Origin: an uncultured virus (IMG/VR IMGVR_UViG_3300037488_003116)
Taxonomy: Duplodnaviria > Heunggongvirae > Uroviricota > Caudoviricetes
Length of the DNA: 64,000 nucleotides
Strand: one strand, 5' to 3'
IMG/VR virus record: IMGVR_UViG_3300037488_003116
Below, one piece after another: positions 1-64,000 of the stretch. Both the position numbers and the translations under genes were made by a program. The first letter of the stretch is position 1, and each line of letters begins with the position of its first letter. Below the pieces are notes generated by a model. The model did no database searches, was not told where the DNA came from, and saw only the letters and a list, made by a program, of their open reading frames with translations.

Positions 1-311
1 CGACCGATATCCATGCCTTTTTCTCTGCCACTGACATTGTTTCAATCCACGCACCCGTGAAGGATGCGACCCTAGATCCAGTCCATAGTTTATCGGTATA
101 TTGGTTTCAATCCACGCACCGTGAAGGTGCGACAGCATGCAAAACGTTTAATTCGAGAGGCATATAAGTTTCAATCCACGCACCCGTGAAGGTGCGACAT
201 AAAATTCGAGAGATAGCCCGTGGAGTTTTTCAATCCACGCACCCGTGAAGGTGCGACGTGATTTTCCTCTCAAAATCGTTGGGAATTTGTTTCAATCCAC
301 GCACCCGCGAT
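1..311 (-). CRISPR. Type I-C CRISPR array, running off the left edge; repeat consensus in crRNA sense GTCGCACCTTCACGGGTGCGTGGATTGAAAC
   Basis: Repeats at 39-70, 104-133, 168-198 and 227-257, a deleted copy at 289-311 and a partial copy at 1-4. Spacers are 34, 33, 34, 28 and 31 nt. The CGCACC/GGTGCG stem and ATTGAAAC 3' end are typical of I-C. Lies directly downstream of cas7. Confidence 0.97.
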
Positions 312-321
312 CCTCCGTAAA

Positions 322-333
322 TGTCAAAGAACA
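322..333 (-). promoter_or_regulatory. boxA-like antitermination element in the short array leader
   Basis: Minus strand TGTTCTTTGACA resembles the boxA consensus TGCTCTTTAACA; sits between the cas7 stop and the first repeat. Confidence 0.55.
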
Positions 334-345
334 GTGTTATGTCAA

Positions 346-1320
346 TTATTCCGTAGCTTCTTCCTCCCCTTGGGAGGCACTTTCTTTGTCCCCCGTTGAG
401 AGTACCGCTCCAAAAGCTCTGATGTCATAATACTGTCGGCAGAGAATTTTCTGAGCTAGGGCTGAAGCATCTTCTTTCGCTTCATACAGTGCTTTGACTT
501 CTGCATCTGTATCGTACGGTCGGCTGATAAGGTCGTTGAGAATCTTCCCTTCCTGGAAGAAAATTTCACGATGAGCAATGCCCTTCTGGCTCTCTATTAT
601 GAATTGCCGGATTTTTCGTTTGAGGCAGACATCAGTGACTAATCCTAAGTATGAGATAGGGTCCCGACGAGGGCGGTCATCCGCATCGGGGTCTCCGTTT
701 GGATTGCCGTTTTTAACATCAAAGAACACTATATACTCAATTCGGTTAGATATCGGCTCGAAGGTATTTGTGCCGATTGTACTAAGACAAGTACTATCAA
801 TAGTGAGCTCGGTCAACTGTACAGTCGGAGGAAGTCCCTCTCTGTCAACTTTGATTTCGTAATCCAGGAAAGACTTCGGAGATTCTTTGAATGTCGCCGA
901 AGGGGTGGCTGTAATACGGTCGAATATTTCATATGCCGGGACATTGCCGTATTTTGAATTGTGCTGGGCTTTAAAGACTTTCCGCACATACATCTCACCA
1001 CGACGAGAGGCATGATCATCTGTAAAAAGATTCATTAGGGCGCATTCGAATAGGCGAAGATCCGTGGAATCAAATCCCGATTTTTCTGCATCAGAAGGTG
1101 ATACAAAGACTCTAAATTGATACAGCGCATAACCGATCCGATGTTTGGTGCCCATAGTCTGAGCTTTGTCACTGTCTTTTTCATTAGTGACCATGCTACG
1201 GGTAATAGACATTGAATCAATAACGATCGGATGAAGGGATTCTGCCATTGTTAGTTGGACAGGACCACGGACCCGACCGGCAGTTTTACGGAAAGCTTTC
1301 TTGGCAGTTTTTTGAGCCAT
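346..1320 (-). CDS. cas7c: Type I-C Cas7 (Csd2), circularly permuted
   Basis: Contains Csd2 motifs GRVRGPVQLT, SITR, TMGTKH, RGEM, NGNPNGDPD, VTDVCLKRKIR and DIRAFGAV, with the two halves in swapped order. Confidence 0.95.
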   Translation of the reverse strand: MAQKTAKKAFRKTAGRVRGPVQLTMAESLHPIVIDSMSITRSMVTNEKDSDKAQTMGTKHRIGYALYQFRVFVSPSDAEKSGFDSTDLRLFECALMNLFTDDHASRRGEMYVRKVFKAQHNSKYGNVPAYEIFDRITATPSATFKESPKSFLDYEIKVDREGLPPTVQLTELTIDSTCLSTIGTNTFEPISNRIEYIVFFDVKNGNPNGDPDADDRPRRDPISYLGLVTDVCLKRKIRQFIIESQKGIAHREIFFQEGKILNDLISRPYDTDAEVKALYEAKEDASALAQKILCRQYYDIRAFGAVLSTGDKESASQGEEEATE

Positions 1321-1362
1321 AAAGAAACTCCTTGAATGAAGGTTAGTGAATATAATTTTCTG

Positions 1363-1731
1363 TCAGTTTGCGGACTTTTTGTATCGTTCTTGAGTCTGAT
1401 GATAGAGACCTAACACATATTCCGCTTGTTGCTCCATTGACAACATTAGCGGTACTTGATCCATTTTGCAGACAATTTGAGACAACTTTTTACTAAAATA
1501 CACATACAGGCCACGATTAATTCTTCTCAACTTCGCCAAATGAGCCTGTACTTTATCGTCGAGATCTTTGAGCATCATTCCAGGTGTCGTACCTAATGAG
1601 GCACGATAGCGATCATTGAAAGATTTATTAGGGCCTCCATGACCTATTGACGCTTCCTGGATCTCATTGGCTACTACCAGAAAACGTCCCAGTAGATAAC
1701 CGATACCTGTGGCTTCTTCGTCCAATCCCAT
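1363..1731 (-). CDS. cas11: Cas11c small subunit from an internal in-frame start in cas8c
   Basis: AAGGAG Shine-Dalgarno 7 nt before the in-frame ATG of MGLDEEATGIGYLLGR; 122 aa. Internal Cas11 translation is established for type I-C. Confidence 0.75.
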   Translation of the reverse strand: MGLDEEATGIGYLLGRFLVVANEIQEASIGHGGPNKSFNDRYRASLGTTPGMMLKDLDDKVQAHLAKLRRINRGLYVYFSKKLSQIVCKMDQVPLMLSMEQQAEYVLGLYHQTQERYKKSAN

Positions 1732-3060
1732 ATCGAACTCCTTTCTTCCTTCTTTTCGGTATTTACGGTTAAGATATCCTTTGACAAGAGCTATGCGACT
1801 ACGACGCATACCTTTTGGTTTGAGACATATTTCTATTGAAGTATGGACTGCGTGATATGGGTATTGTTCCCCTTCGAGGACTGATTGTAAGAGCGCCTGA
1901 TAAATAGACTTGTGAGGAATTTCATTACTGCCGTTACCAATGCATGCCCAGGCCAGACTTTTTAAGGATATTTGGTAGGGGTCAATCGCGATATCCTTAA
2001 CATGCTGATGAATCTTTTTGACAATATCTTCTATAGTGTGCTCGAAAAAATGTCGCATATAGATCCGGCCATTATTTCCGGACAGCACTGCCAGGCAGAA
2101 ACGGTCATCAGCCGGGCCCTCCTCTGTAGGTAGATCGGGCATTATCCCATTGCGGATGGCCTCTATTGCATTCTTGAGAATGGCCTCAGTTTCTTCCTCA
2201 TTTTTATTGAGGATATAGTTCACTATTCGACAAATGAGCCCATTCTTTTTTCTGGAAGTCCATAATACTACTGTGTCTTCTCCAAGGACTGAACGATGGT
2301 TCGTATCAGGCCCTGTGAGGAAATAATTGAGTACCGTTCGATAACCAAACTCAGCCTCACAGCTTATGGGGGCAATATCAGCATCATAGGAGACATGCGA
2401 AGGCCTGTTGAAGCTGACAAAGGACCCACCTGTAGGGGCTGTTCCCTGGACGCCTTTTATTTTTCCATGGCATTTTTTTAGCCCCCCAACCTTTCCGGTT
2501 ATCGTACAAAAGCCAGTTATGTCAGGACTTTTATTAATACCTTCCCAGTATTTCACCAGTCTGGGTATCTCATGCAGATATTTACCCCCTACCCGAAGGA
2601 GAATGAAACCATCCCTGTATTTGTTATCACTCACTGCCTTATCTAAAGCCTCTTTAATAATTGGATCGGCACAGTCCCTCCAACTGGTTAGAAAGACAGT
2701 CAGAGCAAGTAACTCGGGGACATGGGTTTTGTCGTAAATGTCCTGGTGTTGCAGGATGAATTGATCCAGATTCTTAGACCCATTTTTATGCACATTATAG
2801 ACTATTTCTTTGCCCTGTATGGCACAACCCCAAACATATTTTAAATTATCATGAAAGTAGCAGGCTTTTACACCACTAGTCCTGACACCCATATCTGGTA
2901 ACCGGGCTGGCTTATTAGCCACTTGAAAAGAAATAAACTCACCAGCTAAATTAATATCCAAACAGTAGGGTGCTTTTTGATCGGCATAACCATACGAGGG
3001 GAAGTTTATGTCCTTGTCATTTTTGTGCACCTGGAAATAGTCATAGAGTTGTTTGATCAT
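1363..3060 (-). CDS. cas8c: Type I-C large subunit Cas8c (Csd1)
   Basis: 565 aa; motifs RTSGVKA..DNLKYV, CTITG, H.KIKGV, FVSFN, LSGNNGRI, GYLLGR and YVLGLYHQ; lies between cas5c and cas7c. Confidence 0.95.
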   Translation of the reverse strand: MIKQLYDYFQVHKNDKDINFPSYGYADQKAPYCLDINLAGEFISFQVANKPARLPDMGVRTSGVKACYFHDNLKYVWGCAIQGKEIVYNVHKNGSKNLDQFILQHQDIYDKTHVPELLALTVFLTSWRDCADPIIKEALDKAVSDNKYRDGFILLRVGGKYLHEIPRLVKYWEGINKSPDITGFCTITGKVGGLKKCHGKIKGVQGTAPTGGSFVSFNRPSHVSYDADIAPISCEAEFGYRTVLNYFLTGPDTNHRSVLGEDTVVLWTSRKKNGLICRIVNYILNKNEEETEAILKNAIEAIRNGIMPDLPTEEGPADDRFCLAVLSGNNGRIYMRHFFEHTIEDIVKKIHQHVKDIAIDPYQISLKSLAWACIGNGSNEIPHKSIYQALLQSVLEGEQYPYHAVHTSIEICLKPKGMRRSRIALVKGYLNRKYRKEGRKEFDMGLDEEATGIGYLLGRFLVVANEIQEASIGHGGPNKSFNDRYRASLGTTPGMMLKDLDDKVQAHLAKLRRINRGLYVYFSKKLSQIVCKMDQVPLMLSMEQQAEYVLGLYHQTQERYKKSAN

Positions 3061-3689
3061 CTTTTCACCTTTGGGTCATTGGGGGGCGGTACAGACATAT
3101 AGCCATCGACAATCTCGGCTTTAAAGAAAGCTGGAGTATAGGTCCCGTAATCTATACTATGAAGTACATACCCTAGCTCCTTTTTACCTTGTAGAGCTGA
3201 TTGTGGTATCTCGTTTTCACGTATGGGCTGAAATAAGTCTACCGAGAACTCTCGACACCCAAAGTAGGGGTGCCTGAAACATTGACCCCTGCTAGCCCTG
3301 CGAAGAAAAATAGAAAGGTGCTTACCGGGGTTATCCGTTCCAGAAACAACTTCGAAATGTGCTTCAATGACATAATCCACATTAGTCAGGATCGTGGCAT
3401 TACGCTGGTCGCGCATTTTCTCACAATCGAAGGGCTTCTGAGACTTATTTAGTACGTTACGTTGTGAGATCTTGTTTTTTATACCGTTTCGCAGAAGGGA
3501 GATTGTTTTGATGGGGTTGAGTACATAAATGCCATCAACTACCCATTTCATTTCTGGTTTGCGATAGATGCACTCAAGAATGGCCTTTGCAGCAGTAGGT
3601 GTCATTACATCATAAGTGACAGATTCTGCCTTGAGGTCGGGCCTGGTGAAACAGGCCCATCGTCCTGACACACGTAATAAAACGGGCAT
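3057..3689 (-). CDS. cas5c: Type I-C Cas5 (Cas5d), crRNA-processing subunit
   Basis: Motifs WACFTRPDLKAESVTYDVMTPTAA, VLNPIK, VDYVIEAHF and GQCF..PYFGCREF. Confidence 0.96.
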   Translation of the reverse strand: MPVLLRVSGRWACFTRPDLKAESVTYDVMTPTAAKAILECIYRKPEMKWVVDGIYVLNPIKTISLLRNGIKNKISQRNVLNKSQKPFDCEKMRDQRNATILTNVDYVIEAHFEVVSGTDNPGKHLSIFLRRASRGQCFRHPYFGCREFSVDLFQPIRENEIPQSALQGKKELGYVLHSIDYGTYTPAFFKAEIVDGYMSVPPPNDPKVKR

Positions 3690-3900
3690 AATTATCTACT
3701 CCTTATGTTACCCAAAAAAGTCTTTCATTTGGTTTTTATTTCTTGCAGAATCCATGAGAAGAACGATTTTATGGAAAGCATTCTGATAGCGGGTTCGTTT
3801 CTCTTTGTCCGGGAGGGCTTCAATCTGCCCTTGAATCGGGAATAGTGCCAAGGACAATTTGTCTGAAGAACAGGTTTCATAAGCCATGCTTGCAATAATT

Positions 3901-4179
3901 TTAAGGCACAGACTCAGTACTTCCTGAAGCTCTTCTTTTGAGTATTCGTTGGCGGTAAACGTTTCCGATTGTCGAGCTACAGCCCGCTCCAAAGGCTGGG
4001 TAGAATTCCCAGTCGGGCCTCTTGATAATCTCTTCGTATTTTCCACATTTATACCCGTCGCCTTCCGGGGTTAAAAAGACACACTGTTTTCTGTCCGCAT
4101 CATACTCCCCGTATCCACAGGGAGTATGACAGCAGAATCCGCAATTAACGCATGCTCGGATGGTCATAAGCTCACTCAA
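3901..4179 (-). CDS. Cysteine-cluster (YkgJ-like Zn/Fe-chelating) small protein
   Basis: CxxCGxCC, CVFL, C and C pattern. Confidence 0.5.
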   Translation of the reverse strand: MSELMTIRACVNCGFCCHTPCGYGEYDADRKQCVFLTPEGDGYKCGKYEEIIKRPDWEFYPAFGAGCSSTIGNVYRQRILKRRASGSTESVP

Positions 4180-4547
4180 GCATTACGTTTCCTTTAAAAT
4201 CTAAGAAGCAGTGCTTCGGAAAAAGCATCGTCTGCCCTCTATCGTCTGTTAATTCATAGTGTCGGCCACAAATTACCATTGGGTAGACTTTACCAGTTGT
4301 AAGATCTAATTTTCGGGAATAGCCGGGAGATGACCCGACCCAACACGAATCATCTATGCAAAGTACCTCATTCTCGTTAAGGGCCATCCACGGTTCCCAG
4401 GCACTCGGGGCATCAGCCATTAAACACCCACTATTCTTAAAATAACGACACGTATCATCCGTGTCCTCCTGCCCCCGGAAAAATTTGCACCTGGGATGCC
4501 TTTTGCAAGTTTCTTTTATCATTAATAGATCGTTCATAAATACTCCA

Positions 4548-5204
4548 TTATTCAAAGTTAGTAGCACACCCTTTGCACAAGGGTATCTCGTGTCCATGCA
4601 TGGCCTTACCACATCCGATGCATGTCTTCTGACCTTGCGCAGGCTGCATGACCCCCTCTTGAGGCACGGCATTGATGTTTTCATAAGCAAGTCGCTGTAG
4701 CTCGTTTTTGTACGCCTCAAGTTCCGCACCTCTGACAACTTTATCCGGCCTCGCGAGAATCGGATGGTCGGCCACTACCCTGTAGCTTTTTTGGTCCTCG
4801 ATCAGCTTATCAGCAAATTTAAAAAACAACAGAGAGACTTTCGGGCTTTTCTCACTCCAGGCCAGGCCTCGATATATGGCAATTGCATACTCAGGCAGGC
4901 CAAGGGCTGCCCGGACAGAATCCAGAACACCAAGCCAGTCCTGAGACCTAATCTGTTGATAGAGTAATATTTTCCTGCCTTCTACTTGCTCTACTCTATA
5001 GTACATGCTTTGGCCATAGAGCATGTACAAATCACCTCCCAGATTATGCGCCCATCTAGACTCCTCCTCATTTAATAGATGCTCCATCTCCATTAATATT
5101 TCACGAAGACTATCCCCCTCGTCGTTGCCCTTGTATTCATTACGAGCCATTTCTTCATGAAGATTAACGAGGCAGTCTATGTAGATATCAAATTGTTCAC
5201 TCAT
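4548..5204 (-). CDS. Hypothetical protein
   Basis: 218-aa ORF coupled to its neighbours; C-terminal CxxC...CxxC. Confidence 0.6.
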   Translation of the reverse strand: MSEQFDIYIDCLVNLHEEMARNEYKGNDEGDSLREILMEMEHLLNEEESRWAHNLGGDLYMLYGQSMYYRVEQVEGRKILLYQQIRSQDWLGVLDSVRAALGLPEYAIAIYRGLAWSEKSPKVSLLFFKFADKLIEDQKSYRVVADHPILARPDKVVRGAELEAYKNELQRLAYENINAVPQEGVMQPAQGQKTCIGCGKAMHGHEIPLCKGCATNFE

Positions 5205-5896
5205 GAAAATTGATCCCTTTCATCCTCCAGAGGAAGCCTCTGAGGGTTATGTTGGTCGCCATTCTCCAGAAGGGGATTCTTAGGAGCTTCTTCTCGTAAG
5301 GTCTCAAGACCCACACTCCGGATCTTCCCTTCAACGAAGGACTCAAATTCAATCTTCGCACTGGAAACGACATTGCCCATGTGCTCGGAGAAGGACTGAG
5401 CCACAAAGGGCATGTTGGACTGAATCTCCTGACGGATGCCTTTCAGTCGGTTCAACAAATGGGAAACGTCCTTTTTAGAAATTGCTTTCTGGGTCCCTAT
5501 TGACTCAGTCTCATCGATAAGCTGATTCATACAATCCATGACTTCATCAACCTTAGTCTTGAACTCATGATCAAAGAGATCGCGATCGTTCTTATAAGGT
5601 GGCTCTTCAATTCCTTCGCCCTGTAATCTCCTGATAGTTACCGGGGTACCTGATCCGACGTTTAAAGACGTGATCATTTCAGCAAACTGGGATGGGGACA
5701 TTTCAACCCTGATAATTTCCTTATCCGCTAAATGCCAGTCCCGGCTCAGGTCTCTGTGATATTCTGAGGTGTATATGCGGAGCTGAATGGTTTCTCGGCA
5801 TTCATTAGAGGTCCCATACAACGGGGATCTTTTACTGGAAGTTACCCGGCAGATTTGAATTTGTCCGTATGACGGATGCCGATCTACATTAGACAT
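5201..5896 (-). CDS. Hypothetical phage protein
   Basis: 231-aa ORF with overlapping start/stop coupling to neighbours. Confidence 0.65.
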   Translation of the reverse strand: MSNVDRHPSYGQIQICRVTSSKRSPLYGTSNECRETIQLRIYTSEYHRDLSRDWHLADKEIIRVEMSPSQFAEMITSLNVGSGTPVTIRRLQGEGIEEPPYKNDRDLFDHEFKTKVDEVMDCMNQLIDETESIGTQKAISKKDVSHLLNRLKGIRQEIQSNMPFVAQSFSEHMGNVVSSAKIEFESFVEGKIRSVGLETLREEAPKNPLLENGDQHNPQRLPLEDERDQFS

Positions 5897-6943
5897 AAAT
5901 TTTATCCTCCAGTTTCTTTATACTTCTCAATAGATTTTCATAGTATTCTTTTTTGGCACGTCGCCAACGATTCCGGATATCTTTGATCATACAGCTTGTC
6001 CCCTCAACCATACCTGCTACAGGTATTATACTTGAATAGACTATAAACCATCCCCTTAGAATCTCCTCATTGGTCATAATGACATTATGACCGAGCCAGA
6101 AGAACCCTACAAAGTAGGCTATAAGGAGAAGTGCCCACAGATAGCCTTTCATCTGTTTAAGGAATAGTTTGAGCATGTTCTGATTCCTCCACTGTAATGC
6201 ACTTTGTTTCCTGACCGGCCTGTGACATATTATACGTATGATTGACGTTATATATGTTGATTTCGATGATTTTAAAATTGAAAAGGAAGATGGAGAATGT
6301 AAACTGGGGGTTATGATCGCACTCAAATAAGTCTAGGTTTAGTAGTATTTGTGCGAATGTTATGCCATCTCGAAAAGTACGTATTGAATGGAATGCTGTG
6401 AAGTCGAGGGCATAATTCCTTGATAGTCCAATACTGCAACCAATCATAATTATTTCCTCGTTTCGGGGAAAGGTTGGTTTATCTTAACAAGTCGGGGGGT
6501 ATTTTTTCACAAGGAACACAGGTTAGGGTACGGTTGTCTATAGAGTTATCGCCATATTTCTTAACTGCAAAACAGATATTAGTTCTTTTATCTTTAGTAT
6601 AAATGATACTAGATTCTAACCAATCAATTTGAGATTGAAGTGTATCTAAATCTGAACATGATAAAAATATGGCTACTATGATAATTAGAAATTTGGTCAT
6701 TGATTCCTCATTGAAGTTTAGATAAAAAGGAACCACGGGCACAGGCCCGTGGCGGTTTACGCTTTCTTTAACTCTTCTTTCAAAGTCTGCTTCCTGTGTA
6801 GCATGACCTCTCGAAGAGCCGTTTTATAACGACTGATAACGGAATCTTTAGGGCTCTTCAAAAGATATGCATCAAGGGGTTTGAGTTTGCGTTCAATTTC
6901 ACCCAACTCTTTTTCAATCTGGCGACGCCTCATAGCTCACCCC

Positions 6944-7855
6944 TTAGACTGTTTGAAGGACTTTCTTGGCCTGGTACTTCTCGGATTTGTAGGTAGCCCA
7001 CTGAGCCCTGTGCTCCCGAATGAACTGGTCATAGGCTTCCTTATCCTGGACCTGGATCTCATTCCTGGCCACCTTGTTATGCAGACCAACACAGTAACCC
7101 GTGACCTGAAACACACTGATCTCTGACGACAGCTCTTTCTTCCTGAATGCGACACAGAGGTCAGAACTGATCTGTCCATTGCTGGGCAGGAACAGCTTTT
7201 TCAGGATCTTGGCCTTCTCATCTGCTCTCAGGTCTCGTATCTTCCGGGGCCTGTGTCCGTTCTTCGGCTTCCGGACAGCAACCGGCAGACATGCATCCCG
7301 GCGCTTGCTGACTCTGATAAAGGTCTCTTTGATCTCATCGCATTTGTGCTGAATGAAGGAGAAAGAACAATCGAGTTTTTCACAAACCTCTTCAATCTTG
7401 AGACCCTTCTGGCGATAGTCAAGAATCCTTCTATCCGTGGGAGAGAGTCTCCGTTTCACTTCCTCATAGATGCCCTGATAATCTATCTTGTTCTCAAGCT
7501 CCATCTCATTCGCCATATCATCGGGGATAGCTTCCATATCATCCTCAGAGGAGGAGGCATTCAGCTCCTGCACGTTTATCTGAGGGTAACGGGATTTCCG
7601 TTCTTGTTCTTTGTCGACAGCATGCCGGGCTACCTGCTTGGCAGTGTTGGTAAACCAGGTATGTATCTGCGTTCGAGAACTGTCATAGGCGTTCAAGAAA
7701 TTATGTCTTTCCAATCTCACAAGCATGTCCTGTTTGAGATCGCCAATCTCTATGACATGGCGATACTTCCAGGTAACGGCGTTTAAAATTCTTTCAATCT
7801 CAGGTGCATTCAGTTGATAAAATTCCCAAAATCCCTGACAATAGATGAGACTCAT
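6944..7855 (-). CDS. Sigma-70/ECF-like sigma factor with an extra C-terminal domain
   Basis: Region-2-like DLKQDMLVRL...YDSSR..IHTWF and region-4-like LSPTDRRILDYRQKGLKIEEVCEKL helix-turn-helix, plus a ~110-aa extension. Confidence 0.7.
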   Translation of the reverse strand: MSLIYCQGFWEFYQLNAPEIERILNAVTWKYRHVIEIGDLKQDMLVRLERHNFLNAYDSSRTQIHTWFTNTAKQVARHAVDKEQERKSRYPQINVQELNASSSEDDMEAIPDDMANEMELENKIDYQGIYEEVKRRLSPTDRRILDYRQKGLKIEEVCEKLDCSFSFIQHKCDEIKETFIRVSKRRDACLPVAVRKPKNGHRPRKIRDLRADEKAKILKKLFLPSNGQISSDLCVAFRKKELSSEISVFQVTGYCVGLHNKVARNEIQVQDKEAYDQFIREHRAQWATYKSEKYQAKKVLQTV

Positions 7856-7879
7856 AATATGCCTCTCTCTTTTTTTGGT

Positions 7880-8137
7880 TTATGTGAGGCGTTCAATTTC
7901 TTCCCGGACTTCTTTTATGTATTCTTCGTCCGCTTCTTTTTTCCTGTCATCTCTTTGTTGAACCTTCGTGGCTTTTCTGAATTTAGCCAGTTCTTTTTCT
8001 TTTTGTTCCTTAGAATAAAGGACACCCTGTTGTTTTATTCCTCCTCCGATATTCTCCATCCATGCACCAAGTTGCTTCAGCCATTTTCCAAGGAAATATA
8101 TGATTGCAATTATTCCAATAACAGCCAATAGAGTCAT
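7880..8137 (-). CDS. Small membrane-anchored hypothetical protein
   Basis: N-terminal hydrophobic helix followed by a charged tail. Confidence 0.55.
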   Translation of the reverse strand: MTLLAVIGIIAIIYFLGKWLKQLGAWMENIGGGIKQQGVLYSKEQKEKELAKFRKATKVQQRDDRKKEADEEYIKEVREEIERLT

Positions 8138-8179
8138 AAACTTTGCCCCCTAAATAGCTCGAAACGTAGTAAGGCTTGC

Positions 8180-8623
8180 TTAGATGCGCCGGAAGGGATT
8201 TGACATTGAAATATTCTCCCACTCGCCTTCCAAGACATCCGTCCATCCCATATCAAAGAAGATAGGATTGCTATCTTCCCTTTTCATATAGGTCAGGTAT
8301 CTCACATGGCTTGAATCTTTTGTATGAATGATGCCCATAAGAGACTCTCCCTGAGTCTCTTCACCCGTTTCAGAATTACGTTTCTTAAGGATAGAGTCCG
8401 CCAAGATTATGACAGCCTCAGCCGAAAGAGAGAGCTCTCTCAGAAATTCAGGGAGTCGATCGTAATCCGCCTCTGACGTTAACTGTATCGGTTTATGACC
8501 TACTTGATCTGCATCATCAATAGTAAAGGCAATAGGAGCGAGAAAGCCATCCCGGAGAAACATGGCCCGGGCTTGACTAATTAGCTTGTCTGCAATTGAT
8601 TTGAAATTCTCTTTCATAAGCAC
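8180..8623 (-). CDS. Hypothetical protein
   Basis: 147-aa ORF; a GGAGG overlapping the annotated start suggests initiation at the second Met. Confidence 0.6.
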   Translation of the reverse strand: MLMKENFKSIADKLISQARAMFLRDGFLAPIAFTIDDADQVGHKPIQLTSEADYDRLPEFLRELSLSAEAVIILADSILKKRNSETGEETQGESLMGIIHTKDSSHVRYLTYMKREDSNPIFFDMGWTDVLEGEWENISMSNPFRRI

Positions 8624-8861
8624 CTCCTAAATTAATTTGTGCACTAAGTATTTGGCAAGGCATTTGTGGTTTTTGACTGGCTGACTTGCCGGGGGCTATT
8701 GTGCCACCCCCCGCAAATGGTGCAGAAGTAGGGTAATATCTTGTTATCGCTATTCTCACCTATACCCTGGTTGGAATAACTTGCGAATCGCTGTGCCTTT
8801 TCTTGTGATTGAAACCGCTTCTTTTTTTCACAAACTATATTGCCCATTTTCCTCCCTCCCA

Positions 8862-9410
8862 TTAGTCAAGGATAGATTTGAGGTACTCGGAAGAAGGAAT
8901 CCATGTCTTGGAATCGAGCGAGAAAACCTCGTCAACACTCTTCATGAAGAGATAGGAATGCGTTGTCAGGATTATCTGGCAGTTGTTTTTGACAATGTCT
9001 TTAAAGCAATTAAAGATCTTCTTCTGATTTGTCAAGGAGATCCCTGCCTCGGGCTCATCAACAAACAGAATGGTATCTTTGAAATCCTTTGAAGCCATGA
9101 GAACAGGAAGCATAGCCTCGCCATGAGACCCGAATCTGGCGGCAATGGCGAAGCCATAATTTGGTTGAAGCTCAGGGTTGAGTGTCCTTGGATTTTGTTT
9201 CTCAGTATCAAAGAACCGGAATGAGATCTTATCAGCCTCTAACGAGAAAAGATTCTTGTCACTGTCCCCGGTAATGAGATGAATGGTAGAAGACTTGCCG
9301 GAGCCATTCTCTCCGACAAGTACATTGATTCCGTCTTTGAAATCAATCGTGAATGGTTTGATGCCCCTGTACTCTTTTTTAAGGGTGAACTTTTTTAAAT
9401 GCCGACTCAT
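8862..9410 (-). CDS. Small ABC-type ATPase (AAA_21/SMC-like)
   Basis: Walker A GENGSGKS, signature SHGE, Walker B LFVDEPE and H-loop TTHS. Confidence 0.85.
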   Translation of the reverse strand: MSRHLKKFTLKKEYRGIKPFTIDFKDGINVLVGENGSGKSSTIHLITGDSDKNLFSLEADKISFRFFDTEKQNPRTLNPELQPNYGFAIAARFGSHGEAMLPVLMASKDFKDTILFVDEPEAGISLTNQKKIFNCFKDIVKNNCQIILTTHSYLFMKSVDEVFSLDSKTWIPSSEYLKSILD

Positions 9411-9421
9411 GCCTTCTCCTT

Positions 9422-10447
9422 TCAGACAAATGCTTCTCGTCTTTTTATGGTTTTGTAGTGCTTCAGGGCATCATCACAATAAAAGTCATACATGCTGACG
9501 CCGTCCTCTTCGGAGTAAATGTCTACCCCGTCTTCCCTGTACCCGTTGATAAGGGTCTCTAAACTGGTAAGCTCCTCTTCGGTTATCTCCTTCTTCACGA
9601 AAGCCAGCCCTACCCTTGCAGGCAAGCACCGGTCCGCAACGACCTTGTTAATAGCCTCAAGTTTCGTGATGTCCGAGATCTTGTTCTCAACGGCACAGAT
9701 GCAAGTCTCAGGCTCATAGCCCATCTCGAAGTACTTCTTCAAAGCCTTAACCGTGCCCTTAAACCTACTGGCGCTGACCTTATGATCTACAAGGTAGTCC
9801 GTAAGCTCCTCGGGCAGACCAAGCTTCTCGATCTCCTCCTTGAGGGTCTTCTCCAGGTTATCATTCTTAGCATCAGCCTCATATCCGGCCAGGTCCAGTT
9901 CAATCCCCTTGAACGTAGGAGTCAGTTCAGGATAGAACTGTGAAACAGTTTCCAGAAACCTCATCCGGTTCCAGAAGAGTGCCTCCTTATGAAGAGCCCA
10001 TTGAATTTTCATGTACCGGATAAAGTTAGAGCAAAGCGTTGCACCATAATCCTCCGTGCATTTGGGTGCCCATCGCATGGTCGTATCAAGTACCTTACCG
10101 CTCTTCCAGTCCTCATACCAAGCTTTATAGGCATCATTGTCCGGATCACCCTCCCACTTCTCGGGATTATCAATGAACCGATCATAGAACTGATACATGG
10201 GATCATTGCTATCCTTGGCTATCAGTCTGAGCCGCGCTTCCCGCTCACTCTGCTTATTATCGTAGGCCTTTTCCCGGTCTGCGTTAGTTACTATCCGGAA
10301 AGGACGGAACAGGATTTCCAGAAAGACCTGGAATATCCATAAGATAACAAAACCAATCAAGAGAAGGAACACTTGATTCATAGCCTTCTCACCAGCAGTA
10401 GGCTCTCTCCTCGGCTGAATCAGATTTCTATGCGCTGCATAGTCCAT
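9422..10447 (-). CDS. Hypothetical protein with an N-terminal transmembrane helix
   Basis: 341 aa; hydrophobic stretch VFLLLIGFVILWIFQVFL. Confidence 0.65.
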   Translation of the reverse strand: MDYAAHRNLIQPRREPTAGEKAMNQVFLLLIGFVILWIFQVFLEILFRPFRIVTNADREKAYDNKQSEREARLRLIAKDSNDPMYQFYDRFIDNPEKWEGDPDNDAYKAWYEDWKSGKVLDTTMRWAPKCTEDYGATLCSNFIRYMKIQWALHKEALFWNRMRFLETVSQFYPELTPTFKGIELDLAGYEADAKNDNLEKTLKEEIEKLGLPEELTDYLVDHKVSASRFKGTVKALKKYFEMGYEPETCICAVENKISDITKLEAINKVVADRCLPARVGLAFVKKEITEEELTSLETLINGYREDGVDIYSEEDGVSMYDFYCDDALKHYKTIKRREAFV

Positions 10448-10456
10448 ATTATCTCC

Positions 10457-10762
10457 TTAGTTACCGTACAACTCTTTTCGATAGGCCTCTTCATTGGCCT
10501 TCTCCTCCTTAAGGTTCTTGATCATCTGGCCAGCAGTGACATGATGATCAACACCGGACACCTTGCAGAGAAGCGCCTCAAGGGCATACTTGCCCCCGAG
10601 GAAGCAAAGAATAACAAATACTATAAAGTAGATCAACCGGAAGAGTTTCTTACTGGTAGCCCCCTTTTGATTGAGAGCCTCAAGCTCTTCCGGCTGATAA
10701 ACTATCGCTTCAAGTTTGACATCCTTGGTAAATTTTACATCATCAAGAAAACTTCTGTCCAT
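10457..10762 (-). CDS. Small membrane protein
   Basis: Single hydrophobic helix; coupled to the FtsK stop codon. Confidence 0.55.
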   Translation of the reverse strand: MDRSFLDDVKFTKDVKLEAIVYQPEELEALNQKGATSKKLFRLIYFIVFVILCFLGGKYALEALLCKVSGVDHHVTAGQMIKNLKEEKANEEAYRKELYGN

Positions 10763-11934
10763 TAGATCCCCCTTTTGATAAAGGTAGTCACCGCCCGAAC
10801 TTCCTCGTCACTGACCCAGGCCCCGTGAGCCCGGACAGGTTCTGAGAGTCCGGGATACATCATAAGCATGTCTCCCCGACCAATCAGCTTCTCCGCTCCA
10901 TTGCAATCCAAAATAACCCTTGAGTCACTCTGACAGGCAACCTGGAACGCAATCCGAGAAGGCATGTTGGACTTTATCAGCCCAGTGATCACAGACACAA
11001 TCGGCTTCTGAGTCGCCAGAACCAAATGGATTCCCACGGCTCGGGCCAGTTGAGCCAGCCGGACAATCATCTTCTCCAGTGCCTTACCACTGGTCATGAG
11101 CAGGTCCGCAAGCTCATCACAGACCACGACGATATAAGGCATCTTCTCAGTGCCCATGGCATTGAAGCTCTCAATATTTCGAGCCTCACGTCGCTCCAGT
11201 AGTTTGTACCGAGACTCCATCTCTTCAATCAGAGACTCGAATACTTCCGCGGCCATCTCAGGATCATTCACAACCGGACGCCAGAGATGGGGGATGTTCC
11301 GGTAGGCTGCCAGTTCAACCCTCTTGGGATCAATCAGAACCAACCGGCACTCCTCAGGAGTCTTCGTATATAAGATAGACAGAATGATGCTGTTCAGACA
11401 CACAGACTTACCACTGCCGGTCGCCCCGGCAACCAGTAAGTGGGGCATCTTCGCCAGATCAATCGTCTTGGCCTCACCCGTAGTAGTTACGCCTACGGCA
11501 AGGGGAAGTATGTACTCTCTGTCTACCTTACTCAGGACAGCCTTTAAAGCAATCGTAGAGGGCTTGTCGTTGGCAAACTCAATCCCTACCAGTGAGGTCC
11601 CCGGAATGGGAGCCTGAATCCTGACATTCTGAGTCATAAGAGCTATGGCCAGGTCTTCCGAAACCGTCCGGACCTGACTCAGTTTGACACCCTTAGCCAG
11701 TCTAATCTCGTACCGGGTAACAACCGGTCCCCGGCTGATGTGTACAACCTCACCCTGAAGACCGAACTCAGCCATTTTATCTTCCAGGACTTCAACAGGA
11801 ACTTCATTCTCGGAATGGCCATAGGTGTAGTCCTTCAGCAGGTCCAGGGTAGGATAGGAATATTTACGGGGCTTAAAAATGTTCAGGCCCTTTATAGCCG
11901 ATATTTTCTTCAGAAGAGAAGTAGTATCATTCAT
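10762..11934 (-). CDS. ftsK: FtsK/SpoIIIE-family DNA translocase motor (alpha/beta domains only)
   Basis: Motifs GPVVTRYE, PHLLVAGATGSGKS, LIDPKRVEL, VVCDELADL and RAVGIHLVLATQKP; GGAGG RBS before the ATG at 11934. Confidence 0.92.
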   Translation of the reverse strand: MNDTTSLLKKISAIKGLNIFKPRKYSYPTLDLLKDYTYGHSENEVPVEVLEDKMAEFGLQGEVVHISRGPVVTRYEIRLAKGVKLSQVRTVSEDLAIALMTQNVRIQAPIPGTSLVGIEFANDKPSTIALKAVLSKVDREYILPLAVGVTTTGEAKTIDLAKMPHLLVAGATGSGKSVCLNSIILSILYTKTPEECRLVLIDPKRVELAAYRNIPHLWRPVVNDPEMAAEVFESLIEEMESRYKLLERREARNIESFNAMGTEKMPYIVVVCDELADLLMTSGKALEKMIVRLAQLARAVGIHLVLATQKPIVSVITGLIKSNMPSRIAFQVACQSDSRVILDCNGAEKLIGRGDMLMMYPGLSEPVRAHGAWVSDEEVRAVTTFIKRGI

Positions 11935-12011
11935 TCTGAACCTCCAGTTCAAACACCTTTTAATAATCCTTTAATAAGTAATAAGTATTATACCCTTTTA
12001 AAGGCTCAAGG

Positions 12012-12548
12012 ATGCTTAAGATTTATTTGGATATGGACGACACAATTACTGGTTTCTCAGAGGCGGTCAAGGCTCTTGGTGCAGGTTCAGGCCTTGATAT
12101 GGATGCTCTTGATGAAGACCGACAGAGAATGTACACGGCAATAGAGGAAGCTGGAGAAGAGTTCTGGGCGAAGATGCCCTGGAAAGAAGAAGGAAAAGAA
12201 CTGTGGAATTTCCTCAAGCCTTATCATCCTGTCCTGTTGTCCTCACCAGGTAAGTTCAGGGATGCAGAGCCAGGTAAACAGACCTGGGTCAACCGGGAGC
12301 TTCCTGGGGTGACGCTTATCTGCGACGCCGAGAAGTACCGATATGCTGAACGTGGATCTATTCTGATCGATGATATGAAAGATAACATTGAGGCGTGGAA
12401 GGAAGCCGGAGGCACCGGTATTCTCTTTACCAGTGTCTCCGATACGAAAGAAAAGTTAAAAGATCTGCTCAAGAAGCCCGTAATAAAGATGCGTACTCTT
12501 GCCGAAGAAGTGAAAGCTATTAGCATGAAAGTCGGCCATGGAAGATAA
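12012..12548 (+). CDS. HAD-family 5'(3')-deoxyribonucleotidase-like protein
   Basis: Motifs IYLDMDDTITGF, LSSPG, K, ILIDD and W.EAGG.GI. Confidence 0.85.
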   Translation: MLKIYLDMDDTITGFSEAVKALGAGSGLDMDALDEDRQRMYTAIEEAGEEFWAKMPWKEEGKELWNFLKPYHPVLLSSPGKFRDAEPGKQTWVNRELPGVTLICDAEKYRYAERGSILIDDMKDNIEAWKEAGGTGILFTSVSDTKEKLKDLLKKPVIKMRTLAEEVKAISMKVGHGR

Positions 12549-12663
12549 TCATGTTCACGAATTCGAAACATTTCAGGACGGCTTTTATATTTGTAGCTGT
12601 GGTGAGTCGGTTACAGAATCCTCAATGATAGAGGATCGTGATTCTCTTAATCAGTTGAAAGAC

Positions 12664-13104
12664 CTACCGAAGAAACAGGTTGTATGAACTGCCGTCTGCC
12701 CCAATAATTTGTAGCTTATATCTGCATTCTATACTATCCAGCATGTCCGGGGGCATCTGAACCAGGAAAAAATAAAGGGTTGGAGTGAATATGATCAGGT
12801 AGGGGGCTTCATTTCTCATGGCCCCGTATACTCCTGTTGTTGGGTATTCCTCGCCGAGATACTCTATGGCATCTGATTTGATTTTACCCAACCTCCCACC
12901 ACCTATTGCATCCACCCCACTGTCATCATTTTTGGCTACAGCAATTATTGGCATTTGCATTTTTCTAGGAATACTATCGAGTGGAAAGATATTTACCATG
13001 CCCATGTCTTGCATCACTTTAATTTGTTCAAGCGGATCAAGCAGGTCAAGCAGGCTACCTAGTACTACCCAGGTCATGATCAGAAGCATAGGGAGTGCTT
13101 TCAT
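12664..13104 (-). CDS. Hypothetical protein, possibly exported
   Basis: Hydrophobic N-terminus; coupled ORF. Confidence 0.5.
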   Translation of the reverse strand: MKALPMLLIMTWVVLGSLLDLLDPLEQIKVMQDMGMVNIFPLDSIPRKMQMPIIAVAKNDDSGVDAIGGGRLGKIKSDAIEYLGEEYPTTGVYGAMRNEAPYLIIFTPTLYFFLVQMPPDMLDSIECRYKLQIIGADGSSYNLFLR

Positions 13105-13505
13105 ACCTTTACCCTCCTTTTGTTAGCTCTTACTTTTTCTAACTCCTTCTTAGCCTTGACCATGTGAATGCTCGCCGGATATACCGTATAGAAGGAACTT
13201 CCTACCTGAACCTGAACAACTTTGTTGGGGGAAAAATAATGGGTCACTTTGGCGAGACTGTCTTTGTCTTGAAGTCTGACCCGGCACATCTCATCAAGCA
13301 CGACGGGTTTGCCATCGGCGTCTCTGATGCCCCGGATCTTTTTCTGGTTCATTCTACCTCTTTTCGGGCTTCAAAAACCTTGGCTCGATACTCTTCATAT
13401 CGAGGAAAAGTCCTCTTAACTTTTGCAAGTATTCTTAAAGCCACAGCAAATGACTTGTTTTCAATGCACTCGTCAAGGATCTTGACCACACTATCATCAA
13501 AAGGG

Positions 13506-13928
13506 TTACCACTCATTATGTTGGCTTCTGATCCATCGCAGACTGATCCACAGATGAAGCCGTGCCCATATGGGACCCTTAGCTGTGATCCGATACGAGC
13601 CATCTTTCCTGCGTCTTATGCTCAGCGAGAGCACCTTACGCATGTTCGCACTCATATGCTTCAAGGTCTCAATCATCTCATCATAAGCATCCTTGGGCAT
13701 GAGCCATTGCATCTTCTCACCTGTCTGTTTATCCTCGAAGTTGACCAAGACCTTAGTAAGGGGTTTATTACCCGAAGCACATACAGGGCAAGAACCTGGG
13801 ACTAAGACCGGGTAAGGGGTACGTTTTTTGACTCTGACCCAGTGCGTAGGCAGAGGAGCTTTATCAGGATTCAGGAGTCGAACTGTCATCGGCTTACCAA
13901 GAGTAAAGTTACTCATTATTCGGTCCAT
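13506..13928 (-). CDS. Zn-binding hypothetical protein, possibly a gp32-like ssDNA-binding fragment
   Basis: HW...CPVC followed by a beta-rich segment; the resemblance is weak. Confidence 0.35.
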   Translation of the reverse strand: MDRIMSNFTLGKPMTVRLLNPDKAPLPTHWVRVKKRTPYPVLVPGSCPVCASGNKPLTKVLVNFEDKQTGEKMQWLMPKDAYDEMIETLKHMSANMRKVLSLSIRRRKDGSYRITAKGPIWARLHLWISLRWIRSQHNEW

Positions 13929-14212
13929 ATTTTTTTGGTCTCCATGTTAAGTTCGGAGTCAAGAACTCTGCCGTACTCTTCCAGAATTGTGTTCTCCATT
14001 GTCAGTCGTGTGGTCTCATTAATGGGATGGGCTATATCCTGAAATTTCCCGTCCGATTTTCTTCTTGATGGCATTGTAATAAACAAGCCACTGTGCCCTG
14101 AGAGAATTTTCAGTCCTTTCACAACAAAGCAACCATCGAGGACGATGCTTACATAGGCCCTGACGGTATCGGAATTACGCTCCAATGAGATATTGGTTTC
14201 AGTAATCTCCAT
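13916..14212 (-). CDS. spoVG: SpoVG-family nucleic-acid-binding protein
   Basis: MEITE...RAYVSIVLDGCFVVKGLKI...GLFITMPSR......FQDIAHPIN..R. Confidence 0.93.
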   Translation of the reverse strand: MEITETNISLERNSDTVRAYVSIVLDGCFVVKGLKILSGHSGLFITMPSRRKSDGKFQDIAHPINETTRLTMENTILEEYGRVLDSELNMETKKIWTE

Positions 14213-14215
14213 AAT

Positions 14216-14641
14216 TTATCCTTTCATTGTGTAGCCGTGCTTCGCTAAGATAATCCCGGCATGACGGAGCACATTCTTTTTTGACTTCACGCAGATTGTG
14301 ATCTTCTCCCCTGTCAACTCCAGGACTTTTGCAATGATATCCTTGGAAGCCAGGCCATCAAAGCTTACAAGGTTTACTGATGCCTCTTTCGGTTCTACTA
14401 TTTCGAGTACGGGTTCCGTGGTCTCGATTCCTAATTCTGGTTCCATTGTTTCAGTTCCTATTGTTTCAGGCTCGGGAGTAGGGGTTATGATCTTTGTTCT
14501 TTTTGAGAGTTTGACTTTTACTTTGGCCGGGGCGAGGAGAATTTTTTTGTCGGGATTCTTATCATCGTTACCGTAGATTTTGTAAAACTTATCAAGTTCT
14601 ACGTACGCTTTCTGGACTATTGCTTCAAGTTTATCACTCAA
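14216..14641 (-). CDS. Hypothetical protein with a Pro/Glu-rich linker
   Basis: 141-aa ORF with an RBS. Confidence 0.55.
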   Translation of the reverse strand: MSDKLEAIVQKAYVELDKFYKIYGNDDKNPDKKILLAPAKVKVKLSKRTKIITPTPEPETIGTETMEPELGIETTEPVLEIVEPKEASVNLVSFDGLASKDIIAKVLELTGEKITICVKSKKNVLRHAGIILAKHGYTMKG

Positions 14642-14947
14642 TTTTACTCTCTCCGATCTATGGGTTTCTATTTAGCAGATTTTAAATATACTTGATTACG
14701 ACCTCCTGTTTAAAGGGGTTTCAGAAGAAAATGGGCTATTTATGCCCCCGGCCTCGTGAGATCGGCTTTTCTTTACTACCCACATCATTAACTAAAGCAA
14801 AAAAGAATTTTGTGACCTTAATAACTATCATAACGCTAAGGCCCACAGAAACGGGAAGTATGACAAAGGGAAATGATACCCAGAAAAGAAGTGAAAGGCC
14901 ATTCCAGAGTTCTTCACCCATGATAATCCTCCTGATGAATTGTTTTC

Positions 14948-15223
14948 TTACGCCTCCTCAACTTTGGTGGGGAGTCCTATCTCTCCGAGTACCGACGCCA
15001 CATGCTCGCATCTTTCAAAATTACTGGTTATCACCACAGCACTTCCAGTCGTATGGGCTGTCATCGCAATGTCATTCGCTTTGCTACGATCGCAGTGAAT
15101 GGCTTTTATGATTTGGGTAATAACATCTCCAATATAATGCCTGTCATTGAATAGAATGGCCTTATGTGGTCTCCCTAGCGAGATTTTCGTAATCGTCCTG
15201 ACTTTATCCAGTGTCTGAACCAT
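14948..15223 (-). CDS. clpS: ClpS-like N-degron adaptor
   Basis: Motifs ILFNDRH, V..QI.KA, A..IAMTAHTTGSAVV and GL. Confidence 0.8.
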   Translation of the reverse strand: MVQTLDKVRTITKISLGRPHKAILFNDRHYIGDVITQIIKAIHCDRSKANDIAMTAHTTGSAVVITSNFERCEHVASVLGEIGLPTKVEEA

Positions 15224-15554
15224 GTCTCCCTCTCATTCTGCACTCCTTTTTCGGTGATGAATCTGTTTGATTTTCTTTTCTGTGCAGATTGCATCTATCA
15301 CAAAACTGTCTGACATCCTCCCTGCCACAAATGTGGGAGAGATACGTGTGATAGTTTGCCTCTTTTTATTCAGTTGATCCTTGAACTTCAGGTAATCCTT
15401 ACATTCAATGACGTAGGAAAATAGTTTGTATTGTGTTTCAAGATAGTCCATTTATTCACTCGCTTCATCTGAGTGGCACCCCCCACATTTAGGACAGGTT
15501 GGTCCCCAATGCTGGAGAGGGGCCCAAAAGAAGATATGCCCACAGTGACCACAT

Positions 15555-16112
15555 TTATACTGCATTCTTTTTCCTCCTGACTGGCGGAATCAGAGAAACC
15601 TGAATCTCAGCTCCTTTTTTAGCCTCACCCAGTACTGCATGAGAATCAGATTCCTGACAGCCCCACTCGGTATCCGGGTCCCAGTCCCCGTCATAGGCCT
15701 CGTAAACTTCGCTGAGTCTGGACTCAAGGTCTCTCCGACTCTTTGCCTCAACCACAACCGTAGCAGTCTCCCGTACCAGGCGACCCAGGCAAACCTCAAA
15801 CTTCTCCATTCCCCTGGTGGACTTTCTCCTGGCCTTGATACTGGTTTTGAGGGGCGGTATTATCTTAGGAACTGAGACCAAGGAGAACTGTTTCTTGGCG
15901 AGTTCATATTTTTTCCATCGGGACTCAAAATTACTGTGGCCAAAAGATCTCTCGTCCCAGTCAAAAAATGCCCAGGTCAGGAACCCCCGGACATCCATGG
16001 CTTCTTTAGGGGTAAGATGTTCTTCAATACAGGACATCACGTTTTTTAAATGTAGGCCACAATCTTTAACAGCTTGAATAACCAGAGGTCTTATTTTGGA
16101 ATTGCGTGGCAT
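15555..16112 (-). CDS. Hypothetical protein
   Basis: 185-aa ORF in a co-directional gene run. Confidence 0.55.
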   Translation of the reverse strand: MPRNSKIRPLVIQAVKDCGLHLKNVMSCIEEHLTPKEAMDVRGFLTWAFFDWDERSFGHSNFESRWKKYELAKKQFSLVSVPKIIPPLKTSIKARRKSTRGMEKFEVCLGRLVRETATVVVEAKSRRDLESRLSEVYEAYDGDWDPDTEWGCQESDSHAVLGEAKKGAEIQVSLIPPVRRKKNAV

Positions 16113-16570
16113 GTGAGCCCCTATTTTGAGATGAACGTGTTAGATTCTATACGTGAAGACTTCCCGGTACTGACTGTAAAATTCGTGGTCGAACAGCTTC
16201 CGATGAGTTTATCATTCTCGTCAACCACAAAATATACCCGATCGACTCCTCCTACCAGTAATTTCTTGAGATAGATGCCTTCACTAATTTTCTTCTTTCC
16301 GAAGTTCTCAATATTCTGATTCTCAATCCTGGCTACGCAAGATATGAGAAGAGACATCACCAACACAATCATAATTTTCATAATGACTCCTTTTTAGTTT
16401 TATGATAGTTAATATGATGTTGGATGTTATTGGCAAAGAGTAATACGAACACACCGCCTACTCCATACCAACCACAGCCTTTCCAAAGCAGATAAAAACC
16501 CAGTGGCCATAAAATAAGTAGGGCTACACATGCGCCTATTGGCAAACAATCTAAGAGAATTTTCATGCTT

Positions 16571-16936
16571 TTACCATTCATAGGTTTCGAGATCCTCATA
16601 AGAGATGCCGTCACAGTCAAACTGGACATACTTGCATCCCAGTTCCTTGGCCCGTTTGAGAATGGCCAGAAACTGGGTCGAGTATCCATAGCTCAGATAT
16701 CCATACTCCCCCTCCCCGGAATCAACCTCCCGAACGCCTTCTTCGTCGCAGTAGACGAAATAACCCTCCGTATATGTGCAGTAGGCAACAACGGGATTCG
16801 CATTGTGAGGCTCATCTTTGCTCGCCTCTTCCAGAAGGCTATTATCCTTCTCGGTAAGGTGACCCGTGTTTATGTCCAGGCACTTTACCATAAAGGGATT
16901 CTCACTCAATTTGTAGGTAGCCGGTTTCACACTCAT
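16571..16936 (-). CDS. Hypothetical phage protein
   Basis: LDINTGHLTEKD...FDCDG pattern; coupled to neighbours. Confidence 0.55.
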   Translation of the reverse strand: MSVKPATYKLSENPFMVKCLDINTGHLTEKDNSLLEEASKDEPHNANPVVAYCTYTEGYFVYCDEEGVREVDSGEGEYGYLSYGYSTQFLAILKRAKELGCKYVQFDCDGISYEDLETYEW

Positions 16937-17532
16937 TGTTTGATCCTTTTGTTACAAAGTTCGATCACCCGTTTCAACTTGATAGGCTGATAGTTCAACT
17001 CCTCTAGCGAGATCAGGTAGTGCCTGGGAGTCAGCAGGTTGTAGTAATGGGGCTCCATCTCTGCCACCTTCTCAAGACCGAAGTCATGGAAATGACCGTG
17101 AATGTTCAGGTCATACTTAAACGATGCCATGTGAGTCCCTGTGCCCCCATCAGGGGTAGTGTAAGGAATCATACTGGTTCCTTCTATCAACTGAGGGGCA
17201 TGCGAGAGAAGTATCCTCTTCCCAAACGCAGTCAGAGTCATGCTGTTACCAACCCAGTCCCAGCCCCGTTCCAGGTACCAGGACTCGGATCTCTTATCGT
17301 GATTGCCGTTGACCAGCCATTTCTTACCAGGGAGGGAACAGAGTTCTCTATTCCAAAAATCCTCCCGCTCGAAACTTACATCACCCAGATGGATCAGCAC
17401 ATCAGTAAACTTCAAGACATTTCTCAGGGCCCTGATAATTTTCTCACTGAATCCCGCAGGCCGACATTTATCTTCCACCAGGGCATCATGCCCGAGATGC
17501 GTATCCGTAGTAAGCCATGCGTCCAATCCCAC
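16933..17532 (-). CDS. Calcineurin-like metallophosphoesterase
   Basis: Motifs TDTHLGH, HLGDV, GNHD, LSHAP and HGHFH. Confidence 0.9.
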   Translation of the reverse strand: MGLDAWLTTDTHLGHDALVEDKCRPAGFSEKIIRALRNVLKFTDVLIHLGDVSFEREDFWNRELCSLPGKKWLVNGNHDKRSESWYLERGWDWVGNSMTLTAFGKRILLSHAPQLIEGTSMIPYTTPDGGTGTHMASFKYDLNIHGHFHDFGLEKVAEMEPHYYNLLTPRHYLISLEELNYQPIKLKRVIELCNKRIKQ

Positions 17533-17614
17533 CCCCTTAGAGTAACTTAGCTAGATCTGTCCAACTGTACCGGCGCTTTTTGCTCTTCCCATGGCGCAAT
17601 GCGTTGTACTGGTG

Positions 17615-17944
17615 TCACTTAGATGGAATACTCATAAGAACAAATCCAACGATCACAATTGAAAAACCAAGAATATTAGTTAAAGACATAACTTTAAAAC
17701 CTGATTTTGAAAAAATAGCCATAGCTATTGCACAAACAATAAACATGAGCACATCATAAATCATACAATCAAAGACAATACGTTTTGAAAAAATACTTAT
17801 TAAAGGAAGAAGAGGTAATGCTCGAATAAAAGAGTACAGTATGAACATTTGAGGCGTTTTGAGTTCATTATTCAAAACAACTAATTTTGACAATATAACA
17901 AAGAAAATAAGACAACTAGGAATAACCCACAAATAATAAAACAT
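17615..17944 (-). CDS. AT-rich multi-pass membrane protein
   Basis: About four hydrophobic helices; lower GC than neighbours. Confidence 0.55.
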   Translation of the reverse strand: MFYYLWVIPSCLIFFVILSKLVVLNNELKTPQMFILYSFIRALPLLPLISIFSKRIVFDCMIYDVLMFIVCAIAMAIFSKSGFKVMSLTNILGFSIVIVGFVLMSIPSK

Positions 17945-18997
17945 AATATCCCTCTTTTCTGGTTATTGACTAGCCATTGCCTTTGATCCACTGGCTGTTT
18001 TCGTCACTCAGTTTCCCGATCTTACCCTTGTCGTTAAAAGCATTTATAACAATAGCGCTGTCACCAGCCTTACTGAGATCAAGAGACTTCATCGACGCTT
18101 TCGCTGAATGAACTTTCGCCATCAGTTAATCCCCCTCTTCAAATTCAATAAGGTCTTTGGCATACCAGAGAACATCTGCAAACTGTCGCTTGGCCACGTT
18201 TCTGTCGGCACCCAACAGATTCGGAAAGACAAGCCCGTAAAAAGCCCCATGACTATCGGAGACATCCACACAGATGCCTCTGAGGCCGGTCTCTTTGATC
18301 TTAGCTATTTTGTACAGCGGTGACTTGGCTGACGTGAGGTTGTCAATCTCAGCATGCAGTAAAGAATAGGGATGGTTAAGAATAGAATGGAGTGCATTCG
18401 GAAGCTTCTTGTCGAGGCAATCCCTGCATATAAAGACTTCCTGCACAGTCTTCAACTTATTGAATGTAACTCCTGCATGCCCTACGATCTTCCCAACGGA
18501 GAAGATATTCTCCGCCTCGTTCCCATCCTCGGGCTCAAGGTTGCCCACACGGACATTACGTCCTGTGAAGTAACCACATCGACCACCGCATTCGGCACAT
18601 AATACTTCAAGACTCATTTTCTTTTTCCCCTTTCATATCCTAAGAAATACGTCCATACGGATACCAGCACGTAGACTAGAATCAGATAGACACCCGCATA
18701 CCACAACCACCATTCCGGTATCCCCTTAGCTACAGCTATGAACCGCTCCCGGTATACAATCAAAATGATTGAATTTAAAAGAACAAGTACCATGACTACG
18801 CCCTGAAGCCATTTACTTAATTCATTTTGCATACTTCACCAGGCACCATTGGACATTCCCGGGTATCAGGCGACGCTTCAAGATACAGTTTGAGAGCATG
18901 CCATTTTTGAGCCAAATCGGAATGGGCCTCATCAGAGACATACAAAGCCATATTTACAACGGACACGCCCATGTCTTCAATCAGACTCTTCATTTGA

Positions 18998-19678
18998 TCA
19001 GTCATACAATTCCTCCTCACCATGGTGATTCTTTTCGAACCGTACCGGCAGAGCCTTATATGCACTCTTTGGTATCTGGTCCAGTTTATGTTGAAAACAA
19101 TCCCTTAAAAAGTCATCAGTGAACGGCGTCCGCCAGAACGCCTTCCATATCTCTTTGCCGTACCGAACTTTTGCAAACTCATTAAAAAATACCTTGTCCG
19201 TATAAAGCTTCTTCATATGAGGGGCATCAATACCTGTCAGAAAAAAACAACTGAATTCTTTCCGCTTATGACTCTCCGCATGACAGGTCTTCATGATCAA
19301 ATCAAGAACTCTACATCTTAACCTCATACCCAGGGACTCGGAAACTCGTAGCCCCCCTATCTCACATACCGGGAAGACGCTGGGGTCTATCTGAAGTAGC
19401 TTTCCAACCTTCAAGATGGCGGGAACCTCAGACCCGCTCTCGATCGCTTCAACAATCCCGTACTCTATAGGAAGCTTGTCTGTCTCTTTGAACTTACCTA
19501 TGAGCCGGGCTACCCCGACAATGGCATCGTTGAGATGCACTATTACGTACACTGTACGGTTGTTGTACTCCTGGTCATACTCACTGAGCCCTGAGAACCT
19601 GAAGGTCTCTAAAGCCTTTTTCATTCTCGGACTCATCATTCCATATTCAGTTATCAGAACCCCAAGAGGTTCAGACAT
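18998..19678 (-). CDS. Acyltransferase-fold protein (GNAT / acyl-homoserine-lactone-synthase-like)
   Basis: EYDQEY..TVYVIV....IVGVARL, LPIE and CEIGGLRV match the LuxI/FeeM layout. Confidence 0.5.
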   Translation of the reverse strand: MSEPLGVLITEYGMMSPRMKKALETFRFSGLSEYDQEYNNRTVYVIVHLNDAIVGVARLIGKFKETDKLPIEYGIVEAIESGSEVPAILKVGKLLQIDPSVFPVCEIGGLRVSESLGMRLRCRVLDLIMKTCHAESHKRKEFSCFFLTGIDAPHMKKLYTDKVFFNEFAKVRYGKEIWKAFWRTPFTDDFLRDCFQHKLDQIPKSAYKALPVRFEKNHHGEEELYD

Positions 19679-21893
19679 AGGGGATACCCTGCATAGTCAC
19701 CTCCGTTTTTCGGGATAACGCAATTCAAACTCAGCGTCCCATTCCTCCTCAGTCCATCCAGCCTGGGCCAACTTCTCCACCCATTCCCGTTTTTTCTGCT
19801 CAGTAATCATCTTGCCACAGAAACGGACATAGTATAGGTAGTCGAAGTAGCCCTGTTCAAGAAGCTCGAAAGGTAACTTGTCCATACTGGATTATACAGT
19901 GGAATTATTTATTGTCCTTGAAATATTGTTCGAGAAGTTTCTGAATGTCACAGTCTTCTTCGAGCTCATCCAAAGGAACCTCATGGACGTAGGCATTGAT
20001 CTTTTTACCCCTGGCATCCTTAGCTATAGTAAGTTTCTCGTCATCTCCATCAGTATCCGTATCTACTACTATGACGCTCAAGGGCTTCTTATCTGCCACT
20101 TTAAAAACACATTGCACCAGACCGCCATCAAGGTGTATGACTATCTTAGACATTAGAACCTCCAAGCAAACATTGAATGTATCCGGGATCAAAATCCTCT
20201 GCGTGTATCTTAACCTCAATACCCCTGGCAACCGTATTCTGCAAATTGCAAATCAGGATATCAACATCCTGGTCAGCCGGTCGTGGCTCGGGCATCGGAA
20301 CCTCACCTATCTTCTGGCTACCCCTGTAGACCTGGATCATATGTCCTGCTTCTGCTCGGTATTGGATATCACGGTATTCAGTCTCCCCCTTGGAAGAGAA
20401 AAATTGATTTCTTTTGTAGCCCCACACTCACAATGCGTATGACCCAGGTTTACCGGTTTACCACAATTCCAACACACTCTGTCGTATTCTATATCAAGGT
20501 AATTTGGAAGAGGTCCCTGGCCTAACATCTCTTTACTTAATCGCATATACCCTCCAGGTTATTTATTATTCTTTTTCTCCGTTTCGGACTCGGACGTTGG
20601 TGGCAGTAGTTAGTACGTGCCCACAGTTCGGGCACTCATCCCCCTCAACTGCTTTCGCTGAAATAGACTCTCCGCAATCAGGGCACTCCGCATTGGTATA
20701 AGATTTCTGCAATGGTGTCTCTTCAATACGAACCTTTTTCGGCTTACTCACAGGGTTGCTTCCTGCTTGTACACGAACAGGATTGCTTCCTAGCTTGTAC
20801 ACGACATTGTCGCCGACCTCTTGAGCATTGCTTCCTGGTATTAGTGTTGCTCCTTGTGCCTTGTACTCGGTGGTGAGCTCTGCAAAATAGAGATCACTCG
20901 CTTTCTTCTCGGCCTTACGCTCGGCTTGCTCAGGGTCATCAGCATCAACCACAATGTACCGAAAGCTGCGTGATATTTTGTCTACCTTGACACTATATTG
21001 TGGCATTCAGTCAGTCCTCCTTTGGTAATTCTAAAACAGGTAGCTCCGGCAACTCGATAGGTGACCATAGCCCAATGTGTTTCTCACTCTTATAAATTAA
21101 AGCGCCCTGAGTCACATACACAATTGAGTTCGGAATCTTAGTCACCGCCACGTACTCAAGCTGGGGATCTTTAGGTTTCCCATCAAAGTTTTTAGTGTCT
21201 CCCCAAAGCCACCCATAGAACCAGTACTCCCCCTCTTTTCTTGGCCACTCTTTAGTCCACTCAGACATTTCTCAATCCCCCATTTCCGGGGCCTCAAGCC
21301 CTGCTATGATCCTCACCTTGCAGAGCCTGCACTTAAACGCCCGGCTACAACTCTGCGAAGGGAGCAGTGATAAGGTTTCCATGTGGTCTCGGATTACTCT
21401 GATCTCTGCCTTGGCCCTTTCTACAGTGTCACAGAACCCGTTGCATATGGGGCATGGAATAGCCTGTGTGTTCCGATCCAAGGGCTTCTTAAGTTTGACA
21501 ACTCTGTGGCTTATTTTATTGATGAAAGTATCAATAGCGTCTTTAGCCATTCGTCACCCCCTTACTGAGCAAAGGGTTGCATGGTAATGAAGAACTTCTT
21601 CCGACCTATCTTCAAAACCGAAGGCACTTCGCCCTCATCAAACCGATCAATCCGGTTCTGAAACACAGGGTTCACCGCCTCTATAAGGACTCCCCCTACT
21701 CCGGGGATCTCAGTCTCAGTAACCTCAATGGCTTCCACATGGAATGAGACCGAGGTTCCGTCGAACGTCTGCCACCCCCCACCCATAATAACCTCTCCAA
21801 GGTAATAACCCCGCTCCTCAAACGCGGGAAGCGTGATCTCAAAACCCCGAAGCCCATTCTTATTCCGAAGGTCAAGAACCAAAGGCTTTCTTT

Positions 21894-22385
21894 TCATCGT
21901 CCCTCCTCATAATCATAGACGTAAGTATCAACCGTGATAACATCCGTAAGAATCCTTTCCACCTCATCCCAGTCTCCTCCCGCAAGTCCACAGCCTATCC
22001 TGGGCATGTGAACCGTGTACGCCCCGGTCATTAAACTCGCACTCCCGTAAAGGTCAGTAAGACACTCACGAAGTGCCGTATATCGTAGCGGGATCACCCC
22101 CTTCTTGATTCCTGTCCCATGCTGGGCAACCATGTTCGCTACTATGATGTCATTCTCAACTCCCACAAACTGCGTACGACCTAGACCAAAACTACCCGGC
22201 TTAGACAGACCCCGGTGCCATTTCAACCACCACAACCGGTACTCATTCTCAGGCTCCTTCCACTTACGAGACAGAGCCAAAACAAAACCCTTTCCCCAAC
22301 CACCCCCGTCATTGCAGATGTGACAAATAATCGCAGGCCTCTTGACCGGAGCCGTAGCATCACCCGTCAGATAATTTATGGTCAT
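21894..22385 (-). CDS. Macrodomain ADP-ribose-processing protein (Poa1p/TARG1/DarG-like)
   Basis: Motifs GDAT, HICND.GGWGKGF, VANMVAQ and MPRIGCGLAGGDW. Confidence 0.9.
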   Translation of the reverse strand: MTINYLTGDATAPVKRPAIICHICNDGGGWGKGFVLALSRKWKEPENEYRLWWLKWHRGLSKPGSFGLGRTQFVGVENDIIVANMVAQHGTGIKKGVIPLRYTALRECLTDLYGSASLMTGAYTVHMPRIGCGLAGGDWDEVERILTDVITVDTYVYDYEEGR

Positions 22386-22684
22386 TTATGATGCCACCAA
22401 ATACTGATTTTAGTAGCAACGGACAAGATAGCCCCGAAAAGAGCCACAAGACAACCGATAACTAGCAAAAACGGAACGGTATGACCTATCAGTAATAAAA
22501 GCATGCCCCCTATCATCAACATCACTGCAATAATCAAACGCCCTTTTAGTCTTTTGGAAGTAAGTTCAACCTCTTGAGCTTTCGACTCTGTAATAGATTT
22601 TTTAAGGGGGTAAGAGCATTTTGGGCATTTTTCCGCATATTCAGATACTTCTGTTTTACATTCAGGACAGGAAATAAGAGCCAT
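22382..22684 (-). CDS. Zinc-ribbon membrane protein
   Basis: MALISCPEC...CPKC followed by two transmembrane helices. Confidence 0.8.
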   Translation of the reverse strand: MALISCPECKTEVSEYAEKCPKCSYPLKKSITESKAQEVELTSKRLKGRLIIAVMLMIGGMLLLLIGHTVPFLLVIGCLVALFGAILSVATKISIWWHHK

Positions 22685-22686
22685 GG

Positions 22687-23445
22687 CTAGTTTGCCCCTT
22701 TCAAAAAGAAGATGTAATTGGCCTTTATTAGAGGTAGTTTCTGGGCCATATGTTCTGTCACTCCCTCAAACTCTCCAATAATTTTTACAAAATCACCTTT
22801 TAGAATCCTATCATTATTGCCATCTTCATATCCTCGATATTCCTGTGCAGAGGGATTAATGTCATCCCCCTGAATAAGCACAGAACCATCGGCCATATTG
22901 ACCAGCAAACCCCAACCGCCCTCATATCTCGTATCTTGATATGTATTTATTCTTCCAACTCTTGCTTTAATAAGCACAGTAGAACCCTCCAAGCTGGACT
23001 TTCGCATCATTGTATTCCACGAAGGATGAGGTATGTATTGCTCAATAGACTTATATGGTAGAAATATAGCCTCAATGATTGTGCTATTTATTATCACACC
23101 TTTATACTGTGGATTTTTTACAAGCCCCTTAATAGTTGCTTTAAAAACGCCTCCTTCGTTATCCCCATTATTTTTTACGGTGAACTGTGTCAGAGACCCA
23201 TATGGAAAAAAGAACATTTCAGTAGTGTCATTATTTGTTAAACTGGATCTGATAGATGGGCTTAAGAATAAAAAATCTTCATTAGGTTTTGAAGAGACAG
23301 ATACTATTCTGCTGTCAAAATAACCAGTTAATTGAATAGGTTTACCCGCATATGTGTCTTCTTTATCATGGAAATCTGTCCATGAAACTGATTGAGCCTG
23401 TGCAATCATTATTATTGAGAAGATCATAAGAACAACATTTTTCAT
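22687..23445 (-). CDS. Secreted hypothetical protein, possibly OB-fold repeats
   Basis: Signal peptide ending AQA; AT-rich. Confidence 0.6.
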   Translation of the reverse strand: MKNVVLMIFSIIMIAQAQSVSWTDFHDKEDTYAGKPIQLTGYFDSRIVSVSSKPNEDFLFLSPSIRSSLTNNDTTEMFFFPYGSLTQFTVKNNGDNEGGVFKATIKGLVKNPQYKGVIINSTIIEAIFLPYKSIEQYIPHPSWNTMMRKSSLEGSTVLIKARVGRINTYQDTRYEGGWGLLVNMADGSVLIQGDDINPSAQEYRGYEDGNNDRILKGDFVKIIGEFEGVTEHMAQKLPLIKANYIFFLKGAN

Positions 23446-24110
23446 ATAGAACCCCTTGAATACAGAAGAGATGTAATTTTGTCATTCATTTTTAATCTGA
23501 GTATGTAATTTGTTGATACTGGAAGAGGTATGATGGAAGACCCTTTATTAATAACTTTTGAGCATAATCTTTCCCCTTTTAAATTAAAGATTTCTATACT
23601 GAACTCTTTGTCTGAATCTATTCTTAAACCCTTCCCGCCGTATTTTATTTCTATGCCCTGGGTACTGATTATGTTTCTTTTGGTGACACTTAGAGCCGAT
23701 ATCTGTAGAACTGCTAAAGAAATAACATTGTTTACCTGAACATAGGCTCGCCCCTGAACACTACAATATGAAAGATACACCCCAGAAAATCCTGAACAGG
23801 ATATCATTGTTTTTTTATAGCTATTAAATAATATGATAACGGAATCTTTATTAATGGGCATTGAACTGTTTACTGACTTTATAAAATTCAATACCTCATT
23901 TGTCCATTGCTGATAGTCAGAAACATAGAGGTTGTAATAATTAGAGAGTTTGGCACCACTTGATTGGGCTAGTGCCATTGGATCTCCTCGTTGTGCCTGT
24001 GCTGTTCGGTATTGCATTAAATCTAAAGCCATGAAGTCTCCAATAAGCTTGGTTGACTCATTTGCTATAGACAGACTGTATATCAGAAAAATCATTACTA
24101 TTTTTTTCAT
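23442..24110 (-). CDS. Secreted protein with a T9SS type-A-like C-terminal sorting domain
   Basis: Signal peptide; C-terminus FSIEIFNLKGERL...G...I....NYILRLK. Confidence 0.6.
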   Translation of the reverse strand: MKKIVMIFLIYSLSIANESTKLIGDFMALDLMQYRTAQAQRGDPMALAQSSGAKLSNYYNLYVSDYQQWTNEVLNFIKSVNSSMPINKDSVIILFNSYKKTMISCSGFSGVYLSYCSVQGRAYVQVNNVISLAVLQISALSVTKRNIISTQGIEIKYGGKGLRIDSDKEFSIEIFNLKGERLCSKVINKGSSIIPLPVSTNYILRLKMNDKITSLLYSRGSI

Positions 24111-24202
24111 TCAATCCCCTTGATCCTGAGAAGTGAGAAGCAAGCCACCACCACACGCCGTAGTAAGGCTTGCTCTCTCCTAACTACTTAGCCCGTATGT
24201 GT

Positions 24203-24709
24203 TTACGATTTCGTAGCCAACACCAACCCGGAAGTAGGAGCCTGGCCGACCGGAGTAAAGAAATCCTTTATGGCAAACAATGGCTCAAACCCCGCATCGA
24301 TATAAATCCTGTGTGCCCGTGTCTTATCAAGACCAACAATAAGCACCCGCTTGGTCACAGGCACCGAATCCAACAGTGCTTGAAACATACTCCGACCCAG
24401 GCCCAGGGACTGAGCCTGCTTCAGAATAGCCATGGAAGATATGTAGTGTGTGTTGCCGTCAAAGGTATGCCGACTCCTGATGGACTTATTGAGTGAGAAC
24501 AAACTCGGCTCTATCTTGTCCACCTGCCAGAGCTCCGAACAGATGTAGCCCACCACCTGCCCGGCCTCAACGGTTACCAGGAACCCGTCTGGATAAAGCT
24601 CTATCCTCTCCAGAAAGATCTCCCGGTCCTCCCTGATGCCCTCGGGATGTGCCTCATTCTCAATCACCATAATCGAATCAATATCACTGGGTACTGCAAA
24701 TCGTATCAT
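24203..24709 (-). CDS. GNAT family N-acetyltransferase
   Basis: Motifs IRFA..SDI, VVGYI, YISSMAI...AQSLGLGR and A.RIY...GF. Confidence 0.85.
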   Translation of the reverse strand: MIRFAVPSDIDSIMVIENEAHPEGIREDREIFLERIELYPDGFLVTVEAGQVVGYICSELWQVDKIEPSLFSLNKSIRSRHTFDGNTHYISSMAILKQAQSLGLGRSMFQALLDSVPVTKRVLIVGLDKTRAHRIYIDAGFEPLFAIKDFFTPVGQAPTSGLVLATKS

Positions 24710-25841
24710 CTTTCCTCCTGTTAGTTAGTTTTTGAATCCCTACTCTCCGCTGGTACAGCCATGCAATAGCCAGCGTGTAGAGTAAAATCATGAAGACATT
24801 CACATACCAAGACCACCATGCTGGTATACCCCTCACTATGGCCGGAGCAACCAAAACAATGACCGCAATTAAAAGAACTGACAGAATTATCTTCTGAAGT
24901 TTCATACCCGCCCCCTATAAAATAAAGACATCTTTCTTACACTCAGGACACTTTATATAATACTCAGCCCGTGTCCCACTCCCACCATCATAATGTGAAA
25001 TCGAAACCTGCCGGTTTTGGATGTCATTCGGAACATAAGAAAGAGTCACACCGCAACTCTTACAGATAATCTCTCGGATAATAGATTTATCCGGCTCCGA
25101 TTTAATTACCTTGATCATACCAACTCCTCTATTCGCTTAATGGCCTCCTTATTACCCAGTGTCTCAACCAAGTACCCTAACTGGGAACTGACGCCACCCT
25201 TATTGATAGCAGAAGCCTCCTCAACCTTCAATTCATGCACCAGGCTATCCAGACAGCCCTTCTTCTTCTCAACCTTCTCTATGAGATCCGTGGCTTTTTT
25301 AAATTCAGCAATCATGTCATCCATCTTAACTTCAGGAGCAAACACATCGAATATCTCCGTCTCGGGAATGTTACCCTTCACATGATAACTGGGAGAGACA
25401 GGCATGCTTCCAGAAATATCAATTAACCTGATCATCCTAACTCCTCCTGAATGGGTGCCCCCATCACAAACTTATACCCCCTCCTCGTAACCTTCGTCTT
25501 CACCATGGTCACCGCATACTTACGCCACTTCTTACGCTCACCCGTCATTGCAGGTGTACTGAAAATAGCTCCCCCCTCATGGTAATGATGCCCGATCATC
25601 AGACAAAAATCCTCCACAGCCGCCTGCTCATCCGTGGTAAACCGAAAAATTATCTTCCGAGAATCATCTATTAAATCAATCATTCCCTGCCCCCTTTATG
25701 TTACCTTGATCTCTTTGCTATAAGATTTTGCTTTTTTACTGTCATAGGTTGTTGTGAAAAGTTTCCCATCTTTAAATACAGTATAAAACTGATTGCGACA
25801 ACTCCAAATTACTTCAAACATATCTCACGCTTCGCCTCCAG

Positions 25842-26564
25842 TTAAAATGGTTTCCAGGATTGAGTTAAACCGGTTACCGTACCTTTAGCCATCTCAAGTT
25901 TAATCTGATACTCCTCCAACGTGCCCCGGTACTCAGGACAAAACGTGTACTTCAGATAGTTACAGGACAACAGCCTATCAATCCATCCATCCATGTTACC
26001 CGTGTCCTCTGCACTAAGTATCTCAGCTATCGCAGCCCGGGCCTCGGACACCTTGGCCTCATACTCAGCCTTCTTCACCAGGAACTCATCCAACTCCTTC
26101 TGAGCCGACTCAATCTCCCGAGCCTTCCTCAAAGCCAGCTTCTCAGGTGAGTGCATAGCAACCCGACCCATGATCTCCGTGAGAGACTCCCCCGAATGAC
26201 TCTGACGAGAAGGAACAAACAAAGAACCATCCCCCCAGTGAGTGCCCCGAAGATAGGAACCATCAGCCCGAAACTCTACCGTAATCCCTTTCTCGGGCTC
26301 CTTCGACACCAACAATGACCCAGGAACCTGGACCCAGTAAATCTTACCTTTAAAATTCGTGTGGGTCACCAGGTACTCAATCTTTCTTTCCTTCAATTTC
26401 ACATCCACATAGTATTCAGGTAACTTTGGATCATAGAGCTCGACAAACCTCGGGTCCGTATCCTTCACCGTAGTTAATGACACCCACAAAAGGACTTCCT
26501 TGATCGTGTAGACCCACCCACACCGATCCAACTCCTTAACCAACCTCTCCCGTGCTGTACTCAT
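25842..26564 (-). CDS. Hypothetical protein
   Basis: 240-aa ORF with a GGAGG RBS. Confidence 0.6.
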   Translation of the reverse strand: MSTARERLVKELDRCGWVYTIKEVLLWVSLTTVKDTDPRFVELYDPKLPEYYVDVKLKERKIEYLVTHTNFKGKIYWVQVPGSLLVSKEPEKGITVEFRADGSYLRGTHWGDGSLFVPSRQSHSGESLTEIMGRVAMHSPEKLALRKAREIESAQKELDEFLVKKAEYEAKVSEARAAIAEILSAEDTGNMDGWIDRLLSCNYLKYTFCPEYRGTLEEYQIKLEMAKGTVTGLTQSWKPF

Positions 26565-26811
26565 CTCACCCCTCCTTATACGGTTGAAACTTACCAGGAA
26601 TCATTCTTGATGAGGAGTCCCCCAACAAAATTATACGGTTGAAGCTTACCAGGAATCAATTTACGCCACTCTCGATGAGGCTTCTTCTCAGTCCCCCAAC
26701 AAAAAGCCCGCAGAGGAACACCGTTGTACCAGTGCTCCTTCTTCTTGCAGTAAGGACAAGGACCCGTGGCCTTGTCAAACGCTCTCAAATGTTTCGATCT
26801 TTTTTCACTCA

Positions 26812-27267
26812 TCACTTACCTCCACCGAAAAATTGCATCGTAAAAATCCCGTTAATACATTGCATCACCGTGTCTCTGACAACCAACCAATCAACCATCG
26901 GGTCAAACCCCGCCTTATCATCAAGCATGACGTTGTAATAGAATTTCCTACTGAAATCGCCGGAATCCGTATTACCACACTCCGGGTTTTCATTGAAATA
27001 ATCAAATTTGATACCGTGCCTCTCAGCCCACTTGTAAAAAACATCGACGTAATCCTGAAAGGAAGATGTGAACAGAATCAATTTAACCGACTTCGCCTGG
27101 GTCAACATACGAAGGGTATCAATACAATGTGGGTACGTTTCAAATACCTCGTCCTTTGAATAGGTCCCCCTGATCATTGTATCATGCAGATCGATCGCAA
27201 AAAATATGCAATCCCACTGCCTATCTTTCATCAGGTTAAATGCCCTCTCGATTGCCACCTTAATCAT
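26812..27267 (-). CDS. HAD-superfamily phosphatase-like protein
   Basis: Motifs AIDLHDT, LILFTS, FDYFNENP, RK.Y...LDDKAGF. Confidence 0.75.
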   Translation of the reverse strand: MIKVAIERAFNLMKDRQWDCIFFAIDLHDTMIRGTYSKDEVFETYPHCIDTLRMLTQAKSVKLILFTSSFQDYVDVFYKWAERHGIKFDYFNENPECGNTDSGDFSRKFYYNVMLDDKAGFDPMVDWLVVRDTVMQCINGIFTMQFFGGGK

Positions 27268-27956
27268 TCCGCCCCCCCGGTTATTTCAAAACGACCCTCA
27301 AGAAGATCAAACATAGCGTTATAATCCTCCATCAGTATGTTGATCTGACGAAATTTCCTGTAGAACTCCTTCATCAACTTGTACCGCTCATCCTCATCCA
27401 AACTCAAATCCCGAAGAAACTGCCACTCATCATTAACCCCTATCACCTTGTCCACCACCTCAAAGGTATCCGTGTTGATCACCAAAGAAGCCATAGGAGG
27501 CATGTGCATCACCCCACCCCCACCTAACTTCACCGTCCGTGCCAGATAGGTCTTACCCAAAAGAAAGTTATAAACATAGGGACTCAAATGATGCAAATCC
27601 TCTATGCAAATCTCCCGACCCTTCTGCCATATCCAGACCGTTAGCTTATGCCCAGTCTGATAAGTGTGGTAACAACGATAGTTACCCGCATACAACTTCT
27701 GAAAACGAAACCCCATTGGAACCAAGTCCCTGAATGAACCCGTGTATGTTATCCGCATTGGAGAACTCGCCTCAGTCTAATAGCCCCGGACGACAAATCC
27801 GCTACGTAGCATGACTCCCCCTGAATAGCCTGAACCTTCTCCCGCCGATTCTTACAGGATTGATTCTTACAAAAAACACACCTGCCCTTTACCTGGTCCT
27901 CAGAACCAGGACAAACACCACGCTTCCCACTCGCCCTGTTAATAAACATATTCATA

Positions 27957-28241
27957 CTAACCCACTTTATTGCAATTGGAACATGATCCGAGAACACAGT
28001 GATTCGGCCAGTTCTCTGCCGGGTGATCTCCCGACATGAAGTCATTCTGGACATCCACTGTCACGAAAATGGTGACTGTATCCATCCCGGCATCGTCACA
28101 GAGATCGTCCGCATCAACAATACCTATCTTGATCGCTTCTGCTATGATAGTCTCTGATTTTTTCATCTCCCGAGAAGAAATAAATTCCCTCGTCCCGTCA
28201 GCAGGAACAGAAACCCAGTAACGATATGATTTTTTAGGCAT
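27957..28241 (-). pseudogene. Short ORF ending in a nicotinamidase (PncA/isochorismatase) fragment
   Basis: VDVQNDF and WPNHCVLGS motifs sit 9 aa apart and are followed by a stop; most of the fold is missing. Confidence 0.5.
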
Positions 28242-31180
28242 ATATAAGTCACTCCTTCAAGTTAAAAAGAGGGGAGGAACCCACTCCATCCCTCCCCCCA
28301 TCCCCAACTCACCCCACCCGCTTGCAACTCACCATCTTCTTGTCCGGCGTCAAAGTCACAGAATAACTGGCCACAGAACCCTTCTTCTTGGCAACCTTGA
28401 TCGCATCCCGTATCCTCTGCTGATGCAAAGCCTCCAGATCAAAATGCTGACCCACCGCCAACACCCCCAACGTCTCCTTGATCTGAGCACGTACACCCGC
28501 ATGTTCCCCACGCAACGACACCACCGGCGCATCCGAAATCGGCAACACATTACTCATAACACACTCTCCTTTGAAAAGTTATTTGCTCCACAGTGTTTGA
28601 ACTGACTCGGACAAACCTCCCTCGCAGGACATCCGTCACAAGTCATATCGTCGCTTTTGACCGCCTCCAAATTACATTTCCACGGTTCATTACCATCCGT
28701 CGCTACGGGAATGTACTGGGAAGCTAAAACACAAAAATCTTGTAAGGCCTGAGTCCGCCTCTCCTCTTGCCCCTTCTCAGTCCGTGCGTCACTCGTATCA
28801 ACAAGTGCCCTGTACTGCTCGTTTCTCTTCTCAAAAAGTGCCCTGTACTCTTCTTGCTCCTTCTCAGTCCGTGCATCCCTCGCATCAACTAATGCCCTGT
28901 ACTCTTCTTCGGTTAATAAATACTGCATTCTCCTCCTCCCTCTTACTCAGATTATCACCCTCAATCGCTCGACGCTGAACCCTCCTCAACCCCCTCATAA
29001 AAGCAGAAGCAGGCTGATTCCCCACATCCGAATATATCAAATCAAGCTTCACCCTATTGACGATGGCATCTATCTTATTCTGAACCTTCTTTTTCATTCT
29101 TAACCACCTTGCTCGCTGTATATGTCACCTCTATCCGCGTCTCAACCTGAATTTCCCGATTACATTCAGGACAGCGCTTTATCTGCGTATCACCATCATA
29201 AGGCTCCTCCTGCCGGACTACTTCTAAACCCCGACTACAGTGAGGACATACCAAGTCAGGGTCTGAAGCATCACTACCATGCAAGAAATAGAAAGACATC
29301 CCACCCCCTTGTATTATACAACCCCATCACTCCCAGGAATCCTACATTCTCCACAACGACTAAGAAAACCATGACCTCTACGACGACCCCTGACATAACT
29401 CCCAGACGACCGAACCACACATACCCTCTTATTCTCAGGATTCAGTCCCAGGTTACCAGGCAACCACTCATCAAACTCCCTCTCAAAACATAACATCATC
29501 TCGTAACAATGCCCCTCCCGTGAACAAAACTCCCGCCACTTATCCTGTATCCAAAAGGTAAACCCCAACATACACCCACCAGGATACTCCCCCCTATCAT
29601 GCTCCATCTGACTCCCCTCATCCCGACCCCGTGACCGAGCATACAAGGTGTACCGGGGATTCCATCCCGTCTTATCTACCGCTTCCATATACTCCCCCCC
29701 CCTCTATCCCTCATAGCCAGGATTGTCATATCGAAAAACCTCTGTAACCCGCTCAGTAATCTCCTCAACATCAACCCGAAGAACACTCCTATGATTGTGC
29801 TCCCTATACAACGTAAGAGCTTCCTCCCTCTCATCCGCTCGCACCACCGTAACCTTGTGACCACCACCAGCAGGAAAATGCTCTATGATGATAAAGACTT
29901 TCATCCCACACCCACTCGCAAAGCCATCTCCAATAACACTCCCAACCTCTCCCGCAAACTCTTCAGATTCAAAGCCTCCTCTATCCCCATATCCTTACCT
30001 CGATCCCGCCAGACATGAGCCCAGTACTCAGGATCAGATAACGTAGCATGTACCTCAGAAACCCGCACCATCCCTCCCCCAACATCCCGACCATCCGCTA
30101 AATCATGCTCCACAGCCCACACCATCCGACCTATGAAAAACATCGACACCGCATCCACCCGACCCATACTCAACTCCTCAAACCGAACCCCGTCCTCGGG
30201 CGTAAGCTCATCCTCGCTCTTAATCATCAAACCTATAATCTCAGGCATCAAACCAAAGTCGTCCTCGCTCTTAATCTCAGCCAGCATACTCCCAACCACA
30301 CACCTCTCTGCCACTACCTTAACTTCCTTGTCCCAATACTCAGAAATTTTACTCATACTTCCTCCCTCTCCCCAATCCCATACCACATCATATCAAACCT
30401 CACAGTCATATAAGTGTCCAAGAAAATATGCTGGAAATCCCCAGCCGAATATCCATCCTTGTAAAACCGCTCAAACTCATCCAACGTCGCCAACTCAAAC
30501 CGCATCCGGGAAGTAAGCTCAGGCTGAACTGCATGTATCTTCGCCCTCAACTCCTCAACAGTCTTACAAGCCCCTCCCAAACCATTCAAACTAAGCGCCA
30601 CATCCACAGACTGTACCAACCCCGATACCATTACCAAAAACTTCCAAAATTCCTTCCTCTCCACCTCCGGCAAATCCAACAGGTACTCCCCCAATGCTAC
30701 CCTATATTCCCCCGAAGACTCCGGAATCATTAACTTAATACTCACCTTTAACCCCCTTATCCACCACCACAAACGTAGGAGCACTAACCTCAACCCTACC
30801 ACAGTTTCTAAAAACGTAAAATCCCATCACCCCCTGCTCAGTCATATAATAACGCCCCTTAACCGCCACATATACCCCCGTCACCTTACCCCTGCCTGAC
30901 GGCGAAGGATCTCTCCCCTCACTAAACCTCGTCACATCAAAAGCCCTATCCCCAAATATCGCAATCCTCCTCCTACCCCTGACCTCCACCCGATCTGACC
31001 ACTTACCTCGTTGCTCACGAGCAAACTCTATAAACTTATTTAACATTTTTCCCCCTTTATTATACGCCATTCCAGTACCCATGTACCAAAATAAAAAACA
31101 TGGCATGTCCGTGGGTGACTCTCAAGACTAACGATATCAAGTACTTAGCTACACCATTTCCGTTTTAAGCCATATACCCG

Positions 31181-31203
31181 TAACTATTTCCGCGAAATAG
31201 TTA
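31181..31203. promoter_or_regulatory. Palindromic site TAACTATTT-N5-AAATAGTTA, copy 1
   Basis: Perfect 9-bp arms; intergenic. Confidence 0.6.
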
Positions 31204-32083
31204 ACTTACCCCGGAGCTCTTACCCGCCTCCTCTTGACCACCGTGTAGAGACTGTAGTCAGCAACACTCCTCCCCGTACACCTCCCAAAAAACCATACCG
31301 CATCACCCATAGTCAACCTCACAAGAATATCCACAGGAACCCCGTACCGGGACAGAATACCCTTGATCGTTATCTTCTCCTGAAGAGTCAGATCACGCAT
31401 CCGTCTTCCCCTTTCTTGCCAAGGCTAATGGGATAGACCTTTTCAGAAACTCCTTCATCAGTTTATCAGAACATCGAAGCGTCAATATATCGTCCATAGT
31501 AGCAAATCTCAAATGACCCGGAGCATTCCAACAACACATACCGTCTGCATCTGTCCTCAATTCCCCATCCTCACAGATACATCCCAACACAACCCCAACA
31601 GCCTGAGTCCCCTCAATCACCACCACATCCCCAACATCATAAGGACATCCCTTCGGCCTCTTATCAAGAACCTTATCCCGCCGATCCATGTAGGCAGGAT
31701 AGTCAAAACAAGCATAGTCCCTCGCCCTCTTAACCCGTAATACCTTCTTAGTTCTTCTGACCATTCTATGCCCCCTTTATTAATAATTATATAAACAGGT
31801 AAGAATTCTTACCCCTTTTTATGAATTCTTGAACTGAACTCCTCGAAGCAGGCCAGGAACCGGGACAAACCCCTGACAAAATCGATAACAGGCCCATGAC
31901 CCGGGCATCCGGGCTCAAAATTGATGGAACAATCAACGGCCAGACGAGAAAAAAAATTGTTCCCCGAAAAATGGGCCAGAAAAAAACCGACCCCCGAGTC
32001 ATGTCTTTCCAACTTCCGTCTACCCGATTGTCCGAGTCATTGGTCACAGCCAAAATGCCCGCTCCCCTGCAAGCCATTCCGAT

Positions 32084-32140
32084 GGTACTTGACAAGGGGA
32101 CACGGGTACTTGACAAGGGCGACCAGGTACTTGACGGGTG
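32084..32140 (+). repeat. Three GGTACTTGAC direct repeats with 21-bp period (iteron-like) at the skew switch
   Basis: Copies start at 32084, 32105 and 32126; the first two extend to GGTACTTGACAAGGG. Confidence 0.75.
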
Positions 32141-32159
32141 CCAGGGCCTCGGGTCTGGT

Positions 32160-32516
32160 TCAGGATATTACAGGCAGGCCGATGTCTTCGTTGTTGGCAC
32201 TCTGACCGAACAGGGACCCGGCTCCATTGCCTTCGTCGTCCCTGGATGGGAACCATATTGAGTGATCGTCTAACATAAGGACGGCTGGGCTTGATTCCCA
32301 GCCCATAGATTCTCGTTCTTCTTCGGTCATGTATCGGACGCCTATAATCTTTCTACCCAGCAGGCGATTCTTGGCCTGGTCATTCCAGTAGGCTCGTACT
32401 GCGTTTGGGGTGGAGAGATCAGGTTCCTGGTTTGCTGTTTTAAACCCTCCCTCATGCGGGGGTTTTCTGCTGTTGAGTTCGTCTGGGTTGAGCCAGAGGA
32501 TCTTTCTGGGGCTCAT
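32160..32516 (-). CDS. Hypothetical phage protein with N-terminal RKILW motif
   Basis: GGAG RBS; C-terminal PSRDDEGNGAG. Confidence 0.65.
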   Translation of the reverse strand: MSPRKILWLNPDELNSRKPPHEGGFKTANQEPDLSTPNAVRAYWNDQAKNRLLGRKIIGVRYMTEEERESMGWESSPAVLMLDDHSIWFPSRDDEGNGAGSLFGQSANNEDIGLPVIS

Positions 32517-33096
32517 GGCTCCTCCGGGTAGATGGATTCTGGTGGGAAAAGGAATTCAGATTGAAGGTCACTGTCGTGCAAGTCGGCTTCAGACTGATCC
32601 GTGTCGTCTTCGGCTGTGAAAGACTCTACCGGGTCGTCGATGATCTCATATAAGTCGCCGAGGTAGATGACTTCATGCCCGAGTATATCGCTGGCCTTCT
32701 CGGCCAGGTCGGTGCCACTCCAATGGGCCAGGGTGTCTGTGATCTCCTGGATAAGTTCGGAGCTGTCCAGTTTTCGTTTCATTCTCACTCCTTTGTTTCA
32801 GTTTTAATGAATTTTACTTTCCCCTTGGGAATATAGGGTGCTAAAACCTGGGGGGATACCTTTGTGGGCTTCTTTCTGGGCACGCTAATGACCCAGTCCT
32901 CTTTATCGGTCTTAGTCTGGAAGCATAGATGGGCTTTGTCCCTGGCCACCAGGCTGAAGAGTCTCCGGCCAGACTGGGTGACTTTGTAGAATATAATCTG
33001 CCCGGTGTCATGGTTCATGTCTGCCGTGTAGCCGGTAAAAAAGTTGTGCTTGTAGGTAGTTATCATCAGGTTTACTCCCTGTGTGAGGGTTTGTTC

Positions 33097-33795
33097 TTAA
33101 CCTTTCGTTTGAAATGTCCAGCAGTGTCCGCAGTCCAGGCAGCCAGACTTGGTGTGCCTGATAGCCGGGCAGTCTTTCTTGTGCTCGGGGACATGGGCCA
33201 CGACTTCCCCGTGGCAGTGGTACGGGAATACGGTGACTATACGGGGATCATCCGGGACTGTGTCTGACGCCCGGCGAGGGCCGTAGCAGAGCTTTCCCTT
33301 GTAAGACCACGTCTCAGCAGGGGAAGTGGCATCTACGGTCACCAGGAGCCTTAGATTGCGTCTACGGGGCTTATTGATGGCTCGTGCTATCTCCAGTTTC
33401 CTTGTCATGCCCCAGAACTGGGTCTGTGGGCAGGCTTTTGCCAGCTTGAGGATGTTGGGGATGTGACACGGGTTGAGGTCGCCAGACCCACAGATCCGGA
33501 CGGAGGTCCTGGATCTGCATTCGGTGATCAGCTCGCTGATGTCTGGTCCTGCCAGGTAGGCGGAGGTCCAGAGGTGTTTCTTCTGGGAGTGGGGGAAGGC
33601 GATGGGGCCAGACTTGGCGTAGCAGGCTTTAGAGCAGGAGGCGGTTGGTCGGCAGTGCCCGGTGATGGGCAGGTCGATGCTACAGCCGGTCTTCTTGTTC
33701 ACGGAGAGGATAGTGTCCGGGTGGTACTGGGGCGGTGCGTACAGGATCAGAGGTGTGAGAAGCTCTTTTATTCTGTTGACAGGCATCTGAGGCAT
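33097..33795 (-). CDS. Phage gp88-like / radical-SAM-like Cys-rich protein
   Basis: C-x5-C-x3-CYA, RICGSGD, FWGMTR and C-terminal CP...C..C..CW. Confidence 0.6.
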   Translation of the reverse strand: MPQMPVNRIKELLTPLILYAPPQYHPDTILSVNKKTGCSIDLPITGHCRPTASCSKACYAKSGPIAFPHSQKKHLWTSAYLAGPDISELITECRSRTSVRICGSGDLNPCHIPNILKLAKACPQTQFWGMTRKLEIARAINKPRRRNLRLLVTVDATSPAETWSYKGKLCYGPRRASDTVPDDPRIVTVFPYHCHGEVVAHVPEHKKDCPAIRHTKSGCLDCGHCWTFQTKG

Positions 33796-33840
33796 AAGAA
33801 ACTCCTTTATTTGTGGGTTGGTTTGGAGTATTATTTGTGT

Positions 33841-33890
33841 TAACTATTTTCACGAAATAGTTACGGTAACTATTTTGATGAAAAAGTTAC
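33841..33890. promoter_or_regulatory. Tandem palindromic sites, copies 2 and 3, in a divergent intergenic region
   Basis: TAACTATTT-TCACG-AAATAGTTA at 33841-33863 and GTAACTATTT-TGATG-AAAAAGTTAC at 33866-33890. Confidence 0.65.
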
Positions 33891-33909
33891 GTATATAAAT
33901 CAAGGTGTT

Positions 33910-34155
33910 ATGAATAAAATCCGAGAACTGAGTACCAGGTTATTGCCGGAGGGCCAGACTATAAAGACCATCCGGGGTAAGGCTTATTTGTATCAGCAGG
34001 AGTATGGCCGGACCCGGTTCTTGGGTCCGGCTACGGATGAGCAGGTGGACAACTTCAAGAATGCCGGGCTTATTAAATGGTTGATCAAGAATGAGGAGAA
34101 GTTTGTGAAGGGTCTCCTGTACCTTCAGGGGTTGAGGCGGGGAACAGCCGAGTAA
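33910..34155 (+). CDS. Small putative DNA-binding protein
   Basis: IKTIRGKAYLY...RFLGP beta-hairpin motif; one of the few plus-strand genes; follows the palindromes. Confidence 0.55.
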   Translation: MNKIRELSTRLLPEGQTIKTIRGKAYLYQQEYGRTRFLGPATDEQVDNFKNAGLIKWLIKNEEKFVKGLLYLQGLRRGTAE

Positions 34156-34437
34156 TTTTTTCCTTGATCCGGTTTATTTCTACCCTGCAAGCAGAGGTGA
34201 GTATCTGCATTGGTGGTATGAGTTCTTTGGGTTCTCCTTCAGGGAACAGTTGATTAAGGGTGGCGAGAAGTTGTTCGTTCTTGAGACTTTTCAGGTGGCC
34301 TTTTATGCTTTTGCACTCGTGGAGCATGTCTATAGTGGACTTTAGGACGGTGACAGCTTCGTCTGTTTTATGTTGCTGTATGTCAGCTATGGTGGATATG
34401 AGGGCTAGTTCCAGGATTTCTGCGTTGACGGCTTTCA

Positions 34438-34797
34438 TCATTTTGGTACCTCGAAGGTTAGTTTGCCCCGGACTTCTTTGCAGGTTTTGCCATTGAAGAC
34501 CCAGCGCCATTGGGAGAAGTCTTCCCCGGCCATCTGGATGTAGGAGCCGGGTTCTACGTAGGGGGCGAGGGCTTTGAAGTATTCTTTTTCTCCGCCCCGG
34601 CTTTCGCCGATGAATAGTATGCTGGTGATGTCCTGGGTAGGGTCATTGTTTTTGTGCTTGAGTTTCCAGCCGGAGGGGCCTCCCATGCATATCAGATCCC
34701 TTACCCTGATGGCTTGCTCGCTCAGAATCAACACGGCTTTGAAGTTTTTCTTCTTGATATGAAATTTTGCCTTGACTTGGCTCATCAGATAGCTCAT
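34438..34797 (-). CDS. Hypothetical phage protein
   Basis: LAPYVEPGSYIQMAGED..WRW; GGAG RBS. Confidence 0.6.
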   Translation of the reverse strand: MSYLMSQVKAKFHIKKKNFKAVLILSEQAIRVRDLICMGGPSGWKLKHKNNDPTQDITSILFIGESRGGEKEYFKALAPYVEPGSYIQMAGEDFSQWRWVFNGKTCKEVRGKLTFEVPK

Positions 34798-34813
34798 TTT
34801 TTAGACTCCTTGA

Positions 34814-35359
34814 ATGAGGTTTGTAATGCCACTACCAGTAAATTGCCCCGTCTGTAACACAGAGTTTAAAGCCCTTTCCAAAAAAATGGTTGGAAACTGT
34901 TCAGGTCTGTGGTGCCCGAGGTGTTTCAAATTTTTTCTTGCTCCAGAAGTAATTGTACCTAAGATTCAGAAGGATAAAGACCCTGAAAGATACTCTTTAG
35001 AAAACAGGTATATCAGATTATCCTCTTCCGCGACAAGGAGAGGAATAGAGCTTGCCTTGTCTTCGGAGGAGTTTTTTTTGTGGTGGAGAGGTCGTCCAGA
35101 TATCTGTCATTATTGTGGAGGTTCTTTGAGTGACATCATCTATCTGCACAATAAATTTTTAAAGACTAAATTGAGTTCCTATTTTAGCTCTCCACATCTA
35201 ACAGTAGACAGAAAAGATAGTAATCAGGGTTATCTGATAAGTAATATTGAGAAAGCTTGTTTGACCTGTAATCTAATCAAAGGGCCTCTTATGACGGAAC
35301 AAGAGGCCCTGTCTTTGTGCCCAGGTATTATTCAGAGATTTAAGTCTCTTTTGCTCTGA
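34814..35359 (+). CDS. HNH-type endonuclease
   Basis: CHYCG...LTVDRKDSNQGY..SNI..ACLTCNLIKG; AT-rich; antisense to flanking genes. Confidence 0.8.
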   Translation: MRFVMPLPVNCPVCNTEFKALSKKMVGNCSGLWCPRCFKFFLAPEVIVPKIQKDKDPERYSLENRYIRLSSSATRRGIELALSSEEFFLWWRGRPDICHYCGGSLSDIIYLHNKFLKTKLSSYFSSPHLTVDRKDSNQGYLISNIEKACLTCNLIKGPLMTEQEALSLCPGIIQRFKSLLL

Positions 35360-36568
35360 GCTGGCTTAAAATATCCTGTTGAACGAGTACCTGGAAGGCT
35401 TCCAGGGCTTCGTCATAGGTTGAGTAGGCGTCTACCGGGTAATCCAGACAGGTTTCTCCCTGCCAGATGTTGATTCCGAACCAGCCCCAAGTGGAGATGT
35501 CGCCCAGATCCAGCTCCTCGATATCCTTATCGGTCCAGCGGGTGGCGCTGGAGGCCTTTCCTATAATTCTTGGTGACCCTGGTAGTTTTCTGCCAGACAG
35601 ATAACTGAACCTGTATTCTCCGGCAGTGGTCAGGACGTAGGTCCTGTTGAGGCCGGGGACTCGGGCTTCGGCGATATCTTTCCCGGCGTAGAAGATGCTG
35701 TTAGTCTTCTGGGTGCTTATTTTGGGGGTGATGATTGAGATTGGGAGTTCAGTTTCAATGTGAACTGATAAGCTCGTGGCGTTTGGCACGCACGTACGCC
35801 GGGTGGTTCTCTGTCGGGTCTGGGGCAATTTTCCACCAGCCCGTGGCTTGGAAGTTCTCGGTTTCATAATTGAGTTCTCCTTGGTTACAGTTGTCGATGA
35901 TACAGGTTTTGGCTCTTTCTTCCGCTTCCTGGGTCATATGGGCTCGGGTTTCATCTGTGACCCGTTTCCTGGGAGGGAGCCTGTAGAAGTATGATACCTG
36001 GTGGCAGCAGACGGTTACTGTGCCCTCAAATATCCTGCCCTTGGGCCCTGAGACCGTAGCTCCTCTACTTGCCATCGGGAACCTCCTGGATTACGAGGTT
36101 AGAGGCTTTGACCGGTTTCACATGCATGTTATTGGTGACATCTTCGGCCAGGGCATTGAGGAAGGAGGTCTTGTTTTCCCGGTGCAGGAATTCATAACAG
36201 TCGGCATCGGTCTGGGTCATGTCATAGAACAGGATGGGGCCCTGAGCTGAAGCGGCCCCTTTCATGTACCGGATTTGGCGGCAGCGGATATCGACGGTGA
36301 TGGTATCTTTCTTATTCTGAACATTGATTATCATTTTTAGCTTCTATTCTTTTGAGTTCGTTTATTAGCTGGGGGATGTCTGCGGTGGGAATTTCAATAG
36401 AGCATTTCCCCACGAGACCTTTTGAGGTTACAGGAGAGATGGATACGGTCTCCCCGTTGTTCCACAGATTCTTATGAATATATAGACCCGTGGTAATCAA
36501 CATACCGTTACGGCCTATAGACTCAGTTCTTTGCGAGAATTCTATCGAACCATGCGATAATTCTTCCA

Positions 36569-36709
36569 TTACTCCTCCTTTTCGATGTCCAGGATAGCCA
36601 GAGGGCTTATCTCGTGGTTAAGATCGTCTGGGCTGGAGTAGCCCGTGGCCGCCAGATAGCGTGCCTGGGCCTCCGGGTTGAGATCTGTGAAGTAGATTTC
36701 AAAGTTCAT
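36569..36709 (-). CDS. 46-aa ORF paralogous to the C-terminus of the adjacent 36706-37107 ORF
   Basis: FEIYFTDLNPEAQARYLAA versus FEIYFSDLTPEAQARFLAA. Confidence 0.55.
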   Translation of the reverse strand: MNFEIYFTDLNPEAQARYLAATGYSSPDDLNHEISPLAILDIEKEE

Positions 36710-38542
36710 ACCTTCTCTTCCGGTATTCTTAGGATAGTCAGAGGGCATTGTTCCTGGTTTTCTTTGTGTACTATGAGCTGAAGAAGGCTCAAGGCTGCCA
36801 GGAATCGGGCCTGGGCCTCGGGTGTGAGGTCTGAGAAGTAGATTTCAAAGATATGGCCCGGCTGATCAGTAAACGGATCGATTTCAGTCAGGGGCTGCCC
36901 CATAGCGATGTCCAGGTGCTTGGTATAGGAGTCACAGCTCGTGTACGGGGTGAGGCCACTGTAATCCAGACACGGATCAGGGAGATGGTTTCTGACTTTC
37001 ATGGCCAGGTCGTCTGCTCTGAGCTCATCCGTGGTTATGAGAACTATGTCACAGATCAGTTCCCGACCGTCTTCCTCAATAGTGGTAGCTACTACATGGA
37101 GTTTCATTTGTAAGTCCTTGTTTTGAGATATAGGTGCGTTTCAAGAATCTAGTGAGAAGTTACTTTAAGGTCTCATTCATCCGGGATGTCATCAGGGCCG
37201 TCTTCATATTCGAGGTATATTCCCTGTTCTCGGAGTTCATCGGTTAATTGTTCTTGGGTAATCTGGAGGTCATTCTCGAGGTCTTGTCTGTAGGCGTCAT
37301 CCCCGGGCTCCGGGGCATTGGCACTTTCTTCGGCTTCGAATTCGAGGTCATCGTCTGGTATGAATGGATTGTTGTTCATCCTACACTCCCGGCTACACAG
37401 CCATCGTAAGGGTGGGGGCACTTGGGATCAGTGAGTATGTCTAAGAGTTCGAGTACGTCGGCTTTGAAAGACTCTGGCATTTGGTCTCTATGGACAGAAG
37501 TCCATATACCTACGGCGGCTTTCCTTTCGCCGAAAGTGAGGATGGTTCCGGTTTCTTTATGCTTCAGGGTTACCCACCATACGTATGAGTACTGCATACG
37601 TGTGGGTACTGAGTAGACTTTAGCGGCGAACAGGACAATGAGGCGGTACAGGAGCAGGGCCGAGGAGATAACTTCGTACATGAATTTGTACTTACCAAGA
37701 TCATGTGATTCTTCTCGGAGGACAAACTTCCTGGAGGTTCGATCCCATTCCGGGCGTTGGTCGCCGTAGAGTCCTGCTTGAGGCGCTACGGGTTTCCATT
37801 TGGCTTTGAGTTTCTTGACAGTCTTTGCGTGCAGGTCATGGTCTTTGTTCCGGCGTTGGTTGTAGCGTGGGTTCACCACATAGTTTTCCATTATGAAGCT
37901 CCTTTGTTAGAGGGTGGTGGTATATCCAGACGTAATACCTGGTAGGCGGGCGTCACGGGTCACATCTCGCAAGCCTTACTACGGTCTGGGACTCCTGTGG
38001 GGGGGACGACGACGGGAGCAGCGTGCCTTCTTCTTTATGGGGGTAGGGTTTGCCTGCTCGAGGGTGTCAATTCGTGTTAGGGTGTACGTTCGTAAGAGGA
38101 GTACCGAATCAACGTATATCGTGGAATCATAGTTGACAGTGGTGTCGGGTGTTGAGCGTCTTTCTGACCATGATATTTTCTCGGTTCGGGTGATGCGAAG
38201 TTCCTCTCTTGGGATTACATCACGCCTTACTATGGAGTCGGAGACGGCGATCATGGACAGAATTAGAATCAGGAAAACAATCTTCATCGGCATCGTCCTT
38301 ATTTGAAGGTGGGGGTACACGAGGCTTATCAAAACTGAGCCCGGCTAAGAGTTCAGGGTTCTGTTCCATGCCATCGTTGATGACAATGGTACGTATACGT
38401 TCAGTGGGGATGCCCAGTTTATCGAGGGCCTTCTCGATGGCCACTTGATCAGACTCTCTTTTCGAGAAGGAGTCAGTGGTGGAGTAGTTCTTCATATATT
38501 CCTTTAAGGGAGGGGGATTGCTCCCCCTCCGGGTCAGAGGTC

Positions 38543-39166
38543 TTATTCCTTGCTGGTGCCCTTTAGGGAGGGCTTCCGGGGCACGCACAGGGCCCGGAAC
38601 TCGGCCAGAGTCGATTCATCCAGATCGTACTGCTTCCGAATCAGATCGTCGCAGGCCACCAGAGTATCGGAGACCGTGAAGACATCTCCCATGGAGAGTC
38701 CGGCTTTCTCGATGGCCGCCTGGATCTTGGTGATCAGGTCGCCGTTCTGCTCTACGCCTTCCTTCAGGGCGATGGTACGCTTGGTCTTGAACCAGGCTTC
38801 GAATTTGGCGTCGCCGATGAGGGTATGGAGGGCTTCCTGCTCGGTCTCTTCCTTCGGTACCGAGAAGGAGTCAGCGGTGGAGAAGAGCACTGCTCCGGTC
38901 TCGCCTTCGACGTAGAAGGAATTCGAGAAGTTACCTGCATAGGCAGATGCATCCTGCTGGGGCCGGACATGCTCGATGACGATGGACTCCTGCTGATCGA
39001 GCTCGGACTTCTTCTGGTTGATCTCAGCCTTGAGTCTGAGAACATCATCGACGGCGAGTTTGATCTCGCTGGTAACGACGGCAGCGATCTTGGTTGTCCC
39101 CTTCTTGGCGGGGGCTTTCGGCTTTGCAATGACATCGAACGGATTGACGGCTTTCTTGACAGCCAT
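38543..39166 (-). CDS. Hypothetical protein, likely highly expressed
   Basis: AAGGAG RBS, upstream TATAAT and downstream hairpin at 38507-38530. Confidence 0.7.
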   Translation of the reverse strand: MAVKKAVNPFDVIAKPKAPAKKGTTKIAAVVTSEIKLAVDDVLRLKAEINQKKSELDQQESIVIEHVRPQQDASAYAGNFSNSFYVEGETGAVLFSTADSFSVPKEETEQEALHTLIGDAKFEAWFKTKRTIALKEGVEQNGDLITKIQAAIEKAGLSMGDVFTVSDTLVACDDLIRKQYDLDESTLAEFRALCVPRKPSLKGTSKE

Positions 39167-39195
39167 GATAGAACTCCTTGAGAATGGTTTAGGAT

Positions 39196-39201
39196 ATTAT
39201 A
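39196..39201 (-). promoter_or_regulatory. Putative -10 box (TATAAT) upstream of 38543-39166
   Basis: Minus strand CAGTATAATATCC in intergenic DNA; a similar GCGTATAAT lies near 59212, before the DUF1257 gene. Confidence 0.45.
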
Positions 39202-40702
39202 CTGAGACTTGAGAATGAATTTATCGGGAAATTTTTCAGAAATAATTAACGAAGAACTTACGTCGGATAGACCGTCTGAATCTCTTACCTGCCGGAGTCA
39301 GGCGGTATACGCCGCCAACACAGAAGTAGGCTCCGTTTACTTCGTCATAGCCAGGTGAGCCTTCTTCCGAGTCATGGTATCCGATTTCCAGAACCAGACC
39401 CTCGCTGACTCTTTTGAAGACACGCTGGAGTTTCCGCCAGGTCTTATGGATGGCCTCTTGTTTTCTCTTGGCGTATCCGTCGTCCCCAAAGTTCAGCTCC
39501 AGCTCTGAGTCCGTGGCCAGGTGCTGGGCTACTTCCTCCAGACTGGTTCCGGCGTCTGAGATGGCACGCAGGAAGGCGTTGTACTCAATGGGGCAGATTC
39601 TCCTGATCAGTTTGCTTGAGATTACTTCGGCAAACGCCGCTCCGTATCCGCTACTCATAAGGGACTCCTTTGTTAGGGTATAAGAACTGTTTGGGTATTA
39701 ATCAGCTCGCAGAGGCGACCGATCTCGGTTTCAGATAGGGGGGAGGTTTCTCTGTGTCGTTTTAGCTCTTTGATATGTTCTGATTCAGTGTACCCGCTCT
39801 CTTCGTAGTGGGCTTGCAGGTAGCGGAGGGCGAACAGGATTGTTGCCACTCCCACCATATCGAGATGGGGGACTGTTTTCTGAGGCCCTCCTGAGACGGA
39901 CATGGGGGTGAAGATTTCTTTGGACATCTTAAACTCCTGCTCCTGTGAGGGCTTCTAATACATCTTCATACGCTTGAGCCTTACCGTCCAGATAATGATG
40001 CTCTTTCCCACCGTTTCTCACGTACTCTTTGATACGGGCATCATTATCTTTCAGTAGTTTCCGAACAATACTTTGTACGTGCTTCTTCTGCATTCAATCC
40101 TCCTATAGGATGTCACTGACATCCGCGTTGACGTTTATGATGGCCTGGCCGGACAACCAGGCGTTGCCGTCTCCTCCCTTGGCACATCCGATGATCTTAT
40201 AAGAGAGGTCTGCCAGAGACCCTACGACAGAGCTGTCGAGGATGTGTTCATCTGCATAGTCATTCATGGCGTCTACTTCTCCGAAGCCAACCAGATGACC
40301 CAGAGGTATGAGGATGTTGATGGAGACCCTTCCATCCTCAATCAGTTTCTTCAGGGCTTCGATCTTTAGGGGCTTGATAAGGACTTGGTACATGGCCCCA
40401 CAGCCCGCAATTTGTTTGAAGTGAAACCCTATCAGGACATCTTTGACATCTTTGACTTTGATTGTCTTATTCGTCGGCACTCTTGGCCTCCTCTAATATC
40501 TCGACGGTTCGTTCCAGGCCACAGGACTGAAGGATGTAGTCAATCTGTGCCTGCACGCCGCTATTGTTGATGTTTGAAGCTTCTGAGGATTTGAGGTCGT
40601 GGACGACTTCGTCCAGACTCCCCTCGCGGATCACAGGTCTCAAGACCTTCAGTTTATCGCTCGCTTGTTTTAGGGCATCTTTGATCCACGGGTGTAGCTT
40701 GC

Positions 40703-41311
40703 TCATTCTTGCCTCCCTATTTTAAGGTTAAGGGTCTTGGCTATCTTCTCGACTACCCAGGTCATGGCATCCAAGCCTTTGCGGCCTTCGTCTGTGGAGC
40801 AGTCCCAGTCCCCTGTCTGCCCTTCGATGCAGGAGTTGTACAGGGTCTGGAGATCATCCTTGATGTTGGCCACCTGGCGGTGGAGCTTTCTGTATTTCTT
40901 TGCAAGCTCTTTAGCCTCGAACTCGAGAATGAGGTGGTTCACGATGTTCGTGCTCCCGTCTTCCTCGCTGGCTATCAGGACTTCTTTGGCCCCGAACTTC
41001 TTTTTCATGAACGCAGCCAGAAGACTCCAGTCAGCGAGATGACTGACCTCAGCACTGTAGGCGAGTATGGTGCCTCTGATAAGTATCAGATGTTCAAGGT
41101 CATCCTCGGTACCGAAACTAACTTTACCAGACAGATCTACCTCTTTGCCCATGTACTCATACACCAGGGGAAATGGCTCCTCCGGCAGAATTGCATACCC
41201 TTGGGCTTTATAAGCTTCTCTGAAGAAGTCTTTGATGACGGACAGTTGCTCGGGCTTAACTATCTTCGGGAAGACGGCTACCATTGCATAGACACATTCA
41301 CCCATTGTCAC
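40703..41311 (-). CDS. Hypothetical protein
   Basis: 202 aa; AAGGAG RBS. Confidence 0.6.
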   Translation of the reverse strand: MTMGECVYAMVAVFPKIVKPEQLSVIKDFFREAYKAQGYAILPEEPFPLVYEYMGKEVDLSGKVSFGTEDDLEHLILIRGTILAYSAEVSHLADWSLLAAFMKKKFGAKEVLIASEEDGSTNIVNHLILEFEAKELAKKYRKLHRQVANIKDDLQTLYNSCIEGQTGDWDCSTDEGRKGLDAMTWVVEKIAKTLNLKIGRQE

Positions 41312-41651
41312 ACTCCTTCTGTAAGGTGTAAATCATATCCGACTTTATCCCCATTGCATAGCGTGTAGAGGATCTCGAAATCAGTCAGCTCGATAGGGGC
41401 CTTATTCAGCTCCGCCTGGGCCCTGACCCAGGTCGGGAACTCCTCGTCATACAGGGCCAGGTCTCCGATGTTCAGGTCCCCTTTGGATTGCTCCCAGCAG
41501 GCCCAGCCTTCGTCGGTGGTTCTGACCCAGAGGGTTACGGCCTCTATTAATTTACTGAGTGCCTTCTTGAGGTTTACGTCGCAGGTGAAGGACAGTTTGA
41601 CGATCATCATGGTGCCCTCACTCTCTCGGATGAACGGGATGATTCTCATAT

Positions 41652-42085
41652 TCATTCTGTGATCTCCTCTACGGTGATGGTCTCTTTTACAATGAACAGT
41701 TTGCTTTCGACGACAAGACCTTGTTGCCTGCAATCCTCCATGTAATTTTTGGCCTCATCCAGACGCTTCATAAGTTCCTCACGGGTCGGGGCACGCAGGG
41801 GTTCCGCATCATCTCCGAGAACCCCCATGTACCCGTCTTCATTATGCTGGGCAAAATAGTATGTCGTGAGGTCTTTCATTCTGTGACCTCCTCCGCTGTG
41901 ATCGTTTCCTTTACGATGAACAGTGGCGGGCCAGCGATCCCTTTGGCCTCATCCAGACGCTCCATCAATGCTCCACGGGTCTCGGCACGCAGGGGCTCCC
42001 CGTCATCGCAGCATACTTCCATGTATCCGCCTTCATAGGGCTGAGCGAAATAATATGCTCTGAGAGTCTCGGTTTTCTTTTCCAT
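41652..42085 (-). CDS. Two tandem paralogous small proteins (41652-41879 and 41876-42085)
   Basis: Both share YYFAQ..GYM....D.EPLRA.TR..LM.RLDEAK...LFIVKETIT.EE.TE. Confidence 0.75.
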
Positions 42086-42099
42086 TCTGAATCTTCCTT

Positions 42100-42810
42100 T
42101 CAGCGAGCGTACTTCTTACAGGGTTTACGAATCTTTAACATCCACGGTAAATCTTTCACAACCTTCGTCGAGTGGACTAACTTGCCCTTGGGATCTTTCA
42201 GGATGATGCCTTCGACAGACTCATCCATGTCCCAGGCCATTTTAAAGAGATCCCAGAAGCCAGACGTCCACACCTGCGACAAGACGACGTGCGTGCCAAA
42301 CTTCAGGGTCTCCAGGATCTTCCTGGAGTCTCCCCAGGTCTTGCCCAGTAAGAGCTGGTCTTTCCATCCCATCAGGCAGTGAACGATGATTCTGTTCTTG
42401 ACTCTGGCTGTGCATCGGTTCATGGTCTCTGCGTTGACGATGCAGCCACTCGGGAAGATCTCCGCCATCTCCTCCAGGACTTCGGGACTGGGCTGGTAAG
42501 CCAGACGGGCATGGTGCCGGTTCCACCAGGTGTTAGTGCTCGTGTAGATCAGGGTGTTGTCCCCGTTCCACTTCAGCTCGGCGATATATTTACCTGTAGC
42601 CTCCAGACTATCGAGGTAGTCCCGTGAGGGGTGGGAGACACTCTTCGGGTCAATGGGCATCAGGACTGGGCGATTGGGATAGTAGTAGGCGTTATTCATC
42701 ACGGGGTTCACCCGACGTTCTGTGGGCCCCAGTATCTCGGGAGTCCACAGGATTTTTCTCGATCCCTTTTTCTTGGCGACAGGTTTGGTCAAAGCTAATG
42801 GATTAGTCAT
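42100..42810 (-). CDS. ATP-dependent ligase-like nucleotidyltransferase domain
   Basis: Motif I variant ELKWNGD, motif III IVNAE, motif IV EGIILK and motif V LKIRK; no OB domain. Confidence 0.75.
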   Translation of the reverse strand: MTNPLALTKPVAKKKGSRKILWTPEILGPTERRVNPVMNNAYYYPNRPVLMPIDPKSVSHPSRDYLDSLEATGKYIAELKWNGDNTLIYTSTNTWWNRHHARLAYQPSPEVLEEMAEIFPSGCIVNAETMNRCTARVKNRIIVHCLMGWKDQLLLGKTWGDSRKILETLKFGTHVVLSQVWTSGFWDLFKMAWDMDESVEGIILKDPKGKLVHSTKVVKDLPWMLKIRKPCKKYAR

Positions 42811-44000
42811 TCTGATTTCCTTTCCATGAGGTCTCGGATCACTCCGATGAGTTCTTCAGGCTCTACTGTGTCGCGGATGTAGCAGAGCTGGTCATAGGTC
42901 TCCTGGTTACCCAGGCCATAGCTGAAGCATCCGGCAATGTCTTCCGCCAGACTCTTTTTCTCAGTCAGGGATTTTTCGAAGTCCCCGGTGTTCCTTTGTG
43001 TCATTCTGAACCTCCAGTTCATTGTCATCGTTGTACATTTCTTTTTGATGCGCCTTCCACTCCTCATAACCCAGACGGGTGTCTCCGGCAGAGACTTCCG
43101 CCCGCCAGTCTGTTTCGGTGAAGTCCTTTTGTTTAAGGTCTGAGTATCCTATGAGCTGGTAGATGTCATTCCATGTGGCTCCGCAACAATCGCAGGATAC
43201 GCCCTGCCATGCTTGGGTTCCATCTATTTCGATACTCCCTCCCGAAACCTCTTTGCCCCTGCATGAGGGGCAGACGTTAGGGTTTTTAATATACTGGGCA
43301 TCAGTCAGGGGTTTCTTTTTCATTTGTTCTCCTTATTCTAATTCTGTTGACCCACATAAAGGGCAGATCATGTCTTCTTCATTCCAAACACGTTCGTCTT
43401 TTCCATTCTGATGGACATTTAACTCTATCGACGTTCCACAGGCCTTACAGATAAAGGTTTCTAAATCGGGATGTTCCATGTTACTCCCATACGATTTCAA
43501 CCTTACAGGGATGGGCACAGATCTTTTCAAGACGTTTCTTAGCTATGGTCGCGGCATGTTTCAGGGATCTTCCGAAGCCACAGGTGAACCAGTGGTTCAG
43601 TCCCCACCGTGATCCCCATTCTACCACCCGGCCCGGCAAGAGATCAGGGATGAATCTACCCCCTATTTTTAGCCCCTCTATTCCGGGGGTCATTTGAACG
43701 GGCTTATCAAAGGTCAGGATAAGAATTGGTTTGATCTTAGGAATCTTGCGGATCATTTGTCCCCCTTATAATCATCTACATTGATAATGCAGTTTCCGGT
43801 TTCCTGCTGGTACTCCTCTAAGGCTTCTTGCAGGTTGTTGGATTTAGGAAGTCTGTGGGTGTACTTGGAAGTTTTATGGTAGAAGAACCACTGACCTGCA
43901 AAGACGGTTCCTTCTCCACCTGCATGGATGATGTCCCCATTGGTGAGCGGGGCACAATCCGCTCGGGTCTTCTCGGGTTTGATCTCAACATATTGTCTGG

Positions 44001-45416
44001 TCATTCTTCCTCCCTCTTAAATTTGATCTGAGCTGTAGTGCATTCAGACGGATCTACGTCATCCCGGATCTCTTTGAAGCTGGGCTGATATAGATGCCCA
44101 TGCTGTCCATTGACGTAGAGGTATTTGATCTCGGCGATTGACCCAATCGGGATGGGCATCTTGCTGGCGGCAACCGTGCAGTAGCCCCTGAATTCCCAGG
44201 TGCCCTGCTGGTTCAGGAGTTCCAGACCGATCGAGTTTTTACCTGGTCGTCCGGCACAAACTCGTGCAGAGAGTTCTGCATAGAACTTGTGCTTGAGCAT
44301 ATCCCCACCGGTTGAAGGTCGTCCGGCAGAGACCCTTGCTGTGAGCTTCTTGAAAACAACGCCTTCTCGTTTCTCCCTTTTGAACTGCTCATACATGAAT
44401 CGTTTATCTGTCCCAACATAGAGGGGGACTAATATAATCCCTGATTGGGAAGAAGCGAACAGCCTACGGAGTTCGATGTATCTATTGTTGTAATCATATC
44501 CTCGGAGGTCAGTTATAAACTCCTCGTGGATGTCAAAAACGTGAAAGTTATCCCCTATCTGCTCTCCATCTAAGAGCAGGTGAGTGTTTCGTAGAGACCA
44601 ATCTTCAAGGACTGGGATGACGCTATGAATGAAGGAAGGCGACGCGGTAACTAAGATTCCCTTCTTGTTCGTGACCCATAGACCCGGTTCAAAGACTCCT
44701 TCCCCTATCGACAATGCCTTCCGCTTCCATTCGAGCATCTTATGGGTGCCGTCTTTCTTCTCTTGAAGTCCCCAGTCCGGGTCATCGAGCAGACGCTCCG
44801 CCGTCTCCTCGTCGATCTCGTTAAGGAGCTGGGGGTAGTTACCCGTCTGGATTTTCTCACCTGGCGACATGGCCTGGGTCTCGGGGACTGGCGTGCTGGT
44901 TATAGGTGTAACTGGTTTACAAGGTGTCACAGGTGTTGCGTCTGGATTGTCCCAGAAGATCTTCCTGCGGTGGACATGGCGAGCGGGCTCTGTGTTAGGG
45001 GGAGTTACAGGTGCCGGAGGAGTCTCAGTCCGGAGAGCTGTGGCCATGCCTGAGACCCCCGGAGCAGGCCGAGTATGGAGGGCTTCAGGGGCGACCCCGT
45101 TGTCCCATTGGATGGCCTCGTAGCCTTTAGCCAGCTTACTGTTCAAGAGGGATTCAAAAACTTTTAGGGCCTTCTCGTAGGAGACTCCCCCATCAGCAGT
45201 TTTTGTCCAGGGCACCAGGGAGGCACCTCTCCGTCCAGACTGTGCCTCTACCCGGTAGGTGAGCTGGGCGGATTCTTGCCCGCCCGCGATTTCTTCTGTG
45301 AATTCTTCCTCGTGCTCATTCAACTGGATGTCATAGACCTTATCACTGCTCCCTTCGTTGCACCAAAGGGAAACGCTTCTAAGAGTACGCATGGAAACGC
45401 TTCTAAGAGTACGCAT
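44001..45416 (-). CDS. WGR-domain ATP-dependent DNA ligase
   Basis: N-terminal EGSSDKVY...GRRG...K..KGY, Pro-rich linker, QEKKDG, LLDGE, FDI, EGVVFK, LKHKF and an OB-fold EIKYL...LYQP....R.D. Confidence 0.85.
   Translation of the reverse strand: MRTLRSVSMRTLRSVSLWCNEGSSDKVYDIQLNEHEEEFTEEIAGGQESAQLTYRVEAQSGRRGASLVPWTKTADGGVSYEKALKVFESLLNSKLAKGYEAIQWDNGVAPEALHTRPAPGVSGMATALRTETPPAPVTPPNTEPARHVHRRKIFWDNPDATPVTPCKPVTPITSTPVPETQAMSPGEKIQTGNYPQLLNEIDEETAERLLDDPDWGLQEKKDGTHKMLEWKRKALSIGEGVFEPGLWVTNKKGILVTASPSFIHSVIPVLEDWSLRNTHLLLDGEQIGDNFHVFDIHEEFITDLRGYDYNNRYIELRRLFASSQSGIILVPLYVGTDKRFMYEQFKREKREGVVFKKLTARVSAGRPSTGGDMLKHKFYAELSARVCAGRPGKNSIGLELLNQQGTWEFRGYCTVAASKMPIPIGSIAEIKYLYVNGQHGHLYQPSFKEIRDDVDPSECTTAQIKFKREEE
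45369..45416. repeat. Perfect 24-nt tandem duplication of the ligase gene start
   Basis: GGAAACGCTTCTAAGAGTACGCAT twice, giving MRTLRSVS twice. Confidence 0.9.
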
Positions 45417-45709
45417 CTCGTGTCTCCCTTCTTAGGGTGAGGGTTAATCAGGCCAGAGCCCGTGCTCGGACAGGATGACGGTTACTCGTTCGAGGGAGTC
45501 GGAATTGAGTGGCGTGTTAGGGTCAAGTATACTGTCGTTGAGGGGGGTATATCCTGTCCCCCCATTGAGCCAGACTTCGGCGATGTCCAGAGTAAACTGC
45601 TCTAGATCTCCTCTGCTGGCGGTTTGAACTTTTTGCCGGAGGTCTCCAAAAGTTTTCATTCTTAACTTTTCCTTTCTGAACTTTCACAAATTATATTGAA
45701 GGGGTTAAT

Positions 45710-45740
45710 GTCGCACCTTTATGGGTGCGTGGATTGAAAC
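45710..45740 (+). CRISPR. Solitary type I-C repeat 1
   Basis: GTCGCACCTTTATGGGTGCGTGGATTGAAAC; two differences from the array consensus, both in the loop. Confidence 0.9.
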
Positions 45741-46520
45741 CTTATTGCAAGTGCATCAAAAGGGTTTACAGGTCTTGAGGGCCTCACTAAGAAGACCCTC
45801 CTATTAAATGGCTTCTTCTTGGGGGCTTCCGATACGGTGGGTTTGTATGCCTTCCCGTGCTCATAGGCCGCCTGCTGTTGAACATCGGTACTCTGGAATT
45901 GCTCTCCTCGTACTCCTTTACGGAAGGCGTCAAGTAAATGTGTTCTCGATAAATATTCCCATTCTACTTCGCAGACGGGGCATGTCCAGCCGAAGTCACG
46001 CTTATGCGTTTTACATCTCCTCATTCAGATCTCCTTTACTGGAAGGCAATTTTCTTTTCTTTACAGAAGGCATAGAGCTTCTCTTCAAACAGAAAGCTCA
46101 TTGTTGAGTAGCTCCCGTCTTTTCCTGAATAGGTTTTGGTCTCGGTATCAAAGACTCCGGTGAAGGGAATAGCCAGCACTGTTCTGACTCCTGAGTTCAG
46201 GAGAGGGGCATACCCGGCAGAACAGATAACGACTGTTGCTATTTTCCTTCCCAGAAGTTCCTCGCTGTCTTTCTTATACCTATCAAACTTTGCAAATCCC
46301 GGATGCTGATCGAACACGAGGACGAATGCCCCAATCCCATTCCAGTTCCTTATGACAAGGTGATTATTCTGATCTATGGGGATATTAATGCCAAAGGCCT
46401 TCCCAATGCGATAGACATCATCACCTTTATAGGTTTTGTGCCCGTTCTTCCTCAACCACCGGAGAAACTTGCGACAAATTCTCCGGTAGTGCTCATCGTC
46501 TGATTCCCAAAAGAATTTCA

Positions 46521-47060
46521 TCAGTTCTCCTTCCATATGATTCTGCGACCGGGGGACACCAGTAGTAAGGGCCCGCTCGCCTCCATCAGCAGTTTAGTCT
46601 GGACTGGCGTCGGGCCAGACTCGAAACCCAAAGGCTCGCTGGCATCAATCCACCCGTGATCGTCCGGATCTTCCCCCTGATATTCTACCACACCCGATAA
46701 GGTATATCCTCTCGGAGTTAAAACATTATCGATGATGTACTTGAGCCACTTGCGGTACTCATAGAACTTCTCGCCCCCGTCCCATTCTATACCGTTGTGG
46801 TCTTCAGTCGGTGCCCATAGACACCACAGACTTGGCTGGGTACGGGGTGGTCGGTCATAATCGAGAACAGTAACATCTCCGGGCTCTTCTCTGCCGTCTA
46901 CAAAGAACTCCCCCTCGATTCCGTACTTACTGGTAAGAAGGGGGCTGAATTTGCGAGCCACACGCCGGGTCTCGTTGAGCTTGACAAGAAAGGAATATGT
47001 CTCTTCGTCAAGGGGCTTGTTTAACCAGAAGCGCCCGGTGAATTCTGTCGTATACCCCAA
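46521..47060 (-). CDS. Hypothetical phage protein (MGYTTEF-type) with C-terminal RRIIW
   Basis: GGAGG before a TTG at 47060; QPSLWCLW...IEWDGGEKFY...WLKY. Confidence 0.65.
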   Translation of the reverse strand: MGYTTEFTGRFWLNKPLDEETYSFLVKLNETRRVARKFSPLLTSKYGIEGEFFVDGREEPGDVTVLDYDRPPRTQPSLWCLWAPTEDHNGIEWDGGEKFYEYRKWLKYIIDNVLTPRGYTLSGVVEYQGEDPDDHGWIDASEPLGFESGPTPVQTKLLMEASGPLLLVSPGRRIIWKEN

Positions 47061-47312
47061 AGTAAACCTCCTTCTATATGTTATTCCACAGTATGAACTC
47101 TGATCTTGGGCTGTGCACAGAAAGAGCCGTAGCACTGTAGCATGCGTCAATCATCCTTCTCGCACTGTCAAGTATTGACTTATCGGAAGGTTCTCTCTCT
47201 GTCTCAGTCCTGACCTTTACATTTACTGATATGCCGGTTGACCGGGGATAGCCACGGACACCCAGTGGCTTCCCCAGACTGACCTGTGCCCGGCAGCACC
47301 ATATGCACGCCA

Positions 47313-47636
47313 TTATTCTTTCCAGATTATCTTGCGGGGTTTGACCGTCTCTCTGGCGGGTTCCGCTTCCTTGCCCCTCACGGGAATCTGCTCCCGGATA
47401 GCCGTTGACCGGTGCTCTTGCGTTCTGTCAACCCCGATCCTGGTGCAAGTCCGATCGGCGTTGCCAGACTCAACTGCACGGGTATGTTTACACTCCCGTT
47501 CTTTGTCCGCCTTCTTCATGCACCAGCCGGGACATCCACAGCTCGTGTGCCCGTCAGCATACTGGAGGGTCTCATACTCCTTGTCCGAGGATGAGGATTT
47601 GAAATACCACGACTTTACTATGTCGTTGCTACTCAT
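47313..47636 (-). CDS. SWIM zinc-finger protein with C-terminal RKIIW
   Basis: SSSSDKEY...SCGCPGW...CKH. Confidence 0.75.
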   Translation of the reverse strand: MSSNDIVKSWYFKSSSSDKEYETLQYADGHTSCGCPGWCMKKADKERECKHTRAVESGNADRTCTRIGVDRTQEHRSTAIREQIPVRGKEAEPARETVKPRKIIWKE

Positions 47637-48470
47637 ACTATTCCCCTTTCTTCCTCACTATTCGTTTTACTTTTCCGGTGACGATCCCGTCTGCCCGGAC
47701 TGCTACTGAATTAGTGGCCGGTAGGATCTCGGTTACATAACCGATCGTGCCGTCTCTGAGCACTACTTGATCCCCAATTTCTGCTTTCATTCATACCTCC
47801 TTAACGGAACTTTTCAGGGTGTAACATTCTCAGGGGATGTCCTTGGGGAACATCCTTGATTCGTATGCCGTAAATCTTCCGGTTCTCTTTCTCAAGGTCT
47901 CGTCCATTGAACAGGAAGTTATTGGTCTCAGTCCACGTTTCTACAGAGCGGTTATAGGGCTGGCCTTCGACGAACGGGAAGCGTACTCCAGACTGGTTAT
48001 CGACGGACTTGATGACCCCGCCTTCGACGACAATCGTGATCGTCCTCCGATGACGGGATGTAAGAACTATTGTCTGGTTCATAGTGGGGCAAATGAGGCC
48101 GGTTTAGGATTTTTCTTCTTCTCACTGAAAAGCTTGTCCAAGTTTTTCTGCTTCTTGATCTCAGCTCGGACATCAGACGCCGTAAGTCGGTTGGCATATC
48201 GCATATGATAAGCGTCCCCGACATCCAGATGAATCAGATGGACGGGCTTCAGGGAGTACACCAGGTAACGGGCATACCCATCGCCGACCGGGAACCGGAT
48301 CTCCTCTCCGGCCTCGGGACAGGTCTGGGAGTCCTTGAGTGCCTGCTTCAGGCGGGCAATGACGGCTTCACAGTCTTTCTCGTACTGGTCATACTTGAAA
48401 CCGCTTTTCTTGACATAGGTTTCCATCTTTGGAAGGTCAAACCCTTTAGGGGGCCTGAATATTTGAGCCA

Positions 48471-49472
48471 TTAGTCCTCCTTGTTAAGGGCGTTACATAT
48501 TCTTGTGCAACAGACTGGTTCCTTTTTATCTTCTCTGAGGAAGCCCTGAGACGCAGTATGAATATGACATCTTTCTATTTTGTCGTAGACATGCCATGAT
48601 CTACCACCGTCTTCATAATCAAAATGTTGAACTTCATATCTCGTCTCTGTTTTAGGTGGTTCCTCGTCGGGTTCTACATCAGGGAACTCTTTCCCTTCAA
48701 TAAGGGATACACTGAAGTCATACCCCTCTTCTCCACAAGATTTAACCCGAATACCGGCTCGTTCCATAGCCTCCTCAAACAGCTTTCTGGTACTGTATAT
48801 GAAGGTCAGATTGTACAGAACACGCTGATACTCACGCTCGATGCCTTCACTCTTATTGTGTAGGATAATCTCCCCTTTGCCCTTCAGATACTCCTTGAAT
48901 CTTCCATGGAGCTTTCGTTCAAGGATCCTTTTACGAATGGCCTCAAACTTCTTATGGGTCTCCTCATAAGTTATGTGCTTTTTGCTCTCTTTGAGGTGCT
49001 CTAATAGCTCATCTGCATAGGACTTGAGCATCAGGGGGTCTTCAGCATATCGCATATTGAAAAAGGCGTGCTCTGCAAAAGACATCTTCATGCCGAGGTC
49101 TGAGTGGGGATCAAGAGTAGCGATCCTCTCACCTAACAACATGCCATGGCCAAGCACGGCACCGAGTAAGGTCCGGAGAGGCTTGCGCCCTTGGCCCTTA
49201 TCTTCATAGGCAACGTGGGGCAGGCTTACCCGTGTGACGAACGGGGGAGAGCAGACTCCCCCATCGCCGTGGCCCTTGAAGGCCTTGAGCAGGGCCTTCT
49301 CGTCAAGTGTATCCATGTCCTGATAGTCCTGATAGTTCTTTATATATTTCCGGTACTCCTTGGGTTCAGCTTTGATGTTCCAGCGCTTCTTAATGAATCG
49401 GAGGATTGCGTCCATTTCATTCGAGAAGTTAAAATTCATGTAGTTATTCAGATCGCATAGTTTATAGCTCAT
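48471..49472 (-). CDS. Hypothetical protein
   Basis: 333-aa ORF coupled to neighbours. Confidence 0.65.
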   Translation of the reverse strand: MSYKLCDLNNYMNFNFSNEMDAILRFIKKRWNIKAEPKEYRKYIKNYQDYQDMDTLDEKALLKAFKGHGDGGVCSPPFVTRVSLPHVAYEDKGQGRKPLRTLLGAVLGHGMLLGERIATLDPHSDLGMKMSFAEHAFFNMRYAEDPLMLKSYADELLEHLKESKKHITYEETHKKFEAIRKRILERKLHGRFKEYLKGKGEIILHNKSEGIEREYQRVLYNLTFIYSTRKLFEEAMERAGIRVKSCGEEGYDFSVSLIEGKEFPDVEPDEEPPKTETRYEVQHFDYEDGGRSWHVYDKIERCHIHTASQGFLREDKKEPVCCTRICNALNKED

Positions 49473-50733
49473 CCTTCAATCGCTCCAGACGGGAATGCCC
49501 CACTCCGCCACTGCTTGGCCACGAGTGCGTTCCTGGTCGGGTCGAAGAATGACGGGGTGTAGTGGTAGGTCCTGTTTCCAATCGTGTATGACCTGTTGAC
49601 AATGAACTTGTTGTCCGGAGTCCTCAGAATGAACAGGTACAAGAGCTCAGCCATCAGGGCGTCGTGCTCAGCGTACAAGGTCTTAGCGGCCGCAATCTGC
49701 GTGCGTAGTGCTTCCAGACGATCGAACTTGGCTTGGATGGCCTGTTCCATCTGGGAGACTGAAGGGGACAAGGAGACCGGGGGCGTGCGTCGTGTTCTTG
49801 GCATAAAAGTAACCTCCTGAAAATAGGATTAGGATTGAGTGCAGTGTTAGTGGACACAGGGCGGGCGTAGCGTAGTAAGGCTTGCCCTACTCGATGAGAG
49901 TGATAGAGCTCCGACTCTCATGGGCATCTTGTTCGGTCGGGTCTCCATCAAGGCGAACAATGACTGTGTTCTGCATGAAGGCTTGATAAGCCCTCTGCTC
50001 AGGATCGCCCTCTGTGTCAAAGTCCTCAAGCTCGTCATGGATGACGGTGGCCTTACCCTTGTCGGTAAGAACCCGATCCCCAGTCTCATAGACTGGGGTT
50101 GGAATGTTAATGATCTTCATCTGTTCTTGTCGCTATTGACGATGATGGACATCTCTCGTTCCAAGGCCCGGGCATAGGAGTCAGGACTATCACAGGTGCC
50201 TCGGATTCTTCGGATGGCCCTCTCGGTCGCATTGAAGCGACCCTTGATGGGCCATTTGCCCGAGTCATCCTGCTGTCTGAACAGCCGGTTGATGACTCGG
50301 GTCTGGCCCAGAGGTGTATCGCTCTTCTTCCATGCAATACTCAGGATCTGCTCTGCTGACTTTGTCTTCATCGCCCATCCGCCCATAGTTCATAGGCAGC
50401 TTCCTTCGCTGCCTCATCGCATGCTTCGAGATAGTCAAAGATCTTAATCGTCATCTCGTTGTCATCAATCAGGCGAGAGAGATCGATTGCCGTTATGGGT
50501 TGCTTAGACAGGACTACCCGTTCAATCTCTATCTGGGCATCCTCGTCCGGCTCCAGGGGCGGGCCGAACTTGCCGTCTCGGGCTCCCTTACAGGCCGGAG
50601 AGTAGTGGTAATGAACATCAACCTCATACTCCTTGTCCGTGTACCGAGACAGGATTTTTGTCGTAAATATATTCGTGAATGAGGCCATTTATTTCCTCCT
50701 AGTCTAACCATAGACTATATTGAAAGGGTTAAT

Positions 50734-50763
50734 GTCGCATCTTTACGGTGCGTGGATTGAAAC
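50734..50763 (+). CRISPR. Solitary type I-C repeat 2
   Basis: GTCGCATCTTTACGGTGCGTGGATTGAAAC; stem kept with one G-U pair; intergenic. Confidence 0.9.
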
Positions 50764-51807
50764 CTTATAGGTTATTCTTGTACGAAGTCAAAATAGAATC
50801 TCGGGTTATTCTGAAAGCATAGGGAACCCCTGACTAGGTCTGACTTCCTTGTGACTACGACGTAAGGGGCACGGAAGCCACTCACTACGAAGTCCTGACC
50901 AAGTTCCTGGGTGTCCCATACCTTCCCGTGTTTCTGCTCCAGCTCCTCACGGGCCGTGGGGCTCTGGTTGATTTCCTTCACAAGAGACCGACGAACGGAC
51001 TCGGTTTCATCAATGGGCATGGCGTGCTCCTTGTCGGGGGTTAAAAACGTTACTCTCTACTCGAAGAGAGACTGAACCTCTTCTGCGGAAGTCTTCGTCT
51101 GCTCCTTGAATCGCCCACATGGAATTGTAGATGTAGAGATCCTTATTCGGATCTCCTGAGGGCTTTCTCGTTCGCAGATACTGTTGCATACTGTCTACAA
51201 GGTGCCCGTCTTTAGTCATCCTCTTCTTGATCAGGTCATAGCCTCGCTTATTCAGAATGACCTTGAGGTGATGGAGAAGTCGGGACTCACCTTTCGCATA
51301 CAAAATCCCACTGAAGCGGGGGTCGCCCTTCTCTCTGATTACTTGGCAGTTGCCCGGACTCATTTCAACTTTCATTGCTACCTCCAGTTACATTATTTCA
51401 GAAGCTCAACGATACTCTCAGCTTCGCTAAGCATTTCCTCATGGCCACCTGAGTGACCCTTATCATAAGCGATACCGATAAGCGTTGAAGCTTTCGGGTG
51501 ACCTTCAATTCCGAGGTGCTTGATAACATCGTCGTTCCATTTCTCGGGGAAGTCCTTATAGAAACCGGCTCGAAGACGATCCCGAATATTCGAAGACTTG
51601 TACATCTCCTGACGCTTTTTCTCTGCACACTCGGGACAAAGAACGCTTCGAAGCTCTTTGACTTCGTTCTCGATGCAATTCGAATGGCAGGTACGATTGA
51701 TTTCCCACTTCTGATCCTCAGCCTCTTTGAGATTTTTTACAACCGTAATACTTTTGCCACATTTGCAACTGATTGTCCAGCTCTCGTTTTTCTTAATCAT
51801 ATTCTCC

Positions 51808-52416
51808 TCATCCATGCATCTTCATGTAAGTCGAATAAGCTATGGGAGTTATAACGTACCACTCACCCATCGGGCTGTCATGGTGGAAGTTCTGCATGGC
51901 CAGCTTCTTCCCGTGTCTGACTTTGAAGAACCGATAGATGCACTGTGTATCAGGAAGAGTCTCTCGGAGCAACTCTTTGCCGTCCTGAACCTTCATGTAC
52001 TTGTATCCTGTTTGCTTTCGCCAGCCGAAGTCATTGACATTAACCCTGAAGTACATGGTCTCCCCGTTCTGGGTCTTGGTCAAGGCTCTCAGGGCCTGAG
52101 TCAGTTCTTCGTTCAGGTCATTGAAGGCCATCTCGAAGATGTCCTGATCTTCTAAGACTTCAGAACGAATTTCCTCTATGAGTTTGTTCTTGATCTTCAA
52201 GATCTCCTGCTCGGTACGTTCTCCTTTGATGCCCGGATGACCCATGACTTCTTTAGCCATGGCCTCGGACAGCCGTTGAAGATAGTCCTCGTTGTTTTCT
52301 TCCGTCAGGTACGTGACCTGACCATCGGTGATATCAGACTCATCCCAGCCACAGATGGGCGTAGTGATCTTGACTGGGGCCAGAGCCTTGACTCTTATAA
52401 GTTCTTTCTTGTCCAT
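51808..52416 (-). CDS. Hypothetical phage protein
   Basis: 202 aa; AGGAG RBS; HHDSPMGE motif. Confidence 0.6.
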   Translation of the reverse strand: MDKKELIRVKALAPVKITTPICGWDESDITDGQVTYLTEENNEDYLQRLSEAMAKEVMGHPGIKGERTEQEILKIKNKLIEEIRSEVLEDQDIFEMAFNDLNEELTQALRALTKTQNGETMYFRVNVNDFGWRKQTGYKYMKVQDGKELLRETLPDTQCIYRFFKVRHGKKLAMQNFHHDSPMGEWYVITPIAYSTYMKMHG

Positions 52417-54616
52417 ATTAAAGGTACTCCTGTTATTAGTTAATGGTTGTACTGGCGGCTAGTGCATTAATCATACCCAGTAAAGCCGGATCTTGTGTAA
52501 GGTCATTGGATACTTCGTCTACAGCTTCTTTCAGACTCAACCAAGGGCATTGGGCACGTTTGTTTTTGACCATAGTCTTCAGGACTTCTTTTCGATGGGT
52601 CAACTGTTCGGGGGTTAGAGTACTCAGAGTTTCTGCATTCCGGGGTTTCTGCATTCCCTGGCTCCTTCGGGTCCTTTGAGAGTGTACTCATGGCAGGTAT
52701 CGCAGACGAATATTTCTTCTCCAGATGGAAGAGTGATGTACTGAGATATAAGATATCCGCCCGGAGCCCGGGCCAGCTCTTCGTCTGAGGTCTCTGCTGT
52801 TACCTTGCCGGTCTCGGGATTGTAGGTTGCGGGAACTGTGATCTTGGGGCCGTCGTCCCAGTGCGAGGTGAACGTGACATTGATTTCATTGCTCATTCTT
52901 AGCTCCTTGTGGTAAGGTTTAGTCGGGTCTGCCTGACCCGCTCAGGGAACATCTGCGGGTTGTTCTTACGATAGATACTCAGTAGGCGGGTGGCGTGCCC
53001 CAGTCTGGTTCGGTAGTCCTTCTGCTGGGCCGGAGTGATGTCGTCCGGTGTCTGCTTGGCCCTCTTCAGAGCCAAGAGACAGATCCCGATCTCCTGTTTC
53101 AGCTCGTATATACTTCGAGTGGTCCTTATTACTTGGCTTAAAGAGATCACAGCATTGAGTCCTTGATTTTATTTTTCAGGTTCTGGAGCTCTCTCCTGAA
53201 CTTATGTGCGAGATTTCTGTACTTTTTACTCCTGTCTTTCTCTATCTGAAGGTCGTATATCAGTTGCCTCATTTTAGAGATGTCCGCTTCAACTTGTTCA
53301 GCATGGGTCGGCTGATTTTTAAGTCTGATACAGTGCTCCCGTATCTCTTTGAAGACCGACTCCCTTCCTCGCAGGAACTCAGTCGTGTCGGGTTCCTTGA
53401 TCTCCTTTGACTCGATGTCTGCACCTTTCAGGATAGTCATGGTATAAGACACCGCCTTAAAGCTTTCTTCATTTAACTGCAACCACTTGGTCTCACCTTT
53501 TGTGGATCGCATCTTGATCGAAACCCCATATTGATCTATGGGTAAGAGACTCTTGGCCTCTTCATCGTAGTATCTGTATGGCTCACTCATCTGATTTCTC
53601 CTTCTTAAGTTCGTAGTAGATTGTACTGAGAGGCCCAAAGGCTGGGCACAGCTTGGTCTGAATCAATAGGGAGGTCAGCCCGGCCATGGGTGACAGGTAG
53701 GCAAACCCTTGTATCTCTTCGGCGGCCTTCAGCAGTTGGTCTCGGGTGAAGGGGGGATTCTCCATGGCCTTATCAAAGGTTGGGAAGTCCATCACAGTCA
53801 TGTAGGAGTCCATGTGAGTCACACGCCCATTGAGGCCACTGATAAAGACTCCCTGCTCTTGCAGGTAGTCTTCTACTTCATTCATCATACTGTTCATTGC
53901 ATGCTCCTTAGTTGAACTCTTGGCACAAGTTTATGGCCTGCATGGTAGCTATCGCCAAAGATTGTAACCCCCATGAAACTGCTGTACCGTATGTTCTTTG
54001 GACATACAGTACGTTCTTTACCGTCAGGGGATATGATAACATCCCCAGCGACTATCCTGTTCTTATGTACGTGGACAACTATTTGATGTGACTCACTCAT
54101 ATCAATCCCCATGGTCCGAGTTCTTTGTACAGGACTGTCCCGTTTTTTTGTAACTGAGGCCAGTACCTTTTACATTTATGCGTAGGGCAGTAGGCTTGAC
54201 ACTCCCCCTCTGGTAGCTCAGAGGTAGGGGGTATCAGGCCCGTGCCCTTGCACGGGCATTTCTCTGAGCGTACGGGGTACAGGGTGCTTTGGGTCATACT
54301 GCCAAGACTTGTTCGGGGATTTCATATGCTGTCACATACGTTGCATTGTACGTAGTCAGCATCTCTTTGCCCTTCTCGGTCAGGGGCCTGGGGTAACCGA
54401 AGCATGAACCATTGTCATAGCACCATACGAAATGTGCTCGGGGGTCAAGATCAATTGCAACCATTTCATCCACCCAGTTCTGGGGCAGGGCACAGTCGTA
54501 TGATCTCAGCCCTAACAGTTTGCATGCGTCTTCCACTGTGACTCTCATACTGTTCCTTTCGTTAGAGAAAAGGGTTCCCCGGCAGGCCTGTAGCCTTACC
54601 GAGGAACCCCATATAA

Positions 54617-55624
54617 CTATTCCGCTGCCGACTCATCCTTCCACACAATCTTCCTCTTGTATGTGCCAGAGATGGCACTGATGTCTGAGATGTCCGACGC
54701 TGCAGAAGCAATGGAAGCCAGGCGCTCCTTGAGCTGTACCTGCATCTCCGGGGAAGACAACTGCTCAGTAGTGGATGTGGTCAGGAACTCTGCCTTCAGA
54801 GCTTTCAACTCGTCATCGATCCGAGTATCACCCACGAAGTTGAGGTTCTGAAATTTGTCCACGAAACTCTTCAGAGCAGTGATGCTCTTGTTCGTGATGA
54901 CCTTGCCCTCCTTGATGGACTGCGAGATCCGAGTACAGACATTCACCGTCTCACTTCTGAGCTGGGCAACCACATCCTCAACGAAGGCATCAAGCTTCGC
55001 TTGAGTCTGAGCTCTCAGTTCCTCCGTGGCATAGTCCCCGGTGCTCTGGCCGATCTCAAAAGCATCCCACACGATGTCGTACTTGGTAAGTATGGCTTCG
55101 GGTGTCGGATAGTAGGACTTGATCCGGGTCAGGAATGCTTCGACGAATGTACTCTTCTTGGCTTCAAACTCTTCCATGTTGAACTCCGTCACTCCCTCCG
55201 GCTCCAACTGAATGAAAGCCGTTTCCGCCGCCTGTCGATAGACCGGGAGCATCTGTTCCCGGTACTGCTCCAGGTTCTCGGACAGAGATTTGGCCAGGGC
55301 CAGGTAGTGCTCCCGGCAGTCCTTCAGTATCTCGATGACTTTGGGGATGTTATCTTTCGGAACAAATCTCGAAGAGCCGATAGGGAAATTCAATCCGTAG
55401 GGAAAGTCGGCTGCCCGACGTGCTTTGCCTTCCCAGTACCGCAAGTCCTTGATAACTTTGTCCGGTACCAGCATCTTGACGCCGAGTTTGAAAGCTTTCG
55501 GTACCTTTTTAGCATCAAGGCCCATGTCCTCGGGCGTGAGACTGATAGACCCCGACCATGCCGGGATATGGATATTTAACAGTAATCCGTCGCCCCAAAA
55601 CTTACTTGTTTCTCTTGTCGCCAT
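54617..55624 (-). CDS. DUF3150-like protein with C-terminal KRKIVW
   Basis: WSG...L...D.G......P....LG.K.LVP...RFVP layout; sits next to the AAA module. Confidence 0.7.
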   Translation of the reverse strand: MATRETSKFWGDGLLLNIHIPAWSGSISLTPEDMGLDAKKVPKAFKLGVKMLVPDKVIKDLRYWEGKARRAADFPYGLNFPIGSSRFVPKDNIPKVIEILKDCREHYLALAKSLSENLEQYREQMLPVYRQAAETAFIQLEPEGVTEFNMEEFEAKKSTFVEAFLTRIKSYYPTPEAILTKYDIVWDAFEIGQSTGDYATEELRAQTQAKLDAFVEDVVAQLRSETVNVCTRISQSIKEGKVITNKSITALKSFVDKFQNLNFVGDTRIDDELKALKAEFLTTSTTEQLSSPEMQVQLKERLASIASAASDISDISAISGTYKRKIVWKDESAAE

Positions 55625-55649
55625 GATAGACTCCTTGAAAATTGTTTTG

Positions 55650-55678
55650 AAAAAGAAAGGGGGGAAGAACTCCCCCCT
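55650..55678 (-). terminator. Rho-independent terminator
   Basis: Minus strand GGGGGAGTTCTTCCCCCC hairpin followed by TTTCTTTTT. Confidence 0.6.
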
Positions 55679-55681
55679 GTG

Positions 55682-56188
55682 TTATGCTACTCTACGACTC
55701 GTAAGCGTTTCAAACTGTGGCTGTGGCAACATACGGGGTTGTGGAGGATGAGTCTGAGCTCTATTCCTCCTCTCTATATATTTCGGAGTGTTGTATGTGT
55801 TCCACAGAGCCCGGTGCTTTTCTATGGCCGCCTCATAAGCCCTCTGGTTTCTAAGCCGGAAGACTCCCTTGGCTACCTGGCCATGAAGGGTGGTCACATA
55901 GCCAGTGACCTGGAAGATCGTTACTTCCTCGGGCATGTGCTGACGTTTGAATGTGACACAGAGATCCCGTTCAATGATTCCGTTGTTCGGGATGAAGAGC
56001 TCATTCTTGATCTTATCTTTCTCAGGCTCGAACAGGTCACGTATCTTTAAAGACTTGTGCCCATTCTTACTGGGAGTCTTACCCGGTGGAGACTCGGTCA
56101 CTCTTACAACCGGAGGATCCAATACCGCAACCACGACGGGTTCCGGAATTACGGGCTCCGGTTCGGGTGTCCAAATTATCTTTCTCAT
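55682..56188 (-). CDS. Stand-alone paralog of the sigma-factor C-terminal domain, N-terminal MRKIIW
   Basis: NGH...KIRDL, LF.P.NG, DLCV.F, FQVTGY...LH..VA and HRA.W.TY...KY are shared with 6944-7855. Confidence 0.8.
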   Translation of the reverse strand: MRKIIWTPEPEPVIPEPVVVAVLDPPVVRVTESPPGKTPSKNGHKSLKIRDLFEPEKDKIKNELFIPNNGIIERDLCVTFKRQHMPEEVTIFQVTGYVTTLHGQVAKGVFRLRNQRAYEAAIEKHRALWNTYNTPKYIERRNRAQTHPPQPRMLPQPQFETLTSRRVA

Positions 56189-56233
56189 GGAACTCCTTCC
56201 TTTAGAGGAGGGAGGGGATTTCTCCCCTCCTCG

Positions 56234-57850
56234 TTAGTTGTTCTCGGGGGTATTCGCTCCTACTATTTTCCTGGTGGCCTTACGGGCCTCAGGCGGTGTG
56301 GCAGGCAGATTCCGTTCGGGCGACGCCCTTTTGCACCCGTGGCTCAGAGCCCATTCCCGGTTCTCCGCAATCTTAGCACCCATCATCATGGAGGTTGGAG
56401 TGATCTCATTTTTCGTGTTGATGAAATCCTGCATGGTCAAGTCCGGATGCTTAGACGCATAGGCCAGTTTTAGGGCCTCTTGAACCCACTGCTCTATGTC
56501 TGCTCCGGAGAACTGATCACACAGTGCTACCAACTGGGCCATATTCGCATTGAACATGTTCGGATTGCGCCCGATCTTCCGCAGGTGAATCTTAATGATC
56601 TCCTCTCGCTGGATATAATCCGGGAGGTCCACCCAGTACAGCTTGTCGATACGTCCTGACCGAAGCAGTTCAGGCGGGAGAGCCTTCACTGAGTTAGCTG
56701 TAGCGGCCAGGAATACCTCCGACTTATTTTCCTGCAGGAAGTTCAGCAACATACCGAAGACCTTCTTCGTGGTCTCGTGGCCTTCGTCTCCATCCCTGTT
56801 CCCGGACATGCTCTTCTCCAGCTCGTCCATCCAGAGAATGCATGGGGCATTAACGGCGGCAATTTCCAAGCACTTGGCCATGTTGGCTTCTGATTCTCCA
56901 ACATACTTGCCGAAGATCTTACTCACATCCATGCGGAACAATGGCATTCCGAAGGCACCGGCTATGGCCTTGGCCAGGAGGCTCTTACCACAGCCAGGGA
57001 CGCCCACGAAGATCATGCCCCTTGGAGACCGGACACCGTACTCATGAGCGGCCATCGAGAAGTTATTCTTACAGAGCGTAAGATCCGCCTTAAGGATTTC
57101 CAGCCCACCTACATCGTCCAGGGTCTCAGTCACCTCGATGACTTCGAGGCTACCCGATCTCCGAACGCTGTCGGACTTCTCTCGCCGGATAATCTCAGGC
57201 TTGAGACCTTTGCCCTCAGACAGAGACCCTGAGTAGGCATTACTTGCCTCGTTCGATGTCATTCCGAGAGCCGCATGGATCAGCTCTTCCTCCAGTGCTG
57301 GAGATGGAAGCTTTGTCATCTTAGCCGATGCACAGATGTCCTGAAGGACTGCCTTGAGCTCGATTCTGGTAGGGAGCTTATAACTAATAACTCGAACTTC
57401 TTTGTCCAGCTCCCTGGGAATGTTGACCACAGGGCTCAGCACCACTAAGCACTTGCATTCACTCCGAAGTTTCGGGAGGCTATTACGTATTGTACGTATT
57501 ACAATATCCGAAGTCGGGAAAGTCTTCGGATCAAGATACGTGTGGTAATCCTTCAGAAACACGATAGTCTGTTCTCCGGGTCCCCCCGTTCCATCTGTCT
57601 TCGGCGGCGAGGTGATCCATCGCAGGGGGTGCAACGGGTCGTTGTCCGACTTCGGCACCGGCACGCCATACACCATCTGACCCTGATCCATGTAGATCGT
57701 ACTCTGTCCCCGGGCCACGTCCCAGGTATAGGTTTTGAAGCCTTCTCTTTCTGCCTCGGCGACGAGCTCGACCAGAGCACGCTCCTCTTCATACGTTTCG
57801 ATCCATAGGAAGGCGTACGAGGCCTTGACCTTGTTCATGAAATCTGACAT
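56234..57850 (-). CDS. Ycf46-like AAA+ ATPase
   Basis: Degenerate N-terminal AAA domain (W.ETYEEER, FLKDYH), then DVGGL, GVPGCGKS, LWMDELEK, ATAN and PPELLRSGRID. Confidence 0.9.
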   Translation of the reverse strand: MSDFMNKVKASYAFLWIETYEEERALVELVAEAEREGFKTYTWDVARGQSTIYMDQGQMVYGVPVPKSDNDPLHPLRWITSPPKTDGTGGPGEQTIVFLKDYHTYLDPKTFPTSDIVIRTIRNSLPKLRSECKCLVVLSPVVNIPRELDKEVRVISYKLPTRIELKAVLQDICASAKMTKLPSPALEEELIHAALGMTSNEASNAYSGSLSEGKGLKPEIIRREKSDSVRRSGSLEVIEVTETLDDVGGLEILKADLTLCKNNFSMAAHEYGVRSPRGMIFVGVPGCGKSLLAKAIAGAFGMPLFRMDVSKIFGKYVGESEANMAKCLEIAAVNAPCILWMDELEKSMSGNRDGDEGHETTKKVFGMLLNFLQENKSEVFLAATANSVKALPPELLRSGRIDKLYWVDLPDYIQREEIIKIHLRKIGRNPNMFNANMAQLVALCDQFSGADIEQWVQEALKLAYASKHPDLTMQDFINTKNEITPTSMMMGAKIAENREWALSHGCKRASPERNLPATPPEARKATRKIVGANTPENN

Positions 57851-57865
57851 ATGCTTACTCCTTAG

Positions 57866-58330
57866 TTAAGGTTTGGTTCCATTGTATTGTAGTGCCAAGT
57901 TGGACATCTCATTCCTGTCCAGACCTCCTGTGGCATCAGGCAGGATAACTCTGAGGACTGTCCTGCCACATTCCGTGGCTTCGACGAACAGAACATCGAA
58001 GTTCTTGATAATGCCTGCGACCCGGTCCCCGGCAGTGTAGATCACTCCGTCTTTGATCTGATCGACGATGATGCCTAAGATGTCATGAGCTACTTCTATT
58101 GGGAGAGGACAACAGATCTGCAGATTGAGATGCTTGCTGGTGACCTCTAGCCCATGTGTATGCATGTTGTACTCGTAGGGGGCCTCGTCGTCGTCCATAA
58201 CGAAGTGGACATACCATCCATACTTTACCATGTTCTCTTTCTCGCGGGCCTCCAGTGCATCACATACGGGCTTATCGAGTTTGTCATGCTTGGGCTGATC
58301 TGGGTTAGGCCCTATTATTTTTCGATTCAT
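57866..58330 (-). CDS. DUF4262-like protein
   Basis: KYGWYVHFV...HTHGL. Confidence 0.6.
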   Translation of the reverse strand: MNRKIIGPNPDQPKHDKLDKPVCDALEAREKENMVKYGWYVHFVMDDDEAPYEYNMHTHGLEVTSKHLNLQICCPLPIEVAHDILGIIVDQIKDGVIYTAGDRVAGIIKNFDVLFVEATECGRTVLRVILPDATGGLDRNEMSNLALQYNGTKP

Positions 58331-58512
58331 GCGTCTCCTTTCAGCAGATTCTTTTGATTCGTTTCAGAAACTCAGGGTTGGCTTCTCTGCACAAAGGCTT
58401 ACCCAGTTCCTGGCATCTCTTGCCACATAGGGTACAGAGTAGTGGACAGAGCTCGGGTGAGCATTCAGTGGTAACTGAGGCGTCCTCAAAAGTGAGGACT
58501 ACCTCAGTCTGT

Positions 58513-58743
58513 TTAGGCACGGATGCCTTCTTCAGTGTCTCTTCTCCGGTCATTGTAATACTCCGCTGTGTGGGTGCGTTCGACGTCCGTTGCTCCGAGA
58601 GCACGCTCGATGAATTCCGTGAGGGCTTCGCAATCTTTCCCTTCGAATCCCTCAGTGGATTTATGTACCGTGACTCCGTCGTTCTCGAACGTCAGCGTCA
58701 CAGTCCGTTCTTTCGGGGCTTCACCTCTTGTTCTTGAGTTCAT
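58513..58743 (-). CDS. DUF2997-like protein
   Basis: TF..DG.....TEGFEGKDC..LT..IE.ALG......TAEYY; GGAGG RBS before the ATG at 58743. Confidence 0.75.
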   Translation of the reverse strand: MNSRTRGEAPKERTVTLTFENDGVTVHKSTEGFEGKDCEALTEFIERALGATDVERTHTAEYYNDRRRDTEEGIRA

Positions 58744-58747
58744 TGTA

Positions 58748-59185
58748 TTACCTCCCTCTCCGGAGCATGGCTCTCGGATCTTCTGCAAGTTTGAATCTGA
58801 TTTGAGTACGCCCACGGTCATCCCGGGCCTCAGTGTACTCAATGCTCTGCGAATCCAACTCCATTTTGGTGGTTTCTATTCCGCAATAGGTGGCCACCTG
58901 GGTTTGCCACGCGGTACTGTAATGTTGCCTGCCACCGTAATTATAGTCGTCAATGTGGGCGACATATGTTCCGTCCTTGGCCCTCTCCCAGCCGATGTCA
59001 CTGCCACAGATGTCCTTGCGAACGACAACATTCGCCATGAACTTTTCTTCCTTGTGATAGCCACAGCACTGGATGGCCTGTTCATGGATCTCGATCCTGT
59101 TCTGCGGGATGCCTACCCTGAGCAGAGCTCTGACCAGGGCCTGGGGATTTCCGATTTTTGTCTTTACTGTCGCTACATGACTCAT
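58748..59185 (-). CDS. DUF1257 (Ycf35-like) protein
   Basis: MSH...VKT.I.....L..AL...G, A.VV.R, DIGW....DG.Y....D.Y. Confidence 0.75.
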   Translation of the reverse strand: MSHVATVKTKIGNPQALVRALLRVGIPQNRIEIHEQAIQCCGYHKEEKFMANVVVRKDICGSDIGWERAKDGTYVAHIDDYNYGGRQHYSTAWQTQVATYCGIETTKMELDSQSIEYTEARDDRGRTQIRFKLAEDPRAMLRRGR

Positions 59186-59249
59186 TGAGCCTCCTTGTTA
59201 GGGTTTGATTTATTATACGCAGATTTCATTCCGAACCTTCAGAATATTG

Positions 59250-59840
59250 TCAGAGATTGATGGGACTCTTGGGATTATTTTTACGGAAATCCTCAAGCAG
59301 TTCTACAGAGAGTATGCTACTCTCCTTGTCTATTGTCGCCATATACTTTGCTCGGAAAAATGCTACACCGGCTTCCGCATTGGGGGCTTCGAAGACGTCC
59401 CGGGTCTTTACTAGTCCGGTGATAACATATTTTTTATTCTCAGGCTTGAGACTGAGCCAGGACACTAGCCAATGCCTTACGTACACATACAATTGGTCTA
59501 AACCTCGGTTGCCCTTGGCATTGACTATCTTCATAAAATAATCCGCTTTGAGTTCATAGGCAATTTTACAGCGCTCGTCAACGTACGCCGCAAAAGCCTC
59601 GACTTGTTCAGGGGTCATGGCCTGACGTTTGATCTCAACTTTATTTGCTCTTTCCTTATCCCGGAGACCCTCTGACCATTCCTGTTCAGTATACTCCTCA
59701 CCGCAGACTGTCTCAGCGATCATGGCCGGGAGAAAGGGAAGGTTCTCATAGGGTGGTAATTTTTTCATACTACCCTCTCTAAGTTTTTCGTATGGATGAG
59801 GAAAGGCTTTCGCATACCACCTTGTGGCATGCGAAAGCAT
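59250..59840 (-). CDS. Hypothetical protein
   Basis: Long ORF in the co-directional run; the true start is probably internal (MKKLPP). Confidence 0.5.
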   Translation of the reverse strand: MLSHATRWYAKAFPHPYEKLREGSMKKLPPYENLPFLPAMIAETVCGEEYTEQEWSEGLRDKERANKVEIKRQAMTPEQVEAFAAYVDERCKIAYELKADYFMKIVNAKGNRGLDQLYVYVRHWLVSWLSLKPENKKYVITGLVKTRDVFEAPNAEAGVAFFRAKYMATIDKESSILSVELLEDFRKNNPKSPINL

Positions 59841-59951
59841 ACTCCTACATCACCAGTAGCGCCGGATTGCGGGTGCTCCTCGGTAATGACTCCTTCGCTC
59901 CCTTTATCGATACTATGAAGTCGTTTTGTAAGACGTACCTTAGCCCCTACT

Positions 59952-60629
59952 TTAAACATCTTTTTTCCTCTCGACGAGCATGGCGAGTACTGCAGGCCTG
60001 TATCTGTCAAGCAAACTTATCGGCTCCGACTGTAACGCTTCAGGCAACTCTGAGGGTTCGCTTGAAAGATCAAGACCCAGTTCACTGGGCTCTACATTCT
60101 GGATAAAGCCATGATTCGATAGCCTCTGTACGATGAAGGATATCCTGTTTGCCGGTGTATTCACTGAACAATCTCTGATTGTGACCAGACCCCCTTTAAT
60201 TTTGAGCCTCTTGGGGGTGTATGTGAGGGTCTTGCCACGATATCCACGATCCAGTTCTCTCATCAGATAATTTTGCACATCTCGGCGACCCTTTTCAATC
60301 TTATACTCTTCTTCTTTCCGGGCATCCATCTCTTCAGCAATCCTTTTCTGCTCTGATGCCCAGGCGTCGAACTTCGCTTTGTCTTTGAGTGTGACGGCCT
60401 GAAGGTAATGGTTATTGATTTTTGTTACCTTTATCGGAAGATTTGCCCCCAGTTCATAGCTGTACACCATCTCTTGGATGGTGGGAGAATGATTCTCCTG
60501 CACCACGCTACCCCATAGGGGCTCATAACCTTTTTCAATGGCGTCATTGACGATGTCCGCAAGACCTTTGGATGTCTCGGACAATAGAATTTCGAACGCT
60601 CTCGAATCAACTGCGATCGCTTTGCACAT
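59952..60629 (-). CDS. Hypothetical protein
   Basis: 225 aa; GGAGG RBS. Confidence 0.6.
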   Translation of the reverse strand: MCKAIAVDSRAFEILLSETSKGLADIVNDAIEKGYEPLWGSVVQENHSPTIQEMVYSYELGANLPIKVTKINNHYLQAVTLKDKAKFDAWASEQKRIAEEMDARKEEEYKIEKGRRDVQNYLMRELDRGYRGKTLTYTPKRLKIKGGLVTIRDCSVNTPANRISFIVQRLSNHGFIQNVEPSELGLDLSSEPSELPEALQSEPISLLDRYRPAVLAMLVERKKDV

Positions 60630-61306
60630 ATTATTTGCCCTCCAGTTTATGGTTTATTTCACCGCAATTACGCTCCCATTTGCTGTAGAGATCTTTGCCA
60701 TTAACACAGGCATGTGTTCTCATGTGCTGAGACGTGAGCATGCCATTCAGCCATATCGAGAAGAAAACAGTTTCATTCCCGAAGTTCGCTTTGATCTCGT
60801 CTGCCCTTTTATAGGCAATGGCTTCATTTGTGTCTGCAAAAATTACTTCTTTAGTTTTATCTTCATACACATCATTCTGTTCTTCGATCACATAGATGGG
60901 ATCACTCATTTTCGTACCTCAAAGGTTAAAGTGCTTTTCAATGGCTCGGTGAATCGGGGTTGGTTCACAGGGTTTTTTATTGGTATCATACAACCTCACA
61001 CGGCTATTATCGGGGAGCTCTATGATGAGTACGTCATATAACTTTTTATCCGATTCATAACTGTGATAGGTGATGGAACAGGCATGGCCTTTATAGAGGC
61101 ATGCCCCTTCCACCCTGTTAAAGTTTTTCGTTATAGTTGCCATTCGTCGTCCTCACAGAAATCTATCCCGGCAACCTCGCTTACCAGAAGTATCTGGGCT
61201 TCGACTTCTCTCTGTCCTTCTTCCGGCAGGGAGGTTATCGAGACGACCTTACCCGGAGCTACGAGGACGCGAGGGGGTGGATACAAATAGGGTTTTTCAT
61301 CATCAC

Positions 61307-62098
61307 TCATATTGCTATAGCCTCCTCTTGTTCGACATAAGGTTTGCTGTACCCCCTGATTATGTCAGGTAGGGATTGGGTCAGAACATTGCCCTTCGAC
61401 TCCTGATCGGCTCGTCTGAAGGACATGTTGCAACTGCTGACCACGTTGCCGTTGGCTGCAACATATACCAAGTCACTAGAACTGTCAGGGAATGTGATTC
61501 TCCCGTTGTCTTCCTCGTCTATGACCCATGGACTCTGCTGTTCAGGGTCGTCAGTCATATACTTGTTGACTGCTCTACCCTCTCTGAGAGGGTTATTGAT
61601 TGGGTGAGTCCGACTGTTGAGGGCTAAATAAGGCCTCTCAGCTTCATAGACCCCTTCGTCGGGATCATATGCCCTATAGAACTTATTGAGGTCAATTTTG
61701 TACAATTCCTCTGTATGGTACTGGTCCCTTGACACAGACAGACAGCATGCTTCCGGAGAATCCGCATAGGAATAGAGTCGGTCGACTGCTGCCATAAACT
61801 TTCGCCAGCCGTTCCGGGTCTTGCCGTTCGTTACAATGTAGAAGGCCCCGAAAGTGATCTTTTTCCAGAGACATTCCTGGAGGAACCTTTCTATGACCTC
61901 GGAGGCCAGGGATGGCTCACCGCCAGTGAAGGATATCATGCTTATGTATTCTACATCAGCCAGAGCTAGGCCAATGATTTGGGGGGTCATAGTAATTTGT
62001 TGAGGGGACCCTCGGAGGCAATGGGCACATTTCATGTTACATTTTCTGGTAACCTCCAGGACGAGGTTTGGAATTTGAAGCATATCTTTTCCTTTCAT
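61307..62098 (-). CDS. Radical SAM protein
   Basis: EVTRKCNMKCAHC (CxxxCxxC), FTGGEP and VTNG. Confidence 0.9.
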   Translation of the reverse strand: MKGKDMLQIPNLVLEVTRKCNMKCAHCLRGSPQQITMTPQIIGLALADVEYISMISFTGGEPSLASEVIERFLQECLWKKITFGAFYIVTNGKTRNGWRKFMAAVDRLYSYADSPEACCLSVSRDQYHTEELYKIDLNKFYRAYDPDEGVYEAERPYLALNSRTHPINNPLREGRAVNKYMTDDPEQQSPWVIDEEDNGRITFPDSSSDLVYVAANGNVVSSCNMSFRRADQESKGNVLTQSLPDIIRGYSKPYVEQEEAIAI

Positions 62099-62484
62099 GT
62101 GGGGGGAGGGGTGGACGGAGCGGCGGCGTAGTAAGCCTTGGCGTTATCTCGGGATAGCTGCGCTTTTGAGAGCCTTATAGATGAGGGACTGCTCACAGAC
62201 CTTATCAAGAAGGCTAGAAAAGCTACGACAAGACAACCGTGTACGACTACCAACTCCACACAATAGTTCAAACAGATCGGAAACCTCCTTGTTAGTGAAT
62301 GTTATCGTGACTGTATCGGGAGGAGGGGCGACATCTTTCCACAGGTGAATTGGTATCGCTACATTTGCCAGTGCCGTAAAGTAGCGGCGCAATTCCACGG
62401 GGGTGCGATTGTCCAAAGTGGTGAGAAGCTTTTCAAGCTCCCGCCGAAAGTATTCCACATCGACTCCATAACTGTTTTCCATAG

Positions 62485-63030
62485 CTACTCCTTCTGGTTT
62501 GTCCATGCTTGTATGAGCCGGTCCCGTTCGGCTTCTACAAACTTTCTCAGCCTTAGTTTTGACCTTTTAAATTCACCGTCAAACGTATTCGGATTAGGCT
62601 CCATAATTTTTGTTACGTACGCAATATGGGTACCTATTTTAGGGTATATTAAAAAACCTATCTCATACCCATGTGATAAACGCCATTCTTCAATGATCCC
62701 TATCGAGAAGATATTCTTGATGTCTACAGGTTGTGTCTCAGGGGAGAAACCTATAGCTCGGATGTTCCACACGCCAGGATTATCAGGTGAGCTGGGCTCA
62801 TCATCAGGATCATCGATTATCTTGGTTGTACCTATAGGGGCCAATGCCTTGAGCGCTTCCCTATATCTATCCACCTTACTCTGTAAATCGAGTGACTCTA
62901 AATTTATTTCATCCGCCTCACTCCGTACATTGAGAAATTCTGACTCTAATTTGTATGATTCGCTCGCCAGGTCTATGCGATTTCTGTACCCTCTCATGTC
63001 TTCGGGGAAGCGTAACAAATGTATCTCCAT
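62485..63030 (-). CDS. Hypothetical protein
   Basis: 181 aa; AAGGAG RBS. Confidence 0.55.
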   Translation of the reverse strand: MEIHLLRFPEDMRGYRNRIDLASESYKLESEFLNVRSEADEINLESLDLQSKVDRYREALKALAPIGTTKIIDDPDDEPSSPDNPGVWNIRAIGFSPETQPVDIKNIFSIGIIEEWRLSHGYEIGFLIYPKIGTHIAYVTKIMEPNPNTFDGEFKRSKLRLRKFVEAERDRLIQAWTNQKE

Positions 63031-64000
63031 ACTTTACTCCTTTCCGAATGTGTGCCCAAGCAGGTAGAGTTTCTTCCAGTATTCCACGTAAAATCCATGC
63101 TGAATGCCAACTGACGTGTTCATAAGAAAATGTTTCACATCTACTCCTTGTTATAGTTCCATGAAGATAAGAGTCCGCTCTTTACTCTGCAGAACCCATG
63201 TTGCTTCTTCCAAAGCACGCTCGGAGGTAAAGAAAGCGGACGTATATTGTTCCTTGTGTACGTAACCACAGGTTCCGCAGGTCTCTATCTGAGTCCAACG
63301 AACTCTGTACTTGGGTCTTAAGGACATACAAAACTCCAGTTCTCATTGTATATGATGTCTCGCTCACGGTATCGAACAGCGACGGGGAAGCCAAGGAACC
63401 TTACTAAGCACATCTTACATCCGGGTACTTTAAGGGGGTCATCAGCAATCGCCCATGCCTTAGACTTGGTGTCGAAGCCATAAGGACCGCCCCGGTTGAT
63501 GGCCATGTAGGGAGGGATAGAGCCCGGCTCATACAGACTGAGCAGGGCCTCGGGATTAGGAAACAATACTGAGACGTCACAGGGGCCAATCATTCTGGCT
63601 CCTTCGCAGAGTGGAGTTAAGCCATGCCGTGGCTTCTTCAACTGAATTAACTCTCTTAGAAGCTTTCGATATACTACCCTCTATACGAAAGACTTCATAA
63701 CGGTGAGTAATGCAAGCAGAGGTAATGTACATGTTACCGATCTCATTCGTCTCTTCAAGATCGGTATAGAAGTGATAGGCCAAAACATTATGCTCGTTAA
63801 CTCTTGTCGTGACTGAGCACACTTGTCGGGGTCTAATTAATACTACCGTCTGTGGAGAGTCTGCATCTTCAACAGTAACATATGTACCGTTTAGATTCTT
63901 TCGGGTATAATGAGAGTCTCCTGCTTGCTTTGTTATGGTAGCGCCGGGATACTTGCGGGCTAATGCCCGGAACTGCTTACGCCGGTCCCGGGCACTGCCA

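Follow-up and report, generated by a model that had tools for sequence, protein, structure and literature searches.

A recurrent R-[KR]-I-x-W peptide on unrelated proteins of an uncultured mobile element, a putative docking tag of a Ycf46-type AAA unfoldase module

The short peptide R-[KR]-I-x-W, or a version of it in which the Trp is replaced by Gly, occurs on about nine unrelated proteins encoded by an uncultured mobile element. This tag is enriched, sits mostly near protein ends, is conserved in relatives, has been gained as a modular appendage within a protein family and is linked to an AAA module across lineages. We propose that it is a lineage-specific docking or recognition tag of an unfoldase module made up of a Ycf46-type AAA protein, DUF1257 and DUF2997, a putative role for which we judge the chances to be evenly balanced. 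The tag is a likely address label to the unfoldase because a sister version of it is found on the tail of the neighbouring Cdc48-like motor. The census of tags refers to the 64-kb window of IMGVR_UViG_3300037488_003116, i.e. the whole stretch of DNA that was analysed.

A six-frame scan of the window for [KR][KR]IxW gave eight matches. Seven of these are R[KR]IxW in real ORFs of the minus (coding) strand, at the same positions at which the original prediction had reported the recurrence, and the eighth falls in a plus-strand ORF of 16 codons. In the minus-strand proteome (131 proteins, 18,198 aa), the seven R-[KR]-I-x-W matches stand against a shuffle mean of 0.14, which bears out the earlier estimate of well below one chance hit in the window. 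None of 2000 shuffles of the window proteome reached seven (Poisson 2e-10), a P value that is generous because the pattern was picked after being seen. Conservation in relatives, as read from aligned sequences, is independent support for this enrichment. RKI.W was moreover the most frequent gapped 4-of-5 word of the window proteome. A terminal bias was confirmed as well, since six of the seven tags lie at most 22 residues from a protein end (P(>=6/7) = 2e-4). The codons vary among the instances (AGA, AGG or CGC for Arg; ATC, ATA or ATT for Ile), thus a DNA-level repeat was ruled out as the source of the tag and the conservation is at the protein level, as had been stated.

All tags and variants described here are encoded on the minus strand. 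Near N-termini, RKILW occupies residues 4-8 of a 118-aa protein (tag 32493..32507, gene 32160-32516, found by six-frame scan), where the N-terminal tag sequence is MSPRKILWLNPD with LNPDE following the motif; upstream of the ATG of this gene lies a GGAGGA Shine-Dalgarno-like run. A 236-aa ligase-like protein (42745..42759, gene 42100-42810) also has RKILW, here followed by TPE, at residues 18-22, and RKIIW makes up residues 2-6 of a 168-aa protein beginning with MRKIIWTPE (56171..56185, gene 55682-56188). At C-termini, RRIIW ends 3 residues before the terminus of a 209-aa (probably 179-aa) protein (46533..46547, gene 46521-47150), RKIIW 2 residues before that of a 107-aa SWIM-signature protein (47322..47336, gene 47313-47636) and RKIVW 7 residues before that of the DUF3150 protein (54641..54655, gene 54617-55624). 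The remaining tag, RKIFW, is placed in a Pro-rich linker of a 471-aa protein, where it separates the WGR domain from the LigD-like ligase domain (44952..44966, gene 44001-45416). The flanking residues are Pro or acidic. Regarding near variants, RKIIG followed by PNPD at residues 3-7 of a DUF4262 protein (58310..58324, gene 57866-58330; MNRKIIG) and RKIVG (TRKIVG) in the AAA protein, within its disordered C-terminal tail (56258..56272), are real, while the proposed KKIWTE variant of SpoVG has no spacer residue and is unsupported.

Some of the names previously attached to these carriers need qualification. The ligase label is fair for the 471-aa protein (PHROG ligase 4e-11; WGR 9e-17) and weak for the 236-aa protein, whose Pfam DNA_ligase_A_M match (E 0.014) is below the cut-off. 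The SWIM label at 47313-47636 derives from a CxC...CxH signature, without a Pfam match. In the case of the 168-aa protein, the tag is followed by a Pro-rich linker and then by a C-terminal domain that recurs at the C-terminal end of a sigma-like protein (6944-7855); the sigma regions themselves are not shared, and ‘sigma-related domain’ is thus a loose term.

Metagenomic orthologues retain the motif, namely those of the DUF3150, SWIM, 168-aa and ligase proteins among the relatives L001-L005 and L019. An alignment of 30 DUF3150 homologues, the most distant at 33% identity, has the Arg in 30/30, the Lys in 27/30, the Ile in 26/30 and the Trp in 26/30, with x varying. P-R-K-I-x-W is invariant in 3/3 aligned orthologues of the SWIM-signature protein, the linker being variable, and the WGR-ligase orthologue of L001 shows RRKILWDNPD in the same position. 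The family of the 209-aa protein has 582 homologues; among the 120 matches listed, 5 show the strict motif, and linker and tag are appended in a subset of members only. Overall, the tag is patchy, being missing or altered in DUF4262, DUF3150 and AAA proteins of some relatives: it is absent from the DUF4262 orthologues in L001, L002 and L004, and in L019 the DUF4262 orthologue has the Trp (MERKIVWPNPD) and DUF3150 has Leu in its place. The AAA tail of L005 reads GRKLSVAG. One relative carries the tag on an Api92-like protein. Searches of IMG/VR gave no close relatives with the AAA, three relatives of the 209-aa family (L078-L080) and one weak relative of DUF3150 (L077), the latter four without the tag. 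GTDB genomes yielded no close relatives, nor did GenBank phages for DUF3150.

The AAA ATPase (56234..57850, minus strand, 538 aa) resembles p97/Cdc48: it is a tandem-domain unfoldase of the Ycf46 type, and its gene clusters with those of DUF1257 and DUF2997. It consists of a degenerate D1-like domain and an active D2 (p97 D2, E 2e-57), with no N domain and a disordered tail at 519-538; the single active classic-clade domain was matched by PF00004 in the C-terminal half (279-408, E 1.2e-30). The AF2 model has a pLDDT of 88 and led by Foldseek to p97/Cdc48 D1-D2 with TM 0.66-0.68. Homologues are named ‘SpoVK/Ycf46/Vps4 family’ in the sources. It had been claimed that the tags lie outside folded domains. 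AF2 supports this for the AAA tail (pLDDT below 50) and for the frayed end of DUF3150 (mean pLDDT of 53 in block 321-330, below 50 at 327-335), and for the other carriers it is deduced from alignments. Neither tail was docked in cis in the AF2 monomers. For the DUF3150 fold, Foldseek returned nothing from the PDB at E up to 0.001, and VIA-align gave generic helical bundles only (Z up to 10.3).

Among AAA homologues (120 matches listed, minus 5 fragments <480 aa), [RK][RK][IVLM] occurs within the last 30 residues in 78/88 of the closer ones versus 4/27 of the farther ones, over a background of 174/1439 internal windows. The tail form is R-K-[IVLM]-x-L/V/I/M/G and never contains Trp (0/78), in contrast to 27/32 DUF3150 tails.

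The DUF2997 gene is adjacent to that of the AAA (58513..58842, minus strand, likely start 58743, 76 aa; PF11211 E 1.1e-8, 35.3 bits versus a cut-off of 24.1). The putative DUF1257 (Ycf35-like) protein (58748..59185, minus strand, 145 aa) matches phrog_20456 and is linked by jackhmmer to DUF1257 ORFs; Pfam gives no match for the protein itself (E up to 1), and PF06868 is passed by its homologues in L005. A Cys-rich protein of 87 aa (58341..58604, minus strand), with paralogous copies in all close relatives, is confined to the tag-bearing clade among the loci compared. Further along lies a radical-SAM protein (61307..62098, minus strand); AAA modules of this kind repeatedly have a 4Fe-4S or radical-SAM gene nearby. 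PADLOC returned weak IetA-like AAA matches only, and the module is no listed defence system. Ycf46-like AAA, DUF1257/Ycf35, DUF2997 and DUF3150 are widespread on plasmids, on phages and in cyanobacteria. As a hub candidate, a 111-aa protein (49469-49804) was rejected, the ESM Atlas giving nothing above 0.86; it shares 91% identity with its orthologues in L001 and L004.

The linkage between tag and module extends to other replicons. The Nitrospirota plasmid CP114559.1 encodes AAA, DUF1257, DUF2997 and DUF3150 consecutively. Here, tails of the form KRKIR[IL] are found on DUF3150, which ends in ...KRKIRILPEAQEAVA, and on an 847-aa neighbour ending in ...KRKIRLSPGS, and the AAA ends in ...QRRLRGG.... 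Across 9 plasmid modules, with CDS lists typed by hand from annotation tables and 3/9 modules mutually related, AAA tails were closer to the tails of their neighbours than to those of other modules (16.8 versus 12.2, permutation p = 6e-4). Examples of AAA and neighbour tails in such modules are GGRTIDF with SGRMIDF and GGRTFEF with GRRLEF. A cruder tail-sharing test on six-frame ORFs was not significant (p = 0.11). DUF1257/DUF2997 were present at 14/15 loci with an AAA tail >=16 aa versus 2/14 with a short tail, after 42/71 AAA rows had been dropped for short flanks; when divided by tail type the co-occurrence was just 6/7 versus 2/8 (p = 0.04), and it may stem from the AAA subfamily rather than from contact. 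In the MoxR/VWA context, the tail is missing from DUF3150 (2/2 plasmids). The recurrent VRKPNSP peptides of the Corndog-like phage Smooch were set aside, as they look like the known DNA repeat of its cluster.

In the mechanism that we favour, the tag on disordered N-termini, C-termini or linkers would be a short linear signal of an unfoldase module borne by mobile elements. With Arg, Ile and Trp at alternate positions, the motif would present one face of an extended strand and leave the x position free. The oldest carrier was probably DUF3150. In the tag-bearing clade, the tag would then have been copied onto at least eight more proteins, including two of ligase type, the SWIM and DUF4262 proteins, the sigma-associated domain and, in a relative, an Api92-like protein. 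We infer that the tag binds a receptor within the module, either DUF1257/DUF2997 or the AAA ring, and that it thereby recruits the carriers to this machine, where they would serve as substrates or cofactors. The AAA tail would represent a weaker-looking version without the Trp, which may hold the motor on that receptor or serve as a displaceable pseudo-ligand. The original prediction of a shared docking or targeting signal is sustained in its outline by the enrichment, the terminal and disordered positions, the conservation among orthologues and the modular gain of the tail.

That prediction placed the AAA as one more client of a putative common hub or compartment, and the fact that the AAA carries the tag is fitted equally well by such an arrangement. 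All carriers could be docked on a hub outside the AAA module, with its gene in another part of the element or in the host genome; candidates would be RNA polymerase, a sliding clamp or a platform of the DNA-end or SSB type. The WGR-ligase, ligase-like and SWIM carriers are DNA-transaction proteins, about 14 kb of the probable 77.9-kb contig as well as the host lie beyond the window, and distant AAA relatives in Corndog-like phages are found near Ku and a sliding clamp. However, we consider such a hub unlikely. The evidence (tails, the Nitrospirota plasmid, tail likeness) links the tag directly with the AAA module, which it follows over very different replicons while co-varying with the AAA tail. 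Clamp, Ku and SSB families were not found in the window, and the tag is not known to match any motif of clamps, SSB or Ku; the bacterial beta-clamp-binding motif is a Gln-led pentapeptide or hexapeptide, QL[SD]LF, and 0 instances of the tag have Gln at position 1. Quite improbable, in our view, is a transport address for virion packaging, for transfer with the DNA into a new cell or for entry into a compartment, the AAA included. Encapsulation and cargo peptides work at either protein end, as the tag seems to do, conjugative plasmids carry the module in the vicinity of ParB and PRTRC genes, and an unfoldase is plausible as a translocation motor. Yet searches of the window turned up no gene for a capsid, portal, T4SS or shell, and the tag varies by AAA lineage, not by type of transfer system (MPF_F, MPF_T or none).

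Basic-hydrophobic terminal peptides also resemble the ClpX N- and C-motif classes, and the relative L005 has a ClpS homologue (PF02617, 4.8e-18). A degron for host proteases (ClpXP, ClpAP-ClpS) that times the destruction of early proteins nevertheless appears very improbable to us: the internal linker position and the Arg-Ile-Trp conservation over distant replicons with different hosts fit poorly, and ClpS requires an N-terminal aromatic residue, which the tag never supplies. Finally, the formal agreement with the PP1-docking RVxF pattern, [KR]-x(0,1)-[VI]-{P}-[FW], holds for 7/7 instances, with basic residues before and acidic ones after. A dock for a PPP phosphatase is hardly credible though, as the window yielded no phosphatase of the PPP type; the sole metallophosphoesterase (16933-17532) is PF12850-like below the Pfam cut-off, resembles the small aq_1665 protein and sits in the tag-free half of the window.

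Peptide tags that recruit clients to AAA+ machines are well known, while the present tag and machine are undescribed. In p97/Cdc48, the VBM, VIM and SHP motifs of cofactors bind the N domain and PUB/PUL domains bind the C-terminal tail. The element's system is similar in having a p97-like motor with a disordered C-terminal tail bearing its own motif, and unrelated partners with a short, partly basic motif in disordered regions. It differs in the lack of an N domain, in the motif sequence and in that motor and partners carry versions of one motif. The HbYX tails of Rpt/PAN ATPases, Blm10 and Pba1/2 dock into pockets of the 20S alpha-ring, so there too one tail motif (with the same socket) is common to an AAA motor and unrelated proteins; the exact C-terminal ends of the plasmid relatives, ...GR.IDF or ...GR.LEF, recall this arrangement. 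Unlike HbYX, the tag has no Tyr, no 20S-like partner was seen, and the tag also occurs at N-termini and inside a linker, which means that it can do without a free carboxylate. The MIM motifs of ESCRT-III pair with the MIT domain of Vps4, another case in which terminal peptides recruit clients, there helical, to a classic-clade AAA motor, but our AAA has no MIT domain and the tag looks strand-like. The ClpX recognition tags (ssrA, N- and C-motifs), with SspB as adaptor, offer a parallel of short tags at either end of unfoldase substrates and of a small adaptor as possible reader; ClpX belongs to another AAA clade, our AAA is not known to have a protease partner, and here the tag is also on the motor. 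With PP1 RVxF the tag shares the formal pattern, the basic N-flank, the acidic C-flank and a probable extended-strand binding, in a bacterial or mobile-element context that has no PPP phosphatase in the window.

The full-text literature yielded nothing relevant on the tag motif or DUF3150, nor did those parts of it that were available on DUF1257, DUF2997 or Ycf46. The tag connects four uncharacterised families (Ycf46-like AAA, DUF1257/Ycf35, DUF2997 and DUF3150) and points to ligases, WGR and SWIM proteins as candidate clients. A broader proposal, which we put forward tentatively and with more doubt than belief, is that Ycf46-type AAA, DUF1257 and DUF2997 form a putative prokaryotic Cdc48-like machine reading an R-x-[ILV]-x-hydrophobic code. 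Plasmids and phages would write this code, marking their own proteins and the motor tail to route them through the machine, and the Trp form would be the high-affinity client version that displaces the motor tail. If true, such a peptide code would offer a direct route to what ycf46 and ycf35 do. Both genes are conserved in cyanobacteria and plastids.

A six-frame scan of the 64 kb detected seven matches to R[KR]IxW, hereafter the tag, all at the places named in the original prediction and every one within a real minus-strand ORF; one looser match on the opposite strand fell in a 16-codon ORF. Shuffling of the 131 window proteins (18,198 aa) gave a mean of 0.14 matches and reached seven in 0 of 2000 shuffles, which agrees with the earlier estimate of well under one chance hit, and the commonest gapped word among these proteins was RKI.W. 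Codons vary from copy to copy, as expected if conservation acts at the protein level. The proposed bias towards termini could also be recovered, since six of the seven tags lie at most 22 residues from a protein end (P = 2e-4). The seventh is found in the Pro-rich linker joining the WGR domain and the LigD-like ligase domain of a 471-aa protein (44001-45416). Past the W, the usual continuations are x-N-P-[DE] and T-P-E, or else K-[DE] and then the stop. Two variants with G in place of W were found, at the C-terminus of the p97/Cdc48-like AAA protein (56234-57850) and at the N-terminus of DUF4262 (57866-58330).

A metagenome scan with the AAA protein as query yielded 75 loci. In ORFs of 50 or more codons, strict matches were present in 10 of these loci: four in L001, three in L004, four in L005 (one internal and doubtful), and one each in L002, L003 and L019; the single matches in L026, L028, L041 and L073 are probably due to chance. 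Conservation in orthologues, a check suggested with the original prediction, was borne out in the case of DUF3150, the SWIM-signature 107-aa protein (47313-47636), the 168-aa protein (55682-56188) and the ligase linker, where the tag is retained at the same place, with patchy losses elsewhere. Regarding DUF4262, the tag is absent from L001, L002 and L004, and the L019 orthologue carries W at the position of the window's G. DUF3150 and the 168-aa protein of the same L019 locus bear degraded tags (RKIIL and KRTIIW, respectively), and L001 has an extra carrier, an Api92-like protein ending in HRKIIMN. In a large protein collection, [RK][RK][IVLM] was found in the last 30 residues of 32 of 34 DUF3150 homologues, 27 of those with the W; an alignment of 30 sequences gave R in 30, K in 27, I in 26 and W in 26, the x position being free. 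The 209-aa protein (46521-47150) falls in a family that numbers 582 homologues and is built on a core of about 150 aa. A C-terminal linker with the tag at its end is confined to some of these proteins; the strict motif was seen in 5 of the 120 homologues listed, and variants include KRKVVWEE and RKIRLD. The tag therefore behaves like an add-on module.

The tag could be linked to the AAA-DUF1257-DUF2997 module on plasmids. A tblastn search with DUF3150 identified AAA, DUF1257, DUF2997 and DUF3150 in a row on a 199-kb Candidatus Manganitrophus plasmid. There, DUF3150 ends in ...KRKIRILPEAQEAVA, an 847-aa neighbour in ...KRKIRLSPGS and the AAA protein in ...QRRLRGG...; among ORFs of at least 60 codons, KRKIR occurs in DUF3150 and the 847-aa neighbour only. 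On this conjugative plasmid (L081/CP114559.1, 115-133 kb), the module adjoins a large ParB, a PRTRC (ThiF/E1-like) cassette and a JAB protein. On two betaproteobacterial plasmids, DUF3150 lacks the tail; its flanking genes there encode a MoxR-like ATPase on one side and a VWA-like protein on the other. The same pair, as MoxR-like AAA and DUF2201 (VWA/metallopeptidase), is present in the 46%-identity relative L005 (15913-18244), which also encodes a ClpS homologue (13545-13817).

The tails of the AAA proteins were compared among homologues and with those of their neighbours. Among the 120 listed homologues, less 5 fragments, [RK][RK][IVLM] was found in the last 30 residues of 78 of 88 closer homologues versus 4 of 27 farther ones, with a background of 174 in 1439 internal windows. 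At position 5, these listed tails carry L, V, I, M, F or G; W does not occur there. In further plasmid modules, AAA and neighbour tails look alike, as in Bacillus (GGRTIDF/SGRMIDF), Rhodococcus (GGRTFEF/GRRLEF), Arthrobacter (GGRQIDF/SRRLDL), Paenibacillus (YRRISH/SRVIHF and KRVIRL), Comamonas (RRQVLG/RRRNILI) and Rhizobium (...RAMALD.../RRRALDL). For annotated CDS of nine modules, tail similarity was higher within modules (16.8) than across them (12.2; permutation p = 6e-4); with the noisier six-frame ORFs, the test was not significant (p = 0.11). Of 71 AAA rows, 29 had 2 kb or more of flanking sequence on each side; in these, DUF1257/DUF2997 accompanied 14 of 15 AAA proteins with tails of at least 16 aa versus 2 of 14 with short tails (Fisher 2e-5); by tail type, the co-occurrence was 6 of 7 versus 2 of 8 (p = 0.04).

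The AAA protein was modelled with confidence (pLDDT 88), and the model aligns over its full length with p97/Cdc48 D1-D2 (TM 0.66-0.68); it thus represents a tandem motor of degenerate D1 and active D2 without an N domain. Its tag lies in the final 20 residues, which are disordered in the model. In the DUF3150 model the tag sits unpacked where the last helix frays at its end, and structure comparison of this fold gave no informative match.

The tag is best interpreted as the client version of a tail code tied to the AAA unfoldase module. Because R, I and W alternate and the fourth position is free, the pattern suggests binding as an extended strand. The reader of the tag may be a module component, DUF1257/DUF2997 or the AAA ring, or may lie outside the module. 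The systems compared with the tag were p97 cofactor motifs, HbYX, MIT-MIM, ClpX tags and RVxF. Regarding the last, a fit to the PP1-docking pattern had been proposed; the fit is formal. The one phosphoesterase present is small and aq_1665-like, and it is encoded in the half of the window that bears no tags. Full-text literature searches on the motif, DUF3150, DUF1257/DUF2997 and Ycf46 showed nothing on such a tag among the matches listed.

Returning to the module, DUF1257 is equated with ycf35 (PMC4284462). Other AAA clades among the loci are bacterial, and there DUF1257 and DUF2997 come after AAA. Natural DUF1257-DUF2997 fusions of 196-202 aa (L031, 2-610; L032, 4570-5160) argue that the two small proteins work together. 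Unrelated replicons repeatedly have a 4Fe-4S or radical-SAM (activase-like) gene beside the AAA-DUF1257-DUF2997 module (L089, L090, L091, L092, L093; window 61307-62098; L005 4071-4793). Hsp70-like proteins adjoin some modules: in L096 (101-1687), together with GrpE, and in L027 and L051, upstream of AAA. In the close relative L019 (995-3672) the AAA gene is interrupted: the N-terminal part stops near 2029, a 233-aa ORF follows (2084-2785), and the C-terminal part restarts at 3154, which may reflect a homing-endonuclease or intron-type insertion.

As for the window itself, its genes are almost all encoded by the minus strand, and the majority are ORFans. Pfam and PHROGs identified a type I-C Cas5d-Cas8c-Cas7 set (346-3689), a sigma-like protein (6944-7855), DUF3150 (54617-55624), the AAA ATPase (56234-57850), an FtsK-like ATPase, SpoVG, GP88, DUF4262, DUF2997 and a radical-SAM protein. 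Since neither virion nor conjugation genes are visible within the 64 kb, the window is a phage or plasmid-like element; proteins identical to those encoded here have been recorded for a contig of 77,877 bp, so about 14 kb probably lie beyond the counts given here. Cas3, Cas1, Cas2 and Cas4 are absent from the window, and Tandem Repeats Finder detected no CRISPR array in it; as the Cas7, Cas8c (Csd1) and Cas5d genes reach the window start, further cas genes may lie outside.

A composition break was detected at a 400-bp intergenic gap (31765-32160), with G+C of about 0.44-0.49 ahead of it and about 0.50 past it, and a GC skew moving from -0.47 to +0.13. Inside the gap, a 21-bp repeat is present in 2.5 copies (32084-32135) with a TTGACA-like core. 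All tag-bearing genes are on its high-coordinate side. There, the WGR-ligase gene opens with a perfect 24-bp tandem duplication (45369-45416) that doubles the segment MRTLRSVS, which is single in the L001 orthologue. The tagged 168-aa protein shares a C-terminal domain of about 100 aa with the sigma-like protein (phrog_1740), and has tag and Pro-rich linker in place of the sigma part. Lastly, in a 182-aa protein (8862-9410) the two terminal parts of an AriA/GajA/PtuA-type ABC ATPase, N- and C-terminal, are joined without the middle; it is a minimal version or else a remnant.

Follow-up and report, generated by a model that had tools for sequence, protein, structure and literature searches.

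Solitary CRISPR repeats carried by phages are known as RNA anti-CRISPRs. In the sections of Camara-Wilpert et al. 2023 (PMC10651486) drawn on here, RacrIC1 inhibits type I-C systems and the inhibition by RacrIF1 is dose dependent. The same sections describe viral solitary repeat units (SRUs) as being without cas-gene association and as having a promoter-like, AT-rich box just upstream of the lone repeat, and they name as Racr criteria a promoter no more than 250 bp upstream, small-RNA expression and inhibition via aberrant Cas subcomplexes (PMC10651486). Single I-C repeats are also cut by Cas5c and loaded as 48-50-nt RNAs, according to the cited part of a preprint (bioRxiv 10.1101/2024.12.27.630466). 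Such type I-C crlRNAs repress the promoters of defence genes and have viral mimics, termed Cracrs, in the cited parts of two preprints (bioRxiv 10.1101/2024.12.27.630466, 10.1101/2024.10.29.618823). A further point of reference is provided by the PeSLs of T4-like phages, presented in the cited excerpt as small motifs that combine terminator and promoter and mediate indels in hyperplastic regions (PMC4122927).

We analyzed a 64,000-nt (64-kb) stretch of DNA from an uncultured virus of the Caudoviricetes (IMG/VR record IMGVR_UViG_3300037488_003116), hereafter called the window, which contains two solitary type I-C repeats, SRU1 and SRU2. Both fall into the known class of viral SRUs. The novelty lies in their location on a small insertion-polymorphic cassette, antisense to all genes, on an element with a matching I-C Cascade and no cas3 in 64 kb. 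Neither the origin and spread of SRUs nor SRUs on elements with a matching Cascade of their own are described in the cited parts of the Racr and crlRNA literature (PMC10651486).

As in the Racrs of the cited sections (PMC10651486), we observe a lone intergenic type I-C repeat with intact hairpin and handle and an AT-rich box upstream, carried by a mobile element. Unlike the Racrs, our repeat shares its element with a matching I-C Cascade and array. It also occurs twice, each time within a 65-72-nt cassette whose insertion is polymorphic among close relatives, and its anti-CRISPR activity is putative. RacrIC1 is co-transcribed with acrIC5 in the cited account (PMC10651486), whereas the SRUs studied here are antisense to all their neighbours, with no recognisable acr gene nearby. 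The crlRNAs share with these loci a repeat with a hairpin and a conserved 3' handle, as well as the layout of repeat, about 37 nt and 3' hairpin (bioRxiv 10.1101/2024.12.27.630466, cited part). In contrast, crlRNA and Cracr units adjoin cas5c or mimic host CreA/CreR in the parts cited (bioRxiv 10.1101/2024.12.27.630466, 10.1101/2024.10.29.618823), while our SRUs are distant from the cas genes. Guides of crlRNAs match a promoter beside a TTC/TTA PAM (bioRxiv 10.1101/2024.12.27.630466, cited part), whereas the 'guide' next to the cassette is ancestral coding sequence for which no TTC-flanked target above shuffled guides was found in the window.

Resemblance to the PeSLs, as the excerpts present them (PMC4122927; PMC2839356), lies in the short stem-loop with a promoter-like motif, of which several copies are found at indel breakpoints among the small genes of a hyperplastic region. 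The stem-loop differs from PeSLs in being a complete CRISPR repeat with its handle, with a -10-like box only, no -35 and no U-tract, and the phage group is unrelated. The element also resembles the huge phages in the cited sections of Al-Shayeb et al. 2020 (PMC7162821) in carrying a type I-C-like Cascade and a short array without cas1, cas2 or cas4; the huge-phage I-C variant has a helicase in place of Cas3, and dispersed solitary repeats are not mentioned in those sections (PMC7162821).

The element and its type I-C locus

The window represents a phage-like element in which nearly all credible ORFs are encoded on the minus strand. Matches to PHROG profiles included a sigma-factor-like protein, an FtsK-like ATPase, an ATP-dependent ligase and phosphoesterases, with no virion genes detected by PHROG in the 64-kb window. 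The sequence-only reading had placed a Cas3-less Cascade on this genome, and the Pfam searches agreed with it:

1-313, minus strand: CRISPR array, the first repeat truncated at its 5' end, with 4 full repeats that carry single-base indels; spacers of 28-34 nt
346-1320, minus strand: cas7 (Pfam, E=3e-79)
1363-3060, minus strand: cas8c/csd1 (Pfam, E=5e-107)
3057-3689, minus strand: cas5c (Pfam, E=4e-31)

The array is located 30 nt past the cas operon on the same strand, and a sixth array repeat begins at the window edge. Overlapping sets of ORFs (17 and 51 with Pfam, 61 with PHROGs) were scanned and yielded no cas3, cas4, cas1 or cas2; for cas3 this result covers the 64-kb window, beyond which the source contig of 77,877 nt continues for about 14 kb.

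A search with the stem-and-handle pattern identified 43 genome loci, two of which (in a Gammaproteobacteria MAG and a Cellvibrionaceae MAG) carry the exact array repeat, indicating that potential I-C hosts exist. The SRU-like loop TTTAC was also found in a Pigmentiphaga MAG. Although the Cellvibrionaceae MAG has the identical repeat, its Cas8c shares only 33% identity, and thus no host was assigned. When the fetched parts of host and viral arrays were compared with the window, 1 of 4,544 hits was located outside the repeats, a 16-nt chance match. An Rfam search of the whole window yielded no family at the gathering threshold, and between 45500 and 51000 there was none even at E<=1.

Two solitary repeats in a common block

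The repeats, their conserved flanks and the neighbouring genes are located as follows:

45692-45709, plus strand: conserved 18-nt 5' flank of SRU1, TATATTGAAGGGGTTAAT
45710-45740, plus strand: SRU1, solitary type I-C repeat of 31 nt, 29/31 identical to the array repeat
45712-45729, plus strand: predicted hairpin of SRU1
45730-45740, plus strand: 11-nt handle of SRU1, TGGATTGAAAC
50716-50733, plus strand: conserved 18-nt 5' flank of SRU2, TATATTGAAAGGGTTAAT
50734-50763, plus strand: SRU2, solitary type I-C repeat of 30 nt, GTCGCATCTTTACGGTGCGTGGATTGAAAC
45444-45659, minus strand: 71-aa gene with its ATG at 45659, just downstream of the SRU1 cassette in gene sense
45719-46024, minus strand: 101-aa gene upstream of SRU1
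50368-50688, minus strand: 106-aa gene just downstream of the SRU2 cassette
50772-51020, minus strand: 82-aa gene, its stop 8 nt before SRU2

A single I-C repeat at 45710-45740, in crRNA sense on the plus strand and antisense to the surrounding genes, had been noticed from the letters alone, and we confirm it; all credible genes around both SRUs are on the minus strand. The SRUs are thereby opposite to every neighbouring gene as well as to the cas5c-cas8c-cas7 operon and the array. Both lie between minus-strand genes, SRU1 being intergenic by origin, with the upstream ORF now entering it by 22 nt.

SRU1 (GTCGCACCTTTATGGGTGCGTGGATTGAAAC) differs from the array repeat (GTCGCACCTTCACGGGTGCGTGGATTGAAAC) at repeat positions 11 and 13. 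The predicted fold bears out the earlier claim that both changes are located in the 4-nt loop of the hairpin, with the stem (positions 3-9 with 14-20) and the 11-nt 3' handle unchanged. SRU2 displays a 1-nt deletion, which is also present in the array repeat at 104-133, and a C7 to T change that forms a G:U pair in the plus-sense RNA only, where the predicted stem is retained. Its predicted folding energy is -7.2 kcal/mol in plus sense versus -4.4 in minus sense, in which an A-C mismatch weakens the stem. The predicted stems comprise 7 bp and 6 bp, and the 11-nt handle is identical in both. Wherever the SRUs differ from the array repeat, the change is thus in the loop or compatible with plus-sense pairing, an argument for plus-sense function in which the G:U pair amounts to one substitution. 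Loop position 11 is T in both SRUs and C in the array repeat; both therefore derive from a single SRU ancestor and not independently from the array as it is now.

The 16-nt 3' part of the repeat occurs seven times in the window, five times in the array (minus strand, 39-304) and twice as a solitary repeat (plus strand), as compared to 0.46 occurrences expected by chance; none of 100 shuffles reached seven. A profile search of the 64-kb window revealed no SRU copy beyond these two, and the other repeat-like matches were confined to the array (39-307). No other repeat is present within 100 bp of either SRU, in agreement with the SRU definition used for Racr discovery, and each SRU locus contains one repeat, as compared to the two or more around a spacer that define an array or mini-array. 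The SRUs depart from the Racr-discovery set, chosen for having no cas association, in sharing their contig with a matching cas5c-cas8c-cas7 operon and array 42-50 kb away.

The repeats are embedded in a common block of 54 nt (45692-45745 and 50716-50768), beyond which the flanks are unrelated. The recurrence of a unit of about 54 bp at 50716-50768 had been pointed out and holds, with 50/54 positions identical and one 1-nt gap, but the second repeat has 30 nt and is offset by 1 nt. The 19-nt flank pattern TATATTGAARGGGTTAATG was found exactly twice in the window (45692 and 50716), as compared to 0.04 occurrences expected.

Empty and filled alleles in relatives

We compared the Logan contigs of four DNA runs with the window at an identity of at least 85%; each observation stems from single contigs, which can be chimeric. 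For SRU1, an empty allele was identified in the nearest relative, the metagenome contig L051, and this is the only empty allele inspected base by base. The ligase of this contig is 76% identical to the window ligase (44001-45416) beside SRU1, and the contig starts just upstream of its homologue of the 71-aa gene. The empty site reads AAACCCTTTTGATGCACTCGCAACAAGG directly followed by AGTTGAGAATG, whereas the filled site on the minus strand of the window reads AAACCCTTTTGATGCACTTGCAATAAGG, 72 nt, AGTTAAGAATG, and the 72-nt gap is flanked by sequence of about 90% identity. A contig of run X2 skips exactly 45668-45739, the same 72 nt that are missing in L051.

The SRU2 cassette is missing in contigs of runs X1, X2 and X3. 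Those of X1 and X3 lack 50683-51017 (335 nt, comprising SRU2 and the 82-aa gene) and have CTTGCC in between, while in an X2 contig 50681 is joined to 51179 via 36 letters that end in gene sense in CAAGATTAACCTATAAGGAGTAAGCCATGGGTAAGC, so that the SRU2 site is empty and has AAGGAG as an ordinary ribosome-binding site. In a further X2 contig, a 51-nt piece matching 45690-45740 is located between 50122 and 50378, a different site with the orientation unchanged, and a contig of X1 matches the SRU2 cassette from 50708 on, with another gene start in front of it. The cassette is thus present in at least four contexts among close relatives, and the repeat is antisense to the genes in every one. A lack of conservation in related phages, which the sequence-only reading would have taken as counting against it, is observed at these two sites, yet the cassette recurs elsewhere in relatives.

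These alignments show, at the level of sequence, that the SRU1 and SRU2 loci are copies of one mobile, insertion-polymorphic cassette of 65-72 nt with a type I-C repeat. The cassette is very probably an insertion and not an acquired guide unit. Judging by the same alignments, this 65-72-nt insertion, polymorphic among close relatives, is the main feature of the locus, and it is the one that the sequence-only reading missed. The two copies are delimited as follows:

45668-45739, plus strand: SRU1 cassette, a 72-nt insertion (72-column alignment gap against L051; joint 45667/45740 in the X2 contig)
50698-50762, plus strand: SRU2 cassette, about 65 nt (joints 50682/51018 and 50681/51179, with the intervening letters)

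Read in gene sense (minus strand), the SRU1 cassette consists of the reverse-complemented repeat, ATTAACCCCTTCAATATAAT and TTGTGAAAGTTCAGAAAGGAAA, the last being a replacement ribosome-binding site; of its 72 nt, the conserved flank accounts for 18 nt and a tail that closes with AAAGGAAA for 22 nt, next to the repeat in reverse complement. In both copies the repeat ends within 1 nt of the right boundary. On the gene side the limit of the SRU2 cassette is uncertain, as the relative has a different ribosome-binding site and different first codons. CTTAT had been counted as part of the unit, and it does follow both repeats, but it is the complement of the target ATAAGG and therefore lies outside the mobile cassette. 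Two IMG/VR matches to the handle-plus-CTTAT pattern were discarded as ordinary array spacers, suggesting that CTTAT is not a general SRU feature.

Both cassette sites are flanked by genes of one orientation. At each of the two sites for which an empty allele has been sequenced, the cassette interrupts the downstream gene's ribosome-binding site (AAGG/AG) and supplies a substitute; in relatives, the AAGGAG of the 71-aa gene abuts the upstream gene. Insertion at SRU1 replaced the last codons of the 101-aa gene, which ends in ALAIRFQSTHP in the window versus ALATRS in L051 and has its stop codon now inside the SRU1 repeat loop. The C-terminus of this protein is conserved (NPFDALAIR in the window, NPFDALATR in L051). 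Contigs of relatives also display gene-sized skips in the region (46024/46521, 46026/47054, 47721/48304, 47867/49469 and 50682/51018). The empty and filled alleles thus show a repeat-bearing cassette of about 70 nt moving between ribosome-binding sites in a hypervariable gene region.

A small transposable element of the MITE type, which would have terminal inverted repeats and a target-site duplication, was rejected: reading the alignment by eye, we observed that nothing is duplicated where the SRU1 cassette joins its flanks and that its two ends do not form inverted repeats. The part before the repeat was compared with the five array spacers (5 spacers x 4 flanks x 2 strands, 40 comparisons), and the lowest shuffle fraction was 0.038; since none fell below 0.01, an apparent resemblance of spacer S4 to the SRU2 flank was rejected. 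IMG/VR contained no close relative by ligase query, by Cas7 query or by a flank-plus-repeat pattern, and the 18-nt flank alone gave two IMG/VR matches there, both to AT-rich coding sequence by chance. A blastn search with 45400-46100 gave no match in the phage records.

The sequence after the repeats

The sequence-only reading had proposed a dispersed single-guide unit, with a spacer followed by a hairpin (GGTCTT and AAGACC) after SRU1. The stretch concerned is:

45741-45800, plus strand: supposed spacer and hairpin, antisense of the conserved 3' coding end of the gene at 45719-46024

The letters of the hairpin are present 30 nt past SRU1, GGTCTT at 45770-45775 and AAGACC at 45792-45797, but they belong to coding sequence kept in repeat-less relatives and the fold is no better than that of shuffled sequences. 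The z-scores were +0.23 after SRU1, where a small hairpin is predicted at about 45769-45783, and +0.58 after SRU2, where no clear hairpin was observed. The 35-40 nt just past SRU1, in which the proposed hairpin is included, are about 90% identical in relatives without the repeat. Since this stretch is conserved in repeat-less relatives and encodes a protein C-terminus, it is no imported spacer.

Partial guide targets with a TTC PAM, which had been suggested as a further line of evidence, did not emerge. Scanning TTC only, we found no target in the window above shuffled guides for the SRU pseudo-spacers or the five array spacers; the best seed scores were 11/15 (SRU1) and 10/15 (SRU2), whereas shuffled guides reached 12 and 11. 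Spacers and pseudo-spacers had no match among 50,697 phage records, elsewhere in the window or in 108 loci, except for the expected L051 homology. Both known empty alleles have CTC at the PAM position, not TTC or TTA. With a 'guide' that is ancestral coding sequence and for which these searches found no target, a programmed single guide is unlikely.

Promoter signals on the two strands

On the plus strand, a -10-like TATATT is located 12 nt before the repeat in both copies, at the edge of the conserved block and wholly within it. The plus-strand start predicted from this box is at about 45703-45705 for SRU1. On the minus strand, TATAAT (SRU1) and TATAGT (SRU2) precede the downstream ATGs by 30 and 25 nt, respectively. 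Minus-strand TATAAT occurs 13 times, and six of these sites are at most 45 nt upstream of one of 111 minus-strand starts, although such zones make up about 8% of the window; comparable sites are found at 39196 (29 nt) and 11987 (34 nt). A consensus scan identified no sigma-70 promoter on either strand of either cassette, and no -35 element. No terminator was found within about 190 nt downstream of the cassette in plus sense, and the minus-sense hairpin, having no U-tract, is not an intrinsic terminator.

Interpretation of the cassette

We interpret the cassette, tentatively and with a probability of roughly 0.35, as a compact promoter-plus-repeat minigene that may produce a putative Racr-type decoy or blank crRNA. 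By analogy, the Racr-like decoy remains the reading with the best precedent, given the Racrs themselves, the processing of single I-C repeats by Cas5c and the lone I-C repeats of other viral contigs. The conserved core of TATATT, 12 nt and repeat would constitute a minimal plus-strand minigene, with transcription presumably starting about 6 nt before the repeat. Cas5c of the host or of the element itself would cut after G45729 (SRU1) or G50752 (SRU2), and the I-C Cas proteins would load the 11-nt handle together with whatever RNA comes next. As that RNA would be the element's own antisense and lack a target, its role would be that of a decoy or blank crRNA and not of a programmed guide. The decoy RNA may titrate the I-C Cas proteins in a dose-dependent manner, by which extra cassette copies would be rewarded.

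The decoy is favoured by the solitary state of the SRUs, the preserved stem and handle, the plus-sense compatibility of their differences and the location of TATATT inside the conserved block. Arguing against it are the missing sigma-70 consensus match and -35, the lack of a terminator within about 190 nt, and the ribosome-binding site at the cassette end, which together with the TATAAT/TATAGT spacing on the minus strand is equally compatible with a role in gene sense. A repeat in sense orientation, as in three other viral loci (L001, L003 and L053), would moreover need no promoter of its own. Finally, a decoy would titrate the element's own complex too, since the element has its own Cascade and an array with the same repeat. 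The cassette provides a clonable unit for asking whether a minimal promoter plus repeat suffices for anti-CRISPR activity, and it raises the questions of whether a phage-borne, Cas3-less Cascade is helped or hindered by it and whether CRISPR repeats serve as phage recombination modules.

A gene-sense (minus-strand) regulatory cassette similar to the PeSLs is a serious rival, though on balance doubtful. The stem-loop, -10 box, short leader and ribosome-binding site would then drive or insulate the downstream gene, and the module copies would be recombination points that shuffle small genes, with the CRISPR repeat merely the source of the stem-loop. Consistent with this, order and orientation relative to the downstream ATG are constant in 4/4 contexts, the cassette carries its own ribosome-binding site, and the distance from TATAAT/TATAGT to the ATG is like that of other minus-strand TATAAT sites in the window. 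The hyperplastic region with its gene-sized skips fits as well, as does the huge-phage locus L053, in which an I-C-like repeat in the other orientation directly precedes TGTATAAT and a gene. The minus-sense hairpin, however, has no U-tract and is weakened in SRU2 by the A-C mismatch, a -35 element is missing, and in the X1 variant the ATG is only 15 nt past the -10 box. Nor does a gene-sense role explain why an intact 11-nt I-C handle is retained beside the stem in both copies. If the cassette acts only in gene sense, it would represent a CRISPR repeat co-opted as a regulatory stem-loop.

Rather unlikely, yet also a serious rival, is a neutral or selfish insertion, in which an array fragment the size of a spacer (36-42 nt) plus a repeat (30-31 nt) would have been copied into ribosome-binding sites by illegitimate recombination without any RNA function, tolerated because the ribosome-binding site is restored. 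The presence/absence polymorphism among close relatives agrees with such an origin, and 65-72 nt is about the length of one I-C repeat plus one spacer, with the right boundary at the repeat end within 1 nt. The few differences between the copies (4/54) give no sign of purifying selection, and no target, terminator or predicted promoter was found. On the other hand, the cassette is present in at least four independent contexts in a single orientation, its pre-repeat part is unlike any of the five array spacers, and both copies have an intact stem and handle. Mobility is also not accounted for by terminal inverted repeats or target duplications, of which there are none.

An anti-repeat RNA is improbable. 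A polycistronic mRNA would in that case carry the 31-nt complement of the I-C repeat, pair with the pre-crRNA of the host or of the element, and block Cas5c or trigger RNase III. Gene-sense transcription across the cassettes needs no special promoter, as all genes are on one strand, and the complementarity to the array repeat is 29/31 for SRU1 and lower for SRU2; array and SRUs being on opposite strands, the transcripts of one strand contain both repeat and anti-repeat. The changes in SRU2 nevertheless reduce its complementarity to the array repeat, and the element's own crRNA maturation would be blocked too. We know of no precedent for such an RNA in type I systems.

More doubtful still is a single-guide unit of the crlRNA type, in which the adjacent sequence would guide the Cas3-less Cascade to a partly matching target and repress it. 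Single I-C repeats yield functional 48-50-nt crlRNAs with the 3' end in a downstream hairpin loop, as the cited preprint section describes (bioRxiv 10.1101/2024.12.27.630466), and with the hairpin at about 45769-45783 the RNA would be about 47 nt long, its only perfect or near-perfect targets being the empty alleles of related genomes. This is countered by the ancestral coding nature of the guide, by the absence of a TTC-flanked target above shuffles in the window and of any match in the phage records, and by CTC at the PAM position in both empty alleles. Furthermore, the hairpin is no better than shuffles and missing for SRU2, and neither SRU is located beside the cas operon.

The least probable reading, to which we give very little credence, is a 'guide maker', with Cas5c and Cascade making a guide from the adjacent sequence that matches only empty-allele genomes. 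If true, the Cas3-less Cascade, or one that borrows a host Cas3, would silence or cut co-infecting relatives at the empty site, and these relatives, once repaired from the genome that has the cassette, would acquire it. Such a natural exclusion or homing drive based on CRISPR would account for the repeat-exact right boundary and the polymorphic spread, but CTC is not the canonical TTC.

Solitary type I-C repeats elsewhere

Beyond this element, a solitary repeat in a Pelotomaculum genome without a Cas8c match (L008) is followed by the same 8 nt, CTTATTGC, a match that may be fortuitous, and is located at the junction of a truncated gene copy. Among the viral contigs with I-C repeats, 5 of 12 loci contained a single repeat, and the loci L001 and L003 add two more. 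In one of the five, L102, the lone I-C repeat is likewise divergent from the start of a neighbouring gene.

Solitary repeats in other genomes

Two single repeats outside the window are:
L008/L050:4990-5020, solitary type I-C repeat in a Pelotomaculum MAG
L053:15246-15277, plus strand, single I-C-like repeat, GTTGCATTTTTCATAAATGCGTGGATTGAAAC, whose stem is AT-rich, in a huge-phage contig of 441,848 nt

In the Pelotomaculum MAG, an 803-aa gene has a truncated copy, and the repeat is located at the junction of that copy. The repeat is followed by CTTATTGC, which is identical to the 8 nt following SRU1, the solitary I-C repeat at 45710-45740 in the window. A search for Cas8c in this MAG genome yielded no match. 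The repeat in the huge-phage contig is in sense orientation, flanked by two plus-strand genes and positioned immediately 5' of TGTATAAT. The same contig encodes a ligase that is 42% identical to the ligase located beside SRU1 (44001-45416, minus strand).

Possible trace of a repeat and flank within the window

A degenerate handle-like sequence, GTGATTGAAAC, was observed at 8806-8816 within the plus-strand segment 8786-8845. The sequence TTTCACAAACTATATTG starts 10 nt past it and matches the sequence immediately upstream of the conserved SRU1 flank at 16 of 17 positions. The handle precedes the flank, which is the opposite order to that in the SRU cassette, where the flank precedes the repeat. 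The segment falls within a 72-aa minus-strand ORF, and the profile search returned it with E-values of 18-53 only. It may represent a remnant of an older repeat-spacer-repeat arrangement.

Features of the CRISPR array

In the minus-strand array, only the 3' half of the first repeat (289-313), GGTGCGTGGATTGAAAC, is retained, behind GGAGGATCGC, so that the first crRNA would carry a handle while lacking a hairpin upstream of it for Cas5c. Spacers S2 and S3 (134-226, minus strand) have the 10-mer CTCTCGAATT in common, and their targets may therefore be related. The search for protospacers gave no hits for any of the array spacers.

Variation around the ligase gene

At its 5' end (45369-45416), the ligase gene contains an exact 24-nt tandem duplication, encoding MRTLRSVS twice, of which one copy is missing in a contig of run X1 (24 nt left out at 45369). 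The region at 46024-50700 is hyperplastic. Whole small genes are skipped in the contigs of relatives (46024 to 46521, 46026 to 47054, 47721 to 48304 and 47867 to 49469), and other stretches are replaced (49887-49946 and 50056-50135).

Palindromes and a sigma-factor-like protein

Potential regulatory features were as follows:
31181-31203, 33841-33863 and 33867-33889, a 23-nt palindrome present three times, as TAACTATTTCCGCGAAATAGTTA and variants
6944-7855, minus strand, 303-aa protein with a weak match to a sigma-factor PHROG (2.8e-06) and an HTH

The palindromes are located upstream of minus-strand genes starting at 31106 and 33795, and look like operator sites of a dimeric regulator. A sigma factor encoded by the element itself could explain promoters with a -10 box alone.

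Follow-up and report, generated by a model that had tools for sequence, protein, structure and literature searches.

Comparison with related sequences indicates that each of the two solitary CRISPR repeats found in this phage-like element belongs to a discrete unit of about 72 nt, that this unit is an insertion, which is new here, and that both copies are recent gains by the element. The window, that is, the whole stretch of 64,000 nt that was analysed, also contains the element's own cas5c-cas8c-cas7 genes and a small CRISPR array, which are located 42-50 kb away from the solitary units. Judging from these sequences, we give a probability of roughly one in three to the view that the unit is mobile, is transcribed from the plus strand as a guide containing a single repeat, and targets the empty sites of relatives while sparing its carrier.

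Both units have the same layout: TTTCCT, 18 variable nt, an 18-nt flank and a CRISPR repeat. Unit 1 (45668..45739, plus strand) is an exact 72-nt insertion; its flank is found at 45692-45709 (plus strand) and its 31-nt type I-C repeat at 45710..45740 (plus strand), the final C being contributed by the target site. Unit 2 (50692..50762, plus strand) has 71 nt when its repeat is counted without the last C. Its conserved flank, TATATTGAAAGGGTTAAT, occupies 50716..50733 and its 30-nt type I-C repeat 50734..50763, both on the plus strand, and this repeat has a 6-bp stem with one G-U pair, a 5-nt loop and an intact 11-nt 3' overhang. CTTAT follows the repeat directly in both cases (45741-45745 and 50764-50768). 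The succession of flank, repeat and CTTAT in a gap between minus-strand genes (50716-50768), which was the core of the original prediction, holds for unit 2, which occupies a genuine gap, with ORF 50772-51020 on one side and ORF 50368-50688 on the other. Unit 1 is intergenic only in part, since ORF 45719-46024 enters the repeat and stops within it. Allowing up to two mismatches, the 16-mer GTGCGTGGATTGAAAC occurs seven times in the 64 kb (0.02 expected), five times in the array (39-304, minus strand) and twice as a solitary repeat (plus strand), and an nhmmer profile of the repeats returned the same seven copies in the 64-kb window and no degenerate extras. The 18-nt flank occurs exactly twice in the 64 kb (0.07 expected), and further copies of the unit, which had been thought worth looking for, are not present in the window. 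The repeats are solitary in the sense that their flanks contain no second repeat-like sequence and that the nearest other copy is 5 kb off.

The Cascade genes of the element are encoded on the minus strand, are all full-length and comprise cas7 of type I-C (346..1320; Pfam Cas_Cas7, E 2.8e-79), cas8c (Csd1, 1363..3060; Pfam Cas_Csd1, E 5.4e-107) and cas5c of the pre-crRNA endonuclease family (3057..3689; Pfam Cas_Cas5d, E 4.3e-31), whose product matches the type I-C Cas5 sequences of PDB entries 7KHA and 8DEX (E 1e-52, residues 3-209). The array (1..320, minus strand) runs off the start of the window and contains four full repeats of 30-32 nt and a leader-proximal repeat (289-320) that is truncated at its 5' end. 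Its spacers have no self-targets in the window, for which Rfam and tRNA scans gave no matches either. Repeats like those of the element are present in plasmids of Bacillus, Treponema, Tistrella and others and give no information on the host. According to PMC8524198, a type I-C repeat has a 2-nt 5' overhang, a stem of about 7 bp, a 4-5-nt loop and an 11-nt 3' overhang that ends in ATTGAAAC, and Cas5c requires the stem base and this overhang, reading the cut site and the overhang and not the loop. Folds and alignment show that the solitary repeats fit this description. All differences among the six full repeats, solitary and array, are confined to the loop and upper stem, and neither the base of the stem nor the 11-nt 3' overhang shows any variation. 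The solitary variants recur in the array, as had been noted before, with GCATC in the repeat at 39-70 and the 30-nt length in the repeat at 104-133.

The insertion is apparent from relatives that lack it. At site 1 the unit is missing in all four relative sequences, and at site 2 in all three bridging contigs. In the alignment with L109, a more distant relative, exactly 45668-45739 is missing, showing that unit 1 is a clean insertion for which nothing was deleted, and the joint 45667>45740 in a contig of run X3 skips the same 72 nt. The 101-aa ORF at 45719..46024 (minus strand) has its C-terminus altered by unit 1 from ...IRS to ...IRFQSTHP, and both of its database homologues end in ...IRS or ...TRS, like the empty allele. 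Site 2 is bridged without the unit by contigs of runs X1, X2 and X3 (joints 50682>51018 and 50681>51179), of which the X3 joint retains CCTTATAGGTTAATCTTG with a right-hand flank that is 17/18 identical. A contig of X3 has a copy matching 45690-45740 at a third site, between 50122 and 50378 and in the same orientation, giving three copies in all, two read directly and this one deduced. The junction on the right falls precisely at the end of the repeat, and the one on the left varies between the units: a clean joint is lacking in unit 2, where a stretch of about 18 nt that includes the start codon region has been replaced. The 106-aa ORF (50368..50688, minus strand), which is located downstream of unit 2 in the gene sense, has first codons unlike those of the relatives. 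The 82-aa ORF just upstream of unit 2 in the gene sense (50772..51020, minus strand) is missing along with the unit in X1 and X2; it has 11 homologues in public data and belongs to no known family. Searches of the neighbouring small proteins against PDB sequences gave nothing meaningful. The ancestral sites of both units are gene junctions, in surroundings rich in gene-sized indels between relatives (15 joints listed), and the units are located at indel boundaries.

Since no relative has either unit at the same site (0/4 and 0/3), there is no sign that the unit has spread. Annotated phages and plasmids contain no match for 44001-52000, protein searches with ORF 48471-49472 and Cas8c yielded no relatives in IMG/VR, and the cassette has 0 matches in JGI metagenomes. 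Its three matches in GTDB genomes all lie within long arrays and were set aside as chance. Pattern searches of IMG/VR gave 97 loci for GGGTTAATGTCGCA and 78 for ATTGAARGGGTTAATG, none of them followed by a repeat; L117, one of the latter, was flagged as a repeat by the pattern and is not one. None of the eight loci found with GTGGATTGAAACCTTAT has the flank; three are ordinary arrays, one has two repeat ends at a contig edge and four are not repeats.

Copies that are lineage-specific in this way would also fit an inert scar or a selfish repeat without a present function, either a by-product of recombination with the end of a CRISPR array, for instance an escape in which a PAM was replaced by leader and repeat, or a MITE-like sequence that is mobilised by an enzyme whose gene lies elsewhere. 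A single crossover in spacer-protospacer homology would explain why the right junction is precise and the left one variable, the insertion does remove a PAM, and the array is irregular in appearance and has no adaptation genes to maintain it. However, TTTCCT (6/6) and the flank (17/18) are nearly or fully identical between the units, as is the part of the repeat relevant to Cas5c, whereas the spacer is identical at only 5 of 18 positions, the chance level. By this comparison, the identity profile is a pattern of selection rather than that of a fresh scar. Moreover, the clean insertion of unit 1 argues against a scar, the window contains no transposase or integrase, and the units have neither terminal inverted repeats nor a target duplication. 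The near-identity of the two flanks and their difference from the array leader had both been part of the original prediction, and both stand: the leader of this array is unrelated in sequence, which excludes it as the source of the flank, and no arrays with a flank-like leader were found in GTDB genomes or JGI metagenomes. We regard an inert scar as a somewhat unlikely explanation.

The strand from which the unit acts can be judged from the folds and promoter signals. The hairpin and its extension by the flank are predicted to be far more stable in plus-strand RNA, with -20.8 kcal/mol versus -11.7 for the minus strand in unit 1 and -14.1 versus -6.0 in unit 2; on the minus strand, the hairpin is 8-9 kcal/mol weaker because G-U pairs turn into A-C mismatches. 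In unit 2, AAGG and TTAAT of the flank pair with ATTGA and CCTT in the region of the repeat's 3' end, and shuffling the flank gave a fold at least as stable in 0.4% (unit 1) and 4% (unit 2) of the trials. On the same strand, TTCCT and TATATT are exactly 17 nt apart in each of the units, the distance of TTCCT to the downstream ATG being different, and the composite TTCCT-N17-19-TATAWT occurs in the 64 kb only at the two units (0.17 expected). At unit 2 this promoter-like spacing (TTCCTC, 17 nt, TATATT; 50693..50721, plus strand) fails the sigma-70 consensus scan, which detected neither a promoter nor a terminator at either cassette on either strand. The invariance of the stem base and overhang, the plus-strand fold and the lack of a sigma-70 promoter together suggest that the most likely role of the unit is to yield a plus-strand RNA bound by Cas5c, not to provide the minus-strand genes with a promoter. 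The original prediction had left this choice open. Its crRNA-like option gains support from the pattern of repeat variation, the plus-strand fold and TTCCT-N17-TATATT. The minus-strand arrangement that it described is present in so far as the -10-like hexamers (TATAGT at 50714..50719 in unit 2, TATAAT at 45690-45695 in unit 1) are followed by a ribosome-binding site and an ATG (at 50688 and 45659); a -35, whose region the repeat was thought to cover, is not present, and no promoter is called there. The idea of a promoter or hairpin at operon starts is weakened accordingly, and relatives without the unit join both genes via one Shine-Dalgarno sequence, so that the sites are not ancestral operon starts.

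A role on the gene-sense strand could also be that of a cis-acting regulatory or recombination cassette similar to the PeSLs of T4-type phages, in which the reverse-complement hairpin would end or stabilise the upstream message, TATAAT or TATAGT together with the Shine-Dalgarno AGGAAA would restart the next gene, and recombination between copies would shuffle small genes. This would be in line with the position of the units at gene junctions amid gene-sized indels, with the single orientation relative to the genes in all three copies, and with -10-like hexamers 14-16 nt before the Shine-Dalgarno sequence, as in other candidate promoters of the window. In addition, the unit provides the downstream gene with a new Shine-Dalgarno sequence once the old one has been split, as happened to the native one of the 71-aa ORF downstream of unit 1 in the gene sense (45444..45659, minus strand). 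PeSL cassettes, made up of a promoter and a stem-loop, are described as driving such shuffling (PMC2839356, PMC4122927). However, the minus strand has no predicted promoter or terminator, lacking both a -35 and a U-tract, its hairpin is the weaker one, and a cis-acting cassette would have no reason to keep the single-stranded 11-nt overhang that CRISPR repeats have. The motif of the flank is absent from the rest of the 64 kb and is thus not a general promoter of the element, and PeSLs are numerous in a genome, against only two copies here. We consider this explanation quite improbable.

The target site is what links the unit to a possible guide function. Both insertions split the same Shine-Dalgarno 9-mer, ACT^CCTTAT, the empty sites reading ACT^CCTTAT or ACT^CCTTGT; the sole unoccupied target of this kind in the window, ACTCCTTAT, is located in the Shine-Dalgarno region of cas5c (3698..3706, plus strand). 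The unit thereby interrupts a PAM-like CTC, being inserted between CT and C. In B. halodurans, X. albilineans and L. pneumophila, CTC functions as a type I-C PAM (PMC5602111; 10.1101/2021.10.18.464778), and GAAAC, the repeat end, served as a non-target control in the second of these studies. It should be noted that CTC is forced by the complement of the Shine-Dalgarno sequence, and the PAM may therefore be a coincidence of inserting into a ribosome-binding site. The would-be guides consist of native DNA after the repeat (unit 1, 45741..45774; unit 2, 50764..50797; both plus strand), and their first 5 nt, CTTAT, are common to both. The guide of unit 2 is antisense to the 3' end of ORF 50772-51020, as predicted earlier, which follows from its position alone. 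At the empty site of L109, CTC is found directly upstream of a match to the would-be guide of unit 1 that is 35/40 identical, with mismatches at positions 4, 9, 29, 33 and 34. For the idea of a crlRNA, which was rejected, guide matches elsewhere in the window are at chance level only; the 10-nt match upstream of cas5c (3889-3898) has AAA at the PAM position.

According to our preferred view, each cassette would be mobile and self-contained, belonging to the type I-C system that the element itself encodes. A weak promoter-like box within the unit would drive transcription on the plus strand, antisense to every gene around it, and the 11-nt handle with the adjoining native DNA would be loaded into Cas5c-Cas8c-Cas7 as a one-repeat guide. 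With the unit located between CT and C of the PAM, such a guide would match relatives without the unit and direct Cascade to their CTC and protospacer, and the carrier would be spared because the repeat end AAC takes the place of the PAM. This targeting, and the use of the unit as weapon or marker when related elements come into conflict, are the least certain steps. Several observations count against a guide. Neither cas3 or another nuclease nor cas1, cas2 or cas4 was detected by Pfam among the 116 ORFs of the window, outside of which lie about 13.9 kb of the 77.9-kb contig. The -35 of the promoter-like box matches at 2 of 6 positions, there is no second repeat or terminator to set the 3' end of the guide, and the mismatch at guide position 4 in L109 falls in the seed. 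Furthermore, the predicted extended stem covers part of the handle and could hinder the loading of Cas5c or Cas7. A literature search of limited depth found no description of one repeat guiding against an empty site. A more far-reaching version, which we find very doubtful, is a protein-free CRISPR gene drive: the guide would send Cascade, with a nuclease encoded by the host or elsewhere, to the empty allele of a co-infecting relative, and repair templated by the carrier would copy the unit there, along with genes linked to it, for example the 82-aa ORF. Rare jumps to new ACT^CCTTAT sites would then yield new guides, and the irregular array, with its truncated first repeat and repeats of 30-32 nt, may itself be an assembly of these units.

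Viral CRISPR repeats that occur singly are at present interpreted as decoys by which host immunity is blocked. In this case, such a Racr-like plus-strand RNA would tie up the Cas5c and Cas7 proteins made by a type I-C system of the host in dead complexes and so shield the element from host CRISPR, the flanking sequence having no role in targeting. The sequence evidence for a plus-strand, Cas5c-competent RNA applies equally to a decoy, and a compact hairpin of very high predicted stability would suit it. Viral solitary repeat units work in this way, the type I-C RacrIC1 being among those tested (PMC10651486), and other mobile elements, such as the Streptococcus satellite Javan145, have lone I-C-like repeats antisense to flanking genes. 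However, the repeats match the array and Cascade of the element itself, whose own system would be poisoned too, and a decoy leaves the identical 9-mer target and the exact junction at the repeat end unexplained. The neighbouring ORFs, being without known family, provide no link to an acr gene. Overall, we hold a decoy to be unlikely. In the element analysed, the Cascade to which the repeat belongs is that of the carrier; the repeat moves as a 72-nt unit and lands where PAM meets target. If it does act as a guide, a single repeat would serve both as weapon and as self-protection in conflicts between sister elements, would constitute the simplest RNA-guided selfish element so far described, parallel to the guide RNAs of TnpB, and would point to a way for arrays to grow in the absence of Cas1-Cas2. 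If it does not, the locus still indicates that mobility and site specificity can occur in solitary repeat units.

With the viral solitary repeat units and Racrs (PMC10651486) the unit shares a single repeat outside an array in a mobile element, placed 3' of a promoter-like box and with a cognate-like fold, although within the 250 bp upstream, where a Racr is expected to have a promoter, only TTCCT-N17-TATATT and no consensus promoter was seen. Unlike those units, which are described there as unassociated with cas genes, this one accompanies a matching cas5c-cas8c-cas7 set and array, is present in two copies, has a common flank that extends the hairpin, and was recently inserted at one 9-mer target. 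The mini-CRISPR arrays of the viruses SPV1 and SPV2 (PMC6858448, PMC11656645) are similar in being a minimal CRISPR part with a guide that matches close relatives, for which competition between elements has been proposed. However, they have at least two repeats around an acquired spacer, whereas the unit has a single repeat, with the adjoining DNA of the carrier as its "spacer"; the matches to relatives (35/40 with L109 for the DNA that follows unit 1, 17/18 with X3 for that of unit 2) reflect homology of the locus and not acquisition, and self would be told from non-self by the insertion itself. PeSL cassettes (PMC2839356, PMC4122927) are likewise short stem-loop cassettes that sit between small genes, in a hyperplastic region with indels among close relatives, but they have many copies, act in the gene sense, and contain a strong sigma-70 promoter and a working terminator, neither of which is predicted at the units, whose stem-loop is a CRISPR repeat facing the other way. 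The crlRNAs, CreA and their viral copies Cracr (10.1101/2024.10.29.618823) are comparable as repeat-derived RNAs that reprogram Cas proteins beyond ordinary immunity; these RNAs carry a partial match to the promoter of a cas or toxin gene, whereas neither would-be guide has such a match in the window. Concerning MITEs and IS200/IS605 elements, a fixed target is seen here, but no inverted repeats, duplication or transposase; the 116 ORFs of the window include no transposase, TnpB or integrase, and the unit itself contains no transposase or nuclease gene. The type I-C Cascade is unrelated to TnpB, so that the likeness concerns the working principle and not family membership. In the TnpB and IscB guide RNAs of IS200/IS605 (10.1101/2023.03.14.532601, 10.1101/2023.11.20.567912), which cut vacant sites, the scaffold is located at the end of the element, the flanking DNA is the guide, and the adjacent motif abuts the target only at a site without the element, a logic that the unit would share.

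The string that the original prediction placed at 50716-50768 was confirmed letter for letter on the plus strand, as an 18-nt flank (50716-50733), a 30-nt repeat (50734-50763) and CTTAT (50764-50768). Its sister copy, also on the plus strand, occupies 45692-45745 and has a 31-nt repeat. With at most two mismatches, the repeat core GTGCGTGGATTGAAAC has seven copies in the 64-kb window versus 0.02 expected, five at 39-304 (minus strand) and two solitary ones on the plus strand. The proposed scan for further copies of the unit, run on the 64-kb window, located the flank at only two places (0.07 expected), and a profile search of the window added no weaker repeat copies. Each copy belongs to a longer unit that also includes TTTCCT and an 18-nt variable spacer (unit 1, 45668-45739; unit 2, 50692-50762). 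Aligned from their left ends and compared segment by segment, the two units are identical in TTTCCT (6/6) and CTTAT (5/5), match at 17/18 positions of the flank and at only 5/18 of the spacer, which is chance level, and have three differences in the repeat (two substitutions and one 1-nt indel). The 17-mer TTTCACAAACTATATTG at 8826-8842, with no adjacent repeat, matches the unit 1 variable spacer and flank start at 16/17 positions, which may be chance (E ~0.05-0.1).

Contigs of four metagenome runs from freshwater or sediment were aligned to 44001-52000, and the relatives found there are 80-99% identical to the window, with gene-sized indels at at least 15 joints. This region is hyperplastic, with indels at gene boundaries between relatives (e.g., 46025-46520, 46027-47053, 47722-48303, 47868-49468 and 51390-51809). 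On these alignments, both units are insertions. At site 1, exactly 45668-45739 is missing from a contig of run X3. The same stretch of 72 nt is missing from the related JGI contig L109, which can be aligned to the left and to the right of it and encodes a neighbouring 471-aa protein with 76% identity to that of the window. The ORF at 45719-46024 runs into the repeat and ends in ...AIRFQSTHP; its only two database homologues, on a 1475-nt Logan contig and a 4032-nt JGI contig, terminate as the empty allele does (...AIRS and ...ATRS). Unit 1 is thus absent from 4/4 relative sequences, some of which may share source populations. At site 2, contigs of runs X1 and X2 join 50682 to 51018, so that unit 2 and an 82-aa ORF are both missing, and an X3 contig joins 50681 to 51179, with the right-hand flank of unit 2 (17/18 identical) directly after ...ACT and no unit; among the matches listed, unit 2 is absent from 3/3 bridging contigs. 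A 51-nt piece matching 45690-45740 aligns in one X3 contig between 50122 and 50378, which by this alignment is a third site, oriented as the other two copies. The 82-aa ORF (50772-51020) adjoins unit 2 and belongs to a conserved small-protein family with 11 homologues in public metagenomes, among which F, P, R, K, D and G positions are invariant; Pfam, PHROG and PDB gave no match.

The empty sites, which read ACT^CCTTAT at both positions (ACT^CCTTGT in L109), already contain CTTAT and the final C of the repeat, so these are target sequence. This 9-mer is the complement of the usual Shine-Dalgarno sequence of the element, AAGGAGT, and its one further copy in the 64 kb, at 3698-3706, is unoccupied and is the Shine-Dalgarno sequence of cas5c. 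Unit 1 was inserted cleanly, with neither loss of bases nor target duplication; on the left side of unit 2, ~18 nt were replaced, including the start codon region. The split Shine-Dalgarno sequence is replaced by AGGAAA of the unit on the gene-sense strand. An inert scar or MITE-like repeat would suit such lineage-specific copies, but is at odds with how selectively parts of the two units are conserved, and we regard it as a possible but rather unlikely account.

The window, 64 kb of a 77.9-kb source contig, begins within a small minus-strand CRISPR array (1-320) with four full repeats (30, 31, 31 and 32 nt); of a fifth, leader-proximal repeat only the 3' half remains. The array is irregular: one repeat has a final A in place of C, the full spacers measure 28-34 nt, and spacers 2 and 3 have the 10-mer CTCTCGAATT in common. 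Directly upstream, also on the minus strand, are cas7 (346-1320), cas8c (1363-3060) and cas5c (3057-3689), the last encoding a full-length protein related to the type I-C processing endonuclease of D. vulgaris (E 1e-52). Pfam detects no cas1, cas2, cas3, cas4, transposase or integrase among the 116 ORFs of the window. Huge phages are reported to have type I-C variants lacking Cas1/Cas2 as well as Cas3, together with spacers against other phages (PMC7162821). Nearly all genes are on the minus strand and the majority have no known family; 44001-52000 found no similar sequence in annotated phage and plasmid collections. We call the source a phage-like mobile element, with PHROG matches present and structural genes absent from the window.

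Four lines of evidence from sequence and computed folds point to the plus strand as the relevant one. In the six full repeats, every difference lies in the loop or loop-proximal stem, and the stem base and 11-nt 3' overhang are invariant; Cas5c cutting is described as requiring the cut site and 3' overhang, not the loop or 5' overhang (PMC8524198). With the unit 2 substitution, plus-strand RNA has a G-U pair where its complement has an A-C mismatch. The flank is computed to pair with the 3' end of its repeat as well as the target CCTT, extending the hairpin to -20.8 kcal/mol on the plus versus -11.7 on the minus strand for unit 1, and -14.1 versus -6.0 kcal/mol for unit 2; shuffled flanks were equally or more stable in 0.4% and 4% of trials, respectively, values that are not independent because the units have the flank in common. 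Finally, TTCCT precedes TATATT by exactly 17 nt in both units and the distance from TTCCT to the downstream ATG varies, which agrees better with -35/-10 spacing than with a constraint from a Shine-Dalgarno sequence. This composite motif, derived from these same copies, occurs in the window at the two units only. Against the plus-strand reading, a scan for consensus signals detects neither a sigma-70 promoter nor a terminator on either strand of either unit, which also runs contrary to the probable promoter predicted on the other strand. A 303-aa ORF (6944-7855) that weakly matches a sigma factor (PHROG 1740, E 2.8e-06) and an HTH domain could direct element-specific promoters. Minus-strand G+C-rich hairpins at 55625-55681 (followed by a T-run) and 56189-56233, in gaps before two genes, indicate that ordinary terminator-like hairpins exist in the element, unlike the repeat units. 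A cis-acting cassette resembling PeSL, the promoter plus stem-loop of T4-type phages, would suit both the hyperplasticity of the region and the replacement of the Shine-Dalgarno sequence, but is not borne out by the tests of promoter, terminator and strand and seems distinctly improbable. Of the two original alternatives, the cis element is weakened by those tests, and the crRNA-like unit is putatively favoured by the strand evidence. The RNA evidence is also consistent with a decoy like the RNA anti-CRISPRs (Racr; PMC10651486), which we consider unlikely: it leaves the target unexplained, and the element's own Cascade would be inhibited too.

We give about one in three to a guide directed against unit-free relatives. 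The plus strand would be transcribed and Cas5c would cut at the stem base, leaving an 11-nt handle and, after it, native DNA sequence. This guide sequence would be preceded in the carrier by AAC, the repeat end, which a published assay used as its non-target control (10.1101/2021.10.18.464778); where a genome lacks the unit, it would be preceded by CTC, reported to work as a type I-C PAM in three systems that have been studied (PMC5602111; 10.1101/2021.10.18.464778). With CTC there versus AAC in the carrier, the guide would recognise relatives without the unit and spare the carrier. Its weak points are that the PAM is imposed by the RBS sequence, that no nuclease was found in the window, that the guide has no defined 3' end, that the handle is partly buried in the computed stem, that L109 has a mismatch at guide position 4, in the seed, and that neither unit is at the same site in any relative compared, which gives no sign of spread.

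Viral solitary repeat units, including a tested type I-C case, are already in print (PMC10651486). The Streptococcus satellite phage Javan145 (locus L188, 401-431; also Javan156 and Javan89) has one type I-C-like repeat flanked by the integrase gene and the gene after it; the repeat is antisense to these two genes, has an incomplete copy of the handle ~45 nt upstream and resembles an ordinary solitary repeat unit. What is new here is a lone repeat tied to the carrier's own Cascade and array, in a mobile unit with defined limits, a common 9-mer target within a PAM-like site and a hairpin-extending flank. Literature searches, at the level of listings, found no printed description of a one-repeat guide against an empty site. 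The logic of the proposed guide would be that of TnpB guide RNAs, as reported for vacant sites (10.1101/2023.03.14.532601, 10.1101/2023.11.20.567912), and its proposed purpose matches that reported for viral mini-arrays (PMC11656645).
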